From Escherichia coli (GTDB lineage: Bacteria; Pseudomonadota; Gammaproteobacteria; Enterobacterales; Enterobacteriaceae), in NCBI RefSeq assembly GCF_003991155.1, contig NZ_CP031295.1: 64,000 nucleotides of DNA; one strand, given 5' to 3'. The position numbers were made by a program, and so were the translations under genes. The notes below the pieces were generated by a model. It did no database searches, was not told the origin of the DNA, and saw only the letters and a program-made list of their open reading frames with translations. Within the stretch, counting starts at the first letter, position 1. Every line of letters begins with the position of its first letter. This document shows positions 1 through 64,000 of the stretch, one piece after another.

Positions 1-1
1 T

Positions 2-328
2 GCGGACTACTTAATCCATGATTTGCAGACGGGTCACTTCGTGACAGTACTGCGTTTTATTTCGCCACTGATGGTTCGTCTTGGCGTACCTGAAAGGCGA
101 TTTTATCAACTGCTGGCAGCAGTGTTGAGTGATTACATGAAAAAACATCCACAAATGTCAGAGCGTTTTGCGCTTTTCTCACTTTTCAGGCCACAAATCA
201 TTCGCGTGGTGCTGAACCCGGTAAAACTGACCTGGCCTGATCTGGATGGCGGCAGCCGCATGCTGCCGAATTACCTTGAGGATCTGCAAAATCCGCTGTG
301 GCTGGTAACTCAGGAATATGAATCATGA
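2..328 (+). CDS. iucC: aerobactin synthase IucC, C-terminal fragment (5' end lies outside the window)
   Basis: ORF runs in from the window edge and its stop overlaps the iucD start by 4 bp; identity inferred from position upstream of iucD-iutA, not from a recognised motif. Confidence 0.6.
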   Translation, partial: ADYLIHDLQTGHFVTVLRFISPLMVRLGVPERRFYQLLAAVLSDYMKKHPQMSERFALFSLFRPQIIRVVLNPVKLTWPDLDGGSRMLPNYLEDLQNPLWLVTQEYES

Positions 329-1602
329 AAAAAAGTGTCGATTTTATTGGTGTAGGGACAGGGCCATTTAATCTCAGCATTGCTGCGTTGTCACATCAGA
401 TCGAAGAACTGGACTGTCTCTTCTTTGATGAACATCCTCATTTTTCCTGGCATCCGGGTATGCTGGTACCGGATTGTCATATGCAGACCGTCTTTCTGAA
501 AGATCTGGTCAGTGCTGTTGCACCTACAAATCCCTACAGTTTTGTTAACTATCTGGTGAAGCACAAAAAGTTCTATCGCTTCCTTACAAGCAGACTACGT
601 ACAGTATCCCGTGAAGAGTTTTCTGACTACCTCCGCTGGGCTGCTGAAGATATGAATAACCTGTATTTCAGTCATACCGTTGAAAACATTGATTTCGATA
701 AAAAACGTCGATTGTTTCTGGTGCAAACCAGCCAGGGAGAATATTTTGCCCGCAATATCTGCCTTGGTACAGGAAAACAACCTTATTTACCACCCTGTGT
801 GAAGCATATGACACAATCCTGTTTCCATGCCAGTGAAATGAATCTTCGTCGGCCGGACCTTAGTGGAAAACGGATAACCGTGGTTGGTGGAGGACAGAGT
901 GGTGCAGACCTGTTCCTTAATGCATTACGCGGGGAATGGGGAGAAGCGGCGGAAATAAACTGGGTCTCCCGGCGTAATAATTTTAACGCACTGGATGAGG
1001 CTGCTTTTGCTGATGAGTATTTTACACCTGAATATATTTCAGGCTTCTCCGGACTGGAGGAAGATATTCGCCATCAGTTACTGGATGAGCAGAAAATGAC
1101 ATCGGATGGCATCACTGCCGATTCTTTACTGACCATTTATCGTGAGTTGTACCACCGTTTTGAAGTTCTGAGAAAACCAAGAAATATCCGTCTGCTACCC
1201 AGCCGCTCGGTAACAACTCTGGAAAGTAGTGGTCCTGGCTGGAAGTTGCTGATGGAGCATCATCTGGATCAGGGCAGGGAGAGCCTGGAAAGTGATGTGG
1301 TGATTTTCGCCACAGGTTACCGTTCTGCGTTGCCACAAATACTTCCCTCACTGATGCCCCTGATCACCATGCACGATAAGAACACCTTTAAAGTGCGTGA
1401 TGACTTCACTCTGGAATGGAGTGGCCCGAAAGAGAACAACATCTTCGTGGTCAACGCCAGTATGCAAACCCATGGCATCGCCGAACCCCAGCTCAGCCTG
1501 ATGGCATGGAGATCTGCACGTATTCTTAATCGCGTAATGGGACGTGATTTATTCGATCTCAGTATGCCGCCCGCCCTGATTCAGTGGCGCAGCGGCACCT
1601 AG
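325..1602 (+). CDS. iucD: L-lysine N6-monooxygenase IucD (aerobactin biosynthesis)
   Basis: 425 aa ORF; N-terminal dinucleotide-binding motif GVGTGPFN and second GGGQSG motif typical of this flavin monooxygenase; immediately upstream of iutA. Confidence 0.9.
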   Translation: MKKSVDFIGVGTGPFNLSIAALSHQIEELDCLFFDEHPHFSWHPGMLVPDCHMQTVFLKDLVSAVAPTNPYSFVNYLVKHKKFYRFLTSRLRTVSREEFSDYLRWAAEDMNNLYFSHTVENIDFDKKRRLFLVQTSQGEYFARNICLGTGKQPYLPPCVKHMTQSCFHASEMNLRRPDLSGKRITVVGGGQSGADLFLNALRGEWGEAAEINWVSRRNNFNALDEAAFADEYFTPEYISGFSGLEEDIRHQLLDEQKMTSDGITADSLLTIYRELYHRFEVLRKPRNIRLLPSRSVTTLESSGPGWKLLMEHHLDQGRESLESDVVIFATGYRSALPQILPSLMPLITMHDKNTFKVRDDFTLEWSGPKENNIFVVNASMQTHGIAEPQLSLMAWRSARILNRVMGRDLFDLSMPPALIQWRSGT

Positions 1603-1683
1603 GGAAAACGCAGCCGGAGGCTGCTTCTTTAACTCGCTACACAGCATCTTTGGGCTGATTTTTTCCGCCCGTATGGAGGAATA

Positions 1684-3885
1684 ATGATGATAAGCAAAAA
1701 GTATACGCTTTGGGCTCTCAACCCACTGCTTCTTACCATGATGGCGCCAGCAGTCGCTCAACAAACCGATGATGAAACGTTCGTGGTGTCTGCCAACCGC
1801 AGCAATCGCACCGTAGCGGAGATGGCGCAAACCACCTGGGTTATCGAAAACGCCGAACTGGAACAGCAGATTCAGGGCGGCAAAGAGCTTAAAGACGCAC
1901 TGGCTCAGCTGATCCCTGGCCTTGACGTCAGCAGCCGGAGCCGCACCAACTACGGTATGAATGTGCGTGGCCGCCCGCTGGTCGTGCTGGTTGACGGCGT
2001 GCGTCTCAACTCTTCACGTACCGACAGCCGACAACTGGACTCTATAGATCCTTTTAATATCGACCATATTGAAGTGATCTCCGGTGCGACGTCCCTGTAC
2101 GGCGGCGGCAGTACCGGTGGCCTGATCAACATCGTGACCAAAAAAGGCCAGCCGGAAACCATGATGGAGTTTGAGGCTGGCACCAAAAGTGGCTTTAGCA
2201 GCAGTAAAGATCACGATGAACGCATTGCCGGAGCTGTCTCCGGCGGAAATGAGCATATCTCCGGACGTCTTTCCGTGGCATATCAGAAATTTGGCGGCTG
2301 GTTTGACGGTAACGGCGATGCCACCTTGCTTGATAACACCCAGACCGGCCTGCAGTACTCCGATCGGCTGGACATCATGGGAACTGGTACGCTGAACATC
2401 GATGAATCCCGGCAGCTTCAGTTGATCACACAGTACTATAAAAGCCAGGGCGACGACGATTACGGGCTTAATCTCGGGAAAGGCTTCTCTGCCATCAGAG
2501 GGACCAGCACGCCATTCGTCAGTAACGGGCTGAATTCCGACCGTATTCCCGGCACTGAGCGGCATTTGATCAGCCTGCAGTACTCTGACAGCGCTTTTCT
2601 GGGACAGGAGCTGGTCGGTCAGGTTTACTACCGCGATGAGTCGTTGCGATTCTACCCGTTCCCGACGGTAAATGCGAACAAACAGGTGACGGCTTTCTCT
2701 TCGTCACAGCAGGACACCGACCAGTACGGCATGAAACTGACTCTGAACAGCAAACCGATGGACGGCTGGCAAATCACCTGGGGGCTGGATGCTGATCATG
2801 AGCGCTTTACCTCCAACCAGATGTTCTTCGACCTGGCTCAGGCAAGCGCTTCCGGAGGGCTGAACAACAAGAAGATTTACACCACCGGGCGCTATCCGTC
2901 GTATGACATCACCAACCTGGCGGTCTTCCTGCAATCAGGCTATGACATCAATAATCTCTTTACCCTCAACGGTGGCGTACGCTATCAGTACACTGAAAAC
3001 AAGATTGATGATTTCATCGGCTACGCGCAGCAACGGCAGATTGCCGCCGGGAAGGCTACATCCGCCGACGCCATTCCTGGCGGCTCAGTCGATTACGACA
3101 ACTTCCTGTTCAACGCCGGTCTGCTGATGCACATCACCGAACGCCAGCAGGCATGGCTCAACTTCTCCCAGGGCGTGGAGCTGCCGGACCCGGGTAAATA
3201 CTATGGTCGCGGCATCTATGGTGCTGCAGTGAACGGCCATCTTCCTCTAACAAAGAGTGTGAACGTCAGCGACAGCAAGCTGGAAGGCGTGAAAGTCGAT
3301 TCTTATGAGCTGGGCTGGCGCTTTACTGGCAATAATCTGCGTACCCAAATCGCGGCCTACTATTCGATTTCTGATAAGAGCGTGGTGGCGAATAAAGATC
3401 TGACCATCAGCGTGGTGGACGACAAACGCCGTATTTACGGCGTGGAAGGTGCGGTGGACTACCTGATTCCTGATACTGACTGGAGTACCGGAGTGAACTT
3501 CAACGTGCTGAAAACTGAGTCGAAAGTGAACGGTACCTGGCAGAAATACGATGTGAAGACAGCAAGCCCATCAAAAGCGACAGCCTACATTGGCTGGGCA
3601 CCGGACCCGTGGAGTCTGCGCGTGCAGAGCACCACCTCCTTTGACGTGAGCGACGCGCAGGGCTACAAGGTCGATGGCTATACCACCGTGGATCTGCTCG
3701 GCAGTTATCAGCTTCCGGTGGGTACACTCAGCTTCAGCATTGAAAACCTCTTCGACCGTGACTACACCACTGTCTGGGGGCAGCGTGCACCACTGTACTA
3801 CAGCCCGGGTTACGGCCCAGCGTCACTGTACGACTACAAAGGCAGGGGCCGAACCTTTGGTCTGAACTACTCTGTGCTGTTCTGA
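1684..3885 (+). CDS. iutA: ferric aerobactin outer-membrane receptor IutA (TonB-dependent)
   Basis: 733 aa ORF; signal peptide, TonB box ETFVVSA near N-terminus, C-terminal aromatic residue; RBS GGAGG upstream. Confidence 0.9.
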   Translation: MMISKKYTLWALNPLLLTMMAPAVAQQTDDETFVVSANRSNRTVAEMAQTTWVIENAELEQQIQGGKELKDALAQLIPGLDVSSRSRTNYGMNVRGRPLVVLVDGVRLNSSRTDSRQLDSIDPFNIDHIEVISGATSLYGGGSTGGLINIVTKKGQPETMMEFEAGTKSGFSSSKDHDERIAGAVSGGNEHISGRLSVAYQKFGGWFDGNGDATLLDNTQTGLQYSDRLDIMGTGTLNIDESRQLQLITQYYKSQGDDDYGLNLGKGFSAIRGTSTPFVSNGLNSDRIPGTERHLISLQYSDSAFLGQELVGQVYYRDESLRFYPFPTVNANKQVTAFSSSQQDTDQYGMKLTLNSKPMDGWQITWGLDADHERFTSNQMFFDLAQASASGGLNNKKIYTTGRYPSYDITNLAVFLQSGYDINNLFTLNGGVRYQYTENKIDDFIGYAQQRQIAAGKATSADAIPGGSVDYDNFLFNAGLLMHITERQQAWLNFSQGVELPDPGKYYGRGIYGAAVNGHLPLTKSVNVSDSKLEGVKVDSYELGWRFTGNNLRTQIAAYYSISDKSVVANKDLTISVVDDKRRIYGVEGAVDYLIPDTDWSTGVNFNVLKTESKVNGTWQKYDVKTASPSKATAYIGWAPDPWSLRVQSTTSFDVSDAQGYKVDGYTTVDLLGSYQLPVGTLSFSIENLFDRDYTTVWGQRAPLYYSPGYGPASLYDYKGRGRTFGLNYSVLF

Positions 3886-3957
3886 CCGGTATTCCTTTAC
3901 AACAAAGGTACGCTGATATCAACATGGCCGCTGACAGCCAAGTTGATATCATATAAT

Positions 3958-4018
3958 ACACGACATAATCTGTAGTCAGGGAGGATAGACTCTTTACTGA
4001 CTACAGATTATGTCGTGT
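3958..4018. repeat. perfect 22-bp inverted repeat (arms 3958-3979 and 3997-4018, 17-bp spacer) downstream of iutA
   Basis: read directly: acacgacataatctgtagtcag ... ctgactacagattatgtcgtgt; a second 10-bp inverted repeat tgatatcaac/gttgatatca lies at 3914-3951. Confidence 0.8.
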
Positions 4019-4369
4019 TCCGTGCTCATTTCCTCAAAAAAATACAAGAAAAGAATTAGTATTCTAACAAAAAGTGAAATAAATTGTATCAAACTCCCTC
4101 TTTTAATCCTGTTGAGTAAATCAGCTTTTGCAATAGGATTGAAAGAGTGTAAGTGGAATCTCTTCCGGATACTCGTTACCACCGTGGCTAGAATATCTAC
4201 GGCTGCGGGCCAGTAATAGATTAAGTGATAACAGCTGTCTGGAAATGTAGGGGCGTATCCACTAATCATAATCATTGTGAGATAAATATTACGGGGCATT
4301 TTATAATGAATAAAGGTGATGCTGCCAACTTACTGATTTAGTGTATGATGGTGTTTTTGAGGTGCTCCA

Positions 4370-4645
4370 GTGGCTTCTGTTTCTATCAGCTGTCCCTCCT
4401 GTTCAGCTACTGACGGGGTGGTGCGTAACGGCAAAAGCACCGCCGGACATCAGCGCTATCTCTGCTCTCACTGCCGTAAAACATGGCAACTGCAGTTCAC
4501 TTACACCGCTTCTCAACCCGGTACGCACCAGAAAATCATTGATATGGCCATGAATGGCGTTGGATGCCGGGCAACTGCACGCATTATGGGCGTTAGCCTC
4601 AACACGATTTTACGTCACTTAAAAAACTCAGGCCGCAGTCGGTAA
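4370..4645 (+). CDS. insA: IS1 InsA
   Basis: 91 aa [17 protein letters not shown]... with zinc-finger-like CxxC pairs; starts at nt 56 of the element as in IS1. Confidence 0.9.
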
Positions 4646-4689
4646 CCTCGCGCATACAGCCGGGCAGTGACGTCATCGTCTGCGCGGAA

Positions 4690-5067
4690 ATGGACGAACA
4701 GTGGGGATACGTCGGGGCTAAATCGCGCCAGCGCTGGCTGTTTTACGCGTATGACAGGCTCCGGAAGACGGTTGTTGCGCACGTATTCGGTGAACGCACT
4801 ATGGCGACGCTGGGGCGTCTTATGAGCCTGCTGTCACCCTTTGACGTGGTGATATGGATGACGGATGGCTGGCCGCTGTATGAATCCCGCCTGAAGGGAA
4901 AGCTGCACGTAATCAGCAAGCGATATACGCAGCGAATTGAGCGGCATAACCTGAATCTGAGGCAGCACCTGGCACGGCTGGGACGGAAGTCGCTGTCGTT
5001 CTCAAAATCGGTGGAGCTGCATGACAAAGTCATCGGGCATTATCTGAACATAAAACACTATCAATAA
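4690..5067 (+). CDS. insB: IS1 InsB (made as InsAB' transposase by -1 frameshift from insA)
   Basis: 125 aa ORF in the -1 frame relative to insA, ending just inside the right IR. Confidence 0.85.
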
Positions 5068-5264
5068 GTTGGAGTCATTACCGCCTTGACCATCAGATAG
5101 TTATTTTGGTGCTAGGGATACTGAGTGTGAACAGTTAGCGCGCGTCCTCGCCAGTTAGCTCGCTACGCTCGGTTACACGACGGCTACGAGTACTAGTGAT
5201 AATTATTGACTGAGGTATGTGCTCTTCCTGTTTCCTTTTTTGATGTGTTGCTCTCATTTTAAAC

Positions 5265-5357
5265 AACTTTGCGGTTTTTTGACTACTTTGCAATTTTGTT
5301 GTTGCTTTGCAATAAAATGCAAGATTAAATGAAAATATGCAAAGCAATGATTAAAGG
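5265..5357 (+). promoter_or_regulatory. sopA promoter/operator region
   Basis: AT-rich stretch upstream of sopA with repeated CTTTGC/GCAAAG hexamers (ctttgcaat, gctttgcaat, gcaaagcaat); F SopA autorepresses via such repeats. Confidence 0.5.
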
Positions 5358-6533
5358 ATGTTCAGAATGAGACTCATGGAAACACTTAACCAGTGCATAA
5401 ACGCTGGTCATGAAATGACGAAGGCTATCGCCATTGCACAGTTTAATGATGACAGCCCGGAAGCGAGGAAAATCACCCGACGCTGGAGAATAGGTGAAGC
5501 AGCGGATTTAGTTGGAGTATCTTCTCAGGCTATCAGGGATGCCGAGAAAGCAGGCCGGCTACCGCACCCGGATATGGAAATACGAGGACGGGTTGAGCAA
5601 CGTGTTGGTTATACAATTGAACAAATTAATCATATGCGTGACGTGTTTGGTACGAGACTACGACGTGCTGAAGACGTATTTCCGCCGGTGATTGGAGTTG
5701 CTGCTCATAAAGGGGGCGTTTACAAAACCTCTGTTTCTGTTCATCTTGCTCAGGATCTGGCTCTGAAGGGATTACGTGTTCTGCTCGTGGAAGGTAACGA
5801 CCCCCAGGGAACAGCATCGATGTATCACGGCTGGGTGCCAGATCTTCATATTCATGCAGAGGATACTCTCCTTCCCTTCTATCTTGGGGAAAAGGACGAT
5901 GTCACTTATGCAATAAAGCCTACTTGCTGGCCTGGGCTTGACATTATTCCTTCCTGTTTGGCTCTGCACCGCATTGAAACTGAGCTAATGGGCAAATTTG
6001 ATGAAGGTAAATTGCCCACCGATCCACACCTGATGCTCCGACTGGCCATTGAAACCGTCGCTCATGACTATGATGTCATTGTCATTGACAGCGCGCCTAA
6101 CCTAGGTATCGGCACGATTAATGTTGTATGTGCTGCTGATGTGTTGATTGTCCCCACGCCTGCTGAGTTGTTCGACTACACTTCCGCTCTGCAGTTTTTC
6201 GATATGCTTCGTGATCTGCTCAAAAACGTAGATCTTAAAGGATTCGAGCCTGATGTACGTATTTTGCTTACCAAATACAGTAATAGTAATGGTTCTCAGT
6301 CCCCGTGGATGGAGGAGCAAATTCGGGACGCCTGGGGAAGCATGGTCCTAAAAAATGTTGTGCGTGAAACGGATGAAGTTGGTAAAGGTCAGATCCGGAT
6401 GAGAACTGTTTTTGAACAGGCTATTGATCAACGCTCTTCAACAGGTGCCTGGAGAAATGCCCTTTCTATTTGGGAACCTGTCTGCAATGAAATTTTCGAT
6501 CGTTTGATTAAACCACGCTGGGAGATTAGATAA
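5358..6533 (+). CDS. sopA: plasmid partition ATPase SopA (ParA family, F type)
   Basis: 391 aa ORF; deviant Walker A KGGVYKTS; matches F SopA as I remember it. Confidence 0.95.
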
Positions 6534-7504
6534 TGAAGCGTGCGCCTGTCATTCCAAAACATACGATTAAGACTCAACCGCTTGAAGATACTCCGTCATC
6601 GGCACCAGCTGCACCGATGGTGGATTCGTTAATTGCGCGCGTAGGAGCTATGGCTCGTGGCAATGCTATTACTTTGCCTGTATGTGGTAGGGACGTGAAA
6701 TTTACCCTTGAGGTGCTCCGGGGAGATAGTGTTGAGAAGACCTCTCGGGTATGGTCAGGTAATGAACGTGACCAGGAACTGCTTACCGAAGACGCCCTGG
6801 ATGATCTTATCCCTTCTTTTCTACTGACAGGTCAGCAGACACCAGCATTCGGTCGAAGAGTGTCTGGGGTCATAGAAATTGCCGATGGGAGCCGCCGTCG
6901 TAAAGCTGCTGCACTTACAGAAAGTGATTATCGAGTTCTGGTTGGTGAGCTGGATGATGAGCAGATGGCTGCATTGTCCAGATTGGGTAACGATTATAGG
7001 CCAACAAGTGCTTATGAACGTGGTCAGCGTTATGCAAGCCGATTGCAGAATGAATTTGCTGGAAATATTTCTGCGCTGGCTGATGCAGAAAATATTTCAC
7101 GTAAGATTATTACCCGCTGTATCAACACAGCTAAACTGCCTAAATCAGTTGTTGCTCTTTTTTCTCATCCCGGTGAACTATCTGCCCGGTCAGGTGATGC
7201 ACTTCAAAGAGCTTTTACAGATAAAGAAGAATTACTTAAGCAGCAGGCATCTAACCTTCACGAGCAGAAAAAAGCAGGAGTGATATTTGAAGCTGAAGAA
7301 GTCATCACTCTTTTAACGTCTGTGCTTAAAACGTCATCTGCCTCAAGAACTAGCTTAAGCTCACGACATCAGTTTGCTCCTGGAGCGACAGTGTTGTACA
7401 AGGGCGATAAAATGGTGTTAAACCTAGATAGATCTCGTATTCCAACTGAGTGTATAGAGAGAATTGAAGCCATTCTTAAGGAACTTGAAAAAGCGGCACT
7501 TTGA
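6533..7504 (+). CDS. sopB: plasmid partition protein SopB (ParB family, F type)
   Basis: 323 aa ORF overlapping the sopA stop; matches F SopB; followed by sopC repeats. Confidence 0.95.
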
Positions 7505-7583
7505 TGCGGCACGTTTTAGTCTACATTTATCTGTCTTTACTTAATTTCCTTTAGCACAGGCTAGAAAACATAACTAACTGGCC

Positions 7584-8100
7584 TGAATATTATATCTGGG
7601 ACCACGGTCCCAGTTGTATTGTCGGTCTGATAATCAGTCTGGGACCACGGTCCCACTCATATTGTCGGTCTGATAATCAGTCTGGGACCACGGTCCCACT
7701 CATATTGTCGGTCTGATTATCGGTCTGGGACCACGGGCCCACTCATATTGTTAGTCTGCTAATCAGTCTGGGACCGCGGTCCCACTCGTATTGTTGGTCT
7801 GCTAATCAGTCTGGGACCACGGTCCCACTCATATTGTCGGTCTGCTAATCAGTCTGGGACCACGGTCCCACTCATATTGTCGGTCTGCTAATCAGTCTGG
7901 GACCACGGTCCCACTCATATTGTCGGTCTGCTAATCAGTCTGGGACCACGGTCCCACTCATATTGTTGGTCTGATTATCGGTCTGCGACCACGGTCCCAC
8001 TCATATTGTTAGTCTGATAATCAGTCTGGGACCGCGGTCCCACTCGTATTGTTGGTCTGCTAATCAGTCTGGGACCACGGTCTCACTTGTATTGTCGATC
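7584..8100 (+). repeat. sopC: sopC centromere: 12 tandem 43-bp repeats
   Basis: 12 copies of a 43-bp unit each containing the palindrome TGGGACCACGGTCCCA, with a few point variants. Confidence 0.9.
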
Positions 8101-8499
8101 TGATTATCAGCGTGAGACTACGATTCCATTAATGCCTGCCAGTGAGTGTGTGGAACATATCTTGGCCAGTGGCTTGGTCTGTGATGTGCTGCGTATACCG
8201 GGTGAACCGCCCCGCCGCTTGTTTGACCGCTATATTCTGCGGGAGTTTTCTTGGAGGCACGGGATGAAATCCGCAGCATGGCGGATGCCCTGGCAAAAAT
8301 CCGGAAATGATGACGATGGCGGGGAAAATCCCCGCCTTTTTCCTGCCGGTCCCCGGACAGAGCACAAAGGAAGTCGCCGCCGGCTCCGCTTTACCCGGCC
8401 ATGCGGGGCATGGCCTTGTGGGGGTTCAGTTATGTGGACGTCGAGTCGTGTGCGGGCTGTGCCGTGCCTCCATCTTAGCCGGGCTGGCGTTGATGCAAG

Positions 8500-8860
8500 G
8501 GGCAACGCCGTTTCGCAAACCGCGCTTCACGTCGTTGCGGCGGGTCCCTGCCCGTTGTTCTGTCCGGTGCCATTCACCTGTTTAAGCCCCTGTCGCCGGG
8601 GGCTGATACAGCCACAACCGTCTCCGCCAGTCCAGGGGTGAAATGTACATCCCGCAAAACTTTTTGCCCAAAAGCAGGCAAAAACTTTTGCGGGATGTAC
8701 ATTTCACCCCCGGACAGTCGTTTCCGTCCGTGGCAGTGATGCCCCTTGCGGCGAAGGTTCTCAAAAAGGTGATGGTGAATACCGGAGGGAACAAAAGGCA
8801 GGTCCCCGCAAAACGTCAAAACCGCGGCTCCCGAAACTCAAAAGATGATGGGGGCTGAAA
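8500..8860 (+). promoter_or_regulatory. Frpo/ssi-like leading-region element, copy 1 (single-strand promoter/priming signal)
   Basis: ~360 bp highly structured non-coding DNA directly upstream of ssb, containing a 60-bp perfect palindrome (8643-8702); repeated at 12125-12478; F leading regions carry such ssDNA promoter elements. Confidence 0.55.
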
Positions 8861-8883
8861 ACATCAACAGAAGGAGGCACATC

Positions 8884-9423
8884 ATGGCAGTTCGTGGCAT
8901 TAACAAGGTCATTCTCGTAGGACGCCTGGGAAAAGATCCGGAAGTCCGTTACATCCCCAACGGGGGCGCAGTGGCAAACCTGCAGGTGGCCACATCAGAA
9001 AGCTGGCGTGACAAACAGACGGGGGAGATGCGGGAGCAGACAGAATGGCATCGTGTGGTGCTGTTCGGCAAGCTCGCGGAAGTGGCAGGTGAATATCTGC
9101 GCAAGGGCGCGCAGGTCTACATCGAAGGTCAGCTTCGCACCCGTAGCTGGGAGGATAACGGTATCACCCGTTACGTCACCGAAATTCTTGTTAAGACCAC
9201 GGGCACCATGCAGATGCTGGGACGTGCCGCAGGTGCTCAGACTCAGCCGGAAGAGGGGCAACAGTTCAGCGGTCAGTATCAGCCGGAACCACAGGCGGAG
9301 GCCGGTACGAAAAAAGGAGGCGCAAAAACGAAAGGCCGTGGACGTAAGGCCACGCAGCCGGAGTCGCAGCCGCAACCGCCGGAGAGTGACGATTACGGGT
9401 TTTCAGATGATATCCCGTTCTGA
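8884..9423 (+). CDS. ssb: plasmid single-stranded DNA-binding protein
   Basis: 179 aa from MAVRGINKV; OB-fold N-terminal region, Gly/Gln/Pro-rich linker, acidic C-terminus DDIPF; RBS AGGAGG. Confidence 0.9.
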
Positions 9424-9437
9424 ACGACTGACTGTGA

Positions 9438-9713
<276 letters not shown>

Positions 9714-9992
9714 GAGAGGTGCCCGACGCGCGAACGTCCGCCGCAGATTATCGCAGCCCTGAATAAGGCAGGGCTGTCCGGTGCCGCACGGGACGCGGAG
9801 AAGATGAAGAAAGGTGATGCGGCTGAACATGCAGAGCACCATATGAAAGACAACCGCTGGGTGCCTGGCTGGATGTGTGCACCACATCCACAGACGGATA
9901 CCACTGAACGCACCGATAACCTGGCTGATGCCGCCTGATAAACAACCACACCGCCCCGCCGGAGACGGGGCGGCAGCAAGGGAGATACCGTG

Positions 9993-10427
9993 ATGAAAAC
10001 TGAACTGACCCTGAATGTATTACAGACCATGAGCGCACAGGAATATGAAGATATCCGGGCAGCCGGAAGTGATGAACGTCGTGAGCTGACACACGCCGTG
10101 ATGCGGGAACTGGATGCGCCGGACAACTGGACGATGAACGGCGAGTACGGCAGCGAGTTTGGCGGATTTTTCCCCGTCCAGGTCCGTTTCACGCCTGCCC
10201 ACGAACGTTTCCACCTGGCGTTATGTTCACCGGGCGATGTCTCTCAGGTCTGGGTGCTGGTTCTGGTGAATGCCGGTGGTGAGCCGTTTGCGGTGGTTCA
10301 GGTACAGCGGCGGTTTGCACCGGAAGCCGTCAGCCATTCACTGGCACTGGCGGCGTCACTGGACGCGCAGGGGTACAGCGTCAGTGACATCATCCATATC
10401 CTGATGGCGGAAGGAGGTCAGGCATGA
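9993..10427 (+). CDS. psiB: PsiB, plasmid SOS inhibition protein (anti-RecA)
   Basis: 144 aa from [13 protein letters not shown]...; matches F/R100 PsiB. Confidence 0.9.
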
Positions 10428-11140
10428 GCGCACGTTCACAGGCACTGGTTCCTCTCAGCACAGAGCAACAGGCCGCATGGCGGGCGGTGGCGGAGACCGA
10501 AAAACGCCGCCATCAGGGTAACACGCTGGCTGAATATCCGTATGCGGGGGCGTTTTTCCGCTGTCTGAACGGAAGCCGCAGGATATCGCTGTCTGACCTG
10601 CGATTTTTCATGCCGTCCCTGACCGCAGAAGAACTGCACGGCAACCGTCTTCAGTGGCTGTATGCCATCGATGTGCTGATTGAAACACAGGGCGAGGTTG
10701 CCTCCTTCCCCTCCGGTGATGCAGCAGAGCGCTTGTTCCCGTCGGTGCGGTTTCGTGTCAGGGAACGCAGTCGCCATAAATCCGCGCTGGTCATGCAGAA
10801 GTACAGCCGCCAGCAGGCGAGGGAGGCAGAGCAGAAAGCCCGTGCGTACCAGGCGCTGGTCGCTCAGGCTGAAATCGAACTGGCATTCCATTCGCCGGAA
10901 ACAGTCGGAAGCTGGCATGCACGCTGGAGTGACCGGGTGGCAGAGCATGACCTGGAAACCCTGTTCTGGCAGTGGGGCGAGCGTTTTCCGTCACTGGCCG
11001 GAATGGAACGCTGGCAGTGGCAGGATATGCCATTCTGGCAGGTCATCGCAGAGGCTGGTATGGCGGCAAGGGTGGTCGGTCATGCTGTTCGTGAGATGGA
11101 GCGGTGGATGGTGCCGAACAAACTCCGGGAGGCAGCGTGA
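10424..11140 (+). CDS. psiA: PsiA, plasmid SOS inhibition protein A
   Basis: 238 aa ORF overlapping the psiB stop; matches F PsiA. Confidence 0.9.
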
Positions 11141-11334
11141 TGCGGCAACAATCACACGGATTTCCCGTGAACGGTCTGAATGAGCGGATTATTTTCAGGG
11201 AAAGTGAGTGTGGTCAGCGTGCAGGTATATGGGCTATGATGTGCCCGGCGCTTGAGGCTTTCTGCCTCATGACGTGAAGGTGGTTTGTTGCCGTGTTGTG
11301 TGGCAGAAAGAAGATAGCCCCGTAGTAAGTTAAT

Positions 11335-11400
11335 TTTCATTAACCACCACGAGGCATCCCTATGTCTAGTCCACATCAGGATAGCCTCTTACCGCGCTTT
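11335..11400 (-). ncRNA. sok: putative Sok/FlmB antisense RNA of the hok/mok module
   Basis: inferred by position: antisense to the mok start/hok leader; exact ends not determined. Confidence 0.35.
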
Positions 11401-11574
11401 GCGCAAGGAGAAGAAGGCCATGAAACTACCACGAAGTTCCCTTGTCTGGTGTGTGTTGATCGTGTGTCTCACACTGTTGATATTCACTTATCTGACACGA
11501 AAATCGCTGTGCGAGATTCGTTACAGAGACGGACACAGGGAGGTGGCGGCTTTCATGGCTTACGAATCCGGTAA
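11362..11574 (+). CDS. mok: Mok (modulation of killing), overlapping reading frame of the hok module
   Basis: 70 aa ORF in a different frame, covering almost all of hok. Confidence 0.7.
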
Positions 11575-11578
11575 GTAG
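11420..11578 (+). CDS. hok: Hok/FlmA family type I toxin (52 aa)
   Basis: [52 protein letters not shown]: single transmembrane helix plus conserved C-terminus of Hok; below the ORF-track size cut-off, found by reading the sequence. Confidence 0.85.
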
Positions 11579-11585
11579 CAACCTG

Positions 11586-11610
11586 GAGGCGGGCGCAGGC
11601 CCGCCTTTTC
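11586..11610 (+). terminator. rho-independent terminator after hok
   Basis: GC hairpin ggcgggcgcaggcccgcc followed by TTTT. Confidence 0.6.
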
Positions 11611-12124
11611 AGGACTGATGCTGGTCTGACTACTGAAGCGCCTTTATAAAGGGGCTGCTGGTTCGCCGGTAGCCCCTTTCTCCTTGCTGATGTTGTACGG
11701 GCATGAACAACCTGACTTCAGGAAGGTCGTTTCCCTTCAGGAACGGGGATGAACGCGCGCCTGCGGCGCCCGTTCTTTTCCCCCGCCTTCTCTGGTTATG
11801 GCCTGTCAGAAATCACATCACCTTCCCTGTGATTATTCTCTTTTTCTTCCTGCTCTGATTCTGACTACTGCAGTGTTGTCCTGTCTGCCGGGCGTACCTT
11901 CGGCTCCCGGCTGCCTGGCGGCATCCGGTCGTCAGGCCCGACTCCGACAGGCAGCTGCTGGCGCACCTGCCAGTCTCCGCCGAACCCGCTGGCGCGGTTT
12001 CGGGCTGTCGCTACGGTCCGATGCGTGAAAACCCCTGGCTTGCAGCGACCGTTCCGGTCGCGCCGCCTCTGTCGCGCCGTGACCTGCGCTCCCGGCATCC
12101 CGGCAAAAGGCGCCGGGATGTAAG

Positions 12125-12478
12125 GCGCAACGCCGTTTCGCAAACCGCGCTTCACGTCGTTGCGGCGGGTCCCTGCCCGTTGTTGTGTCCGGTGCCATTC
12201 ACCAGTTTAAGCCCCTGTCGCCGGGGGCATAGACAGCCACAACCGTCTCCGCCAGTCCAGGGGTGAAATGCACATCCCGCAAAACTTTTTGCCCAGAAGC
12301 AGGCAAAAACTTTTGCGGTCTGCCCCCGGACAGTCGTTTCCGGCCGTGGCAGTGATGCCCCATGCGGCGAAGGTTCTCAAACAGGTGATGGTGAATACCG
12401 GAGGGAACAAAAGGCAGGTCCCCGCAAAACGTCAAAACCGCGGCTCCCGAAACTCAACAGATGATGGGGGCTGAAAAC
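12125..12478 (+). promoter_or_regulatory. Frpo/ssi-like leading-region element, copy 2
   Basis: ~90% identical direct repeat of 8500-8860, directly upstream of the 95-aa ORF; lacks ~20 bp of the distal palindrome arm. Confidence 0.55.
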
Positions 12479-12498
12479 CAGAGAGAGGAGAAAGCAGG

Positions 12499-12786
12499 AT
12501 GAGTACCCGAAATATCCACGTTAACACCGCGTCGTACACGCTTCTTGTTGCCGGGAAGAAAAAAAACACCGGGGAAGAGTGGGACGTCCTGGAATTCAGC
12601 AGCCTGACTGAGCTGAAAAAATATCGCAAAAGCCACCCGGAAAAGATGGCCTTCAGTTATAGCTACGCGCTCAGTCAGGGTGTGGATAAGCAGTTCCGCC
12701 ATATCAACATTGCGGAAGCCGATCACTTCAAACAGTTCCTGCGTCAGATTAAGCGTGCCGGCCTCGATATCCGGGCGATCTGCTGA
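12499..12786 (+). CDS. hypothetical leading-region protein (95 aa)
   Basis: ORF with RBS GGAGAGGAG, directly downstream of the second Frpo-like element; no motif recognised. Confidence 0.5.
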   Translation: MSTRNIHVNTASYTLLVAGKKKNTGEEWDVLEFSSLTELKKYRKSHPEKMAFSYSYALSQGVDKQFRHINIAEADHFKQFLRQIKRAGLDIRAIC

Positions 12787-12903
12787 CCGGATGTGATGAA
12801 TATCCCTCCTGATTGTTGCAATCTTGTTAATGGAGATCGGGGGGATGATATTAAGCGGAAAAATTTTTTATTAAATTTATTCTTTCATAAAGGAGTAGCT
12901 GTT

Positions 12904-13725
12904 ATGCGATTAGCTTCCCGTTTTGGTCGGTATAATTCCATCCGCCGTGAACGTCCTTTAACGGATGATGAATTAATGCAGTTCGTGCCTTCGGTATTTT
13001 CCGGTGATAAACATGAGTCCCGGAGTGAACGTTATACGTATATTCCAACAATCAATATCATCAATAAGTTACGTGATGAAGGTTTCCAGCCATTCTTTGC
13101 CTGTCAGAGTCGGATTCGTGATTTGGGACGTCGCGAATACAGTAAACATATGTTACGTCTTCGCAGGGAAGGGCATATTAACGGACAGGAAGTTCCTGAA
13201 ATTATCCTGCTTAATTCACATGATGGTTCATCCAGTTATCAGATGATCCCCGGAATTTTTCGTTTTGTCTGCACAAATGGCCTGGTGTGCGGAAATAATT
13301 TTGGCGAAATCCGCGTTCCACATAAAGGTGATATTGTCGGGCAGGTTATCGAGGGAGCGTATGAAGTGCTCGGTGTCTTTGATAAGGTCACTGATAATAT
13401 GGAGGCGATGAAAGAAATTCATCTTAACAGTGACGAGCAACATTTATTTGGCAGAGCTGCACTGATGGTCAGGTATGAAGATGAAAATAAAACGCCAGTG
13501 ACACCTGAACAGATAATTACTCCCCGTCGTCGGGAAGACAAACAGAACGATCTCTGGACAACCTGGCAGCGGGTTCAGGAGAATATGATAAAAGGTGGAT
13601 TATCGGGGCGAAGTGCCTCCGGGAAAAATACCAGGACAAGAGCCATTACAGGTATTGATGGTGATATAAGAATCAACAAGGCGTTATGGGTGATTGCCGA
13701 ACAGTTCAGAAAGTGGAAGTCATGA
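12904..13725 (+). CDS. orf273-like leading-region protein
   Basis: 273 aa from MRLASRFGRY... with RBS AAAGGAG; size and position match F orf273; the ORF-track 5' extension rejected for lack of RBS. Confidence 0.7.
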   Translation: MRLASRFGRYNSIRRERPLTDDELMQFVPSVFSGDKHESRSERYTYIPTINIINKLRDEGFQPFFACQSRIRDLGRREYSKHMLRLRREGHINGQEVPEIILLNSHDGSSSYQMIPGIFRFVCTNGLVCGNNFGEIRVPHKGDIVGQVIEGAYEVLGVFDKVTDNMEAMKEIHLNSDEQHLFGRAALMVRYEDENKTPVTPEQIITPRRREDKQNDLWTTWQRVQENMIKGGLSGRSASGKNTRTRAITGIDGDIRINKALWVIAEQFRKWKS

Positions 13726-13778
13726 TAATATAAGTAAAGCCCCGAAAAAATTTTCGGGGCTTTACTTATATTATCATT
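13723..13778. terminator. long palindromic hairpin between convergent orf273 and orf169 (bidirectional terminator)
   Basis: perfect inverted repeat atgataatataagtaaagccccgaaaa / ttttcggggctttacttatattatcat. Confidence 0.6.
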
Positions 13779-14021
13779 TTTCGGCATTGCTGTGTCGTCT
13801 GATATACCTCAATTTCATCAACCGGATTTCCGGTTGTCTGTAAATATTGTGCCCGCGAAAAATGGTCTGGCAGGAGGCTGCACAGTTACCGGGTATATAT
13901 AAGATGGGTTCCCGCTTCGCGGGGCTTCGGCCAGTCAGTATTGTCACTCATATGATATTTTTGTGTGTGGCCTTCCATGCCGCTTTTGCGGCATAACCGG
14001 TATCTGACAATGTCTGTAAGA

Positions 14022-14531
14022 TTAATTGTTCTGCACGCTGTTAATTTCCGGAAGTGATTTCTTCGTGGCCGGAAGTCGGATACCTTTACTGCTTTTTATC
14101 CCAGTATAAATCCGGTAAACATCTGATGCGTAGGCAAGACGTCTCTGGTTCTGGCGTTCGGTTTTCCTGAATCCGGCATTGTATGCACCAACGGCCTCCC
14201 AGGTGACGCCCCATTTTTTAAATGCTATTGCCAGATAATAAGCACCGGTATAAATGTTCATGCAGGGATCTGTTGTCAGATGTTCTGGCTTAATTCCGTA
14301 GCGGGCCAGTTCGTTAAAATGCTGGGAATCTACCTGCATCAGTCCGCTGCCATATCCCGTTACCGGATTAATACCGATGGCATTAACCCGGTAACGGGAT
14401 TCTTGCCATGATATTGCTCTCAGTAAATCAGGATCTATTTTGTAATCCCGGCCTGCAAGATCAAAGCAATCAGTGGCCTGGCAGATCTCATTTATAAACA
14501 TCAGGCAGATGGCTAACATCCATTTTTTCAT
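14022..14531 (-). CDS. lytic transglycosylase (F orf169 / gene X type)
   Basis: 169 aa from [10 protein letters not shown]; signal peptide and Slt-like catalytic region (...[13 protein letters not shown]...GLMQV...); adjacent to oriT as in F. Confidence 0.85.
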
Positions 14532-14589
14532 TTTTCCACCTCTGGTGACTTTATCCGTAAATAATTTAACCCACTCCACAAAAAGGCTC

Positions 14590-14930
14590 AACAGGTTGGT
14601 GGTTCTCACCACCAAAAGCACCACACCCCACGCAAAAACAAGTTTTTGCTGATTTTTCTTTATAAATAGAGAGTTATGACAAATTAGTTCTTCTTGCTCT
14701 CTTTGTGATATTTAAAAAAGCGGTGTTGGCGCAGCTACAACACCGCGCCGACACCGCTTTTTAGGGGTGGTACTGACTATTTTCATAAAAAACATCATCT
14801 TATATTAGGGGTGCTGCTAGCGGCGCGGTGTGTTTTTTTACAGGACGCCCCTGGGGGCGCTGCTAGCGGTGCGTCCCTGTTTGCATTATGAATTTTAGTG
14901 TTTCGAAATTAACTTTATTTTATGTTCAAA
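14590..14930. other. oriT: origin of transfer oriT (F type), nick site and TraY/TraM/IHF binding region
   Basis: F-type nick motif as reverse complement (ggtggttctcaccaccaaaagcaccacaccccacgc), placing nic on the minus strand near 14622/14623; AT-rich repeats up to traM; nick strand and direction agree with the leading region at lower coordinates. Confidence 0.8.
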
Positions 14931-14944
14931 AAAGGTAATCTCTA

Positions 14945-15328
14945 ATGGCTAAGGTGAACCTGTATATCAGCAATGATGCCTATGAAAAAATAAATGCGAT
15001 TATTGAGAAGCGTCGACAGGAAGGGGCAAGGGAAAAAGATGTCAGTTTTTCAGCAACAGCTTCAATGCTTCTTGAACTGGGGCTTCGTGTACATGAGGCT
15101 CAGATGGAGCGTAAAGAGTCTGCATTTAATCAGACTGAGTTTAATAAATTGCTTCTTGAATGCGTTGTAAAAACACAATCATCAGTAGCGAAAATTTTGG
15201 GTATTGAGTCTCTCAGTCCTCATGTCTCCGGAAATCCAAAGTTTGAATATGCCAATATGGTTGAAGATATCAGGGAGAAGGTATCATCTGAGATGGAACG
15301 ATTTTTTCCAAAAAATGATGATGAATAA
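14945..15328 (+). CDS. traM: TraM, relaxosome accessory protein
   Basis: 127 aa, MAKVNLYISNDAYEKINAIIEKRRQEGAREKDVSFSATASMLLELGL..., matches F TraM. Confidence 0.95.
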   Translation: MAKVNLYISNDAYEKINAIIEKRRQEGAREKDVSFSATASMLLELGLRVHEAQMERKESAFNQTEFNKLLLECVVKTQSSVAKILGIESLSPHVSGNPKFEYANMVEDIREKVSSEMERFFPKNDDE

Positions 15329-15436
15329 AAGAAATTTGACTTCGTTCAAATATCAGAGTTTTTATGATTTAAAAAGGTGACAGTACGAAAGATAATTAGT
15401 ATATTAATTACGTGGTTAATGCCACGTTAAAATTTG

Positions 15437-15515
15437 AATTTGAAAATCGCCGATGCAGGGAGTTCTCTCCTCCCTGCATCGACTGTCCATAGAATCCTTT
15501 GTGAGGAGGTTCCTA
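15437..15515 (-). ncRNA. finP: putative FinP antisense RNA
   Basis: inferred by position antisense to the traJ 5' UTR, which has stem-loops (ccgatgcagggag...ctccctgcatcg); ends not determined. Confidence 0.5.
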
Positions 15516-16204
15516 TGTATCCGATGGATCGTATTCAACAAAAACATGCTCGTCAAATAGATCTGCTGGAAAATCTGACGGCAGTTATTCAGGATTATCC
15601 AAATCCAGCCTGTATCAGGGACGAAACTGGAAAATTTATTTTTTGCAATACGCTGTTTCATGAGTCATTTCTTACACAAGATCAAAGTGCTGAAAAATGG
15701 CTTCTGTCGCAGAGAGATTTTTGTGAATTGATCTCTGTCACAGAGATGGAAGCATACAGGAATGAGCATACGCATCTTAATCTTGTAGAGGATGTTTTTA
15801 TTCAGAACAGATTCTGGACAATATCTGTCCAGTCATTTCTTAATGGACACAGAAATATTATTCTGTGGCAATTTTATGATGCTGCTCATGTTCGTCATAA
15901 AGACAGTTATAATCAAAAAACGATTGTCAGTGATGATATCAGAAATATAATCAGAAGAATGAGTGATGATTCTTCTGTATCATCATATGTAAATGATGTC
16001 TTTTACTTATATAGCACCGGAATCAGTCATAATGCTATAGCAAGAATATTAAATATATCCATCTCCACATCAAAGAAACACGCATCTCTGATATGCGACT
16101 ACTTCTCTGTTTCTAATAAAGATGAGTTAATTATCTTACTCTACAATAAAAAGTTTATTTATTATTTATACGAGAAGGCTATGTGTATCATAAATACGCG
16201 TTAA
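15515..16204 (+). CDS. traJ: TraJ, transfer operon activator
   Basis: 229 aa from MYPMDRIQQKH...; ORF-track upstream extension rejected. Confidence 0.9.
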   Translation: MYPMDRIQQKHARQIDLLENLTAVIQDYPNPACIRDETGKFIFCNTLFHESFLTQDQSAEKWLLSQRDFCELISVTEMEAYRNEHTHLNLVEDVFIQNRFWTISVQSFLNGHRNIILWQFYDAAHVRHKDSYNQKTIVSDDIRNIIRRMSDDSSVSSYVNDVFYLYSTGISHNAIARILNISISTSKKHASLICDYFSVSNKDELIILLYNKKFIYYLYEKAMCIINTR

Positions 16205-16302
16205 TAAGGTGTTAATAAAATATAGACTTTCCGTCTATTTACCTTTTCTGATTATTCTGTAAACATAAGTGGTAACCAGAAGATAAACAGCGGGAGGTGT
16301 TA

Positions 16303-16698
16303 TTGAAAAGATTTGGTACACGTTCTGCAACAGGTAAGATGGTAAAACTAAAATTACCTGTAGATGTGGAAAGTCTATTAATTGAGGCAAGTAACAGAAG
16401 CGGAAGAAGTCGATCGTTTGAGGCAGTAATAAGACTTAAAGATCATCTTCACCGCTATCCAAAGTTTAACAGGGCAGGGAATATCTATGGTAAGTCGCTG
16501 GTTAAGTATCTGACAATGCGTCTGGATGATGAAACTAACCAGCTACTTATTGCAGCCAAAAATCGTAGTGGATGGTGTAAAACAGATGAGGCTGCAGACA
16601 GAGTTATTGATCATTTGATCAAGTTTCCTGATTTTTATAACTCGGAGATATTCAGGGAGGCAGATAAAGAGGAAGATATAACATTTAATACACTCTAG
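16303..16698 (+). CDS. traY: TraY, relaxosome accessory protein (ribbon-helix-helix)
   Basis: 131 aa if started at TTG 16303 (MKRFGTRSATGK...), as I recall for F TraY; the ORF track starts at GTG 16297. Confidence 0.85.
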   Translation: MKRFGTRSATGKMVKLKLPVDVESLLIEASNRSGRSRSFEAVIRLKDHLHRYPKFNRAGNIYGKSLVKYLTMRLDDETNQLLIAAKNRSGWCKTDEAADRVIDHLIKFPDFYNSEIFREADKEEDITFNTL

Positions 16699-16730
16699 TT
16701 TTATTCATTTATCCGAAATTGAGGTAACTT

Positions 16731-17099
16731 ATGAATGCTGTTTTAAGTGTTCAGGGTGCTTCTGCGCCCGTCAAAAAGAAGTCGTTTTTTTCTAAATTCA
16801 CTCGTCTGAATATGCTTCGCCTGGCTCGCGCAGTGATCCCGGCTGCTGTTCTGATGATGTTCTTCCCGCAGCTGGCGATGGCCGCCGGCAGCAGTGGTCA
16901 GGACCTGATGGCAAGCGGTAACACCACGGTTAAGGCGACCTTCGGTAAGGACTCCAGTGTTGTTAAATGGGTTGTTCTGGCTGAAGTTCTGGTCGGTGCT
17001 GTCATGTACATGATGACCAAAAACGTCAAGTTCCTGGCCGGTTTTGCCATCATCTCTGTATTTATTGCTGTGGGTATGGCCGTCGTTGGCCTGAAATAA
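16731..17099 (+). CDS. traA: TraA propilin
   Basis: 122 aa with long leader and hydrophobic mature pilin ...[71 protein letters not shown]. Confidence 0.95.
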
Positions 17100-17103
17100 A
17101 ACG

Positions 17104-17415
17104 ATGTCGGGAGACGAGAATAAACTTAAGAAATATCGTTTCCCGGAAACACTGACCAACCAGAGCCGCTGGTTTGGCCTGCCACTGGATGAACTGATCC
17201 CCGCAGCAATCTGTATTGGCTGGGGTATCACAACATCGAAATATCTGTTCGGTATTGGTGCAGCGGTTCTGGTTTATTTCGGGATTAAAAAACTGAAAAA
17301 AGGGCGGGGCAGTTCCTGGTTACGTGACCTGATTTACTGGTATATGCCAACAGCCCTGCTGCGCGGTATTTTTCATAATGTTCCCGATTCGTGTTTCCGG
17401 CAGTGGATTAAATAG
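17104..17415 (+). CDS. traL: TraL pilus assembly protein
   Basis: positional and sequence match to F TraL; precise start uncertain. Confidence 0.85.
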
Positions 17416-17436
17416 AACTGATACCAGGATTGTTAT

Positions 17437-18003
17437 ATGGAACACGGTGCCCGTTTAAGTACCAGTCGTGTAATGGCCATCGCCTTTATATTTATGTCAG
17501 TGCTTATTGTTCTCAGCCTCTCTGTTAACGTCATTCAGGGGGTGAATAACTACCGTCTTCAGAATGAGCAACGCACTGCCGTGACGCCAATGGCATTTAA
17601 TGCCCCCTTTGCCGTGTCACAGAACAGTGCCGACGCCTCTTATTTACAGCAGATGGCGCTGTCATTTATTGCCCTCCGTCTGAATGTTTCATCAGAAACC
17701 GTCGATGCCTCACATCAGGCGCTTCTGCAATATATCCGCCCGGGCGCACAGAACCAGATGAAAGTTATTCTGGCTGAAGAAGCGAAGCGTATTAAAAACG
17801 ATAACGTGAACTCAGCCTTTTTCCAGACCAGTGTTCGTGTCTGGCCTCAGTATGGCCGTGTGGAAATTCGAGGTGTGCTTAAAACCTGGATTGGTGATTC
17901 AAAACCTTTCACTGATATCAAACATTACATCCTTATTCTGAAGCGGGAAAACGGGGTGACCTGGCTGGATAATTTCGGGGAAACAGACGATGAGAAAAAA
18001 TAA
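17437..18003 (+). CDS. traE: TraE pilus assembly protein
   Basis: 188 aa, N-terminal membrane anchor; conserved order. Confidence 0.9.
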
Positions 18004-18718
18004 TACGGCAATAATATTCGGCAGCCTGTTTTTTTCCTGCAGCGTGATGGCCGCAAACGGTACGCTGGCCCCCACCGTGGTGCCAATGGTGAACGGTGGT
18101 CAGGCCAGTATTGCCATCAGCAATACCAGCCCGAATCTGTTTACCGTTCCCGGTGACCGGATTATCGCCGTGAACAGTCTGGATGGTGCCCTGACCAATA
18201 ATGAGCAGACCGCCTCCGGCGGTGTGGTGGTTGCCACCGTCAACAAAAAGCCCTTTACGTTCATTCTGGAAACAGAACGTGGTCTGAATCTTTCCATTCA
18301 GGCCGTTCCCCGTGAAGGCGCGGGGCGTACCATTCAGCTGGTCAGTGACCTGCGCGGAACCGGAGAAGAAGCCGGTGCGTGGGAAACGTCCACGCCTTAC
18401 GAATCCCTGCTTGTGACCATCAGCCAGGCCGTCCGTGGCGGAAAATTACCCGCAGGCTGGTATCAGGTCCCAGTGACAAAGGAAACCCTGCAGGCCCCGG
18501 CGGGGCTGTCTTCAGTGGCAGATGCCGTATGGACGGGGAATCACCTGAAGATGGTCCGCTTTGCCGTGGAAAATAAAACGCTGTCTGCCCTGAATATCCG
18601 GGAAAGTGACTTCTGGCAGCCGGGAACCCGTGCCGTGATGTTCAGCCAGCCTGCCAGCCAGTTACTGGCAGGTGCGCGCATGGATGTGTATGTCATCCGT
18701 GACGGGGAGGGCAACTGA
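17990..18718 (+). CDS. traK: TraK pilus assembly protein
   Basis: 242 aa, signal peptide; conserved order. Confidence 0.9.
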
Positions 18719-20145
18719 TGGCCAGTATCAATACCATTGTGAAACGCAAGCAGTACCTGTGGCTGGGGATTGTGGTTGTCGGTACAGCCTCCGCGATTGG
18801 TGGGGCACTGTATCTGTCTGATGTGGACATGTCCGGTAACGGTGAAACCGTGGCTGAACAGGAGCCTGTGCCGGATATGACCGGTGTGGTGGATACGACC
18901 TTTGATGACAAGGTGCGTCAGCATGCCACCACCGAGATGCAGGTGACGGCAGCGCAGATGCAGAAGCAGTATGAGGAAATCCGTCGTGAGCTGGATGTTC
19001 TGAACAAACAGCGCGGTGATGACCAGCGTCGTATTGAAAAGTTGGGACAGGACAATGCCGCCCTGGCAGAGCAGGTAAAAGCCCTGGGTGCTAATCCCGT
19101 CACGGCGACCGGTGAGCCTGTACCGCAGATGCCTGCCTCACCGCCCGGCCCGGAAGGCGAACCACAGCCAGGAAACACCCCCGTATCCTTCCCGCCGCAG
19201 GGCAGCGTTGCTGTTCCACCGCCGACGGCGTTTTATCCCGGGAATGGTGTCACGCCACCACCACAGGTGACGTACCAGTCTGTGCCGGTGCCTAACCGGA
19301 TACAGCGTAAGGTGTTTACCCGTAATGAGGGAAAACAGGGACCATCACTGCCGTACATTCCGTCAGGAAGTTTTGCGAAAGCCATGCTGATTGAAGGGGC
19401 GGATGCCAATGCCTCTGTCACCGGTAATGAATCCACGGTGCCGATGCAGCTGCGTATCACCGGCCTGGTGGAAATGCCGAACAGCAAGACGTATGACGCA
19501 ACGGGATGTTTTGTTGGTCTGGAAGCCTGGGGGGATGTGTCCAGTGAGCGTGCCATTGTACGTACCCGCAATATCAGCTGCCTGAAGGACGGCAAAACTA
19601 TTGATATGCCGATTAAGGGGCATGTCAGCTTCCGGGGTAAAAACGGTATCAAGGGCGAAGTGGTGATGCGTAACGGCAAAATCCTCGGCTGGGCATGGGG
19701 CGCGGGATTTGTTGACGGTATCGGTCAGGGAATGGAGCGCGCCTCCCAGCCGGCTGTCGGGCTGGGTGCCACTGCTGCTTACGGGGCCGGCGATGTCCTT
19801 AAAATGGGTATCGGTGGCGGCGCATCGAAAGCCGCACAGACGCTCAGTGACTACTACATCAAACGTGCCGAACAGTATCACCCGGTGATACCGATTGGTG
19901 CGGGCAACGAAGTGACCGTGGTGTTCCAGGACGGCTTCCAGCTGAAAACCGTGGAAGAGATGGCGCTGGAACGCACGCAGAGCAGAGCGGAAGAAGACAA
20001 TCCGGAAAGTCCGGTTCCTGTTCCGCCATCAGCTGAAAGTCATCTTAACGGCTTTAATACTGACCAGATGCTGAAGCAGCTGGGCAACCTGAATCCGCAG
20101 CAGTTTATGTCCGGCAGTCAGGGAGGGGGCAATGATGGCAAATAA
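18718..20145 (+). CDS. traB: TraB T4SS channel protein
   Basis: 475 aa; coiled-coil then Pro-rich region then VirB10-like domain. Confidence 0.9.
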   Translation: MASINTIVKRKQYLWLGIVVVGTASAIGGALYLSDVDMSGNGETVAEQEPVPDMTGVVDTTFDDKVRQHATTEMQVTAAQMQKQYEEIRRELDVLNKQRGDDQRRIEKLGQDNAALAEQVKALGANPVTATGEPVPQMPASPPGPEGEPQPGNTPVSFPPQGSVAVPPPTAFYPGNGVTPPPQVTYQSVPVPNRIQRKVFTRNEGKQGPSLPYIPSGSFAKAMLIEGADANASVTGNESTVPMQLRITGLVEMPNSKTYDATGCFVGLEAWGDVSSERAIVRTRNISCLKDGKTIDMPIKGHVSFRGKNGIKGEVVMRNGKILGWAWGAGFVDGIGQGMERASQPAVGLGATAAYGAGDVLKMGIGGGASKAAQTLSDYYIKRAEQYHPVIPIGAGNEVTVVFQDGFQLKTVEEMALERTQSRAEEDNPESPVPVPPSAESHLNGFNTDQMLKQLGNLNPQQFMSGSQGGGNDGK

Positions 20146-20725
20146 TACGTCGTCCCGTCAGGCGGGCCATGCCGCCCGGTATGTTGTCGCCCGGGTTCTG
20201 CGAGGACTGTTCTGGTGTCTGAAGTACACCGTCATTCTGCCACTGGCCACAATGGCCCTGATGGCTCTGTTTGTTTTATGGAAGGACAACACCACGCCGG
20301 GGAAATTACTGGTTAAGGAGATTAACTTCGTAAGACAAACAGCACCTGCCGGACAGTTCCCGGTCAGTGAATGCTGGTTTTCTTCCTCTGATTCTTCAGG
20401 CAGATCAGAAATACAGGATATCTGCCATTACCGCGCGGCTGATGCTGCAGATTATGTCAGGGAGACTGACCGGTCACTGATGCAACTGGTCACCGCATTA
20501 TGGGCAACACTGGCACTGATGTATGTCTCGCTGGCAGCGATCACCGGGAAATATCCGGTGCGACCCGGAAAAATGAAATGTATCCGGGTGGTAACCGCAG
20601 ATGAACATCTGAAGGAAGTTTATACGGAAGACGCTTCCCTGCCGGGAAAAATCAGGAAATGCCCTGTTTATCTTCCTGATGACAGAACAAACAGAAACAA
20701 CGGAGATAAAAATGAACATGCGTAA
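20132..20725 (+). CDS. traP: TraP
   Basis: 196-197 aa membrane protein in the conserved position after traB. Confidence 0.85.
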   Translation: MMANNTSSRQAGHAARYVVARVLRGLFWCLKYTVILPLATMALMALFVLWKDNTTPGKLLVKEINFVRQTAPAGQFPVSECWFSSSDSSGRSEIQDICHYRAADAADYVRETDRSLMQLVTALWATLALMYVSLAAITGKYPVRPGKMKCIRVVTADEHLKEVYTEDASLPGKIRKCPVYLPDDRTNRNNGDKNEHA

Positions 20726-20909
20726 TATTAATGTTATTACAGCCCTCTCTGTGCCGGGTAAAACCGTGTCAGATGATTTTATGCATGCTGTTCTCAGTAA
20801 CTGCGCCACAAGAATCGTACTTCCTGCACCGGAGAAATTCGGTTCTGAGTCATTGCCGGACAATTTTAATATGACTGCTGTCGGTGTGATGAAGAATTCA
20901 GAAATATAA
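20712..20909 (+). CDS. trbD: TrbD
   Basis: 65 aa from MNMRNINVITALS...; positional assignment. Confidence 0.7.
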   Translation: MNMRNINVITALSVPGKTVSDDFMHAVLSNCATRIVLPAPEKFGSESLPDNFNMTAVGVMKNSEI

Positions 20910-20920
20910 GGAACCCTTCG

Positions 20921-21172
20921 ATGAATAAGCTGGTTTCTGATGGCAGCGTCAAAAAAATAAATTATCCGGTGCTGTATGAGTCCGGAATAACACCTCCGTT
21001 ATGTGAAGTCAGTGCACCAGAACCTGATGCGGGTGGGAAACGCATTGTGGCATATGTTTATAAATCATCACGGAGTACGGTTTTTGAAAATCCTGACATT
21101 GTAAAAACCTGTACGGTCAGGGATTTGAAGAAGGATTTTGTGAACTGCGATGAGAAAGGTGAGGGACAATGA
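20921..21172 (+). CDS. trbG: TrbG
   Basis: 83 aa, positional assignment between trbD and traV. Confidence 0.75.
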   Translation: MNKLVSDGSVKKINYPVLYESGITPPLCEVSAPEPDAGGKRIVAYVYKSSRSTVFENPDIVKTCTVRDLKKDFVNCDEKGEGQ

Positions 21173-21684
21173 AACAGATTTCTTTCTTTATTCCTCTGCT
21201 GGGGACCTTATTACTTTCCGGCTGTGCCGGAACCAGTACGGAATTTGAGTGTAACGCCACCACATCCGATACCTGTATGACGATGGAGCAGGCCAATGAG
21301 AAGGCCAAAAAACTGGAGCAGTCCTCAGAAGCAAAGCCGGTTGCGGCATCACTGCCGCGCCTGGCTGAAGGGAACTTCCGGACAATGCCGGTGCAGACCG
21401 TCACCGCGACCACTCCGTCCGGCAGCAGACCTGCGGTGACAGCACATCCGGAGCAGAAACTGCTGGCACCTCGCCCGCTGTTTACCGCTGCCCGGGAAGT
21501 GAAAACGGTTGTTCCGGTCAGTTCAGTTACGCCGGTAACACCTCCTCGTCCGCTAAGAACGGGTGAGCAGACGGCAGCATTATGGATAGCGCCTTATATT
21601 GATAACCAGGATGTTTATCATCAGCCATCCAGCGTGTTTTTTGTTATTAAACCGTCTGCGTGGGGAAAACCACGTATTAATTAA
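21169..21684 (+). CDS. traV: TraV outer-membrane lipoprotein
   Basis: 171 aa, lipobox LLLSGCAG. Confidence 0.9.
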   Translation: MKQISFFIPLLGTLLLSGCAGTSTEFECNATTSDTCMTMEQANEKAKKLEQSSEAKPVAASLPRLAEGNFRTMPVQTVTATTPSGSRPAVTAHPEQKLLAPRPLFTAAREVKTVVPVSSVTPVTPPRPLRTGEQTAALWIAPYIDNQDVYHQPSSVFFVIKPSAWGKPRIN

Positions 21685-21818
21685 CTGGCCCTGAAGTTGT
21701 ATATCAGCCGGCAATGCCGGCGGGCTTTCTGTATTCAAAATCTGCCTGTAAAACGAGTGCCCTGTGCGTGAAAAGGGATGGGCGGTAGCGTGTCAGAACA
21801 TGTCGGGAGGAATATTCC

Positions 21819-22040
21819 GTGAGTGATGAAGCCGATGAAGCATATTCAGTGACAGAACAACTGACCATGACAGGAATAAACCGGATACGCCAGAAAATAA
21901 ATGCTCATGGTATTCCTGTTTATCTCTGTGAAGCATGCGGAAATCCTATTCCGGAAGCCCGGCGGAAAATATTTCCCGGTGTGACGTTGTGCGTTGAATG
22001 TCAGGCGTATCAGGAAAGACAGAGAAAACATTATGCATAA
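21819..22040 (+). CDS. traR: TraR (DksA/TraR-family zinc-finger protein)
   Basis: 73 aa with CEACGNPIPEARRKIFPGVTLCVECQ four-Cys zinc finger. Confidence 0.9.
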   Translation: MSDEADEAYSVTEQLTMTGINRIRQKINAHGIPVYLCEACGNPIPEARRKIFPGVTLCVECQAYQERQRKHYA

Positions 22041-22199
22041 GTCAGTCGCAGAACATAGTGATTTAATTCCGGATGAACATGAGTGGATATTCAGAAAACA
22101 GAAATCTTTGTATATGCGCCGGGAAATGGCGCGTTAATTACAGGTATTCCCTTCATGGCTACCGCATTTCTCGCTTTATTTTTCAACTAAGGAATTCAT

Positions 22200-24784
22200 G
22201 TGAATAACCCACTTGAGGCCGTCACTCAGGCGGTTAACTCCCTCGTCACAGCACTGAAACTGCCTGACGAATCCGCAAAGGCCAATGAAGTTCTGGGCGA
22301 AATGAGCTTCCCGCAGTTCAGCCGTCTGCTGCCGTACCGTGATTACAACCAGGAATCCGGTCTGTTCATGAATGACACCACGATGGGCTTTATGCTGGAA
22401 GCCATCCCCATCAATGGGGCGAATGAGTCCATTGTGGAGGCCCTCGATCACATGCTGCGCACCAAACTGCCGCGCGGTATTCCGTTGTGTATCCATCTGA
22501 TGTCCAGTCAGCTGGTTGGTGACAGGATTGAATACGGGCTGCGTGAGTTCTCTGGTCAGGTGAACAGGCTGAACGGTTTAACGCCATTACCCGGGCCTAT
22601 TATATGAAAGCGGCAGCGACACAGTTTCCGCTGCCGGAGGATGAATCTGCCCGACCCTGCGCCATTACCGGTGTTTATCTCGTACTGTTCTCCTCGAAGA
22701 AAAAAGCCGGGCCGACATTCTGGAAATGGAAAACCGGTGAAAATCATCCGGGCGTCGTTACAGGGGCCAGTATCACCACACAGACGGTGGATGCACAGGC
22801 CTTTATCGATATTGTCGGGGAGATGATTAACCATAACCCGGACTCCTGTACCCGAAAAGACGTCAGCTGGACCCGTATTCTGATCTGAATTATCAGTGTG
22901 TGGAGGACAGTTTTGATCTGAAAGTCCGGGCTGATTACCTGACGCTGGGCCTGCGTGAGAACGGCAGGAACAGCACGGCCCGCATCCTGAATTTCCATCT
23001 GGCCCGTAACCCGGAAATCGCCTTCCTGTGGAACATGGCCGACAACTACAGCAACCTGCTGAACCCGGAACTGTCCATCTCCTGTCCGTTCATCCTGACG
23101 CTGACTCTGGTGGTGGAAGACCGGTGAAACCCACAGCGAAGCCAACCTGAAGTACATGGACTCGAGAAAAGTCGAAGACCTCCTATGCCAAATGGTTTCC
23201 GTCCGTGGAGAAAGAGGCGAAGGAGTGGGGAACTGCGTCAGCGGCTGGGCTCCGGTCAGTCCTCTGTCGTGTCCTACTTCCTCAACATCACAGCATTCTG
23301 CAAGGACAATAATGAAACGGCGCTGGAAGTGGAGCAGGACATCCTGAACAGCTTCCGTAAAACGGTTTTGAGCTGATTTCACCGCGCTTTAACCACATGC
23401 GCAATTTCCTGACCTGCCTTCCCTTTATGGCCGGGAAAGGGCTGTTTAAACAGCTGAAAGAGGCCGGTGTGGTTCAGCGCGCAGAGAGCTTTAATGTGGC
23501 CAACCTGATGCCGTTAGTGGCGGATAACCCCGACACCGGCAGGTCTGCTGGCACCCACCTACCGTAACCAGCTGGCGTTTATCGATATTTTCTTCCGGGG
23601 ATGAATAACACCAACTACAACATGGCGGTCTGTGGCACCTCCGGCCGGTAAAACCGGGCTGATACAGCCACTTATCCGCAGCGTGCTGGACTCCGGGGCT
23701 TTGCCGTGGTGTTTGACATGGGGATGGATATAAGTCCCTGTGTGAGAACATGGGCGGGTGTATCTGGACGGTGAAACCCTGCGTTTTAACCCGTTTGCGA
23801 ACATCACCGATATTGACCAGTCAGCGGAGCGTGTCCGTGACCAGTTGTCGGTGATGGCCAGCCCCAACGGTAACCGGATGAAGTGCATGAAGGTCTGCTG
23901 CTGCAGGCGGTCAGGCCTCTCTGGCTAAAAAGAACACAGGCGCGCATCGATGATGGTGGATTTCCTGAAAACGCCCGTGATAACGACCAGTATGCGAGTC
24001 ACCGACCATCCGCAGCCGTCTGGATGAAATGATTGTCCTGCTGGATCATATACGCCGGCGGCACTTACGGCCAGTATTTTAACTCTGATGAGCCGTCCCT
24101 GCGGGATGACGCAAAAATGGTGGTGCTGGAGCTGGGCGGACTGGAAGACCGTCCGTCACTGCTGGTTGCGGTGATGTTCTCCCTGATTATCTACATCGAG
24201 AACAGGATGTACCGCACGCCGCGTAACCTCAAGAAACTGAACGTTATTGATGAAGGCTGGCGTCTGCTGGACTTCAAAAATCACAAGGTCGGTGAATTTA
24301 TTGAGAAAGGCTACCGTACGGCCCGCCGTCATACCGGTGCCTATATCACCATCACACAGAACATCGTCGACTTTGACTCTGATAAGGCCTCCAGTGCTGC
24401 CCGCGCGGCATGGGGTAACTCCTCCTACAAAATTATCCTCAAACAGAGTGCGAAGGAGTTCGCGAAATACAACCAGCTGTATCCGGACCAGTTCCTGCCA
24501 CTGCAGCGTGACATGATTGGTAAGTTCGGTGCGGCCAAAGATCAGTGGTTCAGTTCCTGCTGCAGGTGGAAAACCATTCCCCGCACCGTCTGTTTGTGGA
24601 CCCGTTAAGCCGCGCCATGTACAGCTCTGACGGCCCGGATTTTGAGTTTGTGCAGCAGAAGCGTAAAGAGGGGCTGAGTATTCATGAGGCGGTATGGCAG
24701 CTGGCGTGGAAGAAGTCAGGGCCGGAGATGGCTTCGCTGGAAGCCCGGCTGGAAGAACATGAGAAATACAGGAGTGTGGCATGA
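22200..24784 (+). pseudogene. traC: traC (T4SS ATPase) disrupted by multiple frameshifts
   Basis: N-terminal 120 aa intact (22200-22560), then the TraC peptide continues through many short pieces in changing frames (e.g. 22900-23127, 23185-23376, 24033-24608, 24545-24784); overall length fits traC. Confidence 0.8.
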
Positions 24785-25162
24785 GTTCAACGCAGAAACC
24801 CGCCGACGTCACGGCAGAACAACGCATCCACTGGTGGTGGATGGTGCCGGATGCCCGGCAATGGTGTTACTGAACGCAGCCGTCAGTTACGGCATTGTCA
24901 GACTGAACGCACCGGTGACTGTCGCCTTCAACATGAAACAGACCGTGGATGCGTTTTTGACAGCGCCAGTCAGAAACAACTGTCAGAAGCACAGTCAAAA
25001 GCCCTTTCAGCGCGTTTAACACGGCACTGGAAGCCAGCCTGCAGGCGTGGCAGCAGAAACACCACGCGGTCATTCTGGTGTCGCCTGCTGTGGTACAGGG
25101 GCACCGGATATCACCGGGAAATCCAGCAGGATATTGCCCGGCGAATGAGGGCGGAACCATGA
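24781..25162 (+). pseudogene. trbI: trbI disrupted by frameshifts
   Basis: starts MSSTQKPADVTAE... at 24781; frame lost repeatedly; C-terminal ...IARRMRAEP readable in another frame. Confidence 0.65.
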
Positions 25163-25777
25163 GATGCCGGGGCTGATTGCCCTGCTGATATGGGGCAGAG
25201 GCCGCCGCCGATCTTGGTACCTGGGGCGATCTGTGGCCGGTAAAGGAGCCGGACATGCTGACGGTGATCATGCAGCGCCTGACGGCACTGGAGCAGTCCG
25301 GTGAGATGGGCCGGAAAATGGATGCCTTTAAGGAGCGGGTGATCCGCAACAGTCTGCGGCCCCTGCCGTGCCCGGTATCGGACGCACGGAGAAATACGGC
25401 AGCCGGTTGTTTGACCCGTCCGTCAGACTGGCTGCGGATATCCGGGATAACGAAGGGCGGGTGTTTGCCCGTCAGGGTGAAGTGATGAATCCGCTGCAGT
25501 ATGTTCCTTTAACCAGACGCTGTATTTCATCAATGGCGATGATCCGGCGCAGGTGGCCCGATGAAACGCCAGACGCCGCCCACACTGGAGAGCAAAATTA
25601 TCCTCGTGCAGGGCAGTATCCGGAGATGCAGAAAGCGCTGGACAGCCGTATTTACTTTGACCAGAACGGTGTGCTCTGCCAGCGCCTCGGCATTGATCAG
25701 GTCCCGGCACGGGTGCGCCGTTCCCGGCGATCGCTTCCTGAAGGTGGAATTTATTCCGGCAGGAGGGCAGAAAATGA
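25159..25777 (+). pseudogene. traW: traW disrupted by frameshifts
   Basis: MRCRGLIALLIWGQ... start at 25159; TraW-like pieces appear in several frames (25255-25485, 25368-25937). Confidence 0.65.
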
Positions 25778-26758
25778 AGCGAGGCCTGTGGCTGCTGATG
25801 TTCTTCCTTTCGCCGGTCATGTCCCTGCGGCGTCTGCGGATTCTGCCTGTGAGGGGCGTTTTGTAAACCCGATCACGGATATCTGCTGGAGCTGTATTTT
25901 CCCGCCTCGCTGGGCAGTATCAAAGTCAGTCAGGTAAGGTCCCCGACACGGCGAACCCGTCGATGCCCATTCAGATTTGTCCGGCACCGCCGCCGCTGTT
26001 CAGGCGTATCGGGCTGGCCATTGGTTACTGGGAGCCGATGGCGCTGACGGACGTCACCCGGTCACCGGGATGCATGGTTAACTGGGCTTCAGCCTGCCGG
26101 CTTTGGTAAAACGGCACAGGAACGGCGAAAAGGATGAGAAGCAGGTGAACGGGCGTTCTATCACGTTCACTGGTACAAATACCCGCTGACGTACTGGCTG
26201 AACATCATCACATCGCTGGGCTGTCTGGAAGGTGGTGACCTGGATATCGCTTATCTTTCTGAAATTGACCCCACCTGGACGGACAGCAGCCTGACCACCA
26301 TTCTCAATCCGGAAGCTGTCATCTTTGCCAATCCGATAGCACAGGGGGCCTGTGCAGCAGATGCCATTGCCAGCGCCTTTAATATGCCTCTCGATGTTCT
26401 GTTCTGGTGTGCCGGTTCGCAGGGCAGTATGTACCCGTTCAATGGCTGGGTGAGTAATGAGTCCAGTCCGTTGCAGTCCTCCCTGCTGGTCAGTGAACGC
26501 ATGGCGTTCAAGCTGCACCGTCAGGGCATGATTATGGAAACCATCGGGAAAAATAACGCCGTCTGTAATGAATATCCGTCCCCAATCCTGCCCAAAGAAC
26601 GCTGGCGTTACCAGATGGTGAATATGTACCCGGACAGCAGACAGTGCCACCCGTTCGGGCGCAGTGTGACCCGCTGGGAAACCGGGAAAAATCCGCCCAA
26701 TACAAAGAAAAACTTCGGCTACCTGATGTGGCGTAAACGTAACTGTGTCTTCCTGTGA
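25774..26758 (+). pseudogene. traU: traU disrupted by frameshifts (last 124 codons intact)
   Basis: MKRGLWLLMF... start at 25774; frame lost by ~25900 and regained by 26384 (ORF 26384-26758 is the TraU C-terminus). Confidence 0.7.
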
Positions 26759-26763
26759 GGTGA

Positions 26764-27405
26764 ATGATGAAGCTGAGTATGAAATCTCTGGCAGCACTGC
26801 TGATGATGCTGAACGGGGCGGTTATGGCGTCAGAAAACGTGAACACTCCTGAAAACCGCCAGTTCCTGAAGCAGCAGGAAAATTTAAGCAGACAACTGCG
26901 TGAAAAACCTGACCATCAGCTGAAAGCCTGGGCGGAGAAGCAGGTGCTGGAAAACCCCCTTCAGCGTTCAGATAACCATTTCCTGGATGAGCTGGTTCGT
27001 AAACAGCAGGCTTCGCAGGACGGGAAACCCCGGCAGGGTGCTCTGTATTTTGTGTCGTTTTCCATTCCCGAAGAGGGGCTGAAACGAATGCTGGGCGAAA
27101 CCCGGCACTACGGTATTCCGGCCACACTGCGGGGCATGGTGAACAATGACCTGAAGACCACCGCTGAAGCTGTGTTGTCCCTGGTGAAAGACGGAGCGAC
27201 TGATGGTGTTCAGATCGACCCGACGCTGTTTTCACAGTACGGCATTCGCACTGTACCGGCACTGGTGGTGTTCTGCAGTCATGGATACGACATCATCCGG
27301 GGAAACCTGCGGGTCGGCCAGGCGCTGGAGAAAGTGGCCGCCACGGGTGACTGCCGGCAGGTGGCTCATGATTTACTGGCAGGGAAAGGAGATTCCGGGA
27401 AATGA
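26764..27405 (+). CDS. trbC: TrbC pilus assembly protein
   Basis: 213 aa with signal peptide; conserved order. Confidence 0.85.
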   Translation: MMKLSMKSLAALLMMLNGAVMASENVNTPENRQFLKQQENLSRQLREKPDHQLKAWAEKQVLENPLQRSDNHFLDELVRKQQASQDGKPRQGALYFVSFSIPEEGLKRMLGETRHYGIPATLRGMVNNDLKTTAEAVLSLVKDGATDGVQIDPTLFSQYGIRTVPALVVFCSHGYDIIRGNLRVGQALEKVAATGDCRQVAHDLLAGKGDSGK

Positions 27406-29210
27406 AACGTATTTTACCTCTGATACTGGCTCTGGTTGCCGGCATGGCACAGGCTGACAGCAACAGTGATTACCGGGCCGGCTCTGATTTTGCTCACCAG
27501 ATCAAAGGACAGGGAAGCAGCAGTATTCAGGGCTTTAAGCCACAGGAGAGTATCCCCGGCTATAACGCGAATCCGGACGAGACAAAATATTACGGTGGCG
27601 TGACTGCCGGCGGGGATGGCGGCCTGAAAAATGACGGCACCACGGAATGGGCGACCGGTGAAACCGGAAAAACCATCACAGAGTCATTCATGAACAAGCC
27701 GAAAGACATTCTTTCACCGGATGCACCGTTTATCCAGACCGGCAGGGATGTGGTGAACCGGGCTGACAGCATTGTGGGAAACACCGGGCAGCAGTGCAGT
27801 GCGCAGGAGATTAGCCGGAGTGAATACACGAATTACACCTGTGAGCGGGATTTACAGGTGGAGCAGTACTGCACACGAACTGCCCGTATGGAGCTGCAGG
27901 GGAGTACCACATGGGAAACCCGGACGCTGGAGTATGAAATGAGTCAGCTACCTGCACGTGAAGTGAATGGTCAGTATGTTGTCTCCATTACCTCTCCCGT
28001 TACCGGTGAAATTGTCGATGCGCATTACAGCTGGAGTCGTACTTACCTGCAGAAGAGTGTACCTATGACAATTACAGTACTGGGAACCCCACTGAGCTGG
28101 AATGCCAAATACTCAGCAGATGCCTCATTTACACCAGTACAGAAAACACTGACTGCCGGTGTTGCTTTTACGTCATCTCACCCCGTCCGGGTCGGGAATA
28201 CAAAATTCAGACGTCATACGGCAATGAAGCTGCGTCTGGTTGTCAGGGTAAAAAAAGCCTCGTACACCCCGTATGTTGTCTGGTCTGAAAGCTGCCCGTT
28301 CAGCAAGGAGCTGGGGAAACTGACAAAAACAGAATGTACGGAGGCTGGCGGGAACAGGACGCTGGTGAAAGATGGTCAGTCATACAGCATGTACCAGAGC
28401 TGCTGGGCATACCGGGACACGTATGTCACGCAGTCAGCAGACAAGGGAACCTGTCAGACCTACACCGACAATCCTGCCTGTACCCTGGTGTCACACCAGT
28501 GCGCCTTTTACTCCGAAGAAGGTGCCTGTCTGCATGAATATGCCACCTACTCCTGCGAGTCAAAAACATCAGGGAAAGTGATGGTCTGTGGGGGAGACGT
28601 CTTCTGTCTCGATGGCGAATGCGATAAGGCTCAGAGCGGGCAGAGTAATGATTTTGCCGAAGCCGTTTCTCAGCTGGCGGCACTGGCCGCAGCAGGTAAG
28701 GATGTTGCGGCGCTGAACGGGGTGGATGTCCGTGCTTTCACCGGTCAGGCGAAATTTTGTAAGAAGGCTGCAGCCGGATACAGCAACTGCTGTAAGGACA
28801 GCGGCTGGGGACAGGATATCGGGCTGGCCAAATGCAGCAGTGATGAAAAGGCCCTGGCTAAAGCAAAATCAAACAAACTGACCGTCAGTGTCGGAGAGTT
28901 CTGTTCGAAGAAAGTGCTGGGTGTCTGCCTGGAGAAAAAACGCAGTTACTGTCAGTTTGATTCGAAGCTGGCGCAGATAGTCCAGCAGCAGGGGCGCAAC
29001 GGACAGCTGCGTATCAGTTTTGGCAGTGCGAAGCATCCTGACTGTCGGGGGATTACGGTTGATGAGCTGCAGAAAATTCAGTTCGACAGACTGGATTTCA
29101 CTAACTTCTACGAAGACCTGATGAATAACCAGAAAATCCCGGACAGTGGCGTTCTGACGCAGAAAGTGAAAGAGCAGATTGCTGACCAGCTGAAACAGGC
29201 AGGACAGTAA
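27402..29210 (+). CDS. traN: TraN mating-pair stabilisation outer-membrane protein
   Basis: 602 aa, signal peptide, Cys-rich C-terminal half. Confidence 0.9.
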   Translation: MKRILPLILALVAGMAQADSNSDYRAGSDFAHQIKGQGSSSIQGFKPQESIPGYNANPDETKYYGGVTAGGDGGLKNDGTTEWATGETGKTITESFMNKPKDILSPDAPFIQTGRDVVNRADSIVGNTGQQCSAQEISRSEYTNYTCERDLQVEQYCTRTARMELQGSTTWETRTLEYEMSQLPAREVNGQYVVSITSPVTGEIVDAHYSWSRTYLQKSVPMTITVLGTPLSWNAKYSADASFTPVQKTLTAGVAFTSSHPVRVGNTKFRRHTAMKLRLVVRVKKASYTPYVVWSESCPFSKELGKLTKTECTEAGGNRTLVKDGQSYSMYQSCWAYRDTYVTQSADKGTCQTYTDNPACTLVSHQCAFYSEEGACLHEYATYSCESKTSGKVMVCGGDVFCLDGECDKAQSGQSNDFAEAVSQLAALAAAGKDVAALNGVDVRAFTGQAKFCKKAAAGYSNCCKDSGWGQDIGLAKCSSDEKALAKAKSNKLTVSVGEFCSKKVLGVCLEKKRSYCQFDSKLAQIVQQQGRNGQLRISFGSAKHPDCRGITVDELQKIQFDRLDFTNFYEDLMNNQKIPDSGVLTQKVKEQIADQLKQAGQ

Positions 29211-29233
29211 GGTAGGGAAAATAACCGGGGGAA

Positions 29234-29497
29234 ATGATGAAGGTCATATTCACTTCTAATCGTCTTGTTGATTTTCTTATCCGGCTTTTGATTACAGCGA
29301 TTGTCATTTCCCCGGTAATTATCTGGTCGTGGGATACGGTAAAAGAAACCACTGCAGGTGAGATGCTTGCTGCCTGTTTTGTTATTTTTTACTCCGGTGT
29401 GCTCCTGTTTATTCTGTATTTTTGTTTTTCTGCCCTGACTGACCTGCAGAAACCTGATGATGAAAGAAAAAGTGATGAAAGGAATGAAGATGAATAA
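29234..29497 (+). CDS. trbE: TrbE
   Basis: 87 aa small membrane protein, positional. Confidence 0.7.
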   Translation: MMKVIFTSNRLVDFLIRLLITAIVISPVIIWSWDTVKETTAGEMLAACFVIFYSGVLLFILYFCFSALTDLQKPDDERKSDERNEDE

Positions 29498-30233
29498 AGC
29501 ATTACTGCCACTGTTACTCTGCTGCTTTATTTTTCCGGCGTCAGGAAAAGATGCAGGCTGGCAGTGGTATAACGAGAAAATAAATCCGAAGGAAAAAGAA
29601 AATAAACCAGTACCTGCAGCCCCCCGTCAGGAGCCGGACATTATGCAGAAACTGGCCGCACTGCAGACGGCAACAAAGCGGGCGCTGTACGAAGCTATTC
29701 TGTATCCCGGCGTGGATAATTTTGTGAAATATTTCCGGCTGCAGAATTACTGGACTCAGCAGGCCGGGCTTTTCACCATGAGCGCCAAAAAAGCCATGCT
29801 GGCGCATCCCGAACTGGACTATAACCTGCAGTACAGCCATTACAACGGCACGGTCCGGAACCAGCTGGCGGCAGACCAGGTGCAGCAGCGACAGGCCATT
29901 GCGAAACTGGCTGAACACTACGGCATCATGTTCTTTTACCGGGGGCAGGACCCCATCGACGGGCAGCTGGCGCAGGTCATTAATGGCTTCAGGAATACCT
30001 ATGGTCTGAGTGTTATTCCCGTTTCCGTGGATGGCGTGATTAATCCGCTGTTGCCGGATTCCCGGACTGACCAGGGGCAGGCGCAGCGCCTCGGCGTGAA
30101 ATATTTCCCGGCCATGATGCTGGTTGACCCGAAACAGGGCAGTGTTCGTCCGTTATCATACGGTTTTATTTCGCAGGACGACCTGGCAAAACAGTTCCTG
30201 AACGTTTCTGAAGATTTTAAACCGAACTTCTGA
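29490..30233 (+). CDS. traF: TraF pilus assembly protein (thioredoxin-like fold)
   Basis: 247 aa from MNKALLPLLLCCFIFPASG (signal peptide). Confidence 0.9.
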   Translation: MNKALLPLLLCCFIFPASGKDAGWQWYNEKINPKEKENKPVPAAPRQEPDIMQKLAALQTATKRALYEAILYPGVDNFVKYFRLQNYWTQQAGLFTMSAKKAMLAHPELDYNLQYSHYNGTVRNQLAADQVQQRQAIAKLAEHYGIMFFYRGQDPIDGQLAQVINGFRNTYGLSVIPVSVDGVINPLLPDSRTDQGQAQRLGVKYFPAMMLVDPKQGSVRPLSYGFISQDDLAKQFLNVSEDFKPNF

Positions 30234-30348
30234 ATTACGGATATTTTCCGTTCGTCAGTAAATTCCATTAATTCTGAACCTGATAATAATTCACCATTTA
30301 TTCCGGTAGTCCCTTATTTAATTCTCTGTATGACAGGAGAGTTTTACT

Positions 30349-30630
30349 GTGCATAAATATAAATTCTCTTTACCCCGGCTTGATATTACGGGAATGTGGG
30401 TATTTTCCCTGGGTGTCTGGTTTCATATCGTCGCCCGTCTTGTTTACAGCAAACCCTGGATGGCTTTTCTTCTGGCGGAGTTGATTGCGGCCATCCTTGT
30501 GCTGTTCGGCGCATACCAGGTGCTGGATGCATGGATTGCCCGTGTCAGCCGGGAAGAGCGTGAGGCACTGGAAGCCAGGCAACAGGCCATGATGGAAGGG
30601 CAGCAGGAGGGCAGACATGTCTCTCATTAA
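30349..30630 (+). CDS. traQ: TraQ pilin chaperone
   Basis: 93 aa (GTG start) inner-membrane protein; trbA/artA, which I recall between traF and traQ in F, are absent (only ~115 bp spacer). Confidence 0.8.
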   Translation: MHKYKFSLPRLDITGMWVFSLGVWFHIVARLVYSKPWMAFLLAELIAAILVLFGAYQVLDAWIARVSREEREALEARQQAMMEGQQEGRHVSH

Positions 30631-31162
30631 ATCACTGTTGTTCACCCTGTTGCTGGCAGCCGCTGCCGTGCAGGCCTCCACCCGGGATGAAATTGAACGA
30701 CTCTGGAATCCGCAGGGCATGGCCGCGCAGCCTGCACAACCGGCAGCAGACACATCAGCCAGGACAGAAAAGCCGGCTCCCCGCTGGTTCCGCCTCAGCA
30801 ACGGCAGGCAGGTTAACCTGGCCGACTGGAAGGTGGTGCTGTTTATGCAGGGGCATTGCCCTTACTGCCACCAGTTTGACCCGGTACTGAAACAGCTGGC
30901 ACAGCAGTACGGCTTTTCCGTTTTTCCCTACACCCTGGATGGTCAGGGGGATAACGCCTTTCCGGAGGCATTGCCGGTGCCACCGGACGTGATGCAGACC
31001 TTCTTCCCGAATATCCCGGTGGCCACACCGACCACCTTCCTGGTCAACGTCAACACGCTTGAGGCATTACCGCTTTTACAGGGGGCAACGGATGCTGCCG
31101 GTTTTATGGCGCGGATGGATACCGTTCTGCAGATGTACGGAGGGAAAAAAGGTGCGAAATAA
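30617..31162 (+). CDS. trbB: TrbB periplasmic thiol-disulfide isomerase
   Basis: 181 aa, signal peptide, CPYC active-site motif. Confidence 0.85.
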   Translation: MSLIKSLLFTLLLAAAAVQASTRDEIERLWNPQGMAAQPAQPAADTSARTEKPAPRWFRLSNGRQVNLADWKVVLFMQGHCPYCHQFDPVLKQLAQQYGFSVFPYTLDGQGDNAFPEALPVPPDVMQTFFPNIPVATPTTFLVNVNTLEALPLLQGATDAAGFMARMDTVLQMYGGKKGAK

Positions 31163-31454
31163 GCAGGTGGTGTTACTCATTGCCGGAATATCCGGCATCG
31201 CGACGGGAATAATCGTCAGCCTGAATATCCCCTTTATCCATCAGGGGCTTTTTTATCCCGCCAGCCCTGTAGAAATTGTCGTTTCGCTGTGCCTTACCTT
31301 TTCTGTTTCTGTTGTGTTTTTTGTGGGGGCAATTGTGGGATGGATTTCGGTGTCTGAAATATATTACAGCCGCAGGACTGGACGGAAATATCGGGATATA
31401 CCTGCTGAAATGTCGTATGCGCCGGGAGAACAAATTAAGGGAGGGCAAGAATGA
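31152..31454 (+). CDS. trbJ: TrbJ-like small membrane protein
   Basis: 100 aa from GTG 31152 with RBS GGAGGG; two hydrophobic segments; only one ORF fits between trbB and traH, so a separate trbF is absent. Confidence 0.5.
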   Translation: MRNKQVVLLIAGISGIATGIIVSLNIPFIHQGLFYPASPVEIVVSLCLTFSVSVVFFVGAIVGWISVSEIYYSRRTGRKYRDIPAEMSYAPGEQIKGGQE

Positions 31455-32827
31455 TGCCACGCATTAAACCTCTTCTGGTTCTTTGTGCTGCTTTACTGAC
31501 GGTCACACCCGCAGCGTCAGCGGATGTGAACAGCGACATGAATCAGTTCTTTAACAAGCTGGGCTTCGCCTCCAATACCACACAGCCGGGCGTCTGGCAG
31601 GGGCAGGCCGCCGGTTATGCTTACGGTGGCTCCCTGTATGCCCGTACTCAGGTCAAAAATGTTCAGCTGATTTCCATGACGCTGCCGGATATCAATGCCG
31701 GATGTGGCGGCATCGACGCCTATCTCGGCTCGTTCAGCTTTATTAATAGCGAGCAGTTGCAGCGTTTTGTTAAGCAGATTATGAGCAATGCTGCCGGTTA
31801 CTTCTTTGACCTTGCCCTGCAGACAACGGTGCCGGAAATCAAAACCGCAAAAGACTTCCTGCAGAAAATGGCAAGCGACATTAACAGTATGAACCTCAGT
31901 TCCTGCCAGGCGGCGCAGGGGATTATTGGCGGGCTTTTCCCCCGGACGCAGGTGTCCCAGCAAAAAGTCTGTCAGGACATTGCCGGTGAGAGCAATATTT
32001 TTGCTGACTGGGCTGCTTCCCGGCAGGGATGTACCGTTGGCGGGAAATCTGACAGCGTCAGGGATAAAGCCAGCGACAAGGATAAGGAGCGGGTGACCAA
32101 AAACATTAACATCATGTGGAATGCGCTTTCCAAAAACAGAATGTTTGACGGCAACAAAGAGCTGAAAGAGTTTGTGATGACGCTGACCGGCTCACTGGTG
32201 TTTGGTCCCAACGGCGAAATCACACCGCTGTCGGCCAGAACCACTGACCGCTCAATTATCCGGGCCATGATGGAAGGCGGCACAGCAAAAATTTATCACT
32301 GCAACGATTCTGATAAATGCCTGAAAGTGGTGGCAGACACACCGGTGACTATAAGCCGGGATAATGCACTGAAGTCTCAGATTACTAAACTTCTGGCCAG
32401 CATTCAGAACAAGGCGGTCAGTGACACGCCTCTGGATGACAAGGAAAAAGGCTTTATTTCCAGTACCACCATCCCCGTCTTCAAATACCTGGTTGACCCG
32501 CAGATGCTCGGTGTTTCCAACAGCATGATTTACCAGCTGACGGACTATATCGGTTACGACATCCTGCTGCAGTACATTCAGGAGCTGATACAGCAGGCCC
32601 GGGCGATGGTGGCCACGGGAAATTATGACGAAGCAGTTATCGAACATATTAACGACAATATGAATGATGCCACCCGGCAGATTGCGGCGTTTCAGTCACA
32701 GGTGCAGGTACAGCAGGATGCGCTGCTGGTTGTCGATCGTCAGATGAGCTACATGCGTCAGCAGCTTTCCGCCCGCATGCTCAGTCGTTACCAGAACAAC
32801 TATCACTTCGGAGGGAGCACGCTGTGA
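31451..32827 (+). CDS. traH: TraH pilus assembly protein
   Basis: 458 aa, signal peptide, C-terminal coiled coil. Confidence 0.9.
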   Translation: MMPRIKPLLVLCAALLTVTPAASADVNSDMNQFFNKLGFASNTTQPGVWQGQAAGYAYGGSLYARTQVKNVQLISMTLPDINAGCGGIDAYLGSFSFINSEQLQRFVKQIMSNAAGYFFDLALQTTVPEIKTAKDFLQKMASDINSMNLSSCQAAQGIIGGLFPRTQVSQQKVCQDIAGESNIFADWAASRQGCTVGGKSDSVRDKASDKDKERVTKNINIMWNALSKNRMFDGNKELKEFVMTLTGSLVFGPNGEITPLSARTTDRSIIRAMMEGGTAKIYHCNDSDKCLKVVADTPVTISRDNALKSQITKLLASIQNKAVSDTPLDDKEKGFISSTTIPVFKYLVDPQMLGVSNSMIYQLTDYIGYDILLQYIQELIQQARAMVATGNYDEAVIEHINDNMNDATRQIAAFQSQVQVQQDALLVVDRQMSYMRQQLSARMLSRYQNNYHFGGSTL

Positions 32828-35646
32828 ATGAAGTTTATGTGATTGCCGGTGGTGAGTGGTTGCGGAATAACCTGAATGCCATTGCCGCCTTTATGGGAAC
32901 CCGGACGTGGGATTCCATTGAGAAAATTGCTCTCACCCTGTCTGTTGTTGCGGTGGCCTTTATGTGGGTACAGCGCCATAACGTGATGGATTTGCTGGGC
33001 TGGGCGGCGGTGTTTGTACTTATCAGCCTGCTGGTTAATATCCGCACATCGGTGCAGATTATTGATAACAGTGACCTGGTCAAAGTTCACCGGGCGGATA
33101 ATGTGCCGGTCGGACTGGCGATGCCACTTTCACTGACGACCCGTATCGGGCATGCAATGGTGGCCAGTTACGAGATGATCTACACGCAACCGGACAGTTT
33201 CACCTACAGCAAAACGGGGATGCTGTTTGGTGCAGAACTGGTATCAAAAAGCACTGACTTTTTGTCTCGTAATCCGGAAATCGCCAATCTTTTCCAGGAT
33301 TATGTGCAGAACTGCGTGATGGGGGATATTTACCTGAACCACAAATACACGCTGGAGGAGCTGATGGCCTCCTCTGATCCCTACACGCTGATTTTTTCCC
33401 GTCCCAGTCCGCTGCGGGGCGTTTATGACAGCAATAATAATTTCGTAACCTGTAAGGATGCGTCGGTTTCGTTGAAAGACAAGCTGAATCTGGACACACA
33501 GAGTGGCGGAAAAACCTGGCATTATTATGCCCAGCAGTTATTTGGTGGTCGCCCTGATCCGAACCTGTTGTTCAGTACGCTGATTGGCGACAGTTACCGT
33601 TACTTCTATGACTCAAGTAAATCAGCCAGCCAGATCATCCGCCAGAATGTCACCATTAATGCGCTGAAGGAGGGGATCACCAGTTATGCAGCACGTAATG
33701 GTGACTCAGCCAGCCTGGTGAATCTGGCCACCACGTCATCGATGGAGAAGCAACGTCTGGCACATGTCTCCATCGGTCATGTGGCGATGCGGACACTGCC
33801 CATGACGCAGACCATCCTGACGGGGATCGCCATTGGTATTTTCCCGCTTCTGGTACTGGCGGCTGTCTTCAACAAACTGACGCTGTCCGTCCTGAAAGGC
33901 TATGTGTTTGCCCTGATGTGGTTGCAGTCATGGCCAATGTTGTACGCCATTCTGAACAGCGCCATGACATTTTATGCGAAGCAGAATGGTGCACCGGTGG
34001 TGCTCTCGGAAATTTCACAGATACAGCTGAAATACTCCGATCTGGCTTCCACTGCCGGGTATCTTTCCATGATGATCCCGCCATTATCCTGGATGATGGT
34101 CAGGGGACTCGGGGCCGGATTTTCCAGTGTGTACAGCCATTTCGCTTCCTCTGCTATCAGCCCGACTGCCAGTGCGGCAGGTAGTGTGGTTGACGGTAAT
34201 TACTCCTACGGCAACATGCAGACGGAAAACGTGAACGGATTCAGCTGGAGCACCAACAGCACCACGTCGTTTGGTCAGATGATGTACCAGACCGGCAGTG
34301 GCGCAACCGCTACACAGACCCGTGACGGTAATATGGTGATGGATGCAAGCGGAGCGATGTCCCGGTTACCGGTCGGCATCAATGCAACGCGTCAGATTGC
34401 GGCGGCACAACAGGAAATGGCCCGGGAAGCATCGAACAGAGCAGAAAGTGCCCTGCATGGGTTCAGCAGCAGTATTGCCAGTGCCTGGAACTCGCTCAGT
34501 CAGTTTGGTTCTAACCGGGGGAGCAGTGATTCTGTCACCGGTGGTGCTGACAGCACGATGAGCGCACAGGACTCCATGATGGCCAGCCGTATGCGCAGCG
34601 CAGTGGAAAGCTATGCGAAGGCGCATAATATCAGTAATGAGCAGGCGACAAGAGAACTGGCATCAAGAAGTACGAGAGGTTCTGCGGGGATGTATGGCGA
34701 TGCTCATGCTGAATGGGGGGTTAAACCTAAAATTCTTGGTGTTGGTGGTGGCGTAGGTGTTAGAGGTGGTGGTCGGGCAAGTATTGACTGGAGTGATGAG
34801 GATGCGCATCAGGCCAGCAGTGGTTCACGGGCCAGCCATGATGCTCGCCATGATATCGATGCCAGGGCTACACAAGACTTTAAAGAGGCCAGCGATTACT
34901 TTACCAGTCGCAAGGTCAGTGAATCCGGCAGCCATACGGACAATAATGCCGATTCCCGTGTGGACCAGCTGTCTGCAGCCCTGAACTCAGCAAAACAGAG
35001 TTACGACCAGTACACGACGAATATGACCCGCAGCCATGAATATGCTGAAATGGCATCCCGTACTGAAAGCATGAGTGGGCAGATGAGTGAAGACCTGTCG
35101 CAACAGTTTGCACAGTATGTGATGAAACACGCGCCGCAGGATGCCGAAGCTATTCTGACAAACACCAGTTCACCGGAGATTGCAGAACGCCGTCGGGCTA
35201 TGGCGTGGTCTTTTGTTCAGGAACAGGTGCAGCCTGGTGTTGATAATGCCTGGCGTGAATCCCGTGGGGACATCGGTAAAGGAATGGAGAGCGTACCTTC
35301 GGGTGGTGGCAGCCAGGATATTATTGCTGATCATCAGGGGCATCAGGCCATTATTGAGCAAAGAACGCAGGACAGTAATATCCGTAATGATGTAAAACAT
35401 CAGGTTGATAATATGGTCACAGAATACCGAGGCAATATCGGAGATACTCAGAGCAGCATACGTGGCGAAGAAAATATTGTAGGAAGACAGTATTCTGAAC
35501 TACAAAATCACCATAAAACAGAGGCATTATCTCAGAATAATAAATATAATGAAGAAAAATCGGGTCAGGAAAGAATGCCCGGGGCTGACAGTCCACAGGA
35601 ACTGATGAAAAGAGCAAAGGAGTATCAGGATAAGCACAAGCAATAA
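32824..35646 (+). CDS. traG: TraG mating-pair stabilisation / entry-exclusion determinant
   Basis: 940 aa, polytopic N-terminal membrane domain plus large periplasmic C-terminal domain. Confidence 0.9.
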   Translation: MNEVYVIAGGEWLRNNLNAIAAFMGTRTWDSIEKIALTLSVVAVAFMWVQRHNVMDLLGWAAVFVLISLLVNIRTSVQIIDNSDLVKVHRADNVPVGLAMPLSLTTRIGHAMVASYEMIYTQPDSFTYSKTGMLFGAELVSKSTDFLSRNPEIANLFQDYVQNCVMGDIYLNHKYTLEELMASSDPYTLIFSRPSPLRGVYDSNNNFVTCKDASVSLKDKLNLDTQSGGKTWHYYAQQLFGGRPDPNLLFSTLIGDSYRYFYDSSKSASQIIRQNVTINALKEGITSYAARNGDSASLVNLATTSSMEKQRLAHVSIGHVAMRTLPMTQTILTGIAIGIFPLLVLAAVFNKLTLSVLKGYVFALMWLQSWPMLYAILNSAMTFYAKQNGAPVVLSEISQIQLKYSDLASTAGYLSMMIPPLSWMMVRGLGAGFSSVYSHFASSAISPTASAAGSVVDGNYSYGNMQTENVNGFSWSTNSTTSFGQMMYQTGSGATATQTRDGNMVMDASGAMSRLPVGINATRQIAAAQQEMAREASNRAESALHGFSSSIASAWNSLSQFGSNRGSSDSVTGGADSTMSAQDSMMASRMRSAVESYAKAHNISNEQATRELASRSTRGSAGMYGDAHAEWGVKPKILGVGGGVGVRGGGRASIDWSDEDAHQASSGSRASHDARHDIDARATQDFKEASDYFTSRKVSESGSHTDNNADSRVDQLSAALNSAKQSYDQYTTNMTRSHEYAEMASRTESMSGQMSEDLSQQFAQYVMKHAPQDAEAILTNTSSPEIAERRRAMAWSFVQEQVQPGVDNAWRESRGDIGKGMESVPSGGGSQDIIADHQGHQAIIEQRTQDSNIRNDVKHQVDNMVTEYRGNIGDTQSSIRGEENIVGRQYSELQNHHKTEALSQNNKYNEEKSGQERMPGADSPQELMKRAKEYQDKHKQ

Positions 35647-35648
35647 TA

Positions 35649-36164
35649 TTGTATGGGGAGATGATAATGAAAAATTTAGCTCATATTGCTCTGGTGACGG
35701 TGATACAGTTCATTGCCTGTTATCTGGCTGATTGGGGGAGTGCCGAAACAGTTTTTATCCTGTGCTTTATTGTACTATGGCAGGGATTGTTTATATGGTT
35801 ATTTTCTCAAATACGAAAAAAACGGCATGTGTCGGATGAGTTTAAATTCAGTAAAGGCGTTTGGTATATACTGATGCCAGTATCTTCCTTACTCTCTCCG
35901 TTATTAAGCCTGATGGTTTTTATCATTGGTACACTATACGAATTAAGGCGAATTAGTGGTTGTGTAAGTGTAAGAGAATGGATGCAATCTCAGGTAAATG
36001 AACAAACTAATGAAGATTTGCATCTGGATTTTGATGATGTGAATTTTGATTATGTGGATTTTTATCGTACTAATCCGGCAACAGGATTAGCTATGCATGG
36101 AGGATTTGATTCAGCAGGAAATACTTTTGGGACTTGTTGGCAGGACTATGATGACAGGCGATAA
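35649..36164 (+). CDS. traS: TraS entry-exclusion inner-membrane protein
   Basis: hydrophobic ORF in the traG-traT position; TraS is the variable specificity protein, so assignment is positional. Confidence 0.65.
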
Positions 36165-36195
36165 GAAAACTGTGGTTTGTAATAAAGGTAATTTG

Positions 36196-36927
36196 ATGAA
36201 AACAAAAAAATTGATGATGGTTGCACTGGTCAGTTCCACTCTGGCCCTTTCAGGGTGTGGTGCGATGAGCACAGCAATCAAGAAGCGTAACCTTGAGGTG
36301 AAGACTCAGATGAGTGAGACCATCTGGCTTGAACCCGCCAGCGAACGCACGGTATTTCTGCAGATCAAAAACACGTCTGATAAAGACATGAGTGGGCTGC
36401 AGGGCAAAATTGCTGATGCTGTGAAAGCAAAAGGATATCAGGTGGTGACTTCTCCGGATAAAGCCTACTACTGGATTCAGGCGAATGTGCTGAAGGCCGA
36501 TAAGATGGATCTGCGGGAATCTCAGGGATGGCTGAACCGTGGTTATGAAGGCGCAGCAGTTGGTGCAGCGTTAGGTGCCGGTATCACCGGATATAATTCC
36601 AGTTCTGCCGGTGCCACACTCGGTGTGGGCCTTGCTGCCGGTCTGGTGGGTATGGCTGCAGATGCGATGGTGGAAGATGTGAACTATACCATGATCACGG
36701 ATGTGCAGATTGCAGAGCGTACTAAGGCAACGGTGACAACGGATAATGTTGCCGCCCTGCGTCAGGGCACATCAGGTGCGAAAATTCAGACCAGTACTGA
36801 AACAGGTAACCAGCATAAATACCAGACCCGTGTGGTCTCAAATGCAAACAAGGTTAACCTGAAATTTGAAGAGGCGAAGCCTGTTCTCGAAGACCAGCTG
36901 GCCAAATCAATTGCAAATATTCTCTGA
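36196..36927 (+). CDS. traT: TraT surface-exclusion lipoprotein (also confers serum resistance)
   Basis: 243 aa from [25 protein letters not shown] (lipobox). Confidence 0.9.
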
Positions 36928-36938
36928 TTATCTTCCGG

Positions 36939-36961
36939 AGGCTGGTCTGACCGGCCTCCTG
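36939..36961 (+). terminator. hairpin after traT
   Basis: ggaggctggtctgaccggcctcc inverted repeat. Confidence 0.5.
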
Positions 36962-37179
36962 ACTGACGCCTCGCTTTGCTCGTTGTCCAACCCCGGAAAG
37001 AAATAAAATAAATTTTATTTCTCCCCGGCGTTTCCGAAATAAATATGAAAACAATGAGCGGTTGTGCAAATTCTTTGTGCGACCGTGAAGTGTTGCCGGC
37101 GAAGCCGGAATTTAACGGTTATTAATCTTTTCATCATTAATAATCAGTCCGACTGACTTTCTTTCTTCGGAATATCATC

Positions 37180-39387
37180 ATGAGTTTTAACGCAAAGGAT
37201 ATGACCCAGGGCGGTCAGATTGCGTCCATGCGTATCCGCATGTTCAGCCAGATCGCCAATATCATGCTTTACTGCCTGTTTATTTTTTTCTGGATACTCG
37301 TTGGTCTGGTTTTATGGGTAAAAATAAGCTGGCAGACGTTTGTGAACGGCTGTATTTACTGGTGGTGTACCACGCTGGAAGGTATGCGGGATTTAATCAG
37401 GTCCCAGCCGGTCTATGAGATCCAGTATTACGGCAAAACCTTCCGGATGAACGCTGCTCAGGTACTGCATGATAAATATATGATCTGGTGCGGAGAGCAG
37501 CTATGGTCCGCATTCGTTCTGGCCACAGTTGTGGCACTGGTTATTTGCCTGATTACCTTCTTTGTTGTCTCCTGGATTCTGGGGCGTCAGGGTAAACAAC
37601 AGAGCGAAAATGAAGTCACAGGTGGTCGTCAGCTGACAGACAATCCGAAAGACGTTGCCCGGATGCTGAAAAAAGACGGCAAGGACTCCGATATACGGAT
37701 TGGCGACCTGCCGATTATCCGGGATTCCGAAATCCAGAACTTCTGTCTGCACGGCACGGTCGGGGCCGGTAAGTCGGAAGTTATCCGTCGTCTGGCCAAC
37801 TACGCCCGTCAGCGTGGAGATATGGTGGTGATTTATGACCGTTCAGGGGAATTTGTTAAAAGTTACTATGATCCCTCCATCGATAAAATCCTGAATCCGC
37901 TGGATGCCCGCTGTGCCGCCTGGGATTTGTGGAAGGAGTGCCTGACACAGCCGGATTTTGATAATACCGCGAACACGCTGATCCCGATGGGCACAAAAGA
38001 GGACCCGTTCTGGCAGGGTTCAGGACGTACCATTTTTGCGGAAGCGGCGTACCTGATGCGTAATGACCCCAACCGCAGCTACAGCAAACTGGTGGACACA
38101 CTGCTTTCCATCAAAATCGAAAAACTGCGTACCTTCCTGCGTAATTCACCGGCGGCCAACCTGGTGGAAGAGAAAATTGAGAAAACGGCGATTTCCATCC
38201 GTGCTGTGCTGACCAACTACGTGAAAGCCATCCGTTACCTGCAGGGGATTGAGCATAACGGTGAGTCTTTTACCATCCGTGACTGGATGCGTGGTGTCCG
38301 GGAAGATCAGAAAAACGGCTGGCTGTTTATCTCGTCGAATGCCGACACCCATGCCTCCCTGAAGCCGGTGATCTCCATGTGGCTGTCCATTGCCATTCGT
38401 GGTCTGCTGGCAATGGGAGAAAACCGTAACCGTCGTGTGTGGTTTTTCTGTGATGAGCTACCCACGTTACACAAACTGCCGGACCTGGTGGAGATCCTGC
38501 CGGAAGCCCGTAAGTTCGGTGGCTGTTATGTGTTTGGTATCCAGTCCTATGCCCAGCTGGAAGATATCTACGGTGAGAAAGCGGCTGCCACGCTGTTTGA
38601 CGTCATGAACACCCGTGCCTTTTTCCGTTCTCCCAGCCATAAGATTGCAGAGTTCGCTGCCGGTGAGATTGGTGAGAAAGAGCACCTGAAAGCCAGCGAG
38701 CAGTATTCCTACGGTGCTGATCCGGTACGTGACGGGGTATCGACCGGTAAGGATATGGAGCGCCAGACGCTGGTCAGTTATTCCGACATTCAGTCTCTGC
38801 CGGATCTGACCTGTTATGTCACCCTGCCCGGACCGTATCCGGCAGTAAAACTCTCTCTGAAATATCAGACACGACCGAAGGTCGCTCCGGAGTTTATTCC
38901 GCGTGACATCAACCCGGAAATGGAGAACCGTCTGAGTGCCGTACTTGCCGCAAGGGAAGCAGAAGGTCGTCAGATGGCCAGCCTCTTCGAACCGGATGTG
39001 CCGGAAGTTGTTTCCGGAGAAGACGTGACTCAGGCTGAACAGCCGCAACAGCCGCAACAGCCGCAACAGCCGCAACAGCCGCAACAGCCGCAACAGCCGC
39101 AACAGCCGGTGTCTTCTGCCATCAACGATAAGAAGTCAGATTCAGGTGTGAATGTTCCGGCAGGGGGGATCGAGCAGGAGCTGAAAATGAAACCGGAAGA
39201 AGAGATGGAACAGCAACTGCCACCCGGGATCAGTGAATCCGGTGAAGTGGTGGATATGGCCGCTTATGAGGCATGGCAACAGGAAAATCATCCGGACATC
39301 CAGCAGCAGATGCAGCGTCGTGAAGAGGTGAACATTAATGTGCACCGGGAGCGTGGGGAGGATGTTGAGCCGGGAGATGATTTCTGA
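37180..39387 (+). CDS. traD: TraD type IV coupling protein
   Basis: 735 aa; N-terminal transmembrane segments, Walker [10 protein letters not shown]-terminal (QQP)n repeat tract and acidic tail. Confidence 0.9.
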
Positions 39388-42300
39388 TGATGAGTATCGC
39401 GCAGGTCAGATCGGCCGGAAGTGCCGGTAACTATTATACCGACAAGGATAATTACTATGTGCTGGGCAGCATGGGAGAACGCTGGGCCGGCAGGGGGGCT
39501 GAACAGCTGGGACTGCAGGGCAGTGTCGATAAGGATGTTTTTACCCGTCTTCTGGAGGGAAGGCTGCCGGACGGAGCGGATCTAAGCCGCATGCAGGATG
39601 GCAGTAATAAGCATCGTCCCGGCTACGACCTGACCTTCTCCGCCCCCAAAAGTGTCTCCATGATGGCCATGTTAGGTGGCGATAAGCGCCTGATTGATGC
39701 ACATAACCAGGCCGTGGACTTTGCTGTTCGTCAGGTGGAGGCGCTGGCCTCCACACGGGTTATGACGGACGGACAGTCAGAAACGGTGCTGACCGGTAAT
39801 CTGGTGATGGCACTGTTTAACCACGACACCAGTCGCGATCAGGAACCACAGCTACACACGCATACGGTGGTGGCTAATGTCACGCAGCATAACGGCGAAT
39901 GGAAGACACTGAGCAGTGACAAAGTGGGGAAAACGGGGTTCATTGAGAATGTGTACGCTAATCAGATTGCCTTTGGCAGGCTCTACCGGGAAAAACTGAA
40001 AGAGCAGGTTGAGGCGCTGGGCTATGAAACCGAAGTGGTGGGTAAGCACGGTATGTGGGAGATGCCGGGCGTACCGGTGGAGGCCTTTTCCGGACGCTCA
40101 CAGGCTATCCGGGAGGCCGTCGGGGAAGATGCCTCGCTGAAATCCCGGGATGTGGCGGCACTGGATACGCGAAAATCCAAACAGCACGTCGATCCTGAAG
40201 TCAGAATGGCTGAATGGATGCAGACGCTGAAGGAAACCGGGTTCGACATCCGGGCATATCGTGACGCGGCGGATCAGCGTGCGGAGACCCGCACGCAGGC
40301 GCCCGGGGCTGTTTCACAGGAGGGGCCGGATGTGCAGCAGGCGGTGACACAGGCGATTGCCGGATTAAGTGAACGAAAAGTGCAGTTTACGTACACGGAC
40401 GTGCTGGCCAGAACGGTCGGTATACTGCCGCCGGAAAATGGTGTGATTGAACGGGCACGCGCCGGTATCGATGAGGCCATCAGTCGTGAGCAGCTTATCC
40501 CCCTCGATCGTGAGAAGGGGCTGTTCACATCAGGAATTCATGTGCTCGATGAGCTGTCCGTCCGGGCACTCAGTCGTGACATCATGAAACAGAACCGGGT
40601 GACCGTACATCCGGAGAAAAGTGTCCCCCGGACGGCTGGTTACAGCGATGCGGTCAGTGTTCTGGCACAGGACCGTCCGTCGCTGGCCATTGTGTCCGGG
40701 CAGGGCGGTGCAGCCGGGCAGCGTGAGCGGGTGGCTGAACTGGTCATGATGGCCCGGGAGCAGGGGCGGGAAGTGCAGATTATCGCTGCTGACCGTCGCT
40801 CGCAGATGAACCTGAAGCAGGATGAACGGCTGTCCGGTGAGCTGATAACCGGACGTCGTCAGCTGCTGGAAGGCATGGCTTTCACGCCGGGCAGTACCGT
40901 TATCGTTGACCAGGGCGAAAAACTCTCCCTGAAAGAGACATTAACCCTGCTGGACGGTGCCGCACGTCATAACGTACAGGTCCTGATAACCGACAGTGGG
41001 CAGCGAACCGGTACAGGCAGTGCGCTGATGGCCATGAAGGATGCCGGGGTGAACTCATATCGCTGGCAGGGGGGAGAACAGCGACCGGCCACCATCATCA
41101 GTGAACCGGACCGTAATGTCCGCTATGCCCGGCTGGCCGGAGATTTTGCGGCCAGCGTGAAAGCCGGAGAAGAGAGCGTGGCACAGGTCAGCGGAGTACG
41201 GGAACAGGCCATACTGACACAGGCCATTCGCAGTGAGCTGAAAACACAGGGCGTGCTCGGACACCCGGAGGTAACCATGACCGCCCTGTCACCGGTCTGG
41301 CTGGACAGCCGGAGCCGTTACCTGCGGGATATGTACCGCCCGGGGATGGTGATGGAGCAGTGGAACCCGGAGACACGCAGTCATGACCGCTATGTGATAG
41401 ACCGGGTGACGGCGCAGAGTCACAGCCTGACCCTGCGGGATGCGCAGGGTGAAACGCAGGTGGTGCGTATTTCTTCTCTGGACAGCAGCTGGTCGCTGTT
41501 CCGGCCGGAGAAAATGCCGGTGGCAGACGGCGAGCGTCTGAGGGTGACAGGGAAAATTCCCGGACTCCGCGTCTCCGGCGGTGACCGCCTGCAGGTGACA
41601 TCCGTCAGTGAAGATGCGATGACGGTTGTTGTGCCGGGACGTGCTGAACCGGCCTCCCTGCCTGTGGCTGATTCACCGTTCACGGCACTGAAGCTGGAGA
41701 ACGGCTGGGTGGAAACGCCCGGGCATTCCGTCAGCGACAGTGCGACGGTTTTTGCCTCCGTCACACAGATGGCAATGGACAACGCCACCCTGAACGGTCT
41801 GGCCCGCAGCGGTCGTGATGTCCGGCTGTATTCATCGCTGGATGAAACCCGTACTGCGGAAAAACTTGCCCGCCATCCCTCCTTTACGGTGGTTTCTGAG
41901 CAGATAAAGGCGCGTGCCGGTGAGATATTGCTGGAAACCGCTATCAGTCTGCAGAAAGCAGGGCTTCACACGCCGGCACAGCAGGCCATTCATCTGGCCC
42001 TTCCTGTGCTGGAAAGTAAAAACCTGGCCTTCAGCATGGTGGACCTGCTGACAGAGGCGAAGTCGTTTGCTGCAGAAGGAACCAGTTTTACTGACCTGGG
42101 AGGGGAAATCAATGCGCAGATAAAACGCGGTGATTTACTGTATGTGGATGTGGCAAAAGGCTATGGCACAGGCCTGCTGGTTTCCCGTGCGTCGTATGAG
42201 GCTGAAAAAAGCATTCTTCGCCATATTCTCGAAGGTAAGGAGGCGGTCACGCCGCTGATGGAGAGAGTACCTGGCGAACTCATGGAGAAACTGACATCAG

Positions 42301-44657
42301 GACAGCGCGCCGCCACCCGCATGATACTGGAAACGTCCGACCGTTTCACGGTGGTGCAGGGCTATGCCGGTGTGGGGAAGACCACACAGTTCCGGGCGGT
42401 GATGTCAGCCGTGAACATGCTGCCGGAGAGTGGGCGTCCCCGTGTCGTGGGGCTGGGTCCCACGCACCGCGCGGTCGGGGAGATGCGCAGCGCCGGCGTG
42501 GATGCACAGACACTGGCGTCATTTCTGCATGACACGCAGCTGCAGCAGCGCAGCGGAGAAACACCGGATTTCAGCAACACGCTGTTCCTGCTCGATGAGA
42601 GCTCAATGGTGGGCAATACCGACATGGCACGGGCATACGCCCTGATTGCGGCCGGTGGTGGTCGTGCCGTGGCCAGCGGTGACACGGACCAGCTGCAGGC
42701 CATCGCGCCCGGTCAGCCTTTCCGTCTCCAGCAGACGCGCAGTGCTGCCGATGTGGCTATCATGAAAGAGATTGTGCGTCAGACGCCGGAACTGCGGGAG
42801 GCGGTATACAGCCTGATTAACCGGGATGTGGAAAGGGCATTGTCCGGGCTTGAGAGTGTGAAACCGTCTCAGGTGCCTCGTCAGGAGGGCGCATGGGCAC
42901 CGGAGCACTCTGTGACGGAGTTCAGTCACAGCCAGGAAGCGAAACTGGCAGAAGCGCAGCAGAAGGCGATGCTGAAAGGCGAGGCTTTCCCGGATGTCCC
43001 CATGACACTGTATGAAGCCATTGTCCGCGACTATACCGGCAGAACACCGGAAGCACGGGAGCAGACGCTGATTGTCACGCACCTGAATGAGGACCGGCGC
43101 GTACTGAACAGCATGATTCATGATGCACGGGAAAAGGCCGGTGAGCTGGGGAAAGAGCAGGTCATGGTGCCTGTCCTGAACACAGCGAATATACGCGACG
43201 GAGAGCTGCGTCGTCTCTCCACCTGGGAGACACATCGGGACGCACTTGTCCTGGTGGATAATGTGTATCACCGGATTGCCGGTATCAGTAAGGATGACGG
43301 GCTGATAACCCTGCAGGATGCGGAAGGTAACACGCGGCTGATTTCGCCCCGGGAGGCGGTGGCTGAAGGCGTCACACTGTACACCCCGGACACCATCCGG
43401 GTAGGGGCCGGTGACCGGATGCGCTTCACGAAGAGTGACCGGGAGCGTGGTTATGTGGCCAACAGCGTCTGGACGGTGACAGCGGTTTCCGGTGACAGTG
43501 TCACGCTGTCGGGCAGACAGCAGACCCGGGTGATTCGCCCCGCCCAGGAGCGGGCAGAGCAACATATTGACCTGGCCTATGCCATCACCGCTCACGGTGC
43601 GCAGGGGGCAAGTGAAACCTTTGCCATCGCGCTTGAAGGTACGGAAGGCAGCCGGAAACTGATGGCTGGCTTTGAGTCAGCCTACGTGGCCCTGTCGCGT
43701 ATGAAGCAGCATGTGCAGGTGTACACCGATAACCGTCAGGGCTGGACGGATGCCATTAACAATGCCGTACAGAAAGGAACAGCCCACGATGTGTTTGAAC
43801 CGAAACCGGACCGGGAGGTCATGAATGCAGAGCGGCTGTTCAGTACGGCGCGGGAGCTGCGGGACGTGGCGGCAGGGCGTGCCGTTCTTCGTCAGGCGGG
43901 GCTTGCCGGGGGAGACAGTCCTGCACGGTTTATTGCTCCGGGACGTAAATATCCACAGCCGTATGTGGCACTGCCGGCGTTTGACCGTAACGGCAAGTCT
44001 GCCGGTATCTGGCTGAACCCGCTGACCACGGATGACGGAAACGGGCTGCGGGGATTCAGTGGTGAAGGCCGTGTGAAAGGCAGCGGGGATGCGCAGTTCG
44101 TGGCCCTGCAGGGCAGCCGTAACGGCGAGAGCCTGCTGGCTGATAATATGCAGGATGGTGTCCGGATTGCCCGTGATAACCCCGACAGCGGTGTGGTGGT
44201 GAGAATCGCCGGTGAAGGTCGTCCGTGGAATCCCGGTGCCATCACCGGTGGCCGCGTGTGGGGGGATATCCCGGACAACAGCGTCCAGCCGGGAGCCGGA
44301 AATGGCGAGCCGGTCACGGCAGAGGTACTGGCACAGCGGCAGGCTGAAGAGGCCATCCGCCGTGAAACGGTACGCCGCGCAGATGAAATTGTCCGTAAAA
44401 TGGCAGAGAACAAACCTGACCTGCCGGACAGCAAAACAGAGCAGGCTGTCAGGGAGATTGCCGGGCAGGAGCGTGACCGGTCTGCCATATCTGAACGGGA
44501 AGCCGCGCTGCCGGAGAGTGTGCTGCGTGAATCACAACGGGAGCGGGAAGCTGTCAGGGAAATTGCCCGGGAAAATCTGCTGCAGGAGCGTCTGCAGCAG
44601 ATGGAACGGGATATGGTTCGTGACCTGCAGAAAGAGAAAACCCTGGGCGGAGACTGA
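39387..44657 (+). CDS. traI: TraI relaxase-helicase
   Basis: 1756 aa; N-terminal relaxase with catalytic tyrosines (..GNYYTDKDNYYVLG..) and HTH..H motif, central and C-terminal helicase domains (GYAGVGKT Walker A). Confidence 0.95.
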   Translation: MMSIAQVRSAGSAGNYYTDKDNYYVLGSMGERWAGRGAEQLGLQGSVDKDVFTRLLEGRLPDGADLSRMQDGSNKHRPGYDLTFSAPKSVSMMAMLGGDKRLIDAHNQAVDFAVRQVEALASTRVMTDGQSETVLTGNLVMALFNHDTSRDQEPQLHTHTVVANVTQHNGEWKTLSSDKVGKTGFIENVYANQIAFGRLYREKLKEQVEALGYETEVVGKHGMWEMPGVPVEAFSGRSQAIREAVGEDASLKSRDVAALDTRKSKQHVDPEVRMAEWMQTLKETGFDIRAYRDAADQRAETRTQAPGAVSQEGPDVQQAVTQAIAGLSERKVQFTYTDVLARTVGILPPENGVIERARAGIDEAISREQLIPLDREKGLFTSGIHVLDELSVRALSRDIMKQNRVTVHPEKSVPRTAGYSDAVSVLAQDRPSLAIVSGQGGAAGQRERVAELVMMAREQGREVQIIAADRRSQMNLKQDERLSGELITGRRQLLEGMAFTPGSTVIVDQGEKLSLKETLTLLDGAARHNVQVLITDSGQRTGTGSALMAMKDAGVNSYRWQGGEQRPATIISEPDRNVRYARLAGDFAASVKAGEESVAQVSGVREQAILTQAIRSELKTQGVLGHPEVTMTALSPVWLDSRSRYLRDMYRPGMVMEQWNPETRSHDRYVIDRVTAQSHSLTLRDAQGETQVVRISSLDSSWSLFRPEKMPVADGERLRVTGKIPGLRVSGGDRLQVTSVSEDAMTVVVPGRAEPASLPVADSPFTALKLENGWVETPGHSVSDSATVFASVTQMAMDNATLNGLARSGRDVRLYSSLDETRTAEKLARHPSFTVVSEQIKARAGEILLETAISLQKAGLHTPAQQAIHLALPVLESKNLAFSMVDLLTEAKSFAAEGTSFTDLGGEINAQIKRGDLLYVDVAKGYGTGLLVSRASYEAEKSILRHILEGKEAVTPLMERVPGELMEKLTSGQRAATRMILETSDRFTVVQGYAGVGKTTQFRAVMSAVNMLPESGRPRVVGLGPTHRAVGEMRSAGVDAQTLASFLHDTQLQQRSGETPDFSNTLFLLDESSMVGNTDMARAYALIAAGGGRAVASGDTDQLQAIAPGQPFRLQQTRSAADVAIMKEIVRQTPELREAVYSLINRDVERALSGLESVKPSQVPRQEGAWAPEHSVTEFSHSQEAKLAEAQQKAMLKGEAFPDVPMTLYEAIVRDYTGRTPEAREQTLIVTHLNEDRRVLNSMIHDAREKAGELGKEQVMVPVLNTANIRDGELRRLSTWETHRDALVLVDNVYHRIAGISKDDGLITLQDAEGNTRLISPREAVAEGVTLYTPDTIRVGAGDRMRFTKSDRERGYVANSVWTVTAVSGDSVTLSGRQQTRVIRPAQERAEQHIDLAYAITAHGAQGASETFAIALEGTEGSRKLMAGFESAYVALSRMKQHVQVYTDNRQGWTDAINNAVQKGTAHDVFEPKPDREVMNAERLFSTARELRDVAAGRAVLRQAGLAGGDSPARFIAPGRKYPQPYVALPAFDRNGKSAGIWLNPLTTDDGNGLRGFSGEGRVKGSGDAQFVALQGSRNGESLLADNMQDGVRIARDNPDSGVVVRIAGEGRPWNPGAITGGRVWGDIPDNSVQPGAGNGEPVTAEVLAQRQAEEAIRRETVRRADEIVRKMAENKPDLPDSKTEQAVREIAGQERDRSAISEREAALPESVLRESQREREAVREIARENLLQERLQQMERDMVRDLQKEKTLGGD

Positions 44658-44676
44658 TACAGGAAGACAAACGCTG

Positions 44677-45420
44677 ATGACAACGGATAACACGAACACA
44701 CGTAACGATTCACTGGCTGCCCGGACCGATACCTGGTTGCAGTCGTTGCTGGTCTGGTCACCCGGACAGCGGGATATCATCAAAACGGTGGCACTGGTGC
44801 TGATGGTACTGGACCATGCAAACCGCATTCTGCATCTGGACCAGACGTGGATGTTTCTGGCCGGGCGTGGGGCCTTTCCGTTGTTTGCCCTTGTGTGGGG
44901 ACTGAATCTGTCCCGTCATGCGCATATCCAGCAGGTGGCCATTAACCGGCTGTGGGGATGGGCAGTGATTGCTCAGTTCGCATATTATCTGGCCGACTTT
45001 CCCTGGTATGAGGGGAATATCCTGTTTGCCTTTGCAGTTGCGGCTCAGGTGCTGACATGGTGTGAAACGCGCAGTGGGTGGCGTACTGCAGCGGCCATAC
45101 TCCTGATGGCACTGTGGGGGCCTTTGTCCGGCACCAGTTACGGCATTGCCGGGTTGCTGATGCTGGCAGTCAGCCACCGGCTGTACCGGGCGGAAGACAG
45201 AGCGGAACGTCTGGCGCTGGTCGCCTGCCTGCTGGCTGTTATTCCGGCGCTTAATCTTGCCACCAGTGATGCCGCGGCGGTGGCCGGCCTTGTGATGACG
45301 GTGCTGACTGTTGGCCTGGTGTCCTGTGCAGGGAAATCATTACCCCGTTTCTGGCCCGGAGACTTTTTCCCGACGTTCTATGCCTGTCATCTGGCTGTGC
45401 TGGGCGTTCTGGCGCTGTGA
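44677..45420 (+). CDS. traX: TraX pilin N-acetylase
   Basis: 247 aa polytopic membrane protein from MTTDNTNTRNDSL...; 5' extension of the track ORF into traI rejected. Confidence 0.85.
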   Translation: MTTDNTNTRNDSLAARTDTWLQSLLVWSPGQRDIIKTVALVLMVLDHANRILHLDQTWMFLAGRGAFPLFALVWGLNLSRHAHIQQVAINRLWGWAVIAQFAYYLADFPWYEGNILFAFAVAAQVLTWCETRSGWRTAAAILLMALWGPLSGTSYGIAGLLMLAVSHRLYRAEDRAERLALVACLLAVIPALNLATSDAAAVAGLVMTVLTVGLVSCAGKSLPRFWPGDFFPTFYACHLAVLGVLAL

Positions 45421-45474
45421 CGGGTGTGGTATCTTTGGCCGCAAGAGGATGATTCGTCAGAGGCAGAACACAGC

Positions 45475-46035
45475 ATGACAGAGCAGAAGCGACCGGTACT
45501 GACACTGAAGCGGAAGACAGAAGGGGAGACGCTTGTCCGCAGCCGGAAAACCATCATCAATGTCACCACGCCACCAAAGTGGAAGGTGAAAAAGCAGAAG
45601 CTGGCCGAGAAAGCAGCCCGGGAAGCAGAGCTGGCGGCAAAAAAAGCGCAGGCCAGACAGGCGCTGTCCATTTATCTGAATCTGCCCACGCTGGATGATG
45701 CCGTGAACACCCTGAAGCCCTGGTGGCCGGGATTATTTGACGGTGACACGCCCCGGCTTCTGGCCTGCGGTATCCGGGACGTGTTACTGGAAGACGTGGC
45801 GCAGCGGAATATCCCGCTCTCGCATAAAAAACTGCGCAGGGCGCTGAAGGCCATCACCCGTTCAGAAAGCTATCTGTGTGCCATGAAAGCCGGTGCCTGC
45901 CGGTATGACACGGAAGGGTATGTGACGGAGCATATTTCTCAGGAGGAGGAAGCGTATGCGGCAGAGCGTCTGGATAAAATCCGCCGCCAGAACCGGATAA
46001 AGGCAGAACTTCAGGCCGTGCTTGATGAGAAATAA
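45475..46035 (+). CDS. finO: FinO fertility-inhibition RNA chaperone (intact)
   Basis: 186 aa from [14 protein letters not shown]...; basic N-terminus; not interrupted by an IS, unlike F as I recall it. Confidence 0.9.
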
Positions 46036-46169
46036 AAAAAAGCCTCCATCAGAGAGAGGAGGCAGGGAAATAAGGCTTAAAAGGAAATAACTTCCGTACC
46101 CGAAAGGAAGCCAGTCCACTGAATTATTTACCACAATAATACTGACGACTAAAAGGGAGGGGCAGAAAA

Positions 46170-46382
46170 ATGAATGGATTCAGAAACAGTTCACGGAACG
46201 GTCAGGTCTGGCGTTACCAGCGTGCCGGCGGGCGGGCCGTTATTCTGGAGGTCAGTGGACGCTGGATGGAAGCGGCAGAAGCATGGCGACGGGCTGCCTG
46301 TGTTACGCCCCGGACAGACTGGCAGCAGTTTGCCCAAAAAAGGGCTGAACACTGCCACCGGCGCTGCCGGGGAAGGGGGTAA
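46170..46382 (+). CDS. hypothetical protein (70 aa, Cys/His-rich C-terminus)
   Basis: ORF with strong RBS AAGGGAGGGG 8 bp upstream; no family recognised; an overlapping 87-aa ORF in another frame (46174-46437) is the alternative. Confidence 0.35.
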   Translation: MNGFRNSSRNGQVWRYQRAGGRAVILEVSGRWMEAAEAWRRAACVTPRTDWQQFAQKRAEHCHRRCRGRG

Positions 46383-46771
46383 CGAAAAAAGCAGCCTTCA
46401 TTACACCAGAAGTCAGAAGGCTGAAAGGAGTTTATGAGATTTGCTTTTTTTAGTTTCATCTTCATACCTTATTGGGTGTATTAAAAACAGTAGGCTGCCA
46501 AAGTTTTAAACAAGTTTCAATTCTCCATGACTGCTCAGCATCAGCCAGAGGGAATTCCCATTCTGGACCAGCGGGAGCATACGAATAATAATTTACGGGT
46601 TTCCCCGCTCCCGGCGTTTTTGTAACAAAAACAGGCAAATGGGGGTAATAGTCAGCAACAGGGAATGTGGTATTATCGCGGCGGGTGTCTGAGCCTTTCT
46701 GGTTCAGGCAAGACGCAGGTACCAGAAATGCGAAGACCCCACTCGTTAATCCATTAACTCGTGAGGTCTGC

Positions 46772-46978
46772 ATGAAGTACCTTAACACTACTGATTGTAG
46801 CCTCTTCTTTGCAGAGAGGTCAAAGTTTATGACGAAATATGCCCTTATCGGGTTGCTCGCCGTGTGCGCCACTGTGTTGTGTTTTTCACTGATATTCAGG
46901 GAACGGTTATGTGAGCTGAATATTCACAGAGGAAATACAGTGGTGCAGGTAACTCTGGCCTACGAAGCACGGAAGTAA
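46772..46978 (+). CDS. srnB: SrnB/PndA-type Hok-family type I toxin
   Basis: 68 aa MKYLNTTDCSLFFAERSKFMTKYALIGLLAVCATVLCFSLIFRERLCELNIHRGNTVVQVTLAYEARK; antisense RNA expected on the opposite strand around 46700-46780 (not delimited). Confidence 0.8.
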   Translation: MKYLNTTDCSLFFAERSKFMTKYALIGLLAVCATVLCFSLIFRERLCELNIHRGNTVVQVTLAYEARK

Positions 46979-46986
46979 GCTGCCGG

Positions 46987-47010
46987 GCGGGGACGGAAGT
47001 CCCCGCTTTC
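46987..47010 (+). terminator. rho-independent terminator after srnB
   Basis: cggggacggaagtccccg hairpin followed by CTTTCC. Confidence 0.5.
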
Positions 47011-47245
47011 CGGAAGTGCGAGGTATTTCAGGGGCAGACACCCTATATACCAGAAACAGCCGGTCCCCTGGCTAAGGCATTTCCAGCTTTTCAGTCATTT
47101 CATTATCAAAATCACATTAAACGGTCGTAATCAGACATGATTTGTGCGCCAACACAGATCATCGTCACAACTTTCAAGTCGCTGATTTCAAAAAACTGTA
47201 GTATTCTCTGCGAAACGATCCCTGTTTGAGAATTGAGGAGGCGAG

Positions 47246-47503
47246 ATGTCGCAGAAAGAAAATGCAGTGACTTCCTCATCAGGCACCAAGCGTACATACC
47301 GGAAAGGTAACCCTGTTCCGGCTAGAGAGAGGCAAAGAGCTTCTCTGGCTCGCAGAAGCAACACTCATAAGGCTTTTCATGCGGTTATTCAGGCCCGGTT
47401 AAAAGACAGGCTGAGTGAACTGGCGGATGAGGAAGGTATTACTCAGGCGCAGATGCTTGAAAAACTGATTGAATCAGAGCTGAAACGCAGAGCGACTTCG
47501 TAA
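47246..47503 (+). CDS. repA2: RepA2/CopB replication copy-number repressor (IncFII)
   Basis: 85 aa basic protein in the canonical position upstream of copA/tap/repA1; C-terminal ...[19 protein letters not shown] matches the CopB family. Confidence 0.85.
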
Positions 47504-47589
47504 ATATTCACATTCTTGCTTATCTCAGGAGTGAGTGGTAGATTACTGATCGTTTAAGGAATTTTGTGGCTGGCCACGCCGTAAGGTGG

Positions 47590-47690
47590 CAGGGAACTGG
47601 TTCTGATGTGGATTTACAGGAGCCAGGAAAGTGAAAACCCCGATAATCTTCTTCAAGTTTGGCGACTAGAAAGATTATCGGGGCCCCATA
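47590..47690 (-). ncRNA. copA: putative CopA antisense RNA
   Basis: inferred by position in the repA1 leader; contains an inverted repeat ccccgataatcttc...gaagattatcgggg that could form the major stem-loop; ends not determined. Confidence 0.45.
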
Positions 47691-47734
47691 AAACCACATA
47701 GCCAACAATTCAGCTATGTGGGGAGTATAGTTAT

Positions 47735-47809
47735 ATGCCCGGAAAAATTCAAGACATCTTTCTGTGCTCACTCCTTCTGTGCATTGTAAGTGCAGGATGG
47801 TGTGACTGA
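47735..47809 (+). CDS. repA6: Tap/RepA6 leader peptide (translationally coupled to repA1)
   Basis: 24-codon [27 protein letters not shown] whose TGA overlaps the GTG start of repA1. Confidence 0.7.
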
Positions 47810-48659
47810 TCTTCAACAAACGTATTACCGCCAGGTAAAGAACCCGAATCCGGTGTTTACACCCCGTGAAGGTGCCGGAACGCTGAAGTTCTGCGAAAAA
47901 CTGATGGAAAAGGCGGTGGGCTTCACTTCCCGTTTTGATTTCGCCATTCATGTGGCGCATGCCCGTTCGCGTGGTCTGCGTCGACGCATGCCACCGGTAC
48001 TGCGTCGCCGGGCCATTGATGCGCTGCTGCAGGGGCTGTGTTTTCACTATGACCCGCTGGCCAACCGCGTCCAGTGCTCCATCACCACACTGGCCATTGA
48101 GTGCGGACTGGCGACGGAGTCTGCTGCTGGAACACTCTCCATCACCCGAGCCACTCGTGCCCTGACATTCCTGTCAGAGCTGGGACTGATTACCTACCAG
48201 ACGGAATATGACCCGCTTATTGGCTGCTATATTCCGACCGACATCACGTTCACACCGGCGCTGTTTGCTGCTCTCGATATCTCAGAAGAGGCGGTGGCTT
48301 CCGCACGCCGCAGCCGTGTGGAATGGGAAAACAGACAGCGCAAAAAGCAGGGGCTGGATACCCTGGGTATGGATGAGCTGATAGCGAAAGCCTGGCGTTT
48401 TGTGCGTGAGCGTTTCCGCAGTTACCAGACAGAGCTTAAGTCCCGTGGAATAAAACGTGCCCGTGCGCGTCGTGATGCGAACAGGGAACGTCAGGATATC
48501 GTCACCCTGGTGAAACGGCAGCTGACGCGTGAAATCTCGGAAGGGCGCTTCTCTGCCTGTCGTGAGGCGGTAAAACGTGAAGTGGAGCGTCGTGTGAAGG
48601 AGCGCATGATTCTGTCACGTAACCGCAATTACAGCCGGCTGGCCACCGCTTCCCCCTGA
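47802..48659 (+). CDS. repA1: RepA1 replication initiator (IncFII)
   Basis: 285 aa from GTG ([24 protein letters not shown]...); the track ORF starts 4 codons earlier at 47790. Confidence 0.9.
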
Positions 48660-48829
48660 AAGTGACCTCCTCAGAATAATCCGGCCTGCGCCGGAGGAAT
48701 CCGCACGTCTGAAGCCCGCCAGTACAGAAAAAACAGCACCACATACAAAAAACAACCTCACCATCCACCTTCTGGAGCATCCGGTTCCCCCTGTTTTTAA
48801 TACAAAATACGCCTCAGCGACGGGGAATT

Positions 48830-49020
48830 TTGCTTATCCACATTAAACTGCAAGGGACTTCCCCATAAGGTTACAACCGTTCATGTCATAAAGCGCCAGC
48901 CGCCAGTCTTACAGGGTGCAATGTATCTTTTAAACACCTGTTTATATCTCCTTTAAACTACTTAATTACATTCATTTAAAAAGAAAACCTGTTCACTGCC
49001 TGTCCTGTGGACAGGCAGAT
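48830..49020 (+). other. putative oriR (IncFII vegetative origin)
   Basis: DnaA box TTATCCACA ~170 bp downstream of repA1, followed by an AT-rich segment. Confidence 0.6.
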
Positions 49021-49215
49021 ATGCGGCGCCCACCGCAAGCAGCGGGCCCCGACCGGAGCCACTTTAGTTACAACACACAAAGACAACCTCCGGAAAAACC
49101 CCGGTCCAGCGTAGAACCGAAACCACAAAGCCCCTCCCTCATAACTGAAAAGCGAGGCCGCCCCCGCCCGAAGGGCGGGAACAACATCGCTTTTAATTAT
49201 GAATGTTGTAACTAA
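49021..49215 (+). CDS. small ORF in the RepA4 position (doubtful)
   Basis: 64 aa Pro/Arg-rich ORF downstream of the origin; low-complexity, may be non-coding. Confidence 0.3.
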   Translation: MRRPPQAAGPDRSHFSYNTQRQPPEKPRSSVEPKPQSPSLITEKRGRPRPKGGNNIAFNYECCN

Positions 49216-49624
49216 GAATCCTCATCGCTGTCAGTCTTCTGGCTGGAAGTATTGAGTACACGCTCGTAAGCGGCCCTCACGGCCCGCTAACGCGGAGATA
49301 CGCCCCGACTTCGGGTAAACCCTCGTCGGGACCACTCCGACCGCGCACAGAAGCTCTGTTGTGGCTGAAAGCGGATATGGCTTAGCAGGACTGAGGATGG
49401 GTAAGGTGATATCTATCAATCCGTACCGGCTTACGCCGGGCTTCGGCGGTTTTACTCCGGTATCATATGCAACAACGGAGTACCGCCTTCCATGCCGCTG
49501 ACGCGGCATCAGAATAATACAAACAGCATTTAATGCATTTGCAAAAGTGTGAGTAATAAAGACTTGTTAAGTGGTCGTTTCAGGGATATCGTTAAGACTT
49601 GTTAAACAGTCTCAAAGGTGCGTT

Positions 49625-49876
49625 ATGCCTAACATCATTCTGTCTGACACCAGTGCAAGTGTCAGTGAACTGAAAAAAAATCCTATGGCTACAGTCAGTG
49701 CCGGAGATGGTTACCCTGTCGCCATTCTTAACCGGAATCAGCCGGCATTCTACTGTGTGCCTGCTGAACTGTATGAAAGGATGCTTGATGCTCTGGATGA
49801 CCAGGAACTGGTGAAACTGGTTACTGAACGCAGCAATCAGCCACTGCATGATGTGGACCTAGACAGTTATTTATGA
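49625..49876 (+). CDS. Phd/YefM-family antitoxin
   Basis: 83 aa from MPNIILSDTSASVSELKKNPMATV...; overlaps the downstream toxin start by 4 bp; direct repeats agacttgttaa in the promoter. Confidence 0.8.
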   Translation: MPNIILSDTSASVSELKKNPMATVSAGDGYPVAILNRNQPAFYCVPAELYERMLDALDDQELVKLVTERSNQPLHDVDLDSYL

Positions 49877-50160
49877 CTTATACGGTAAAATTCAGGGATG
49901 ATGCGCTCAAGGAATGGCTGAAACTGGATAAGACCATTCAACAACAGTTTGTGAAAAAACTAAAAAAATGCAGCGAAAATCCTCATATACCGTCAGCAAA
50001 ACTAAGAGGGCTAAAGGATTGCTACAAAATTAAACTACGTGCATCGGGATTTCGTCTGGTTTATCAGGTGATTGACGATATGTTAATTATTGCGGTTGTT
50101 GCGGTAGGAAAACGAGAACGTAGTAACGTTTATAATCTCGCCAGTGAGAGAATGAGATAG
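49873..50160 (+). CDS. RelE/ParE-family toxin
   Basis: 95 aa MTYTVKFRDDALKEWLKLDKTIQQQFVKKLKK...; classic antitoxin-toxin operon arrangement. Confidence 0.8.
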   Translation: MTYTVKFRDDALKEWLKLDKTIQQQFVKKLKKCSENPHIPSAKLRGLKDCYKIKLRASGFRLVYQVIDDMLIIAVVAVGKRERSNVYNLASERMR

Positions 50161-50423
50161 TAACATATAAATAGCCTTTCCCGCAGATAACTCTCAGAAT
50201 TGTTATTTTCTCTGTGGACTCGCTGGATTTGCCCCTATATTTCCAGACATCTGTTATCACTTAACCCATTACAAGCCCGCTGCCGCAGATATTCCCGTGG
50301 CGAGCGATAACCCAGCGCACTATGCGGATGCCATTCGTTATAATGCTCGAACGCCTCTGCAAGGTTCTTTGCTGCCGTTAACCCGTCTGGTTTGGGCATG
50401 ATACTGATGTAGTCACGCTTTAT

Positions 50424-50461
50424 GGGGAGCCCGCAGAATTCGGAAAAAATCGTACGCTAAG
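50424..50461. repeat. 38-bp terminal inverted repeat of a Tn21-subfamily (Tn1721-like) transposon
   Basis: GGGGAGCCCGCAGAATTCGGAAAAAATCGTACGCTAAG overlapping the 3' end of the tnpA remnant. Confidence 0.7.
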
Positions 50462-50957
50462 GTTTTCCGGGCATCCGTAAGGGCCGAAACTTCCCGTCTT
50501 CCAGTCTGCGGCTCTGCCGCCAGACGTAATCGCCGGTTAGGTTGATGTGCTCCCAGCCCAGCGGCGACAGGAATTGCAGCAGCTCGCCGTCCACCGGCTT
50601 GCCGGCCTCGACCAACCCCTGGGTGGCGCGTTCCAGGTACACCGTGTTCCACAGCACGATAGCCGCCGTCACCAGGTTGAGGCCGCTGGCCCGGTAGCGC
50701 TGCTGCTCGAAGCTCCGATCCCTGATTTCCCCAAGGCGGTTGAAGAACACCGCCCTGGCCAGCGAGTTGCGCGCCTCACCTTTGTTCAGGCCGGCATGCA
50801 CGCGGCGGCGCAGTTCAACACTTTGCAGCCAGTCCAGGATGAACAGCGTGCGCTCGATCCGGCCCAGCTCGCGCAGGGCCACGGCCAGTCCGTTCTGGCG
50901 CGGGTAGCTGCCGAGCTTGCGCAGCATCAGCGAGGCGGTGACGGTGCCCTGCTTGAT
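50457..50957 (-). pseudogene. tnpA: Tn21-subfamily transposase tnpA, C-terminal fragment (cut by the Tn2/Tn3 insertion)
   Basis: translation ...[40 protein letters not shown]...[15 protein letters not shown]... matches Tn3-family TnpA C-termini; reading frame runs straight into the Tn3 IR at 50958. Confidence 0.75.
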
Positions 50958-50990
50958 GGGGTCTGACGCTCAGTGGAACGAAAACTCACG

Positions 50991-53900
50991 TTAAGCAACG
51001 TTTTCTGCCTCTGACGCCTCTTTTAATGGTCTCAGATGTCCTTTGGTCACCAGTTCTGCCAGCGTGAAGGAATAATGGCCGAGCATATTGATATGTCCGT
51101 GGCAAAGCGGGGAGAGGCGTGCGATATCTTCATCATTCAGTGTTTCACCCTGCGCCCGGAGATGATCCAGGGCTGCCTGCATATAAATAGTGTTCCATAA
51201 CACGACGGCGTTAGTGACCAGCCCCAGTGTGCCCAGTTGATCTTCCTGACCGTCGGTATATCGTTTTCTTATCTCACCTTTTTGACCGTGACAGATGGCT
51301 CTGGCAACGGCATGGCGACTTTCTCCCCGATTAAGCTGGGTCAGAATGCGCCGGCGGTAATCTTCATCATCAATATAATTAAGCAGATACAGCGTTTTGT
51401 TGATGCGCCCCACTTCAATGATTGCCTGAGTCAGTCCGGAAGGACGTTCACTTTTCAGCAATGAACGGACCAGCACTGAAACCTGTACTTTGCCCAGCTT
51501 CAGGGAGCCAGCGGTCCGGATCATTTCGTCCCACTGAAGGACTATTTTTCGGGGATCTGATTGCCCTCTGGCAATATCATTCAGCACGCCATAGTCGGCA
51601 TCATGGTCCATTCGCCAGAAAACCGAAGCACCGGCATCAGCCAGGCGTGGAGAAAACTGGTATCCCAGCAGCCAGAAAAGGCCAAAGACAAGTTCGCTGG
51701 CACCTGCTGTATCGGTCATAATTTCGGTTGGATTCAGCCCGGTCTCCTGTTCCAGAAGACCTTCCAGCACAAAGATAGAGTCCCTCAGCGTCCCCGGTAT
51801 AACGATGCCATGAAAGCCGGAATACTGATCGGACACAAAGTTGTACCAGGTGATCCCTCTGTTATTACCAAAGTATTTGCGGTTCGGTCCGGCATTGATT
51901 GTTCTGACTGGCGTAACAAAGCGCATTCCATCTGCAGATGCCACTTCTCCTCCACCCCATATCTGTGCCAGTGGCAGCGTTGCCTGAAAATCAACCAGTC
52001 TGGCATTAGCGCTGGTGATAGTTTCAGCCCGCAGATAGTTCGCTTTTGTCCAGTTCAGCCGGTGTCGGGTCAGTGCAGGAACATTTGATCTGATCAGTGG
52101 TTCCAGACCGATATTGCAGGCTTCAGCCATCAGCACGGCGCTGATGCTGACGGGCAGATCATCAACTCTGGCACTGGCTTCACTAGCATGGAAAAACTCA
52201 TCAGCAAATCCGGTATGGGCGTTAATTTCGAGCAGCAACTCCGTTAAATCCACCGGAGGGAGTAGATCACTGATCATTTTGCTCAGTCGTTTCAGACTGT
52301 CCGGCTCATCAAGACTGGCGAGGGGAGAAATTGTCAACCGGGGCTTCGGGCCAGAAACATCGAGTTCGACAGCCTCATTTTCGCAAAGACGTGCAGCAAC
52401 CTGTCTGTAACGACTATCAAGCTGATGACCCAGAGATTTTATTGCTTCCTGCGGGTCTGTCGGGTGCCCCAAAGAACGATAAACCTTAATCCGGTTTGCC
52501 TGCCAGTCAGCACCCTGTAGTAATCTTGCACGAGGATCTCCCCACCGGTTACTGCCGGTAACGTAGACATCCCTCCGCCTCAGACTATCCTGCAGTTTAC
52601 TGAGAAAGCAGAGCGTGTATCCCCTGCGGGTGATATGTTTTTCCTTGTTAATCACCAGCCGTTTCCATGACCGACTGATAATTTCCGTTGGTGCGTCGTC
52701 AAAAAACTGCCGCCGTGAGCTGAACTCCCGGCTGAGGTAGTCACAGGCATTCAGAGTGGTAACCCCGGCAGGTGCGGATGAAAATTTAACGGTATTCAGC
52801 AGATGGGGCAGGAAACGACGAACGCGCCCGTACTGCTCCACCATTTCTTCATGAAAATTATCGTCTGAGGGCCGGGCAATTTCACGGACAAGCGTGATGA
52901 TTTCAGCCAGCTTTTGCCTTGGGATGTAGCTGAACACCTCAGCACGAATCGATTCGTCCGGTGTTTCTTCTTTCAGCAGGTACGAACATGCGCTGGCGAG
53001 CGCCAATGCAGATTTATCCAGATCCTTCAGCGAGCGGAGCCGTTTTTTCTGCCCAATCTTTCTGGCGTCACGGATGATAACGGCCAGCATGGCGTCCAGA
53101 ACGTCCAATGCATCATCCAGCGCCAGCGTTTCCCATGCAAGGACAAAGGCAACCAGAACCGCCATCCTTTTCTGCGGTGACATCCTGGCAATATTGAACA
53201 CCGAAGTCATACCAGCATAACGTGCGAGATTTTTCAGGCGCACAGCCGGGAGTGTACTCAGGTTTTCAGCATGCAGGCCAAAATCGTTCAGAGTTTTCCA
53301 GCGTTCAATTGCTTCATTAAACGCCGGACCACTGATGGTCACAGGGCCCTTTTTCAGTGATTCCAGTAAAGACAGGCGGCTGCAATCAGTTGGCCCCAGC
53401 AGCATCTCCAGCTGTGAACGCTGTTCGGCTGACGGTATCAGTGCCAGTTTGTTCCACAGGCGCAACGTCGCCTTTTCCCTTACCTCTGAAATCAACCGGG
53501 TCAGCGTAGTGGCTCCGGGGAGAATAATACGATGTTGCATAAGCCACCCTGTCGCCAGATCGAAAAGCAGGCCAGGACGTTCGTTGCTTATCCAGCTCCG
53601 GGTATATAAAAGACGGGTAAGGCGAAATGTCCAGGGCCAGGCAAATTCACGATACTGATAGTGCTGACGTATCAGCGCTGCATGCTCACGGCGGGTATTT
53701 TCCCTCTGACCGTATTCTGCAAGAACGGTGATATCACGAATCCCGAGCTGTCTGGCGGTAAAATGCCGGACGCCGGAAGGAATATGATTCATATCGGTGA
53801 GGAAGGTGCCCAGAAAACGGACACATCCAATTTGCAGGGCAATGCCCAGACGGTTGTGATCACCTCTGCTTTTTCCGATAAATTCCTTGTCTGCTTCATC

Positions 53901-53996
53901 AAGGTGAAAATATCGTGCCAGCTGAAGCTCATCCGGTTCACCGGTGAATCTGCCATAGCTTTCAGTCTGCTCAGTGGTCAGAAAGTCAACGGGCAT
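50991..53996 (-). CDS. tnpA: Tn3-family transposase TnpA
   Basis: 1001 aa from MPVDFLTTEQTESYGRF...; track ORF 5' extension rejected. Confidence 0.9.
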   Translation of the reverse strand: MPVDFLTTEQTESYGRFTGEPDELQLARYFHLDEADKEFIGKSRGDHNRLGIALQIGCVRFLGTFLTDMNHIPSGVRHFTARQLGIRDITVLAEYGQRENTRREHAALIRQHYQYREFAWPWTFRLTRLLYTRSWISNERPGLLFDLATGWLMQHRIILPGATTLTRLISEVREKATLRLWNKLALIPSAEQRSQLEMLLGPTDCSRLSLLESLKKGPVTISGPAFNEAIERWKTLNDFGLHAENLSTLPAVRLKNLARYAGMTSVFNIARMSPQKRMAVLVAFVLAWETLALDDALDVLDAMLAVIIRDARKIGQKKRLRSLKDLDKSALALASACSYLLKEETPDESIRAEVFSYIPRQKLAEIITLVREIARPSDDNFHEEMVEQYGRVRRFLPHLLNTVKFSSAPAGVTTLNACDYLSREFSSRRQFFDDAPTEIISRSWKRLVINKEKHITRRGYTLCFLSKLQDSLRRRDVYVTGSNRWGDPRARLLQGADWQANRIKVYRSLGHPTDPQEAIKSLGHQLDSRYRQVAARLCENEAVELDVSGPKPRLTISPLASLDEPDSLKRLSKMISDLLPPVDLTELLLEINAHTGFADEFFHASEASARVDDLPVSISAVLMAEACNIGLEPLIRSNVPALTRHRLNWTKANYLRAETITSANARLVDFQATLPLAQIWGGGEVASADGMRFVTPVRTINAGPNRKYFGNNRGITWYNFVSDQYSGFHGIVIPGTLRDSIFVLEGLLEQETGLNPTEIMTDTAGASELVFGLFWLLGYQFSPRLADAGASVFWRMDHDADYGVLNDIARGQSDPRKIVLQWDEMIRTAGSLKLGKVQVSVLVRSLLKSERPSGLTQAIIEVGRINKTLYLLNYIDDEDYRRRILTQLNRGESRHAVARAICHGQKGEIRKRYTDGQEDQLGTLGLVTNAVVLWNTIYMQAALDHLRAQGETLNDEDIARLSPLCHGHINMLGHYSFTLAELVTKGHLRPLKEASEAENVA

Positions 53997-54717
<721 letters not shown>

Positions 54718-54887
54718 TACGCCTATTTTTATAGGTTAATGTCATGATAATAATGGTTTCTTAGACGTCAGGTGGCACTTTTCGGGGAAATGTGCGCGGA
54801 ACCCCTATTTGTTTATTTTTCTAAATACATTCAAATATGTATCCGCTCATGAGACAATAACCCTGGTAAATGCTTCAATAATATTGA

Positions 54888-55760
<873 letters not shown>

Positions 55761-55907
55761 CTGTCAGACCAAGTTTACTCATATATACTTTAGATTGATT
55801 TAAAACTTCATTTTTAATTTAAAAGGATCTAGGTGAAGATCCTTTTTGATAATCTCATGACCAAAATCCCTTAACGTGAGTTTTCGTTCCACTGAGCGTC
55901 AGACCCC

Positions 55908-56815
55908 TTCAAGTGGGTGAAGTGGCGGCTGAAGCCCGTCCAGTCGTCCACGTCCATCAGCAGTTCGGTGATCTTGATGCGCGGCAGTAACTGGCTGGTT
56001 TGGTCGATCAGCGCCTGCGCCCGATCCGGCACCGCCGCATCCAGCGGGGTGATTTTCAGCCCTGACTCGGTGAGGATGGCATCGGGCAGCTCGTTGTCCT
56101 TGGCCAGGCGGGTGACGGTGGCCAACTGCTCGTCCAGCAGCTGCAAACGCTCTTCCAGGTACTGGTCGCTGTTCGGGTTGATCGCCAGGGGCAGGGCCTG
56201 CTCGCGCTTGAGTGCGGCGAACTTCTCGGCCGGCAGCAGGTAGTCGTCGAAGTCGCGGAACTGCCGCGAGCCCTTGACCCAGATGTCGCCGGAGCGCAGG
56301 GCGTTCTTCAGCTCGGACAGGGCGCAGATTTCGTAGAATTTCCGGTCGAGGCCTTCCGGGGTGATCACCAGCGGCTTCCAGCGCGGCTTGATGAAGGCCG
56401 TGGGTGCATCGGCCGGCACCTTGCGCAGGTTGTCGGCGTTCATCTCACGCAGGGTCTGCACGGCTGCCAGCACGCCTTGCGCGGCCGGCGCGGCGCGCAG
56501 TTCCAGCACCTCCAGCAAGGCCGGCGTGTAACGGCGCAGGGTGGCGAAGTTCTCGCCGACCAGGTGCAGGTGGTCGAAGCCTTCCGGCCGGGCCAGCAGC
56601 TCGGCCTCGCTGACGCTCTCGGTGAACTCGTCCCAGGGAATCACCGCCTCGATGGCGGCATAGGGGTCGCTGCCGCTTTCCTTCGCTTCCAGCAGCGCCC
56701 GGCGGCCAGGGTCGCGTAGCGGCGCTGCGGCTCGAACTTACCGAGGTCTTTGGGCGTCATCTGCCCACCCTCGCGGGCCAGCTTGAGCAGGCGGTTCTGG
56801 TGGATGTGCCGGCCC
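55908..56815 (-). pseudogene. tnpA: Tn21-subfamily transposase tnpA, internal fragment (N-terminal ~300 codons missing, internal frameshift/deletion)
   Basis: ORFs 55871-56644 and 56641-56847 on the minus strand translate to mid-TnpA-like sequence (...[40 protein letters not shown]...[10 protein letters not shown]...) in two frames; ends at the integron IRi. Confidence 0.7.
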
Positions 56816-56822
56816 AGGCCTT

Positions 56823-56847
56823 TGTCGTTTTCAGAAGACGGCTGCAC
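56823..56847. repeat. IRi, 25-bp inverted repeat at the intI1 end of a class 1 integron
   Basis: TGTCGTTTTCAGAAGACGGCTGCAC read directly. Confidence 0.7.
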
Positions 56848-57024
56848 TGAACGTCAGAAGCCGACTGCACTATAGCAGCGGAGGGGTTGGATCCATCAGG
56901 CAACGACGGGCTGCTGCCGGCCATCAGCGGACGCAGGGAGGACTTTCCGCAACCGGCCGTTCGATGCGGCACCGATGGCCTTCGCGCAGGGGTAGTGAAT
57001 CCGCCAGGATTGACTTGCGCTGCC

Positions 57025-57248
57025 CTACCTCTCACTAGTGAGGGGCGGCAGCGCATCAAGCGGTGAGCGCACTCCGGCACCGCCAACTTTCAGCACATGC
57101 GTGTAAATCATCGTCGTAGAGACGTCGGAATGGCCGAGCAGATCCTGCACGGTTCGAATGTCGTAACCGCTGCGGAGCAAGGCCGTCGCGAACGAGTGGC
57201 GGAGGGTGTGCGGTGTGGCGGGCTTCGTGATGCCTGCTTGTTCTACGG
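57025..57248 (-). pseudogene. intI1: intI1 (class 1 integron integrase) 3' fragment, truncated by IS26
   Basis: minus-strand translation ...[68 protein letters not shown] is a tyrosine-recombinase C-terminus with the catalytic Tyr; the upstream part is replaced by IS26 at 57249. Confidence 0.8.
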
Positions 57249-58068
57249 GGCACTGTTGCAAATAGTCGGTGGTGATAAACTTATCATCCCCTTTTGCTGA
57301 TGGAGCTGCACATGAACCCATTCAAAGGCCGGCATTTTCAGCGTGACATCATTCTGTGGGCCGTACGCTGGTACTGCAAATACGGCATCAGTTACCGTGA
57401 GCTGCAGGAGATGCTGGCTGAACGCGGAGTGAATGTCGATCACTCCACGATTTACCGCTGGGTTCAGCGTTATGCGCCTGAAATGGAAAAACGGCTGCGC
57501 TGGTACTGGCGTAACCCTTCCGATCTTTGCCCGTGGCACATGGATGAAACCTACGTGAAGGTCAATGGCCGCTGGGCGTATCTGTACCGGGCCGTCGACA
57601 GCCGGGGCCGCACTGTCGATTTTTATCTCTCCTCCCGTCGTAACAGCAAAGCTGCATACCGGTTTCTGGGTAAAATCCTCAACAACGTGAAGAAGTGGCA
57701 GATCCCGCGATTCATCAACACGGATAAAGCGCCCGCCTATGGTCGCGCGCTTGCTCTGCTCAAACGCGAAGGCCGGTGCCCGTCTGACGTTGAACACCGA
57801 CAGATTAAGTACCGGAACAACGTGATTGAATGCGATCATGGCAAACTGAAACGGATAATCGGCGCCACGCTGGGATTTAAATCCATGAAGACGGCTTACG
57901 CCACCATCAAAGGTATTGAGGTGATGCGTGCACTACGCAAAGGCCAGGCCTCAGCATTTTATTATGGTGATCCCCTGGGCGAAATGCGCCTGGTAAGCAG
58001 AGTTTTTGAAATGTAAGGCCTTTGAATAAGACAAAAGGCTGCCTCATCGCTAACTTTGCAACAGTGCC
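57249..58068 (+). mobile_element. IS26 (820 bp)
   Basis: 14-bp terminal IRs GGCACTGTTGCAAA at 57249-57262 and TTTGCAACAGTGCC at 58055-58068. Confidence 0.9.
57312..58016 (+). CDS. tnpA: IS26 transposase
   Basis: 234 aa from [21 protein letters not shown]... Confidence 0.9.
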
Positions 58069-58090
58069 TTTTCATACAACGGAGGGGGTT

Positions 58091-58477
58091 ATGAATAAAC
58101 CAGCAGATCTGAAACCCCGCAACTTATCGGCTGCTGTCAGATTGCGCCTAAATGAAATCGAGAACTGGCTGGACAGAGGGCTAACGCGGCATGAAATTGC
58201 TGAAATCCTCGACAGCGAATACAGCTTTTCGGTAACAGCCAAAGGGCTTGAGATGGCACTGTATAGAACGCGGCAAAACCGAAAAAATGTATTGCACAAT
58301 ACGCATGATAAGAGTAGCGCGAAGGGTGCAGCGGAAAGTGTATTGCACAATACACAACCGTCTGAGCCTGAAGTGCAGGAAAGTAAAAAAGCAGAGAGTC
58401 CCGGCATTATTGATAAAGAATTCTTCAAGAAAATCGGTGAGAATTTCGACCCTAAGAAGTTCAACAAAAAATTCTGA
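58091..58477 (+). CDS. hypothetical protein (128 aa) with possible N-terminal helix-turn-helix
   Basis: first ATG outside IS26 (MNKPADLKPRNL...); segment RGLTRHEIAEIL resembles an HTH; contains two copies of the near-palindrome TGTATTGCACAATAC (about 58279 and 58332); family not recognised. Confidence 0.4.
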   Translation: MNKPADLKPRNLSAAVRLRLNEIENWLDRGLTRHEIAEILDSEYSFSVTAKGLEMALYRTRQNRKNVLHNTHDKSSAKGAAESVLHNTQPSEPEVQESKKAESPGIIDKEFFKKIGENFDPKKFNKKF

Positions 58478-58560
58478 GGTGATTTATGAAAGTAGCGGTA
58501 ATTAATTACAGTGGCAGTGTTCGTAAAACCTTAATTTCATCTTACCTGTTAGCCCCGCGC

Positions 58561-59617
58561 GGCTTTGTTGAATAAATCAGATTTCGGGTAAGTCTCCCCC
58601 GTAGCGGGTTGTGTTTTCAGGCAATACGCACGCTTTCAGGCATACCTGCTTTCGTCATTTTGTTCAGCGCTCGTACCAGGGCCATAGCCTCTGCAACCTG
58701 ACCATCGTAGTCACGCAGTATCAGTGAACCTCCGAACAGCTGTTTTACCCGGTACATCGCCGTTTCCGCTATCGAGCGACGGTTGTAATCTGTTGTCCAT
58801 TTCCACCGCGCATTACTCCCGGTCAGCCGCTGATTCGCAACAGCACGGTTACGGTCTGCATATTCACCGGGCCAGTAACCCGCGCCTTTTCGGGGCGGGA
58901 TAAGCGCGCTGATTTTCTTACGCCGCAGTTCATCGTGACAGAGTTGGGTGTCGTAAGCGCCGTCTGCCGATGCTGCCCTGATTTTTCTGTGAGTCTGCCG
59001 GATAAGACCCGGGAAGGCTTCTGAGTCCGTCACATTGTTCAGCGACAGGTTTGCACAGATGATTTCATGTGTGTTGCTGTCAACTGCCAGATGCAACTTT
59101 CGCCATATACGACGGCGTTCCTGGCCATGCTTTTTGACTTTCCATTCGCCTTCACCAAAGACCTTCAGCCCGGTGGAATCAATCACCAGATGCGCGATTT
59201 CACCCCGGGTGAACGTTTTGAAACTGACATTAACCGACTTTGCGCGCCTGCTGACACTGGTGTAATCCGGGCAGCGCAACGGAACATTCATCAGTGTAAA
59301 AATGGAATCAATAAAACCCTGTGCAGCCCGCAGGGTCAACCTGAACACGCGTTTAATGACCAGAACGGTGGTGATGGCGAGATCAGAATAGCGCTGAGGT
59401 CTTCCCCGTGATGAAGGCGTTGCCGACTCATACCAGGCCTGAATAGCTTCATCATCCAGCCAGAAAGTTATGGAGCCACGGTTGATGAGGGCTTTATTGT
59501 AGGTGGGCCAGTTGGTTATTTTGAACTTTTGCTTTGCCACGGAACGGTCTGCGTTGTCGGGAAGATGCGTGATCTGATCCTTCAACTCAGCAAAAGTTCG
59601 ATTTATTCAACAAAGCC
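58561..59617 (-). mobile_element. IS903-like insertion sequence (IS5 family, 1057 bp)
   Basis: 18-bp terminal IRs GGCTTTGTTGAATAAATC at 58561-58578 and inverted at 59600-59617; flanking 9 bp differ. Confidence 0.8.
58617..59585 (-). CDS. IS903-like transposase (DDE)
   Basis: 322 aa ORF filling the element; recognised as the IS903/IS102 transposase family from memory; true start may be an internal Met. Confidence 0.8.
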   Translation of the reverse strand: MKDQITHLPDNADRSVAKQKFKITNWPTYNKALINRGSITFWLDDEAIQAWYESATPSSRGRPQRYSDLAITTVLVIKRVFRLTLRAAQGFIDSIFTLMNVPLRCPDYTSVSRRAKSVNVSFKTFTRGEIAHLVIDSTGLKVFGEGEWKVKKHGQERRRIWRKLHLAVDSNTHEIICANLSLNNVTDSEAFPGLIRQTHRKIRAASADGAYDTQLCHDELRRKKISALIPPRKGAGYWPGEYADRNRAVANQRLTGSNARWKWTTDYNRRSIAETAMYRVKQLFGGSLILRDYDGQVAEAMALVRALNKMTKAGMPESVRIA

Positions 59618-59989
59618 GTCTGTGTTGTAAAATGGCGCCGAAAGCCCGGCGTAGCCGGTTGCCGGGCTATAAATTCTGCCACCCTACCCCCTGCCCTGAT
59701 TAGCCTTAACTCGCGAACAGCAATGAAGAAGTCAAAGTAATCCCTTTTAACCCCGGTGAGCGGGCTTTACGGCGTTTACGACGTAAAGGGCGTGATTTCC
59801 GGGGCCTAAGCGGCGGCAGCTTGCTGCTGACGCTTAGGGGGATGTTCATCAACTATTTCAGCGACACCAGGGAACTTAACACGGTAGCTGCAAAGCCCTA
59901 ATCCCGCTCACCGCCACGCAGCTGCCGTACGTCCCCCACGGGGGTGCGCAGTGCTGCGCGCGGGAACGGCGGCCCGTCTGCGGGACGCG

Positions 59990-60735
59990 GCGCCGTACTG
60001 CGCGTTAGCGGCCGCACGCGGCCGGTTAACCGTATTGCACGCAAGCTAAATGTGCTGGGCATAAAAACCGCGCTCGATCTGGCTCTGACGAACCCGGCCT
60101 TCATCCGCAAAAATTTTTCTGTCGTCCTTGAGCGAACGGTACGGGAACTGAACGGGGAAAGCTGCCTTTCGCTTGAGGAAGCCCCTCCGACGAAACAGCA
60201 AATTGTCTGCAGCCGCAGTTTTGGCGTGAAGATCACGGAGTACGAGTCACTCCGTCAGGCTATCTGTCAGCACGCAGAGCGGGCCTCTGAAAAACTGCGT
60301 AAAGAGCACCAGTATTGCCGGCATATTTCCGTTTTCATCAAAACGTCTCCGTTCGCCATTAAAGAGCCTTACTACGGCAACGTGGCTACGGAAAAACTTC
60401 TTACACCCACTCAGGACACCAGGGACATCATTGCAGCCGCTACAACGGCTCTGGAGCGTATCTGGAGGGATGGGCACCGGTATGCCAAAGCCGGAGTTAT
60501 GCTGAATGACTTCACCGGCTCCGGAGTTTCGCAGCTGCAACTGTTCGACGAACGCCCGCCACGCCCTCACAGTGCTGAGCTGATGAGGGTTCTGGACGGG
60601 ATCAACAACTCAGGGCTGGGTAAAGTATGGTTTGCGGGGCGGGGTATGGCCCCGGAATGGCAGATGAAACGGGAGATGCTTTCTCCTGCTTATACGACAC
60701 GATGGTCAGATATTCCTGCAGCGAAACTGGCGTGA
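59990..60735 (+). pseudogene. umuC: umuC-like (Y-family DNA polymerase V catalytic subunit), C-terminal fragment
   Basis: translation ...NRIARKLNVLGIKTALDLALTNPAFIRKNFSVVLERTVRELNGESCLSLEE...LSPAYTTRWSDIPAAKLA aligns with the C-terminal half of UmuC/MucB; no N-terminal half and no umuD upstream. Confidence 0.7.
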
Positions 60736-60739
60736 AACT

Positions 60740-60816
60740 ATGGCGATTTCACCGTGAAATTCTCAACCTAAACTGCCTAATTACAATAAGTTAGATGTGA
60801 AATCGCCATGGCGAAA
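60740..60816. repeat. parS: putative P1-type parS centromere
   Basis: immediately downstream of parB; heptamer ATTTCAC/GTGAAAT and hexamer TCGCCA/TGGCGA boxes around an AT-rich core. Confidence 0.5.
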
Positions 60817-61791
60817 TTATTGACTCAAATTTCTGTCAAGGACTTCGTTGATAGCCTTGTCCAGTTCATCCTGAATCACTTTTGACATACGGCTAAACTC
60901 ATAAGTCAGCGTGCGCCCTTTCACACGCTTACGCGCGAACTTGTCCTTTTCTTCAAAAGACCAGAGTGGGGAAACCACTGACTTTTCCTTGGGAGATGGA
61001 TCTATCAATGCCTGAGATGCCTGAGAAATCAGCTTCAGAATACTGGCTTTCTGTTCGTCTTCTGGTCGCTCGCCATCACTCAAAATTGCATCGAGCTGAG
61101 CTGATACAGACTGAATGAGTTCTTCAGGCGTTAATCCCTTTTCACCGAGTTTTTCATTAACTTCTAAAAGAAGTTTATAATCACTAAACGATAGCTCCGA
61201 CTGAACCGGGAACAGAGAAATTAAGTCTTGCGGTACGGCCGCCGCCTGCAGCGCCCTGGTAACTTTAGCCTGAGATAATCCCTCCAGTTCAGCAATTTCC
61301 TTTTGATTAAATCCGGACTCTTTAAGAGCGATCAATCTCAGACCAATCTCCCGAAGATTATGTTCTTTAGCTGTCTGGATATCTTTAGCCAGTTGGCGAG
61401 CTTCATCAGCTGATAAATGTTCTTCGGTAACCATTACATCAAGGCCTGTACGGACAAAAATTGCTGAGGCTCGCCGTCTTGAACCATCCAGTATCTCAAT
61501 CCTTTCACTTTGCTTAATACCAATACAGGGAAAGAACTGCTGAAACTTAATCGTCTGGATAATGGATTTCAGAGACTCCCTGGTCAGTGCAAGTTGATCT
61601 CTTCCATTGTTTTCCTGGTTTACGAAGGTCTTACTTTCAACTTCAGATGCAGGCACCCGAACAAACCTGAACGTTACCTTCCTGCCGGTTTTTAAGGTAA
61701 ATACCTGACTTCTACCGGTGTCAGCCATTTCGAGCATTGACGCCTGAGTATTTAACTGTCTGCCGATGGTTTTTCTTTTCTCATTCGACAT
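60817..61791 (-). CDS. parB: ParB partition protein (P1/P7 type)
   Basis: starts MSNEKRKTIGRQLN...; HTH region ...GLSQAKVTRALQAA...; start overlaps the parA stop. Confidence 0.85.
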   Translation of the reverse strand: MSNEKRKTIGRQLNTQASMLEMADTGRSQVFTLKTGRKVTFRFVRVPASEVESKTFVNQENNGRDQLALTRESLKSIIQTIKFQQFFPCIGIKQSERIEILDGSRRRASAIFVRTGLDVMVTEEHLSADEARQLAKDIQTAKEHNLREIGLRLIALKESGFNQKEIAELEGLSQAKVTRALQAAAVPQDLISLFPVQSELSFSDYKLLLEVNEKLGEKGLTPEELIQSVSAQLDAILSDGERPEDEQKASILKLISQASQALIDPSPKEKSVVSPLWSFEEKDKFARKRVKGRTLTYEFSRMSKVIQDELDKAINEVLDRNLSQ

Positions 61792-62996
61792 CACATACCT
61801 CCGTTAGTACGAATGAACTCGATGCGATCAAAGACTGCCTTCGCAAAGTCTTCCGCTGCTGATTTTGCGCTTTTTAGTGCCTCTGTACTTCCATCATAGG
61901 TTGCTGGATTTGCTGAAATAACTGTGTCAAAAGTCTCCCCACAACGTTCGAAACCATCCAGTCTTGGCAGAACCATGTCTAGCATATCGGCACCGAAAAC
62001 CTCTTTGGCCTGACTATGGCAAATTTTGTGATCAGACTTGTTCAGGATCTTGGACATGAAGCCGACATTACCGATGAGATTGCAGGTGTGCCCATCCATT
62101 TCGATGGAATCTATGAGGGCAGGGAGGCTGGCCACAAACTTCAGGGAAGAATGAAAATCAACCGTCGCCGGTGGAAGAGGGGTCAACATCAGGTCTGCCG
62201 CCCCAATGCAGTTTTTCAGGAACGCATCAAGGTGAGGACCACTATCAAGGAAAATAAAGTCGTAGTCATGCTGGAGCTTGTCGATAATGTTCTCTTTAAG
62301 CACCGCATGAATATTTTTCCCTGGCAGATGTTCTTCACACAATCCCTTCCAGCCTTCAGCAAGGAATGCATCGTCAATGGAAGCGGGGATTACATCAACA
62401 CCAGGGATAATAGACGGTACTATAAAATCGGAAAGTAATTCTTCACGAGACACGTTCTGGAGCATGGCCTGAGCAGCCGTATTTTCAACCAAGCCCACTG
62501 AATTCTCATGGCTCAGGAACATTGTCAGAGATGCCTGCGGATCGAAATCGATGGCCAGAATACGCAGGTCTTCGAACAGAAGCTGAGGATGAGCTCGAAA
62601 AGCATGTGATAATGAAGCGGTAGAAACTGTCTTGGAACCACCACCTTTAAGATTACATACAAAAATCGTAAAGGCTTTATCGAAGCGATCCCTGTACTTC
62701 GGTACTTTACGATGGTTATACAGATCGATGACATTCTGAATCGTCATCGCGTATTTCATCGTATTACCAGAAGGTTTCTTTTTAAAAATGTAGCCACCGG
62801 CTTCCATTTCGGACACAGCATACTCAACACTGCCTTTACTGAGCTTAGGCAGCTTATACAGAGCGGCTTTGCTGTATTCCTGATAGAACTCGGTAAGCTT
62901 CAATTCCTCTTTTTGCTGTCGGATACTTTCGCTCAAAGATGTCAGAAGCTTACCTGCACGTGTAGCGACTTTCCGTAACTGCTCAATATTGTCCAT
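61791..62996 (-). CDS. parA: ParA partition ATPase (P1/P7 type, type Ia with N-terminal regulatory domain)
   Basis: 401 aa; deviant Walker A CNLKGGGSKTVST; ~100-aa N-terminal extension typical of autoregulating type Ia ParA. Confidence 0.9.
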   Translation of the reverse strand: MDNIEQLRKVATRAGKLLTSLSESIRQQKEELKLTEFYQEYSKAALYKLPKLSKGSVEYAVSEMEAGGYIFKKKPSGNTMKYAMTIQNVIDLYNHRKVPKYRDRFDKAFTIFVCNLKGGGSKTVSTASLSHAFRAHPQLLFEDLRILAIDFDPQASLTMFLSHENSVGLVENTAAQAMLQNVSREELLSDFIVPSIIPGVDVIPASIDDAFLAEGWKGLCEEHLPGKNIHAVLKENIIDKLQHDYDFIFLDSGPHLDAFLKNCIGAADLMLTPLPPATVDFHSSLKFVASLPALIDSIEMDGHTCNLIGNVGFMSKILNKSDHKICHSQAKEVFGADMLDMVLPRLDGFERCGETFDTVISANPATYDGSTEALKSAKSAAEDFAKAVFDRIEFIRTNGGM

Positions 62997-63060
62997 TTAT
63001 CACCTCATGACGTTTTTTGTCATTTTGAACAAAAAGTGTCATGTTGCAAGAAAAAAATCA
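62997..63060 (-). promoter_or_regulatory. putative parA promoter/operator
   Basis: AT-rich region with inverted repeats (tgacgttttttgtca, gtgtcatg) directly upstream of parA. Confidence 0.4.
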
Positions 63061-63391
63061 TATTGTTTTGATTTCGCTCTCAACAGAAGGGGGATGAAGC
63101 TCGACGGGCGTGCTACTAAATCACACTGCAGCAACACGCAGACGCACTTTTGACCATCAACAGCAACTCATACAAAAGGGCTTTGAGAAAGGTATTCAAC
63201 TTGCAAGACAGGAGAGTCATTCAGAAGGATTCTGATTTTAGTTACGACCAGTGCAATGCTGAGCCTTATGTATCAGCGCTCGCCGCAGCCATGTAACCGA
63301 GCGTAGCGAGCGAACTGGCGAGGAAGCGAAGAGGAACCGTTCCGGCAGATAGCTCTTACGCTCAGCACAAGAAGAGTTTTCCATCCTCTGT

Positions 63392-63955
63392 GGGAAACAG
63401 GTCAACTTTAATGGACGCTCCGGACTATGGGAAACAGGTCAACTTCGCGGACGGCCCGGACTATGGGAAACAGGTCAACTTCACGGGCGGCCGGGAGTGT
63501 GGGGAACAGGTCAACTTCGCGGACGGCCCGGACTATGGGAAACAGGTCAACTTCGCGGGCGGCCGGGACTGTGGGAAACAGGTCAACTTTGCAGACGGCC
63601 CGGACTGTGGGAAACAGGTCAACTTCGCGGGCGGCCGGGAGTGTGGGGAACAGGTCAACTTCGCGGACGGCCCGGACTAAGGGAAACAGGTCAGCTTCTC
63701 GGACGGCCCGGACTATGGGAAACAGGTCAACTTCTCGGACGGTCGGGAGTGTGGGAAACAGGTCAACTCCGCGTACGGCCCGGACTGTGGGAAACAGGTC
63801 AACTTTGCAGACGGCCGGGACTGTGGGAAACAGGTCAACTTTGCAGACGACCGGGACTGTGGGAAACAGGTCAACTACGCAGACAGCCGCGATTGCGGGA
63901 AACAGGTCAAGTTAGGCAAGCACTATGGGAAACACAGCAAGTTCAGTATCCCCCC
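63392..63955. repeat. tandem array of about 15 iteron-like direct repeats (period 35-37 bp)
   Basis: core GGGAAACAGGTCAACTT every 35-37 bp with a variable GC-rich spacer; the six-frame ORFs across it are 12-residue peptide repeats, i.e. translation artefacts. Confidence 0.85.
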
Positions 63956-64000
63956 ATATGTCAGCAACAAACTAAGGGGGGAGGAAATAAAAATTACAGA

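Follow-up and report, generated by a model that had tools for sequence, protein, structure and literature searches.

Two adjacent hairpins downstream of iutA: a 3′ structure of the aerobactin operon and a putative orphan copy of the RepFIB E/F iteron pair

Between iutA, the last gene of the aerobactin operon, and a copy of IS1 in Escherichia coli lie two inverted repeats, the second of which is a perfect palindrome with 22-bp arms. To which element does such a conspicuous structure belong, and may it still serve a function? The initial annotation, made from the letters alone, had offered a relic transposon end, a protein-binding operator or an mRNA-stabilising structure at the end of the aerobactin transcript, and a literature search returned no relevant description of a hairpin downstream of iutA. 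We examined the repeats and their surroundings within the window (the whole stretch of DNA analysed, 64,000 nucleotides) and in public genomes. The reading that we consider likely is that two unrelated hairpins lie side by side: the first is the operon's own, while the second would be an orphan copy of the E/F iteron pair of RepFIB replicons, a putative scar of a FIB replicon and a predicted site for its Rep protein.

Layout of the iutA-IS1 spacer

The features of the locus are as follows (window coordinates, strand where there is one, and in brackets the basis of each assignment).

1684-3885, plus strand: iutA (ferric aerobactin receptor), last gene of the aerobactin operon (open reading frame; identical sequence annotated as iutA in NZ_CP029748.1, offset 115)
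3914-3951, plus strand: hairpin 1, 15-bp stem with one mismatch and 8-nt loop; iutA 3′ hairpin at the terminator position, without U-tract (repeat search, folding, conservation)
3952-3962: transition from the aerobactin module to the iteron-pair DNA (limits of BLAST homology)
3958-4018: hairpin 2, perfect 22-bp inverted repeat with 17-nt spacer; orphan RepFIB E/F homologue (repeat search; match to DNA 3′ of the rep stop)
3963-3979, plus strand: iteron-like core of the left arm, E-like, ACATAATCTGTAGTCAG (16/17 against iteron E; 21.9 bits)
3997-4013, minus strand: iteron-like core of the right arm, F-like, the same 17-mer (similarity search and matrix scan)
4019-4164: AT-rich DNA, 35% GC, with a third hairpin at 4098-4147 (no match outside iutA-linked copies; no Pfam match for its ORFs)
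4165-4262 (approximate), plus strand: right-end remnant of an IS2-like (IS3-family) element, with the last ~19 orfB codons and the terminal inverted repeat ending ...ATCCA (80-90% identity to IS2/IS3-family 3′ ends)
4263-4314: short spacer before IS1 (E. coli ColV and Klebsiella plasmids are homologous up to 4272)
4315-5082, plus strand: IS1, 768 bp, without 9-bp target duplication (inspection of flanks)

Both repeats described in the initial annotation are real and lie where it had placed them; it had called them nested, but they are in fact adjacent (tandem) and of different origins. The arms of hairpin 2, ACACGACATAATCTGTAGTCAG (3958-3979) and CTGACTACAGATTATGTCGTGT (3997-4018), are 100% complementary, with 17 nt between them. 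Hairpin 1 has a perfect outer part of 10 nt (tgatatcaac, 3914-3923, and gttgatatca, 3942-3951) and reaches 15 nt with one mismatch (3914-3928 and 3937-3951), leaving an 8-nt loop. Folded as RNA, hairpin 2 yields -41.0 kcal/mol on the plus strand (z -11.4, equalled by none of 200 shuffles) and -37.8 kcal/mol on the minus strand, and hairpin 1 yields -19.0 kcal/mol (z -5.0); the entire stretch 3880-4050 has a folding z of -9 on either strand. Both inverted repeats are far above chance expectation, and chance is excluded.

No T-tract follows either hairpin and a terminator scan was empty at 3900-4030, in agreement with the earlier remark that the long hairpin lacks a U-tract. Hairpin 2, which starts 73 nt past the iutA stop on the sense strand, has arms of 41% GC with the 3′ tails UCCGUGCUCA (plus strand) and AUUAUAUGAU (minus strand), and the combination of a GC-rich stem and a following U-tract that marks an intrinsic terminator is absent from it. 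A scan of 3600-4321 found no sigma-70 promoter with 16-18-nt spacing; a promoter reading was rejected, the only candidates seen by eye being spaced by 15 nt (CTGACA-15-TATAAT and TTGATA-15-CATAAT). An Rfam scan of 3700-4400 at E ≤ 10 returned only generic long-hairpin microRNA/sRNA noise, far under the gathering scores. Upstream in the operon, iucD (window 325-1602) is an intact ORF of 425 aa; in two RefSeq records iucD is annotated as frameshifted (L001, 440-1773; L004, 1-1159).

Hairpin 1 is conserved at the 3′ end of iutA

Most of 80 iutA homologues from Enterobacterales, Pseudomonas and Vibrio have a stem-loop 10-25 nt past the stop codon. It is usually GC-rich, and in some loci, e.g. those of Buttiauxella, Trabulsiella and Vibrio, a T-run is added. 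The E. coli-type hairpin 1 resembles these terminators in position, but is AT-richer and has no T-run. This likeness to the Rho-independent terminators of iutA homologues concerns hairpin 1 and not hairpin 2: a conserved position and structure 3′ of iutA is found for the former, while the latter is absent from all 80 loci.

Hairpin 1 is also kept in chromosomal aerobactin loci (L004, L005) and in a plasmid locus of E. fergusonii (L098), with 3 compensatory pair changes. The chromosomal form reads GCTGTAAACAACATGG...CCATGTTGTTTACAGC and the plasmid form TGATATCAACATGGC...GCCAAGTTGATATCA, the stem being retained through three double changes. Across four distinct sequences, 95% of the cells of the stem alignment are paired, compared with 27-48% in every slid control. 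Judging by this covariation, hairpin 1 belongs to the aerobactin operon itself and occupies the terminator position; we call it non-canonical because the U-tract is missing. The earlier suggestion of an mRNA-stabilising or terminating structure thus fits hairpin 1, conserved, covarying and at the terminator position, better than hairpin 2, for which it had been made.

In many Enterobacterales (L008-L035, at ~2265-2290 of each) a near-identical GC-rich terminator stem, CTTGCCCGGC...GCCGGGCAAG, directly follows the iutA stop; at the E. coli-type locus the AT-richer hairpin without T-run stands in its place. In two metagenome-assembled genomes labelled Collinsella/Bacillota (L018, L066), an E. 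coli-type iutA has the hairpin-1 flank of chromosomal loci; the contigs concerned probably come from Enterobacteriaceae and were mis-binned.

The aerobactin module and its flank in other genomes

Comparison of the iutA 3′ flank across aerobactin loci, recommended in the initial annotation, separated the two hairpins. BLAST matches to chromosomal aerobactin loci (96% and 84% iutA types) end at ~3945, and the match to the E. fergusonii plasmid locus L098 (86%) ends at 3951. Since homology to both stops there, the aerobactin module proper, as delimited by alignment, ends right after hairpin 1, and hairpin 2 is different DNA. A possible weak continuation of the aerobactin flank (TATAATAyAC) extends to ~3961, and homology to RepFIB E/F begins at 3963. 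Neither hairpin 2 nor anything like it was present in the 80 diverse iutA loci, in E. coli chromosomal aerobactin loci or in the E. fergusonii plasmid. We rejected homology between the chromosomal iutA flank and the DNA to the right of hairpin 2, as the MAFFT columns that would suggest it are a forced alignment and BLAST does not support them.

The spacer 3886-4320 is matched in about 1400-1500 plasmids of E. coli (ColV), Salmonella and Klebsiella (virulence plasmids) and in 953 of 5426 complete E. coli genomes, where it occupies 977 places (960 on plasmids and 17 on the chromosome; median 1 place per genome). In the listed matching records it is unannotated. The low copy number per genome, the plasmid location of 960 of the 977 places and the lack of Rfam matches above noise led us to reject a chromosomal repeat of the REP, BIME or ERIC kind.

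K. pneumoniae virulence plasmids match 3886-4272 at 98% identity, and homology breaks at 4272. The right arm of hairpin 2 in the Klebsiella copy has a 6-nt tandem duplication and a G>A change, so that two of the three differences from E. coli over 387 nt fall within this 22-nt arm (by an arithmetic estimate, ~1% chance if differences were uniform). These changes fit relaxed constraint or palindrome-prone slippage. In a different Klebsiella plasmid, the IncFIB rep homologue that we examined is 58% identical and is accompanied by unrelated iterons (ATTGACTG...). Taken together, the arm changes and the unrelated iterons argue against strong selection for a perfect palindrome. Conservation within E. 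coli is uninformative in this respect because E. coli copies of the whole spacer are at least 99% identical.

Hairpin 2 resembles the RepFIB E/F iteron pair

A distant BLAST search aligned window 3963-4011 with positions 3001-3049 of L003 at 87.8% identity, and this segment of L003 lies directly 3′ of the stop codon of a RepB-family rep gene. The best match to a RepFIB allele was 88.2% over 51 nt (E 2e-8, 7.3 Gb searched); overall, hairpin 2 with its spacer aligns with RepFIB E/F over 49-51 nt at 87.8-88.2% identity (E 2e-8 to 2e-7 in the 7.3 Gb), and against the window alone the same homology has an E-value of 1.7e-11. More than 2000 PLSDB records match hairpin 2 at 80-90%, typically at positions 979-1027 of records that start at the 978-nt rep gene. 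A further resemblance to L003 was noted elsewhere in the window: 63274-63328 and 5140-5194 (minus strand) resemble L003 1512-1566, a GC-rich segment ~460-510 bp upstream of the RepFIB rep, at 82% and 73% over 55 nt.

The E/F iterons of RepFIB (IncFIB, P307/F/pO157/ColV 'REPI') share with hairpin 2 their head-to-head cores, the 17-nt spacing and a partly conserved spacer (...GACTCTTTA). A direct comparison is possible with pCREC-544_1, an IncFIB/IncFIC plasmid of ColV type whose copy of the iutA spacer is 100% identical to ours and in which ~18 kb separate the orphan from the RepFIB rep gene (14436-15413) and the native E/F:

Orphan pair (window): left arm ACACG-ACATAATCTGTAGTCAG; spacer GGAGGATAGACTCTTTA (17 nt); right arm CTGACTACAGATTATGT-CGTGT
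Native pair (RepFIB of the plasmid with identical spacer): left arm ACATAAACTGTAGTCAG; spacer TGAAGAGCGCTCCTTTA (17 nt); right arm CTGACTACAGCTTATAT

The orphan arm ACATAATCTGTAGTCAG agrees with iteron E ACATAAACTGTAGTCAG at 16 of 17 positions; the sole mismatch, a T at position 7, is what Salmonella RepFIB naturally has in its iteron E, ACATAATCTGTAGTGAG. Both arms fit the RepFIB iteron consensus A[CT]ATAA[AG]CTGTAGT[CG]AG. Between CAG and CTG there are always 17 nt, be it in the window, in the Klebsiella copy or in the E. coli RepFIB alleles, of which seven were compared; the orphan and the E. coli alleles also share the spacer end ...CTTTA.

We then scored the arms with a weight matrix built from the ten iterons of the RepFIB of the same spacer-identical plasmid. 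Each orphan arm reached 21.9 bits, equal to or above 6 of the 10 genuine iterons, which scored 12.8-24.4 bits when left out in turn. The two arms are the joint top two of 127,968 sites in the 64-kb window, with the next site at 13.8 bits; no further site in the window lay within 3 mismatches or above 13.8 bits, and a RepFIB rep is absent from the 64 kb. The orphan thus differs from a native pair in its setting. It lies away from rep, without iterons G-K, at the 3′ end of iutA and ~18 kb from the real RepFIB of the plasmid; where a replicon has rep immediately before the pair and iterons G-K behind it, here iutA and hairpin 1 precede and non-homologous AT-rich DNA follows. By homology, hairpin 2 is a relative of the inverted E/F iterons of RepFIB that has come away from any replicon and is now joined to the aerobactin module at its 3′ end. 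We term it an orphan copy because there is no rep and there are no other iterons nearby.

A second difference is the symmetry. The 22-nt orphan arms are perfectly symmetric, running 5 nt past the iteron core (ACACG/CGTGT), while most native alleles have one or two mismatches between their E and F arms. Perfect pairs do occur in the family: the E. coli RepFIB allele L088 has a perfect 17-nt inverted pair, and a Pantoea relative (L096, ~1575-1615) carries, ~55 nt after rep, two inverted iterons that match perfectly over 18 nt around a 4-nt loop. Because L088 and Pantoea also carry perfect pairs, inverted and even perfect iteron pairs 3′ of rep are, on this comparison, a trait of the RepFIB Rep family. 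Part of the extension (ACAC) may derive from the iutA flank; templated correction of a quasi-palindrome is a speculative source of the 5-nt extension.

A donor replicon with the exact orphan iteron or the 22-nt arms was found neither in PLSDB nor in complete E. coli genomes or metagenomes. When PLSDB was searched with 3946-4200 by distant BLAST, no match was closer than 88%, and a metagenome scan with HACATAATCTGTAGTCAG, designed to exclude the orphan, gave 31 matches, all isolated chance matches without an inverted partner or iteron array. A phage collection contained no match to hairpin 2. In 72,556 plasmids and 5,426 E. coli genomes the hairpin occurs in two contexts only, after iutA or, as E/F, after rep.

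The initial annotation had envisaged that the same hairpin might be found broadly as a characterised terminator or a REP-like element. It is essentially widespread and characterised, as RepFIB iterons and not as a REP-like repeat. Among the identities first offered, a protein-binding operator comes closest, hairpin 2 being a homologue of the Rep-binding E/F sites, and the first interpretation as a whole is only partly borne out.

DNA to the right of hairpin 2

The 146 bp that follow hairpin 2 have 35% GC, and a PLSDB search with 4019-4190 gave no match outside iutA-linked copies. A third hairpin at 4098-4147, with 17-nt arms that are 88% complementary, is kept in the Klebsiella copy. It folds at -22.6 kcal/mol (z -6.3) on the plus strand and at -13.2 kcal/mol (z -1.9) on the minus strand, a strand preference as G-U pairing in RNA would predict; no U-tract follows, and there is no Rfam match over noise.

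Window 4191-4263 is 80-90% identical to IS2/IS3-family 3′ ends, and the translation GYSLPPWLEYLRLRASNRLSDNSCLEM* aligned with the C-terminus of IS2-like orfB. This genuine IS relic (~4165-4262), located further to the right than the hairpin and missed initially, is common to E. coli ColV and Klebsiella virulence plasmids, and the window contains a related fragment at 50224-50294 (minus strand). A 38-nt piece immediately left of IS1 (4277-4314) recurs at 100% identity in plasmids without the remainder of the iutA spacer and may be a common IS1-adjacent fragment. No 9-bp target duplication surrounds IS1 itself (...gaataaa to its left, gccttgacc... to its right), so the element marks a rearrangement junction and not a simple insertion; sopA and sopB directly follow it (5358-7504).

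Alternative explanations for hairpin 2

The alternative that survives best, and which we regard as quite possible though short of an even chance, holds that hairpin 2 is an inert scar, a fossil of recombination with a FIB-like replicon that has no meaningful Rep occupancy and no relevant effect on the transcript. Just 61 bp remain, amid IS debris; in the Klebsiella lineage one arm tolerates both the duplication and the altered base, and unrelated iterons accompany the IncFIB rep homologue that we examined from Klebsiella; recent common ancestry of the whole spacer explains its conservation in E. coli. However, the geometry is intact, the arms score no lower than 6 of the 10 genuine plasmid iterons, and a cognate Rep is encoded on the same plasmid in pCREC-544_1. 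Moreover, single isolated iterons of RK2 measurably lower copy number, with a shift of about two-fold (PMC6961859).

At the opposite end, the pair might be a working distal control site: Rep dimers on the orphan would pair either with iterons of the origin, ~18 kb distant, or with iterons on an incoming IncFIB plasmid, and the perfect 22-bp symmetry would be maintained and not accidental. We hold this to be rather unlikely. If true, the aerobactin module would carry its own piece of FIB copy-number and incompatibility control, and bound Rep might block read-through from the Fur-regulated aerobactin operon, tying iron status to Rep availability.

A similarly doubtful alternative assigns hairpin 2 a role in the iucABCD-iutA transcript, as a terminator, read-through barrier or 3′ stabiliser, with its likeness to iterons being incidental. 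Its place on the sense strand 73 nt past the iutA stop and its folding energy of -41 kcal/mol speak for such a role, and the stem-loop of a pMT1-type RepFIB relative (L094, 1075-1125), which surrounds the first downstream iterons after repA and is followed by a T-run, suggests that such sites may double as terminators. Yet the U-tract is missing, the terminator position is occupied by the conserved and covarying hairpin 1, chromosomal and other aerobactin loci manage without hairpin 2, and the palindrome folds equally well on both strands, as symmetry at the DNA level predicts. With hairpin 1 in that position and hairpin 2 lacking from many loci, termination or stabilisation by hairpin 2 could be no more than a side effect.

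Terminal inverted repeats of a relic transposon, IS or MITE-like element, the first of the earlier suggestions, are very improbable. The IS2-like end (~4165-4262) and IS1 (4315) are close by, but the arms are unlike the ends of either and have no other copies in the 64-kb window, no target-site duplication (direct repeat) surrounds hairpin 2, its contexts in the plasmid and E. coli collections are two only, and phages gave no match; an IS or MITE end was rejected on these grounds. Hardly credible at all is a coding role within the 101-aa (3994-4299, minus strand) or the 68-aa ORF (4010-4216, plus strand): both ORFs exist, but neither has a Pfam match or is conserved as an ORF, nothing is annotated there in the listed matching records, the former crosses the IS2-like terminal repeat and starts beyond the break in E. 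coli/Klebsiella homology at 4272, and the latter begins inside the stem of hairpin 2. The ORFs had been called implausible from the start, and rightly so.

A putative scar of a FIB-like replicon

We return to the reading that we favour, in which hairpin 1 is the operon's own structure and hairpin 2 an orphan E/F pair that Rep may still bind. The native E/F pair sits immediately 3′ of the rep stop and opens the downstream copy-control iteron block, E to K. Hairpin 2 would then be a scar, left where the aerobactin locus was long ago joined to a FIB-like replicon and subsequently shortened by an IS2-like insertion with deletion and by IS1; palindrome bases are plausible breakpoints. On sequence comparison, the iteron pair was already in place behind the aerobactin module before ColV and Klebsiella virulence plasmids diverged. 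Since both flanks of the 61-bp palindrome are non-homologous to RepFIB, a scar with one breakpoint needs a second event. The relic model by itself also leaves the 5-nt symmetry beyond the core unaccounted for.

Inverted iteron-like half-sites are the expected substrate of a dimeric initiator, as in the F repE operator, pSC101 IR-2, the R6K pir operator and pPS10. Those operators overlap the rep promoter and autoregulate rep, while the orphan has neither rep nor a recognisable regulated gene beside it. A RepA-repressible promoter ('EFp') within E/F has reportedly been described in work on RepA and its repeats, although a text search did not confirm it. Closer parallels are Rep-binding repeats outside a minimal origin that act negatively by titration or handcuffing, namely iterons 1 and 10 of RK2 oriV, F incC and P1 incA; F incC and P1 incA are known as negative distal iteron sites. 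These lie inside or beside their own replicon and have been tested, whereas the orphan pair is much further away and is known from its sequence.

For RepFIB itself, the pair after rep is labelled E and F, the first of the downstream iterons E-K, in Suppl. Fig. S2 of PMC11983097, and the primers used there for 'downstream iterons' begin at ACATAAACTGTAGTCAG. According to the same study, a FIB replicon is displaced by EFGHIJ on its own and not by the upstream origin block, Rep-mediated handcuffing is the proposed mechanism, and plasmid-curing cassettes owe their activity to FIB downstream iterons (PMC11983097).

Given the resemblance of the arms to genuine iterons, the orphan pair is probably still able to bind RepFIB Rep in ColV plasmids, with binding probably as dimers on the inverted pair. 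Once bound, it would be at most a minor extra site for titration or handcuffing. An iutA transcript that reads through would inevitably form the -41 kcal/mol stem, which would block 3′ exonucleases.

Implications

Judged by homology, hairpin 2 is an un-annotated orphan member of a known and characterised family, the RepFIB iterons, and not a new kind of element; its iteron identity would account for a conspicuous hairpin without invoking anything new. For mapping of transcript ends, the operon's real 3′ hairpin (hairpin 1) can now be told apart from the foreign hairpin 2. The linkage of aerobactin with REPI/RepFIB in ColV plasmids has long been known, and a FIB-like replicon that once abutted the module fits this linkage. 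Hairpin 2 may serve as a datable marker of this former contact, in the aerobactin module common to ColV plasmids and the virulence plasmids of K. pneumoniae. In present-day plasmids, an extra high-scoring iteron pair could slightly change FIB copy control, incompatibility or the efficiency of curing.

Follow-up and report, generated by a model that had tools for sequence, protein, structure and literature searches.

The IS1-sopABC joint of a ColV/ColBM-type plasmid: an F-type partition cassette that appears to have lost RepFIA before IS1 arrived

The joint between the aerobactin operon and sopABC in the 64-kb window (the whole stretch of DNA that was analysed) is very probably the canonical joint of ColV/ColBM plasmids, with an IS1-bounded cargo bay on its left and an intact sopABC on its right, and with a history that would run from the loss of RepFIA to the arrival of IS1 and then to spread. 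sopABC is known to function autonomously in plasmid stability, and in ColV/ColBM plasmids it is found beside RepFIB and an IS1-flanked aerobactin region. The arrangement is already known and its significance is small beyond bookkeeping; the useful correction concerns its history, in which RepFIA appears to have been lost first and IS1 to have come after, while sop has come to stand without repE on at least two occasions. We infer this order of events, the polarity from the M10-type to the ColV-type state being set by parsimony and not by a dated phylogeny. The coordinates of the features are collected in Table 1.

Table 1. Features on both sides of the IS1-sop joint (window coordinates).
Feature	Position	Strand	Basis or remarks
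Aerobactin operon, 3' part: iucD, iutA and the end of iucC, which is truncated by the left edge of the window	1-3885	+	ORFs; annotation of near-identical plasmids
iucD	325-1602	+	ORF
iutA	1684-3885	+	ORF
iutA-IS1 spacer	3886-4314	.	Holds a 101-aa unannotated ORF, 3994-4299 (-)
IS1 (complete, 768 bp)	4315-5082	+	Flanks ATGAATAAA / GCCTTGACC; no target-site duplication
Linker without F counterpart, 59 bp	5083-5141	+	Only upstream of the present sop allele
sop promoter/operator region	5142-5366	+	Homologous to F 49566-49788; begins inside the conserved iteron-to-par block
sopA (type Ia Walker ParA ATPase, autorepressor)	5367-6533	+	F comparison; NCBIfam
sopB (ParB-family centromere-binding protein)	6533-7504	+	F comparison; NCBIfam
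sopC centromere	7595-8110	+	12 tandem 43-bp units, a 16-bp SopB box TGGGACCNNGGTCCCA in each
Remnant homologous to F 56170-56528	8140-8501 (~360 bp)	+	87% identity
Frpo2-like single-strand promoter element (predicted)	8480-8875	- (transferred strand)	F homology and fold
Plasmid ssb (first leading-region gene past Frpo2)	8884-9423, start approximate	+	ORF, annotation, NCBIfam
Another Frpo-type copy, in the position of Frpo1, upstream of a ygeA-like ORF	12030-12478	- 	Collinear with F; 88% to F 58174-58621

The gene order in F is ccdA-ccdB-resD-repE-sopA-sopB, with incC between repE and sop, and the F annotation agrees with the sequence-only reading that F sopABC has repE and ccdAB upstream. Where F has ccdAB-resD-repE-incC, the window has IS1 and a 59-bp linker. 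A blastn search across the 64-kb window found nothing homologous to F 40537-49565, and tblastn of F RepE, CcdA and CcdB against it returned noise only (E values of at least 0.97, and of at least 1.4 for CcdA and CcdB). The repE initiator and the iterons (incB/incC) that lie next to sop in the F RepFIA module are absent from the 64-kb window, and the claim that sopABC stands here beside IS1 and aerobactin without repE or ccdAB was borne out by both searches. The absence of RepFIA refers to these 64 kb, and a RepFIA copy might lie elsewhere on the source plasmid. The breakpoints of F homology fall at F 38238, 40536 and 49566, and the last of these corresponds to window position 5142, where F homology restarts, separated from the right end of IS1 by 59 bp and not abutting it.

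By comparison with F, sopABC is an intact, self-contained F-type type Ia partition cassette. Gene order, sizes, the twelve-unit sopC, the SopB box and four CTTTGC motifs are as in F, whereas nucleotide identity over sop is only 92-95%. SopA is identical to F SopA at 387 of 388 amino acids (99.7%; 94.9% at the nucleotide level) and SopB to F SopB at 311 of 322 (97%; 93.0% at the nucleotide level). Against the NCBIfam equivalog models, to which their own cut-offs were applied, SopA scored 872 bits with NF010259 (cut-off 725) over its full length, 1-388, and SopB 636 bits with NF010252 (cut-off 274). Purifying selection on sop is suggested by the distribution of the substitutions, since 49 of the 59 nucleotide differences between this sopA and that of F fall on third codon positions. 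The stop of sopA overlaps sopB, the end of the former and the start of the latter both lying at 6533. The distance of 275 bp that had been given between IS1 and sopA is true for the first in-frame ATG, at 5358; the start that matches F SopA, at 5367, lies 284 bp past IS1.

The centromere consists of 12.0 copies of the 43-bp unit, each with one SopB box that comprises a 7-bp inverted repeat; the 12 boxes TGGGACCNNGGTCCCA (9 perfect, 3 with one mismatch) are in 43-bp phase, against 0.02 expected by chance. CTTTGC, the presumed SopA operator motif, is found in 5142-5366 three times on the + strand and once on the - strand, the same set as in F. A simple sigma-70 scan of 5083-5366 called no promoter on the + strand, so that the integrity of the promoter upstream of sopA rests on its conservation with F. 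No Rfam match was obtained in the sop region. As in F, SopB would load onto the twelve sopC repeats, and the SopA ATPase would position plasmid copies and repress its own promoter. The cassette would serve the resident replicons (RepFIB, RepFII), repE not being needed, and judged from its sequence it is presumably active in the source plasmid. Although ColV-type plasmids are not typed IncFIA, partition incompatibility through sop is still predicted between them and F-type RepFIA plasmids.

The order in which RepFIA was lost and IS1 arrived is suggested by the 59-bp linker. It was found in 587 records of PLSDB, and 581 of these also have the IS1 junction seen in the window. A 'distant' blastn search for its origin returned matches only within the same sop lineage, and a scan of GTDB genomes gave a single contig, which is misbinned and has this IS1 junction too. 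Two relatives are free of IS1: E. coli M10 plasmid A (NZ_CP010201) and the metagenome contig OBZF01001512.1. Both carry the same sop allele, and starting with the 59 bp their sequence agrees with the ColV type at 99.8% of nucleotides. They share with it an identical SopA protein accession, the 59 bp upstream, a nearby RepFIB and the lack of RepFIA; unlike the window, they have no IS1, aerobactin or sit, and continue leftward into TTATAA, F-like DNA and an IS3 remnant. Their junction reads ...AACTATCGCGTTTA TTATAA GCCTTGACC..., the 59 bp being fused via TTATAA to DNA like F 39197-40536, ~5.5 kb from RepFIB, and tblastn of RepE, CcdA and CcdB between RepFIB and sop found none of the three in either relative. 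Because these IS1-free relatives carry the same 59 bp and sop allele and are already without repE and ccdAB, the comparison indicates that RepFIA loss predates the arrival of IS1. JNU p1, of a separate lineage, has independently lost F 48294-49442 (repE, incC) and kept ccdAB and an F-type sop; since this loss has a different joint, sop without repE arose more than once. Partition cassettes can thus outlive their replicons of origin.

The copy at 4315-5082 is the sole IS1 within the 64-kb window. The observation that it lacks a target-site duplication proved correct: the flanks ATGAATAAA and GCCTTGACC differ, and a search for an 8-9 bp direct repeat at the two ends found none. At the corresponding site of the IS1-free relative, GCCTTGACC is present once. 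A simple insertion was rejected for lack of the 8-9 bp flanking duplication, and because of the same absence it is concluded that this IS1 took part in a rearrangement. It is the right member of an inverted IS1 pair, the partner of which lies outside the window; in related plasmids this partner is inverted, adjoins RepFIB and is located upstream of sitA. The partner IS1, for which the sequence-only reading had proposed to look, was thus found in relatives; the displaced target duplication that it had named as a refutation did not turn up in any pairing of flanks. The outer flanks of the pair in p3PCN033 and p1658/97 are GAAAAAGCA on the RepFIB side and GCCTTGACC on the sop side, and the four flanks of the pair in relatives give zero target duplication in all pairings, direct or displaced. 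A composite transposon, in which IS1-cargo-IS1 moved as a unit, was rejected on the absence of an outer 9-bp duplication in these two plasmids, and an inversion-type target duplication was rejected because the pairings in the relatives do not match.

The IS1-bounded bay holds the aerobactin operon as its inner cargo, with sit further left, outside the window, and the two fixed IS1 copies make the bay a site of virulence gene exchange. Neither the ORF at 3994-4299 (-) nor the one at 8087-8641 (+) matched an NCBIfam family, and they are probably not genes.

The history favoured here would comprise three steps. A sop unit linked to a RepE-type iteron replicon would have lost pif, ccd, repE and incC, leaving the joint 5141/5142 and a linker of 65 bp that adjoins DNA resembling F 40.5 kb next to RepFIB, a state that would be preserved in M10 plasmid A. 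IS1 would later have inserted 59 bp upstream of this joint; between it and its inverted partner beside RepFIB ~4.6 kb of the RepFIB-sop spacer would have been swapped for cargo, and the target duplications would have been erased by adjacent deletions and IS1-IS1 recombination. The resulting IS1-cargo-sop frame would then have been fixed in the ~580 sequenced plasmids that share it.

The first step draws on a block of ~120 bp that separates the iterons from the par operon; it is common to F and IncR and found in ~5000 plasmids, despite an identity between the ParA/ParB proteins of IncR and F of only 25-31%. Because the right ~50 bp of this block is retained, the sop unit probably once stood beside a RepE-type iteron replicon. 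The block was also considered as a structured RNA or terminator, which was rejected (fold z = -0.08). A tentative and rather unlikely extension is that the joint 5141/5142 is the scar of an old RepFIA excision and the block either an element with a function of its own or a boundary at which recombination is favoured, so that type Ia par cassettes can be swapped between replicons; if true, ColV-type plasmids would exemplify in nature how a centromere cassette is separated from its cognate replicon at a defined site.

The same segment can be read in the opposite direction, with an ancestral F-like backbone of RepFIB, spacer and sop, as M10 plasmid A has it, with F as the derived form that gained a 9-kb pif-ccd-RepFIA block between 40536 and 49566, and with sop never linked to RepFIA in the ColV/M10 lineage. 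To the left and right of the 9-kb segment, M10-type plasmids and F are indeed collinear, and the breakpoints 40536 and 38238 act as module boundaries across several lineages. We regard this direction as very unlikely: ColV and M10 plasmids retain only the right part of the block common to F and IncR, which looks like truncation, and JNU p1 is an example that deletion of repE beside sop does occur.

Also very unlikely is that a deletion or inversion by the IS1 at 4315-5082 removed ccdAB, repE and incC and brought aerobactin to sop. This account is compatible with the missing target duplication, with the lack of repE and ccdAB in the window, with the inverted IS1 copies that bound the aerobactin island in relatives and with the position of IS1, which on the RepFIB side falls within ~65 bp of the point where F homology breaks off in the IS1-free relative. 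It is for the most part refuted by the two IS1-free relatives, M10 plasmid A and OBZF01001512.1, which have the identical joint and are already without RepFIA, and is opposed by the 59 bp between the IS1 end and the beginning of F homology and by the 5-7% nucleotide divergence of sop from F, mostly synonymous, which makes the allele no recent derivative of the F module. The suggestion of an IS1-mediated loss of RepFIA is accordingly kept as to a rearranged IS1 and a sop without RepFIA, and given up as to IS1 being the cause (59-bp offset, IS1-free relatives).

With RepFIA loss before IS1 as the preferred history, the window otherwise represents an ordinary, already described ColV/ColBM-type virulence plasmid backbone with nothing unusual. 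In PLSDB the IS1/sop junction is found in 581 plasmids and the iutA/IS1 junction in 557, and an arrangement shared by ~580 sequenced plasmids is not peculiar to this one. Both IS1 junctions are shared with ColV/ColBM plasmids (pAPEC-1, pAPEC-O1-ColBM, p3PCN033 and ~580 PLSDB records), as are the sop allele and the shortness of the leading region, and a complete sopABC in ColV-type plasmids was reported in the pAPEC-1 paper (PMC2626276). The plasmid p3PCN033, typed IncFIB/IncFIC and without IncFIA, has the order RepFIB-IS1(inverted)-sitABCD-iucABCD iutA-IS1-sopAB-ssb-psiB-hok-oriT-tra; it matches window positions 1-8000 except for 5 substitutions, all within IS1, and diverges from ~8.5 kb on (leading region, tra polymorphisms). 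The plasmid p1658/97 (NC_004998) shares the sop allele and the sop-side IS1 flank GCCTTGACC, but it carries a different cargo between the IS1 copies, without aerobactin or sit, and a longer leading region that retains antirestriction, DUF1380, DUF3560 and methyltransferase genes. At 46-64 kb the window holds an IncFII/Tn3/IS26 region together with an IncR fragment, a combination found in no single record of PLSDB or the complete E. coli genomes, none of which spans as much as 80% of 44-64 kb; the best partial match to 44-64 kb is pR1041-el-168k, a different IncFII plasmid with parM and without sop.

On the right of the cassette, sopC was said to run almost directly into the Frpo/ssb region, and it does: it ends at 8110 and is followed by the ~360-bp remnant, by the Frpo2-like element from 8492 and by ssb from ~8884. 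The leading region was likewise rightly described as much shorter than that of F, with 6.8 kb from the end of sopC to traM in the window and 14.0 kb in F (about half). F 52504-56170 (3.7 kb), directly past sopC, and F 56528-58262 are missing on either side of the remnant, and with them the methylase, DUF1380 and antirestriction genes of F. Altogether three F segments are missing from the leading region, and both Frpo, ssb, psiBA and hok/sok are retained. Frpo1 and Frpo2 were defined in F (PMC9849209). The Frpo2-like element, upstream of ssb, is predicted to fold into a ~330-nt hairpin (DNA fold -126.6 kcal/mol, z = -14.1) and shares 94% identity with both F 58262-58630 and F 63651-64011. A further Frpo-like hairpin at 8111-8500 was considered and rejected (z = -1.7), and sub-threshold Rfam matches (mir-576 at 8627-8718, and others) were set aside as chance or hairpin artefacts. 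The sole real Rfam match is sok, at 11246-11422.

The sopABC cassette of the window is complete, and its sopA was given the start that matches F SopA; the earliest in-frame ATG, at 5358, lies 275 bp after the IS1, the distance quoted in an earlier sequence-only reading. SopA and SopB are identical to their F counterparts at 387 of 388 and 311 of 322 residues, both score above NCBIfam equivalog cut-offs, and sopC carries 12 SopB boxes (TGGGACCNNGGTCCCA) in 43-bp phase against a chance expectation of 0.02; nine of the boxes are perfect, and each of the other three has one mismatch. At the nucleotide level sopA and sopB are 94.9% and 93.0% identical to F and, since most differences fall at third codon positions (49/59 and 53/68, respectively), this codon pattern points to an old allele under purifying selection and not a recent copy of F sop. 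The cassette carries the sequence features expected of an active type Ia partition system and is predicted to work here, although replication of the plasmid depends on other replicons; F sopABC is well established as a stabilizer of heterologous replicons, which agrees with this.

Features of the window discussed in the text (F coordinates refer to the complete F sequence)
Feature	Position	Strand	Remark
iucD	325-1602		aerobactin operon; window begins inside the operon
iutA	1684-3885		aerobactin operon
IS1, complete	4315-5082	+	768 bp
sopA	5367-6533		start matching F SopA
sopB	6533-7504
sopC	7595-8110		exactly 12 x 43-bp units
F 56170-56528 remnant	8140-8501		360 bp, after sopC end at 8110; blastn vs F
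F 58262-59487 match	from 8492		Frpo2, ssb, DUF905; blastn vs F
F 61298-onward match	from 9740		blastn vs F
Second Frpo-type copy	12030-12478
IncR-type ParB	60817-61794	-	second type Ia partition pair
IncR-type ParA	61791-62996	-	second type Ia partition pair

In F the genes are ordered ccdA, ccdB, resD, repE, sopA, sopB. As the sequence-only reading had noticed, this upstream module is missing here: comparison of the whole window with complete F by blastn detected no homology to F 40537-49565, and F RepE, CcdA and CcdB produced only tblastn noise. Homology to F begins not at the IS1 end but at 5142 (F 49566), and the intervening 59 bp (5083-5141) have no F counterpart. In PLSDB the 59 bp occur in 587 records, always preceding this sop allele, and 581 of these contain the exact IS1 junction of the window; the junction on the iutA side is found in 557 records. 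The IS1-sop arrangement is thus a fixed trait of a very large plasmid lineage. Its ColV-type representative p3PCN033 (IncFIB/IncFIC, without IncFIA) has the order RepFIB, inverted IS1, sitABCD, iucABCD-iutA, IS1, sopAB, ssb, psiB, hok, oriT, tra. The original observation was accurate, and describes the standard, published and very common ColV/ColBM backbone, which is already known.

The proposal that IS1 removed RepFIA was not supported. A scan of metagenome contigs for copies of the 59 bp not preceded by the last IS1 base yielded contig OBZF01001512.1, which has the same sop promoter and 59 bp with IS1 absent. The DNA upstream in this contig pointed to a second relative, E. coli M10 plasmid A (NZ_CP010201; IncFIB/IncFIC/IncI-gamma, without IncFIA). 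After its RepFIB come, in order, unique DNA (~2.2 kb), a remnant of IS3, a 1.3-kb stretch with 92.7% identity to F 39197-40536, TTATAA, the 59 bp and sopAB; from the 59 bp onward this plasmid and the ColV type share 99.8% identity. No tblastn match to RepE, CcdA or CcdB was obtained in its RepFIB-to-sop stretch. In these relatives DNA like F 39197-40536 is joined at F 40536, through a 65-bp linker, to sop at F 49566 (10839-12240 of the M10 locus L011, NZ_CP010201.1 96000-116581; 3036-3090 of the metagenomic locus L009). The RepFIA-less joint thus exists without any IS1; it lies 59 bp from the element and is older, so both the agent and the timing initially proposed were wrong. The ColV-type IS1 sits between TTATAA and GCCTTGACC of the M10-like sequence, and insertion into this pre-existing sequence would be the parsimonious direction, because the reverse would require a replacement whose endpoint coincides precisely with the IS1 end. 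In the ColV type, ~4.6 kb of the M10 type (L011 7556-12181) have given way to IS1-cargo-IS1 and a further 1.3 kb of different DNA. From F 40536 to F 49566, F has 9 kb (pif, ccdAB, resD, repE, incC) that are absent from the IS1-free relatives.

The other part of that proposal, a centromere kept while its initiator was lost, is plausible given a truncated block between iterons and par operon. A non-coding block of ~120 bp occupies this position in F (49500-49618), and a copy with 87% identity to it is placed likewise in the IncR rep-par unit near the window's far end (63275-63397, minus strand), whereas the ParA/ParB proteins share only 25-31%. The block is present in about 5000 PLSDB plasmids and has no special fold (z = -0.08). 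The ColV/M10 allele retains only its right ~50 bp (5142-5200, plus strand), which looks like a truncation, and sop in this lineage probably once belonged to a RepFIA-type replicon. An independent loss of the initiator beside intact sop, at a different joint, is found in E. coli JNU p1 (L012, NZ_CP083264.1, 12979-13003), which keeps ccdAB, resD and F-type sopAB and lacks F 48294-49442 (repE, incC). About 20 plasmids from cattle have this same composition.

The IS1 copy, the only one in the 64-kb window, has differing flanks (ATGAATAAA and GCCTTGACC) and hence no 8-9 bp target duplication, as first described. A partner IS1 is present, inverted, in p3PCN033 and p1658/97, with GAAAAAGCA as outer flank on the RepFIB side; pairing the four IS1 flanks in composite-transposon and inversion types yielded no duplication, direct or displaced. 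In p1658/97 both outer flanks are as in the ColV type but the cargo differs, without sit or aerobactin, which makes the IS1 pair a fixed frame with exchangeable contents. The inner edge in p1658/97 matches the ColV type at a position downstream of sitD, the pattern expected from a deletion adjacent to IS1. Five positions of the window IS1 (within 4500-5000) differ from both p3PCN033 copies, which agree with each other there, consistent with copy replacement or gene conversion. A 101-aa ORF between iutA and IS1 (3994-4299, minus strand) has no NCBIfam match, is unannotated in related RefSeq records and is probably not a gene.

The leading region is shorter than that of F, with 6.8 versus 14.0 kb from the sopC end to traM, and only the 360-bp remnant separates sopC from Frpo/ssb, as the sequence had suggested. 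By blastn against F, the window lacks F 52504-56170 (methylase, a DUF1380 gene), 56528-58262 (antirestriction gene, another DUF1380 gene) and 59487-61298 (large ParB-like ORF). Folded as the transferred (minus) strand, 8480-8875 forms a hairpin of ~330 nt (-126.6 kcal/mol, z = -14.1) and shares 94% identity with each of the two Frpo copies defined in F (PMC9849209); 8111-8500 gave no hairpin of this kind. The only Rfam match over threshold was sok (11246-11422). The region varies unit by unit: the first deletion after sopC is also present in p1658/97 and M10 plasmid A, both of which keep the antirestriction unit.

The IncR-type ParB and ParA are 25-31% identical to SopB and SopA and lie beside a tandem array of 14.5 36-bp repeats (63388-63910), probably the IncR iterons. 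With this pair and sop, the molecule carries two loci of the ParABS type and combines ColV-like, IncFII and IncR segments in one hybrid. DNA resembling umuDC is located near the pair, and the IncR rep gene of related records starts just beyond the point corresponding to the window end. The stretch 46000-58100 (IncFII repA region, Tn3 with blaTEM-1, IS26) matches pR1041-el-168k (NZ_OR095750) at 100% identity; that plasmid has parM and lacks sop. The resistance and RepFII part of the window has an ancestry other than that of the ColV-like part. Positions 1-8000 are identical to p3PCN033 except for five substitutions, all inside IS1, yet differences cluster at 8500-10500 (Frpo2/ssb/psiB) and 22500-28900 (part of tra), which suggests recombinational mosaicism in the leading and transfer regions.

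Follow-up and report, generated by a model that had tools for sequence, protein, structure and literature searches.

The Frpo (ssiD) element of plasmid F was reportedly described by Masai and Arai in 1997, and the related ssi1-3/Frpo1-3 elements of ColIb-P9 are said to go back to Bates (1999) and Nasim (2004); the mutations that perfect quasipalindromes, a class characterised by dependence on replication, 3' exonucleases and replication-stalling drugs, were reportedly studied by Ripley (1982) and by the Lovett laboratory (thyA, lacZ). [quoted passage not shown] The elements of F that were named Frpo1 and Frpo2 by Couturier et al. 2023 (PMC9849209) are the class 1 ssDNA promoters ssp1a and ssp1b of PMC12672017 and bioRxiv 10.64898/2026.01.09.698686. 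Frpo drives the genes that a resistance plasmid expresses first on entering a new cell, and the rules that relate its structure to its function are only now emerging. Hallmarks of the class 1 promoters are -35 and -10 boxes reconstituted in the stem, and transcription and primer synthesis by the sigma-70 holoenzyme exclusively on the single-stranded form. In quasipalindrome template switching, a nascent strand folds back, copies the other arm of an imperfect inverted repeat and returns, thereby perfecting the repeat (PMC7202029).

The 64-kb stretch of DNA analysed here (hereafter the window) carries two Frpo-type elements as direct repeats (Table 1), both of which had been taken for leading-region promoters in a preliminary description of the sequence, an assignment with which their homology to F ssiD/Frpo1 and their position in the leading region agree. 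Identity to F ssiD (D90178), the sequence on which the definition of Frpo is based, is 95.7% for copy 1 and 96.6% for copy 2; to F Frpo1 (NC_002483) it is 90.5% and 96.4%, respectively. By the naming of Couturier et al., the place of copy 1 is that of Frpo2 (ssb) and the place of copy 2 that of Frpo1 (ygeA). The gene order, sopABC-Frpo-ssb-psiB-psiA-hok/sok-Frpo-ygeA-ygeB-SLT-oriT-traM, is that of an F-like plasmid, and ssb, psiB, psiA, ygeA and ygeB are all encoded on the plus strand, downstream of the two Frpo copies. The oriT region contains GTGGGGTGTGGTGCTTTTGG, which we take to be the F nic sequence, on the minus strand, so that the minus strand is the transferred (T) strand and serves as template for the leading genes. 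Judged by homology, the palindrome at the centre of this analysis is the tip of a Frpo hairpin, a class 1 ssDNA promoter of F-like and IncI1 leading regions. No Rfam family matched the Frpo element, sok being the only family found nearby.

Table 1. Coordinates of the two Frpo copies, their tips and neighbouring features in the window
Feature	Position	Strand	Sequence or remark
Frpo copy 1	8492..8862	-	direct repeat of copy 2; ssb-proximal, class 1 ssDNA promoter (Frpo2/ssp1b position)
Left (proximal) tip arm, copy 1	8635..8668		ggggtgaaatgtacatcccgcaaaaCtttttgcc; unchanged between long and short forms (alignment)
Left-arm segment, copy 1	8639..8651		tgaaatgtacatc; unpaired in canonical Frpo (3' side, T-strand internal loop)
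Tip loop, copy 1	8669..8676		caaaagca, 8 nt
Right (distal) tip arm, copy 1	8677..8710		ggcaaaaaCttttgcgggatgtacatttcacccc
13-nt tract read as derived, copy 1	8694..8706		GATGTACATTTCA; from alignment to copy 2 and to L004, same locus
Putative promoter, T-strand 5' arm	8736..8764	-	weighted hexamer scan and ladder
ssb	8885-9423	+	downstream of Frpo copy 1
sok RNA	11246-11422		hok/sok locus between psiA and copy 2
Frpo copy 2	12117..12478	-	ygeA/ygeB-proximal, canonical short tip; homologous to Frpo1/ssiD
Canonical asymmetric tip, copy 2	12260..12327		left arm 12260-12293; loop 12294-12301
Distal side of tip, copy 2			inner right arm 12302-12318; TCTG 12319-12322; CCCCC 12323-12327
95-aa ORF, ygeA type	12499-12786	+	downstream of copy 2
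DUF932-type ORF, ygeB type	12793-13725	+	downstream of copy 2
oriT nic site	14612..14631	-	GTGGGGTGTGGTGCTTTTGG; exact match, 0 expected by chance

Several features of the surroundings deserve mention in their own right. The oriT, between the gene for the SLT transglycosylase and traM, also has an 18-nt inverted repeat (14715-14762), and twelve tandem 43-bp sopC repeats (7509-8239) end ~250 bp upstream of Frpo copy 1, so the several kb of leading genes that lie between sop and ssb in F (antirestriction, DUF1380, methylase) are missing here; the same short sopC-Frpo arrangement was found in 216 PLSDB records. Right after the DUF932 (ygeB-type) ORF, two perfectly complementary 27-nt arms set 2 nt apart (ATGATAATATAAGTAAAGCCCCGAAAA / TTTTCGGGGCTTTACTTATATTATCAT, 13722-13777) make up the longest perfect inverted repeat of the window.

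The longest inverted repeat of the window overall is the tip palindrome of copy 1, which comprises 76 nt (8635-8710), with two 34-nt arms, an 8-nt loop and a single C:C mismatch at 8660/8685, the arms being complementary at 33 of 34 positions. The preliminary description had reported a perfect 60-bp palindrome at 8643-8702; the sequence there is as quoted, but the palindrome is near-perfect because of the C:C mismatch, and it extends to 76 nt. Among ~120 sampled copies (loci L008-L087), ~80% have the mismatch in the inner tip stem and the remaining ~20% are perfectly paired at this site through a change in either arm, a smaller-scale instance of the same arm-to-arm correction that we describe below for the outer part of the tip. 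Two versions of the tip loop, caaaagca and cagaagca, occur among plasmids, and in L003 (CP124989.1, ~5990-6030) the whole tip centre, loop and inner stem, is inverted (TGCTTTTG instead of CAAAAGCA); this plasmid also has a group II intron inserted between Frpo and ssb. A 45-nt class that was picked up by the anchor regex lies inside a ParB-like gene and is unrelated to Frpo tips.

Pairwise alignment revealed that copies 1 and 2 are 96-97% identical outside the tip and that their sole complex difference is the presence of the 13-nt tract GATGTACATTTCA in copy 1 versus the 4-nt TCTG in copy 2, a net difference of 9 bp, since the spacing of the repeats is 3625 versus 3616 on either side of the tip. 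Read as its reverse complement, the tract matches left-arm positions 8639-8651 exactly. In copy 2 more than half of the distal arm survives, since its inner 17 bp are intact and the outer CCCC clamp is in place. The alignment bore out the earlier observation that the distal arm of the tip hairpin is not the same in the two copies, whereas the loss of ~20 bp that had been estimated for copy 2 shrinks to the net 9 bp, and the change itself is a 13-for-4 replacement rather than a clean deletion.

Comparison with other plasmids established which of the two tips is the canonical one. The tip of F Frpo1 has exactly the TTTTGCGGTCTGCCCCCGGAC of copy 2, and the string ttttgcggtctgcccccggac is identical between the copy 2 tip and F Frpo1. 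A short, asymmetric tip is also present in F Frpo2, in ColIb-P9 Frpo1-3 and in Salmonella copies, which differ in sequence and have the architecture in common, the asymmetric tip loop being conserved from IncF to IncI1. Moreover, the closest plasmid, NZ_AP027785.1 (L004; 99.1% identical over 8.3 kb), carries a short tip at the copy 1 locus; it is identical to the window from 6500 to 8406, with one substitution at 8407. The tip of copy 2, which the preliminary description had considered half-deleted, is thus the canonical form, as the same string in F Frpo1, the same locus in L004 and the surveys below indicate, and these sequence comparisons argue that the long tip of copy 1 is a derived 9-bp gain that perfects the palindrome, copy 2 representing the ancestral, undamaged state.

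Surveys across F-like plasmids, which had been envisaged as a check on whether a deletion is conserved, instead revealed the short, ancestral-type tip of copy 2 to be near-universal and the long form to be rare. As megablast missed long forms with SNPs every 20-27 nt, the surveys were redone with blastn; many apparent megablast matches were the palindrome aligned to the left arm across strands (L002, L003). A 57-nt short-form probe was fully covered in 2720 PLSDB records. The ungapped long form occurred in two of 3332 matching PLSDB records (NZ_AP022106.1 and CP088367.1), the other full-length PLSDB matches listed all being the 87-nt short form, and in two of 2382 matching E. coli complete genomes (NZ_AP022106.1 and NZ_CP158184.1), with the short tip present in >99.9% of matching complete plasmid records. 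Metagenome contigs gave 0 matches to the exact long-form pattern, versus at least 120 to the short-form pattern. Exact-sequence look-up of the ORF that spans the tip returned 18 distinct sequences on ~50 contigs for the long form and 638 sequences on thousands of contigs for the short form, several of the latter on at least 900 contigs each. Individual long alleles are found on up to 10 contigs, which argues against strong counter-selection, and we saw no enrichment of the long form by host or source. The window's own allele has its counterpart in AZR91848.1, AZR91947.1 and WP_097734363.1. In the literature searched, we found no description of the long-tip polymorphism.

We also searched with a synthetic symmetric short tip for the reverse correction, i.e. 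loss of the 13-nt bulge, and found none, an asymmetry that the mutation model alone leaves unexplained. The only near match to this probe, L007 (NZ_CP095625.1), was set aside as an assembly with homopolymer errors: several homopolymers in its Frpo tip (400-500) have lost a single base, and the record resembles a long-read assembly that was left uncorrected, a type of record that can mimic structural hairpin variants.

To trace the origin of the long form, we compared ten long forms (the window, L001, L005 and L128-L134). In all ten, the right-arm tract is the exact reverse complement of the copy's own left arm, and the right-arm ATGT[A/G]CAT pairs with the copy's own left-arm ATG[T/C]ACAT: three carry ATGTACAT on both arms, and the other seven have ATGCACAT on the left and ATGTGCAT on the right. 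An extra left-arm SNP in L128 (CGCCAAAC) is mirrored in its right arm (GTTTGGCG). The outer end of the tract reads CCCC-C in the window and CCCC-T in L001 and L133, where the next base is paired as well, and L131 pairs this same base through a left-arm change instead; similarly, the inner C:C mismatch is repaired via the right arm in L132 and via the left arm in L133 and L134. The long forms comprise eight nucleotide haplotypes and affect the ssb-proximal as well as the ygeA-proximal locus; for each long haplotype there is an abundant short one that is the same apart from the 13-for-4 replacement. The imperfect precursor thus exists, as the short form at the same locus in NZ_AP027785.1 and in thousands of plasmids. 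The occurrence of both T/A and C/G arm pairs among long forms implies at least two independent origins, and there were probably more. Own-arm matching, variable ends and occurrence at both loci together bear the classical mark of quasipalindrome mutation by recurrent template switching.

As DNA was synthesised across the tip, the nascent plus strand would have folded back after ...TTTTGCGG and copied its own left arm, with the segment tgaaatgtacatc (8639-8651) as the template of the tract at 8694-8706, adding GATGTACATTTCA-CCCC before it rejoined the proper template. The outcome at copy 1 would be the replacement of TCTG by 13 nt, with a net gain of 9 bp and closure of the internal loop. We consider it very probable that the tip of copy 1 is a Frpo hairpin tip whose loop was closed by such a template-switch mutation and that it is derived, with copy 2 ancestral.

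Relative to NZ_AP027785.1, the window shows a ~2.5% divergent patch at 8671-10712 (ssb-psiB-psiA) between near-identical flanks (6500-8407 and 10713-14075). No PLSDB plasmid exceeded 97.6% identity to this 2-kb patch over its full length, and from its pattern of divergence the patch looks like a recombination mosaic. Its left edge (8671) falls inside the Frpo tip, so the long tip could have come into this plasmid by recombination rather than having arisen in this lineage.

DNA folding predicts a pronounced difference between the two copies. The minus-strand segment 8480-8880 (401 nt, copy 1) folds at -126.6 kcal/mol (z = -12.4), none of 100 shuffles folding as well, and the copy 2 minus strand folds at -110.4 kcal/mol (z = -8.05); each copy is predicted to form a single long imperfect hairpin of ~330-370 nt. 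The canonical tip consists of a 17-bp A/T-rich hairpin, an asymmetric internal loop (13 nt on the 3' side versus 4 nt on the 5' side) and a GGGG/CCCC clamp, and in the ladder diagram of the short form the left-arm TGAAATGYACATC is unpaired, whereas the same segment is fully paired in copy 1. Folds of eight canonical tips each left 9-10 nt unpaired on the 3' side. The asymmetric loop before the clamp (9-14 nt, 3' side), a Frpo feature as defined in this analysis rather than by a published criterion, is present in copy 2 and in these eight canonical tips and absent in copy 1, which makes copy 1 a variant member of the Frpo family. In isogenic fold comparisons, exchanging the short for the long tip changed the energy of the full hairpin from -105.5 to -126.6 kcal/mol and that of the tip alone from -28.4 to -49.5 kcal/mol, so that loop closure is predicted to add ~21 kcal/mol to hairpin stability. 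The tips of F Frpo2, ColIb-P9 Frpo1-3 and two Salmonella copies range from -15 to -29 kcal/mol, versus -49.5 kcal/mol for copy 1.

A stock consensus promoter scan of 8400-8900 returned 0 sites, and the promoter assignment therefore rests on our own weighted hexamer scan. The candidate boxes are a -35 TTGAGA (8764-8759) and, after a 17-nt spacer, a weak -10 CATCAC (8741-8736) that would lie in an internal loop. This candidate promoter faces the tip, with a putative start near 8615 that would place the palindrome ~20 nt into the transcript. In the weighted scan TTGAGA-17 nt-CATCAC(T) ranked first in F ssiD and only fifth in copy 1; TTGAGA is also found in Serratia and insect-metagenome Frpo' sequences. 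Two other candidates were rejected: TTGACG-17-TTTTGT near the hairpin base, with a weak box, not conserved in ColIb-P9 and outside the conserved core, and TGGGCA-17-TACATT, with a bulge as pre-melted -10, which has a weak box and is not conserved in ColIb-P9. The 1991 ssiD sequence D90178 (supplement of PMC11541004) departs from the window and from the complete F sequence NC_002483 (L006), with GGGGCATACTGCC in place of their GGGGCATCACTGCC; this difference turns a good-looking -10 CATACT into the weaker CATCAC/ATCACT and may bear on how published promoter boxes are understood.

An ORF of 71 aa in copy 1 (8643-8858) and 68 aa in copy 2 (12268-12474) has its ATG in the hairpin bulge and runs through the Frpo arm, the 9-bp length change keeping it in frame. 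Many records carry it with the PGAP label 'single-stranded DNA-binding protein' or 'hypothetical protein'. It had no match in Pfam or NCBIfam, and the equivalent frame of F Frpo2 ends after 12 codons, so we rejected a coding role as unlikely, and the label 'single-stranded DNA-binding protein' across Frpo probably marks no gene.

The reverse polarity, in which the perfect palindrome came first and a deletion cost copy 2 the outer half of its distal arm, was the reading of the preliminary description, and it draws on the fact that the copies differ only at the distal arm, for which a deletion is the simplest description of the pairwise alignment. It is hardly credible now that the short tip is known from F Frpo1, F Frpo2, ColIb-P9 Frpo1-3 and the Salmonella copies, from the closest relative at the copy 1 locus itself and from >99.9% of matching plasmid records, and that the exchange of 13 nt for 4 nt is no clean deletion. 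An even smaller chance, practically nil, remains for a sequencing or assembly artefact at this hairpin-forming site: palindromes can yield chimeric reads, and L007 does carry homopolymer errors in the region, but the precise 13-nt tract recurs on ~50 contigs that stem from many projects, complete Japanese, Korean and Chinese genomes among them, and always matches the local left-arm allele. A single origin of the long tip, followed by spread through homologous recombination or gene conversion between Frpo copies, is a more serious contender, albeit an unlikely one. The stretch in which the window departs from its closest relative extends from 8671, within the tip, to 10712, Frpo copies are 92-97% identical repeats in thousands of plasmids, and the exact long allele of the window is also found in a different gene context (L129, with yfjB). 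Yet the arm pairs differ among long forms (T/A and C/G, with CC/GG in L128), as do the outer ends, both loci are affected, and every long form has its match among the common short haplotypes; had there been just one origin, the two arms would later have had to change in concert, and such paired compensatory changes are template-switch events in their own right. Recombinational import into the plasmid of the window is possible and would leave the polarity unchanged.

Selection for the perfected tip, with a stabler hairpin that resists SSB and helicases, stalls complementary-strand synthesis and prolongs expression of ssb and psiB, is very unlikely in our estimation. The predicted gain of ~21 kcal/mol would suit such a role, the ssp2 stem offers an analogy in that it stalls conversion and raises PsiB expression (bioRxiv 10.64898/2026.01.09.698686), and long alleles recur and persist on up to 10 contigs each. 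Against this, the long form is rare in every survey and shows no visible enrichment by host or source, and conservation of the loop from IncF to IncI1 argues that the loop is favoured, not its closure. Since the long form is rare and the loop deeply conserved, the long tip that we attribute to template switching would seem near-neutral or mildly costly rather than a designed difference between the two promoters.

Once the T-strand enters the recipient, each Frpo region would fold into one hairpin, from which RNA polymerase would transcribe ssb-psiB (copy 1) and ygeA-ygeB (copy 2); the hairpin presumably forms in vivo. Polymerase and replisome would need to open a much stabler tip in copy 1, and it is possible, given the predicted energies, that strength or priming activity is unequal between the two promoters, as the preliminary description had proposed. 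The candidate hexamers would lie ~25-50 nt from the tip, so the variant may be expected to stay functional, and hexamers untouched by the long tip fit the survival of long alleles in conjugative plasmids. By analogy with ssp2, stalling at the long tip is conceivable. Loop closure might further delay UvrD-dependent ss-to-ds conversion and thereby lengthen or strengthen zygotic expression of ssb and psiB, recurrent switching then acting as a reversible tuning knob, a scenario drawn from the same analogy that we regard as quite improbable; if true, template switching at the tip would set how long a single-strand promoter stays active. Loop-closed alleles arise repeatedly in nature and survive at low frequency, and they constitute ready-made isogenic variants with which to address the role of the loop, hairpin stability versus promoter lifetime, and the hairpin in vivo during DNA synthesis. 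For the window, the result is a known element with a rare polymorphism: a minor new natural variant of modest interest that provides an experimental handle.

Compared with the Frpo/ssiD elements of F, both copies of the window have 86-97% identity, the same positions upstream of ssb and ygeA, a T-strand template and a long imperfect hairpin. Copy 1 differs from F Frpo in that it is without the 13-versus-4-nt loop and has as its tip a near-perfect stem of 34 bp, for which ~21 kcal/mol of extra stability is predicted, and the ssb-proximal copy of the window bears a Frpo1-type tip instead of that of F Frpo2. With ssi1-3/Frpo1-3 of ColIb-P9 (IncI1) and with pESBL, the window shares the A/T-rich hairpin, the asymmetric loop, the GGGG/CCCC clamp and the core motifs, whereas the arms of ColIb-P9 Frpo1-3 are far more divergent and none of the three has a perfected tip. 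The class 2 promoter ssp2 of F has no sequence similarity to the element, and the replication roadblock is a feature of ssp2; we know of no report of roadblock activity for Frpo/ssp1 elements. Like Frpo, ssp2 is a hairpin promoter of the leading region, and the stability of its stem matters for ss-to-ds conversion (bioRxiv 10.64898/2026.01.09.698686). As in the quasipalindrome mutations of the E. coli thyA hotspot and of lacZ reporters, a single complex change perfects an imperfect repeat here, introduces bases that are reverse-complementary to the opposite arm and has arisen independently more than once; whereas the known cases are hotspots of loss- or gain-of-function in genes, here the change is a natural polymorphism in structured regulatory DNA of a plasmid.

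Follow-up and report, generated by a model that had tools for sequence, protein, structure and literature searches.

The 64,000-nt stretch of Escherichia coli DNA analysed here, hereafter the window, is almost certainly part of a mosaic IncF plasmid (ColV-like, FIA/FIB/FIC-type) carrying three independent and intact post-segregational killing cassettes that have been characterised elsewhere: a hok/mok/sok module (11211-11643) in the leading region after psiB/psiA, an srnB/srnC module (46649-47043) between finO and a RepFIIA-type replicon, and a type II toxin-antitoxin pair (49625-50160) downstream of repA. All three modules are already known. An earlier note, made from the sequence alone, had placed three addiction modules at these loci, and open reading frames and family matches bore out their presence and intactness as well as their positions, the first in the leading region, the second beside the RepFIIA-type replicon and the third downstream of repA. 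Its span of 11362-50160 does contain the three loci, but is not a single feature, with the whole tra region lying between them. The analysis establishes the open reading frames, their family membership, the allele identity to plasmids R1 and F, the promoters, the RNA folds and the catalytic residues, and no sequence evidence contradicts the three-cassette explanation.

Results

A hok/mok/sok module in the leading region

The hok toxin gene (11420..11578, plus strand) encodes a protein of 52 aa that matches HOK_ECOLX exactly and scores 76.5 bits against Pfam HOK_GEF (E 1.2e-21; gathering score 22) and 126.4 bits against NF007279 (cut-off 73). Overlapping it in a different frame is mok (modulator of killing; 11362..11574, plus strand, 70 aa), the product of which matches UniProt FLMC2_ECOLX exactly, with hits to Pfam DUF5431 (140 bits) and to NCBIfam NF010277, 'modulator of post-segregation killing' (151.6 bits, cut-off 110). 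A promoter scan returned the candidate hok promoter TGGTCA-18-TATGAT (11211..11240, plus strand, 9/12 matches), which places the transcription start near 11247; the match to Rfam RF01794 begins at 11246 and extends to 11422 (88.9 bits, gathering score 59). The full-length hok mRNA would thus run from 11247 to 11643 on the plus strand, its ends being predicted, and would include the 5' tac and 3' fbi elements. This 397-nt RNA folds at -175.9 kcal/mol (z = -8.1; 0/100 shuffles as stable), and in the computed fold the 5'-terminal 7 nt, GGCGCUU, are paired to AAGCGCC at nt 390-396. Positions reported for the R1 hok mRNA, namely G4/C5/T6, A70/G71/C72 and G105/A106 of the mok Shine-Dalgarno (SD) sequence (PMC9841398), fit the window sequence if transcription starts at 11247.

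On the minus strand, the sok antisense gene (11306..11406) is predicted to yield an RNA from roughly 11372 to 11306. Its promoter was read by eye as TTGCGC (11406-11401)-17-TATCCT (11383-11378); at 8/12 consensus positions it lies below the 9/12 limit of the promoter scan, which did not report it. The antisense stretch (73 nt) folds as a single long hairpin that ends in a U-rich tail (-29.5 kcal/mol, z = -6.1), and is complementary to the SD sequence and start codon of mok. Also in the leading region, a ParB-like gene is largely deleted.

An srnB/srnC module beside the replicon

The candidate srnB promoter from the scan, TAGTCA-16-TATTAT with a TG extension (46649..46676, plus strand), implies a start near 46683, which is also where the RF01794 match begins (46683-46841; 94.5 bits, gathering score 59). 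From there, a putative srnB mRNA with 5'-3' fold-back would extend along the plus strand to 47043 (361 nt; -154 kcal/mol, z = -7.2), and in the fold the 5'-end GGGUGUCUG pairs with the 3'-end CAGACACCC. The 68-aa SrnB reading frame (46772..46978, plus strand) opens at a mok-equivalent start that is in frame with the toxin; this start codon, with its GAGG SD sequence, sits under the srnC antisense stretch. The frame is identical to SRNB_ECOLI at 67/68 positions, the only change being L13F. Within it lies a Hok-family toxin core of 49 aa (46829..46978, plus strand) that matches Pfam HOK_GEF (E 1.9e-9; 37.4 bits, gathering score 22), shares 39% identity with Hok over 41 aa, and is annotated as WP_001312851.1 on F and on a plasmid 100% identical here. 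The srnC antisense gene (46722..46823, minus strand) has a promoter, TTGACC-18-TACAAT (46823 to 46794), with 10/12 matches in the scan, and would produce an RNA from roughly 46787 to 46722; this stretch, too, folds as a hairpin ending in a U-rich tail (-31.5 kcal/mol, z = -5.2).

Shared architecture and predicted mechanism of the type I modules

Members of the Hok/Gef family (PF01848) are peptides of ~50 aa with a profile score above the curated threshold, a hydrophobic helix at the N-terminus and a Cys conserved in the C-terminal part. Hok and the SrnB core belong to the family by score, and both retain the LCE motif. A six-frame profile scan of the window found only these two Hok-family reading frames (E 1.6e-29 and 9.6e-26; next best 0.08), both above the HOK_GEF gathering score, and the claim of two Hok-family toxins at 11420-11578 and 46772-46978 therefore stands. 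At each locus an upstream frame with an SD sequence and a start codon lies under the antisense RNA, mok being in another frame and srnB in that of the toxin, an arrangement from which translational coupling of the toxin to the upstream frame is predicted in both modules. Going by the predicted promoters and hairpins, both loci also have a cis antisense gene with its own opposite-strand promoter. The RF01794 model aligns to the sense strand, where it spans the mRNA from its 5' end as far as the hok AUG, and in minimum-free-energy and centroid folds of both putative mRNAs the first 7-9 nt pair with the last 7-9; the end-pairing sequences differ between hok and srnB, but the pairing outcome is the same.

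RNA ends and killing are read across from the characterised families. In both modules, a stable toxin mRNA would be produced in a closed form, in which pairing of the 3' end (fbi) with the 5' end (tac) would prevent both translation and antisense binding, until slow trimming from the 3' side opened the molecule. As long as the plasmid persists, the Sok or SrnC RNA, which is short-lived, would cover the ribosome-binding site and start of mok or of the srnB frame at 46772, blocking coupled toxin translation and leading to decay by RNase III. A daughter cell born without the plasmid would lose the antisense RNA first and be killed by the small membrane toxin.

A RelE/StbE-type toxin with a YafN-like antitoxin

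The third module has the layout of a type II operon, with the antitoxin gene first (49625..49876, plus strand, 83 aa), the toxin gene in the same orientation (49873..50160, plus strand, 95 aa), a 4-nt ATGA overlap and upstream repeats. The repeats are two perfect 12-nt direct copies of AAGACTTGTTAA (49559-49570 and 49594-49605), 35 nt apart; the motif occurs twice in the window, where 0.16 occurrences would be expected. They bracket hexamers identified by eye, TTGTTA-17-TATCGT (49564-49592; 8/12), that the promoter scan of this module did not report, and we take the whole (49559..49605, plus strand) as a putative promoter and operator, a function assigned from what is known of the family. More distant homologues of the cassette (~90% identity) start at the AAGACTTGTTAA repeat (query position 21). 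A scan found no terminator-like site 3' of the toxin gene.

The toxin aligns with E. coli RelE over 94 aa at 55% identity and without gaps, exceeds the cut-off of TIGR02385 RelE_StbE (36.1 bits vs 27.9), and by alignment retains all five of K52, K54, R61, R81 and Y87, the residues with which E. coli RelE, as Neubauer et al. reportedly found in 2009, catalyses cleavage of mRNA in the A site. Its best Pfam family is nonetheless named ParE_toxin (PF05016; 59.1 bits vs 23), with a weaker match to ParE-like_toxin, and RefSeq calls it a 'RelE/ParE family toxin', which might suggest a poison of DNA gyrase in place of a ribosome-dependent mRNase. We give that reading scarcely any credence: PF05016 includes RelE as well as ParE, and relatives by sequence in the PDB are RelE chains only, all from E. 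coli (E 3e-30), including ribosome-bound RelE. Given the 55% identity to RelE and the five conserved residues, by profile and alignment the toxin is a RelE/StbE mRNA interferase and not a ParE gyrase poison. The protein alignments proposed as a check thus returned an exact Hok, an SrnB at 67/68 and a toxin 55% identical to RelE.

The antitoxin, annotated as WP_001132900.1 and called StbD in the sources, probably belongs to a YafN-like branch of the Phd/YefM superfamily. It scores 23.9 bits against Pfam PhdYeFM_antitox (PF02604), below the gathering score of 29.8, and matches NCBIfam YafN at E 1.5e-10, below the equivalog cut-off; hhalign gave a probability of 96% against a hand-entered YafN sequence, and a non-significant E of 0.026 against YefM. 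Relatives at >=88% identity have precomputed PF02604 matches. No sequence relatives were detected in the PDB, and the AlphaFold model has low confidence (pLDDT 51). Of the RelE/Phd pair originally described, then, the RelE half holds (55% identity, TIGR02385), and the Phd half comes down to sub-threshold profile hits and a strong YafN-like match, below the Pfam cut-off. In the proposed mechanism, the labile StbD-type antitoxin would bind the toxin and probably use the two AAGACTTGTTAA repeats to repress its own promoter; upon plasmid loss it would be degraded, and the RelE-type toxin would cut mRNA at the ribosomal A site.

Sequence quality, spread and co-occurrence

The stretch from traC to traU is full of homopolymer deletions resembling unpolished long-read errors. 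Because the window looks error-rich at 22.5-26.2 kb, base-level claims depend on identity checks at the three loci. The hok locus is 100% identical to NZ_CP117035 across 501 nt, and 44000-52000 is 100% identical to many public plasmids; no frameshift was found in the modules. Nor were promoters missing, the other outcome named as counting against the modules: the scan found sense promoters at hok and srnB and an antisense promoter at srnC, and those of sok and stbDE were recognised by eye at 8/12. A Pfam scan of 87 other reading frames, all lying outside the tra region, turned up no additional toxin or antitoxin family and, taken with the six-frame Hok scan of the window, gave no fourth module.

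Each of the six module proteins has exact matches on 1000 or more contigs in public data, under the names Hok, FlmC homolog/Mok, SrnB, StbD and RelE/StbE. At the DNA level, the hok/mok/sok cassette was found in at least 5000 plasmid records, srnB/srnC in 2894 and the type II pair in 505; at >=99% identity, the corresponding alleles occur in 2593, 535 and 236 records. The three cassettes are found together in NZ_CP117035, NZ_OY754831 and NZ_CP133423, and the tra regions of pAPEC-1 and pAPEC-O1-ColBM are flanked by srnB and hok/sok (PMC2626276). Since such cassettes occur on thousands of IncF plasmids, we consider the three found here ordinary. The view that this redundancy is typical of large IncF plasmids, and expected, agrees with these record counts and with published descriptions of ColV-type plasmids (PMC2626276).

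Discussion

Stabilisation and its alternatives

Strong stabilisation of the replicon by the three modules, which the earlier note took as given, is what their families would lead us to expect. The cassettes might instead be intact but owe their main benefit to plasmid-plasmid competition, phage exclusion or the rapid 'locking-in' of conjugative recipients, a reading that we regard as unlikely. 'Locking-in' after conjugative entry would concern the leading-region hok/sok copy, with the same molecular mechanism serving another selective role, and the leading region is the first DNA into the recipient. Phage exclusion draws on the work of Pecota and Wood, who in 1996 reportedly found that hok/sok excludes phage T4. 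Furthermore, genes for two partition systems are present in the window, sopAB (5358-7504) and an IncR-type parAB (60817-62996), which may lessen the need for stabilisation through killing. Vertical stability of the IncI2 plasmid p45 required neither stbDE nor hicAB, and stbDE conferred only a modest competitive advantage (PMC11878559); that stbDE, however, is a different allele (11-nt vs 4-nt gene overlap) on a different backbone. Against a role other than stabilisation, hok/sok, srnB and pnd were originally defined by their ability to stabilise plasmids by killing plasmid-free segregants (reviewed in PMC4147584 and PMC2626276). Sequence alone does not separate the two roles.

It is very improbable that any of the cassettes has decayed into a non-functional remnant, its promoter silent, its RNA switch broken or its toxin inactive. 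Such decay could be read into the Sok and stbDE promoters, which match the consensus at 8/12 positions only, into the loss of srnB homology to F within the -35 hexamer, and into the many frameshifts elsewhere in the window. No module reading frame is truncated, however; Hok and Mok do not differ from those of R1, nor the srnB toxin from that of F, and the RelE catalytic residues are intact. The srnB -10 element is of the extended form TGnTATTAT and therefore less dependent on a -35, and alleles at >=99% identity in 2593 (hok), 535 (srnB) and 236 (stbDE) plasmid records are so widespread as to indicate selection, not decay. Three intact killing cassettes remain our preferred reading.

Comparison with known systems

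Compared with hok/mok/sok of R1 (parB locus, GenBank X05813), the first module has identical Hok and Mok amino-acid sequences, an mRNA leader that agrees with R1 numbering at every checked position, and the same tac/fbi end-pairing, Sok hairpin and leading-region place after psiA. No differences were found at the protein level or against other public plasmids, and by these measures the module is the hok/mok/sok of R1 itself, to which flmA/B/C of F is a sister locus.

The second module had been described as 'srnB/pnd-type', of which the srnB part holds: judged by its alleles, it is specifically srnB of F. The pnd locus of R483 was considered and rejected, the toxin being WP_001312851.1 of F and the longer frame 67/68 SRNB_ECOLI. 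Compared with srnB/srnC of F (NC_002483, toxin 2926-3075), it specifies the same 49-aa protein and is alike in its placement between finO and the copB/repA replicon, its fold-back mRNA design and its antisense promoter. Between the -10 region and the 3' end of the mRNA (~390 nt) lie six substitutions, one of which alters the N-terminal extension of the 68-aa frame (L13F), and upstream homology stops inside the srnB -35 hexamer.

The third module is named StbD and RelE/StbE in the sources, after stbDE of the Morganella plasmid R485, and StbD/StbE-type relatives at 88-100% identity occur across Enterobacterales, Morganella included. The Phd/YefM and RelE/ParE pair of pAPEC-O1-ColBM has the identical antitoxin accession, WP_001132900.1, and its toxin is listed as WP_000222767.1 in contrast to WP_000222766.1 here (PMC11537010). 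The pair in the window is a different allele from stbDE of the IncI2 plasmid p45, in which the genes overlap by 11 nt and not 4 nt (PMC11878559). Set against the relBE genes on the E. coli K-12 chromosome, the toxin shows 55% full-length identity and keeps the catalytic residues, but the antitoxin is not RelB: profile searches gave no ribbon-helix-helix match, and instead YafN-like and Phd/YefM-type matches. A RelE-type toxin with a Phd/YefM-type antitoxin is a known mixed family pairing.

Plasmid context and number of addiction modules

The window is a mosaic segment of an IncF plasmid. Aerobactin genes iucD/iutA (325-3885), then an IS1, are followed by the partition system sopAB (5358-7504), a leading region with ssb, a DUF905 gene, psiB and psiA (8845-11140), the transfer genes from traM through traI/traX/finO (14945-46032), a RepFIIA-type replicon with copB (47246-47503), CopA RNA (47629-47717, minus strand, Rfam scan) and repA (ending at 48659), and a resistance and mosaic region at 50.4-63 kb with Tn3 fragments, blaTEM-1, IS5 and IncR-type parAB. 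Its nearest public plasmids are IncFIA/FIB/FIC by typing, from E. coli, Salmonella and Shigella hosts. The Rfam scan also placed the traJ 5′ UTR with FinP at 15410-15521 and the antisense RNA AS-traI at 42236-42312 (minus strand), which together with CopA are the usual IncF regulatory RNAs, all in the window.

An earlier note had claimed three addiction modules within 11362-50160. All three are present at the positions it gave, with complete reading frames, and their assignment to the Hok, SrnB and RelE families is upheld by profile matches and protein alignments. A Pfam search covering 87 ORFs (55-229 aa) from outside the tra region found no fourth toxin-antitoxin module in the window, and a Hok profile run in six frames across its whole length matched nothing beyond the known modules. 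One weak match, to RHH_5 (E 2.5e-4), was not traced to any of ten candidate ORFs; it probably belongs to CopB, itself a ribbon-helix-helix protein. Given its two partition systems (the second an IncR-type AAA ATPase/ParB pair, 60817-62996, minus strand), a Tn3 resolvase (54124-54714) and a StbA gene adjoining IS5 (about 58092-58478), the plasmid stacks several stability functions beyond the three modules.

Two parts of the window differ from close relatives. A ParB/RepB/Spo0J-like leading-region gene, 1959 nt long in NZ_CP117035, has lost about 1.8 kb to a deletion lying between psiB and the DUF905 gene, and roughly its last 220 nt remain (~9714-9990). The traC-trbI-traW-traU stretch (22500-26200) differs from NZ_CP146590 by 75 mismatches and by 54 small gaps, which add up to 71 positions, nearly all of them bases absent from the window; 35 of the gaps lie in homopolymers and several at CCWGG sites, and as a result traC and traU are fragmented, without a long ORF. 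This pattern looks like unpolished long-read error, which fits it better than genuine decay of the transfer genes. Elsewhere the window has stretches that match public plasmids at 100% identity, and the three toxin-antitoxin loci are untouched by the error-rich stretch.

Type I cassettes

In the hok/mok/sok cassette, hok (11420-11578, 52 aa) matches Pfam HOK_GEF (E 1.2e-21) and NCBIfam NF007279 (126 bits, cut-off 73), and mok (11362-11574, 70 aa) matches the NCBIfam ‘modulator of post-segregation killing protein’ (151.6 bits, cut-off 110). The products are exactly HOK_ECOLX and FLMC2_ECOLX of UniProt, each found on at least 1000 contigs, and the whole locus (501 nt) is 100% identical to NZ_CP117035. 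A promoter-like site from the promoter scan (TGGTCA-18-TATGAT, 11211-11240, plus strand) implies a transcription start near 11247, where the Rfam match also starts, and with this start the R1 hok mRNA positions named in PMC9841398 that we checked (G4, C5, T6, A70, G71, C72 and G105/A106 of the mok Shine-Dalgarno) fall on matching bases. The resulting mRNA stretch (11247-11643, 397 nt) folds far better than its shuffles (z = -8.1), and its first seven bases pair in the predicted fold with bases 390-396; this end pairing is the tac/fbi lock between the 5′ and 3′ elements as described for R1. On the minus strand, a candidate sok promoter (TTGCGC-17-TATCCT, 11406-11378) was picked out by eye; it matches the consensus at only 8 of 12 positions and is therefore absent from the promoter scan output. 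The 73 nt downstream are predicted to fold into a single long hairpin whose tail is U-rich (z = -6.1), in a stretch complementary to the mok Shine-Dalgarno and start.

The second cassette, which the earlier note had called ‘srnB/pnd-type’, is srnB; comparison with F srnB (NC_002483.1) and SRNB_ECOLI ruled out pnd. The 68-aa ORF named in that note (46772-46978) shares 67 of 68 residues with SRNB_ECOLI of plasmid F, the sole change being L13F. In RefSeq, WP_001312851.1 covers just the 49-aa core (46829-46978), on F as well as on a plasmid that is 100% identical at this locus, so that the toxin is identical to that of F. In contrast to mok/hok, the upstream start of srnB shares the toxin's frame, and the product may be 68 or 49 aa. 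From the -10 region to the mRNA 3′ end the locus differs from F by six substitutions, and similarity ends within the -35 hexamer (window 46645-46660; F ~2745-2760).

The promoter scan found a sense promoter (46649-46676, plus strand) whose extended -10, TGnTATTAT, is the same in F, and a strong antisense srnC promoter matching 10 of 12 consensus positions (TTGACC-18-TACAAT, 46823 to 46794, minus strand). The inferred srnB mRNA (46683-47043, 361 nt) closes GGGUGUCUG against CAGACACCC (z = -7.2). That hok and srnB reach equal end-to-end pairing from different sequences argues for a conserved design and not chance. The srnC stretch again gives a predicted hairpin whose tail is U-rich (z = -5.2), and covers the Shine-Dalgarno and ATG at 46772.

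At both loci, Rfam RF01794 (‘sok antitoxin’) matches the toxin-mRNA strand (11246-11422 and 46683-46841, both plus), and its consensus runs from the 5′ end of the mRNA up to the hok AUG. Since the model fits the sense strand, such matches mark hok-family leaders or loci, and were not counted towards the antisense RNA itself. Between finO and srnB, Rfam RF02876, the AS-pc02 antisense RNA reported for plasmid pHK01, gave a strong match (156 bits; 46279-46462, minus strand) overlapping a 70-aa ORF annotated ‘ANR family transcriptional regulator’.

Type II cassette

The antitoxin (49625-49876) and toxin (49873-50160) genes of the third cassette overlap by ATGA. A Pfam family name would make the toxin ParE-type, but its sole PDB sequence relatives are E. 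coli RelE chains (E 3e-30), ribosome-bound RelE included, it aligns to E. coli RelE without gaps at 55% identity over 94 residues with K52, K54, R61, R81 and Y87 kept, and it clears the TIGR02385 RelE/StbE cut-off. Together these identify a RelE-type mRNase and rule out a ParE-type gyrase poison.

The antitoxin is not RelB, and is named StbD in sources. It scores 23.9 bits against Pfam Phd/YefM, below the 29.8 threshold, and matches a YafN profile (E 1.5e-10) and YafN by hhalign (probability 96%, to a YafN sequence entered by hand); hhalign gave no significant match to YefM. PDB searches returned no match up to E 0.1 for the single sequence and nothing significant for a 20-sequence profile (best E 0.1, Annexin A7). 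The 120 homologues listed, all at least 88% identical, are too alike for a far-reaching profile, and AlphaFold modelling, given a shallow alignment with rows 88-92% identical, reached a pLDDT of only 51.

Upstream of the antitoxin gene, two perfect AAGACTTGTTAA repeats, 35 nt apart, flank a candidate promoter that likewise matches the consensus at 8 of 12 positions, and more distant cassette homologues (about 90% identity) start at the first repeat. We infer a putative autoregulated promoter/operator here. Promoter candidates exist at all three loci, those of sok and the type II pair being the weaker, and the frameshifts and missing promoters against which the earlier note had cautioned did not appear there.

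A site scan found no terminator-like site after the toxin gene. About 75 bp past its stop lies a C-terminal fragment (50235-50399, minus strand) of what translation suggests is an IS3-family-type transposase, then a Tn3 transposase fragment (50457-50927, minus strand); one scanned ORF matched Pfam DDE_Tnp_Tn3. The cassette therefore lies right against a junction with remnants of mobile elements.

Roles and comparison with known systems

The anatomy of the cassettes is observed here, and their dynamics would follow the mechanisms established for their families. At type I loci, a stable mRNA would be held locked by fold-back and slowly processed at its 3′ end; the antisense RNA would block the upstream frame, with RNase III decay to follow, and loss of this labile RNA would lead to killing (PMC9841398, PMC4147584). 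In the type II pair, a labile antitoxin would neutralise the toxin. It is plausible that, as the earlier note held, the trio would strongly stabilise the plasmid. On the IncI2 plasmid p45, vertical stability did not depend on stbDE, there present as another allele, which conferred just a modest edge when plasmids competed (PMC11878559). Alternatively, the modules may be not redundant but divided in role by position: leading-region hok/sok would commit a new recipient soon after DNA entry, replicon-side stbDE would chiefly counter phage or related IncF competitors, and the 68-aa in-frame SrnB would be a second, functionally distinct srnB product. We consider such a division of roles improbable.

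As a discovery the trio carries little weight, all three cassettes being textbook or routinely annotated; its practical use is in annotation and plasmid-curing strategies. To cure the plasmid, Sok, SrnC and the StbD-type antitoxin would probably have to be provided in trans, an approach already used with related plasmids (PMC11537010). The antitoxin here (WP_001132900.1) is the one listed for pAPEC-O1-ColBM and put into the curing vector for that plasmid (PMC11537010).

The earlier note's view of the trio as ‘expected rather than novel’ agrees with its distribution. The hok cassette matched at least 5000 plasmid records (at least 2593 at ≥99% identity among the matches listed), srnB 2894 (535 at ≥99%) and the stbDE-type cassette 505 (236 at ≥99%), and all three occur on single accessions such as NZ_CP117035, NZ_OY754831 and NZ_CP133423. 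The three-module finding is thus already known, its alleles being identical or nearly so on thousands of sequenced plasmids, and in ColV-type plasmids srnB and hok/sok on either side of the tra region have been described as ‘not unusual’ (PMC2626276).

What the first reader, a model, noticed from the sequence alone, without database searches (positions are those of the whole stretch)
22560..26400. Cluster of frameshifts confined to traC-trbI-traW-traU, apparently at homopolymer runs
Every other tra gene, including the very long traI, traG and traD, is one clean ORF. From about 22560 to 26380, however, the TraC, TrbI, TraW and TraU peptides can only be followed by hopping between frames every 50-300 bp (track pieces 22604-22888, 22900-23127, 23185-23376, 24033-24608, 24545-24784, 25255-25485, 25368-25937, 26384-26758). 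The interval is about 4.56 kb, roughly the summed size of the four genes, so nothing large is inserted. Where I compared the DNA with the TraC and TraU protein sequences as I remember them, the frame breaks seemed to sit at short mononucleotide runs shortened by one base (GGG to GG, AAAAA to AAAA), but I have no reference DNA and could not confirm individual indels. That pattern is the signature of base-calling error in a poorly covered region, not of slow pseudogene decay. If the changes are real, the plasmid lacks the T4SS ATPase TraC and assembly proteins TraW/TraU and cannot self-transfer, while keeping oriT, relaxase and coupling protein.
Basis: partly seen in the sequence, partly recalled or inferred. 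Interest (0 to 1): 0.75.

Follow-up and report, generated by a model that had tools for sequence, protein, structure and literature searches.

The report
Unpolished nanopore error patch in traC-traU
The broken conjugation genes traC, trbI, traW and traU are almost certainly not real pseudogenes: a 3.6-kb stretch of the plasmid record carries the typical errors of uncorrected nanopore sequencing, so the finding is a data-quality artefact rather than biology.

Summary
Between 22552 and 26151 the window differs from close F-plasmid relatives by 55 deletions (71 bases) and 1 insertion. The roughly 47 kb of window outside the patch that aligns to close relatives shows no indels of this kind.

The errors follow sequence motifs. 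They hit 17 of 19 homopolymers of 5 or more bases (2 of 215 outside the patch) and 8 of 35 four-base runs. The mix of deletion bias, dependence on run length and Dcm-motif errors is the published error profile of Oxford Nanopore consensus on native enterobacterial DNA.

Putting the missing bases back gives full-length traC (875 aa), trbI (128), traW (210) and traU (330) with no stop codons. None of about 6,600 database records with this traC segment shares the indels.

The patch is really two error-laden segments (22552-24053 and 24554-26151) around a clean 500-bp island. It overlaps the zone where the plasmid switches between two F-plasmid lineages. That suggests short-read correction failed in a locally ambiguous or repeated region, but this part is inference.

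Verdict: not a real feature, low interest.

The parts
22552..24053 (.). Error-laden segment 1: uncorrected long-read consensus, 31 indel events
   Evidence: The first error is at the CCTGG at 22552; the last intact error-prone site upstream is GGGG at 22416.
24054..24553 (.). Clean 500-bp island inside the patch. It has no indels and both of its homopolymers of 5 or more bases are intact. It contains the block of type-A alleles at 24073-24383.
   Evidence: Expected 7.6 events at the patch's motif-specific rates; P(none) about 2e-5.
24554..26151 (.). Error-laden segment 2: uncorrected long-read consensus, 25 indel events
   Evidence: The last error is in a GGGG run at 26151; the next error-prone site (CCTGG at 26239) and all later ones are intact.
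22200..24784 (+). traC (F-type T4SS ATPase), apparent pseudogene: 33 deletion events (44 bases) + 1 insertion; 875 aa with no stop once restored
24781..25162 (+). trbI, 5 one-base deletions; 128 aa once restored
25159..25777 (+). traW, 9 deletion events (14 bases); 210 aa once restored
25774..26758 (+). traU, 8 one-base deletions, all before 26152; 330 aa once restored and identical to the TraU translated from the annotated traU of pEC5931-1 (L001), WP_023148235.1
22962..23035 (.). Main switch from F-plasmid lineage A (NZ_AP027785-like, left 23 kb) to lineage B (NZ_AP023307-like, right 28 kb). Further A/B alternations follow up to 27593.

Best explanation
Window 22552-26151 is a stretch of raw Oxford Nanopore long-read consensus that was never corrected with accurate reads, while the rest of the window is at short-read accuracy. 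Nanopore base-calling of native enterobacterial DNA under-counts homopolymers and miscalls 5-methylcytosine-containing Dcm sites (CCAGG/CCTGG). That produces dense one-base deletions, which break traC, trbI, traW and traU into frame-hopping pieces. The genes are most likely intact in the real plasmid, which is probably conjugative.

Why only this stretch is affected is inferred, not shown. It overlaps the zone where the plasmid alternates between two closely related F-plasmid lineages, and its only clean part is a 500-bp block of locally distinctive alleles. This fits a hybrid assembly in which short reads could not be placed unambiguously. One way is that a second near-identical traC-traU copy elsewhere in the sample, or on the plasmid outside the window, captured the reads. 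Another is that the assembler bridged a tangled graph region with long-read consensus. In either case only the locally unique island would be corrected or anchored.
For: Shown:
(1) 55 deletions and 1 insertion all lie within 3.6 kb. There are no homopolymer- or Dcm-type indels in the roughly 47 kb of the window outside the patch that aligns to close relatives.
(2) Motif dependence: homopolymers of 5 or more bases are disrupted at 17/19 sites in the patch against 2/215 outside; 4-mers at 8/35 against 1/469; CCWGG at 10/11 against 0/114 (11/12 counting the site at 22552). The CCWGG errors include T>C on the middle base at 24746, 24856 and 25559.
(3) Every substitution in the patch that is not next to an indel or at a Dcm site is an allele of reference A or B, so no private point mutations accompany 56 indels.
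(4) Restoring the deleted bases gives full-length traC, trbI, traW and traU without stops, and TraU is identical to the reference protein.
(5) No record among 2857 E. coli complete-genome records and 3738 PLSDB plasmids exceeds 96.7% identity over the error-laden sub-segment 23500-24053. All 10 contigs fetched through the identical TraN carry intact 875/128/210/330-aa genes.
(6) Literature: ONT consensus errors in Enterobacteriaceae are dominated by Dcm-motif errors followed by wrong homopolymer lengths (PMC6591954). Nanopore reads under-report homopolymer length (PMC10039527). Errors in repeats often survive short-read polishing (Polypolish abstract).
Supporting the inferred part: the clean island is statistically real (P about 2e-5) and contains the block of A alleles. 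The A-to-B switch lies inside the patch.
Against: No reads, depth or quality values are available, so the artefact is inferred from pattern alone. The source record was not found in any collection. No second copy of the region exists inside the 64-kb window, so the ambiguous-mapping explanation for the confinement rests on sequence I cannot see. The left 400 bp of the patch (22552-22962) carries lineage-A alleles, so 'error-laden = lineage B, clean = lineage A' does not hold. Only 1 of 11 Dam (GATC) sites has an indel nearby (a deletion 2 bases past the motif), so no Dam effect is evident. This does not contradict the cited error profile, which reports Dcm and homopolymer errors.
Confidence: 0.95

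Rival explanations
1. The indels are real. The plasmid carries genuinely decayed traC, trbI, traW and traU and is non-conjugative but still mobilisable, keeping oriT, relaxase and coupling protein.
For: Frameshifted tra genes do occur in natural F-like plasmids. The sequence as given has no long ORF across the four genes.
Against: 56 indels come with no private substitutions or nonsense mutations. Nearly every homopolymer of 5 or more bases in 3.2 kb is hit while 213 of 215 outside are untouched. The ratio is 55:1 deletions to insertions. Deletions or T>C changes fall on the central base of Dcm sites, whereas the known natural Dcm hotspot (from general knowledge) is C>T deamination of the methylated cytosine. 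The boundaries are sharp and there is a clean island. No other database record shares the indels.
Confidence: 0.02
2. It is an artefact from another technology: a gap filled with low-coverage 454, Ion Torrent or PacBio CLR data, or poor Sanger reads.
For: All these platforms, or low-coverage consensus from them, can give homopolymer-length errors. Residual errors in PacBio CLR consensus are also biased towards deletions (general knowledge).
Against: 11 of 12 CCWGG sites are wrong. Amplification-based platforms (454, Ion Torrent, Sanger of PCR products) do not see methylation, and 5mC does not cause PacBio miscalls to my knowledge. 454 and Ion Torrent give both over- and under-calls, not 55:1 deletions. 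The Dcm-plus-homopolymer profile is the one described for ONT (PMC6591954).
Confidence: 0.03
3. The window is a chimeric mis-join of two co-resident F-like plasmids (lineage A on the left, lineage B on the right). The assembler crossed over in their shared traC-traU region, and the error patch marks the false junction.
For: The left 23 kb matches lineage A and the right 28 kb matches lineage B at 0 substitutions over 28-51 kb. The switch lies in the patch. The exact A|B|A|B mosaic of traC and trbC is absent from PLSDB and from the protein-position index.
Against: pEC5931-1 is a natural-looking complete plasmid with almost the same A-to-B switch in traC, about 100 bp away, so such recombinants exist. 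The A/B alternation continues into clean sequence at 27117-27593. Both lineages are IncFIA/FIB/FIC and would be incompatible (general knowledge). This rival concerns the plasmid's structure. It is compatible with, not opposed to, the artefact reading of the frameshifts.
Confidence: 0.15

Closest known systems
Residual Oxford Nanopore consensus errors (Dcm-motif and homopolymer-length errors) in bacterial assemblies, as characterised by Wick, Judd & Holt 2019 (PMC6591954)
   Same: The error classes match: errors at CCAGG/CCTGG, shortened homopolymers, and a minority of other indels. Deletions dominate. The event density of about 1.8 per 100 bp in the affected sequence is above the highest per-class consensus error rates quoted from that paper (0.4% at Dcm motifs, 0.53% at homopolymers with its oldest basecaller version), and would fit old-basecaller or low-depth long-read consensus.
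   Different: Here the errors are confined to two adjacent segments totalling 3.2 kb in an otherwise accurate sequence, rather than spread over the whole assembly.
Errors that survive short-read polishing in repeat regions of hybrid assemblies (the problem addressed by Polypolish, PMC8812927)
   Same: A local patch of long-read-type errors sits in an otherwise polished assembly, within sequence that is near-identical among co-occurring F-like plasmids. A locally distinctive 500-bp block is clean.
   Different: The presumed second copy was not observed, and none lies within the 64-kb window. The cause of the failed correction is therefore inferred.
traC-trbI-traW-traU of IncF plasmids such as pEC5931-1 (NZ_CP104593.1) and pSAL4567-1 (NZ_AP023307.1)
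   Same: Same gene order and size. After the deleted bases are restored, the sequence is 99.3-99.6% identical to pEC5931-1.
   Different: As written, the window's copy lacks 71 bases and carries one extra. Its underlying A|B|A|B allele mosaic matches no database record exactly.

Membership tests
Uncorrected nanopore consensus (sequencing artefact) | Indel probability rises steeply with homopolymer length, and deletions dominate | tested here: met
   0.7%, 1.6%, 5.8%, 25% and about 87-94% of runs of length 1, 2, 3, 4 and 5 or more carry a deletion; 55 deletions against 1 insertion
Uncorrected nanopore consensus (sequencing artefact) | Errors concentrated at Dcm methylation motifs CCAGG/CCTGG (native DNA) | tested here: met
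   11 of 12 CCWGG sites in the patch are wrong (9 with deletions, 2 more with T>C); 0 of 114 outside the patch
Uncorrected nanopore consensus (sequencing artefact) | Removing the indels restores intact, conserved genes, with no accompanying private substitutions | tested here: met
   Restored lengths 875, 128, 210 and 330 aa with no stops. All other substitutions are A or B alleles.
Uncorrected nanopore consensus (sequencing artefact) | Not reproduced in independent accurate reads; low or ambiguous short-read support at the site | not testable with these tools
   No reads or quality values are available. Indirectly, none of about 6,600 related records shares the indels.
Genuine pseudogenes (mutational decay) | Indels accompanied by substitutions and nonsense mutations at comparable or higher rates, without strict dependence on motifs | tested here: not met
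   No private substitutions apart from those at Dcm sites or adjacent to indels. Motif dependence is extreme.
Genuine pseudogenes (mutational decay) | Lesions shared by related plasmids or lineages | tested here: not met
   Best identity over the error-laden sub-segment is 96.7% in PLSDB and in E. coli complete genomes
F-type T4SS genes traC, trbI, traW, traU | Position, order and sequence identity to annotated F-like tra genes | tested here: met
   The region is collinear with annotated traC-trbI-traW-traU in L001-L004; about 99% identical after correction
Phase-variable or programmed frameshift locus | One or a few specific slippery tracts per gene that toggle expression | tested here: not met
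   56 events across four genes, including non-repeat and Dcm contexts

The most novel reading that the evidence does not exclude
The deletions are real and record a burst of localised error-prone DNA synthesis, for example Pol IV-dependent double-strand-break repair. That process is known from general knowledge to give -1 frameshifts at mononucleotide runs on F' plasmids. Here it would have acted at the recombination junction between two F-plasmid lineages, inactivating four transfer genes in one event.
Probability: 0.01. Interest if true: 0.8.

Novelty: not a real feature. Interest (0 to 1): 0.08.

Why it matters
There is little biology here. The practical value is for curation. The record would be annotated with four pseudogenes, and pipelines that require an intact TraC ATPase and TraW/TraU would call the plasmid non-conjugative or merely mobilisable, although it very probably transfers itself. 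The case also gives a simple sequence-only diagnostic: CCWGG errors plus length-dependent homopolymer deletions in a sharply bounded block. It can flag unpolished long-read patches in hybrid assemblies of Dcm-positive enterobacteria without access to reads. Such patches may also mark places where related co-resident replicons confuse assembly.

Tried and rejected
1. I looked for the source record, or any record sharing the indels, in PLSDB and in RefSeq complete E. coli genomes. None was found; best identities were 98.2% and 97.4% over the region and 96.7% over an error-laden sub-segment.

2. I searched for an intact natural copy with the same A|B|A|B mosaic. The predicted traC DNA reaches at best 99.3%, to pEC5931-1. 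The predicted intact TraC protein is not on record. The window's 212-aa TrbC occurs in only one 2.4-kb metagenome contig, which differs at 14 DNA positions including five of the six A-allele sites at 27117-27251, so it is a coincidental protein match. The 213-aa ORF version is not on record because the annotated start is the second Met. The 10 contigs carrying the identical TraN are no closer than pEC5931-1.

3. NZ_CP117035 looked like a possible perfect reference because it scored highest on the right flank, but its TraC accession (WP_001064265.1) is the same as lineage B's.

4. A second copy of traC-traU inside the window, which would explain failed polishing, is absent.

5. Enrichment at Dam (GATC) sites: only 1 of 11 sites has an indel nearby, so none is evident.

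6. A simple rule 'error-laden = lineage B, clean = lineage A' is rejected, because 22552-22962 is error-laden but lineage A.

7. My first two MAFFT set-ups failed on anchoring and gave no output. One search's automatic fill counted 91 bases because of the reference overhangs at the alignment ends. Counts in this report use the BLAST-based table.
Full report
**The observation.** The window carries an F-type transfer region. In 22604-26758 the + strand has no ORF longer than 191 aa, whereas the neighbouring tra genes are single clean ORFs: traB 475 aa, trbC 213, traN 602, traH 458, traG 940, traD 735, traI 1756. Megablast of 22000-27500 against PLSDB matched thousands of F-like plasmids. The 5501 query bases aligned to 5571 reference bases, so about 70 bases are missing.

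**Indel table.** I aligned window 21100-33500 to two fully annotated relatives, pEC5931-1 (NZ_CP104593.1, L001) and NZ_CP037904.1 (L002). This gave 55 deletion events (43 of one base, 10 of two, 2 of four; 71 bases) and one inserted base at 23937. All lie between 22552 and 26151, and there are none in the rest of the alignment. Per gene the counts are traC (22200-24784) 33 deletions + 1 insertion, trbI (24781-25162) 5, traW (25159-25777) 9, and traU (25774-26758) 8.

**Which sequences are hit.** The chance that a run carries a deletion rises with its length: 0.7% for single bases, 1.6% for 2-mers, 5.8% for 3-mers, 25% for 4-mers, 13 of 15 5-mers and 3 of 4 runs of 6 or more. Nine of the 12 CCWGG (Dcm) sites in the interval carry a deletion inside the motif. 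Two more (24746, 24856) carry a T>C change on the central base, as does 25559, which also has a deletion. So 11 of 12 Dcm sites are wrong. The remaining events sit in short tandem repeats (TTCC-TTCC, GTGT, AGAG, TGTG) or pyrimidine-rich contexts.

**Controls outside the patch.** Against the best local references, the rest of the window shows 2 of 215 homopolymers of 5 or more bases, 1 of 469 4-mers and 0 of 114 CCWGG sites differing. Inside the patch the figures are 17/19, 8/35 and 10/11 (Fisher p = 1e-21, 2e-9 and 6e-14). The few indels elsewhere are multi-base differences in variable regions and are not of this type.

**Are there other mutations?** I used two references that bracket the window. 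Lineage A is NZ_AP027785 (L003), and window 1-22500 is 99.6% identical to it. Lineage B is NZ_AP023307 (L004), which shows 0 substitutions over 28-51 kb. A site-by-site comparison with A, B and pEC5931-1 shows that every substitution in the patch falls into one of three groups: an allele of A or B, an alignment shift next to an indel, or one of the three Dcm T>C changes. So 56 indels are accompanied by no ordinary private point mutations.

**Restoring the bases.** Filling the gaps from the references gives traC 875 aa, trbI 128 aa, traW 210 aa and traU 330 aa, each ending at the normal stop with no internal stop. TraU is identical to the reference protein. The residual amino-acid differences trace to indel-adjacent shifts, A/B alleles or the Dcm T>C changes, for example W>R and L>P.

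**Independent records.** Over an error-laden sub-segment (23500-24053, 14 events) the best identity is 96.7% among 2857 matching records of complete E. coli genomes and 3738 PLSDB plasmids, so none shares the indels. Ten contigs that encode a TraN identical to the window's all carry intact 875/128/210/330-aa genes.

**Interpretation.** Four features combine here: strong deletion bias, dependence on run length, errors at Dcm motifs, and no accompanying substitutions. This is the consensus error profile described for Oxford Nanopore sequencing of native Enterobacteriaceae DNA. In that study, with default basecaller models, Dcm-motif errors made up a large share of consensus errors, about 70% for the then-current ONT basecallers, followed by wrong homopolymer lengths (PMC6591954). 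Nanopore reads also under-report homopolymer length (PMC10039527).

Methylation-dependent errors cannot arise on platforms that sequence amplified DNA, which argues against 454, Ion Torrent or Sanger gap filling (general knowledge). Real decay or a mutator process cannot hit almost every long homopolymer in 3.2 kb and spare 213 of 215 elsewhere. The known natural lesion at Dcm sites is C>T at the methylated cytosine, not loss or T>C of the central base (general knowledge). I conclude with about 95% confidence that the frameshifts are artefacts and that the four genes are intact in the real plasmid.

**Fine structure, and why only this stretch (partly inferred).** The patch is not uniform. 24054-24553 has no errors although it contains two homopolymers of 5 or more bases and three to four 4-mers. 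At the patch's motif-specific rates 7.6 events were expected, and P(none) is about 2e-5. The boundaries are sharp: the last intact error-prone site upstream is GGGG at 22416, and CCTGG at 26239 and all later sites downstream are intact.

The patch also overlaps a zone of lineage alternation:
- A up to 22962
- B over 23035-24058
- A over 24073-24383
- B over 24476-27100
- A over 27117-27251
- B again, except two A alleles at 27590 and 27593

The clean island contains the internal A block. Short-read polishing is known to leave errors in repeats because read placement is ambiguous there (Polypolish abstract). A plausible scenario is that a near-identical traC-traU copy existed elsewhere in the sample, or on the part of the plasmid outside the window. 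That would leave only the locally distinctive island corrected, or used as a short-read anchor between long-read bridges. I could not test this. No second copy lies within the window, and the first 400 bp of the patch are lineage A, so the correspondence is imperfect.

**Is the mosaic itself real?** pEC5931-1 has almost the same A-to-B switch in traC, about 100 bp away, so natural recombinants of this kind exist. The exact mosaic of the window is not in PLSDB, where the best match is 99.3%. Its predicted intact TraC is not on record. Its TrbC protein occurs only in one unrelated short metagenome contig. A chimeric join of two co-resident plasmids therefore cannot be excluded (about 15%). That question concerns the plasmid's structure and does not affect the reading of the frameshifts.

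**Verdict.** This is not a real biological feature and it has low interest. Its practical consequence is that the record would be mis-annotated with four pseudogenes and misclassified as non-conjugative.

Noticed in passing
window 22962-27593: The plasmid alternates between two F-plasmid lineages (NZ_AP027785-like and NZ_AP023307-like) in blocks A|B|A|B|A|B|A|B, and part of this lies in clean sequence (27117-27251, 27590-27593). The exact mosaic matches no database record. It is either a recent recombinant or an assembly chimera.
   Followed up: partly
window 7595-8110: Twelve tandem 43-bp repeats lie just downstream of the ORFs at 5358-6533 and 6533-7504, which match the sopA and ParB/RepB/Spo0J partition genes annotated in relative NZ_AP027785. 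From general knowledge this looks like the sopC centromere of the F partition system.
   Followed up: no
window 63388-63910: There are 14.5 tandem 36-bp iteron-like repeats. In relative CP115334.1 (typed IncFIA/IncFIC/IncR) the same array lies next to a replication initiation gene. So the window's plasmid appears to be a multi-replicon fusion: an F backbone, a Tn3/TEM-1 module flanked by an IS26 remnant, and an IncR-like module.
   Followed up: partly
window 10699 and 10713: The window lacks one base (C) at 10699 and two bases (TC) at 10713 relative to both reference lineages. The net change is -3, with about 14 bp read in a shifted frame. Neither site is a long homopolymer or a Dcm site. Real variant or error was not resolved.
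   Followed up: no
window 56102-57567: Four small non-homopolymer indels separate the window from its closest relative CP115334.1 (99.87% over 10 kb). The window's ORFs there (55871-56644 and 57243-57839, minus strand) are open, so the differences may be errors in the other record.
   Followed up: no
window 39038-39108: A perfect 9-bp repeat (AACAGCCGC, 7.9 copies) lies at the 3' end of traD. It probably accounts for the traD length differences among relatives (726-735 aa) and for the break in the alignment to NZ_AP023307 near 39065-39081; not checked directly.
   Followed up: no
NZ_CP065102.1 (Salmonella plasmid), record 52177-52746: This PLSDB record has no traC annotated under the match and is one base shorter than other references over the same 554-base query. 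It may carry a similar isolated homopolymer error or a genuine traC frameshift.
   Followed up: no
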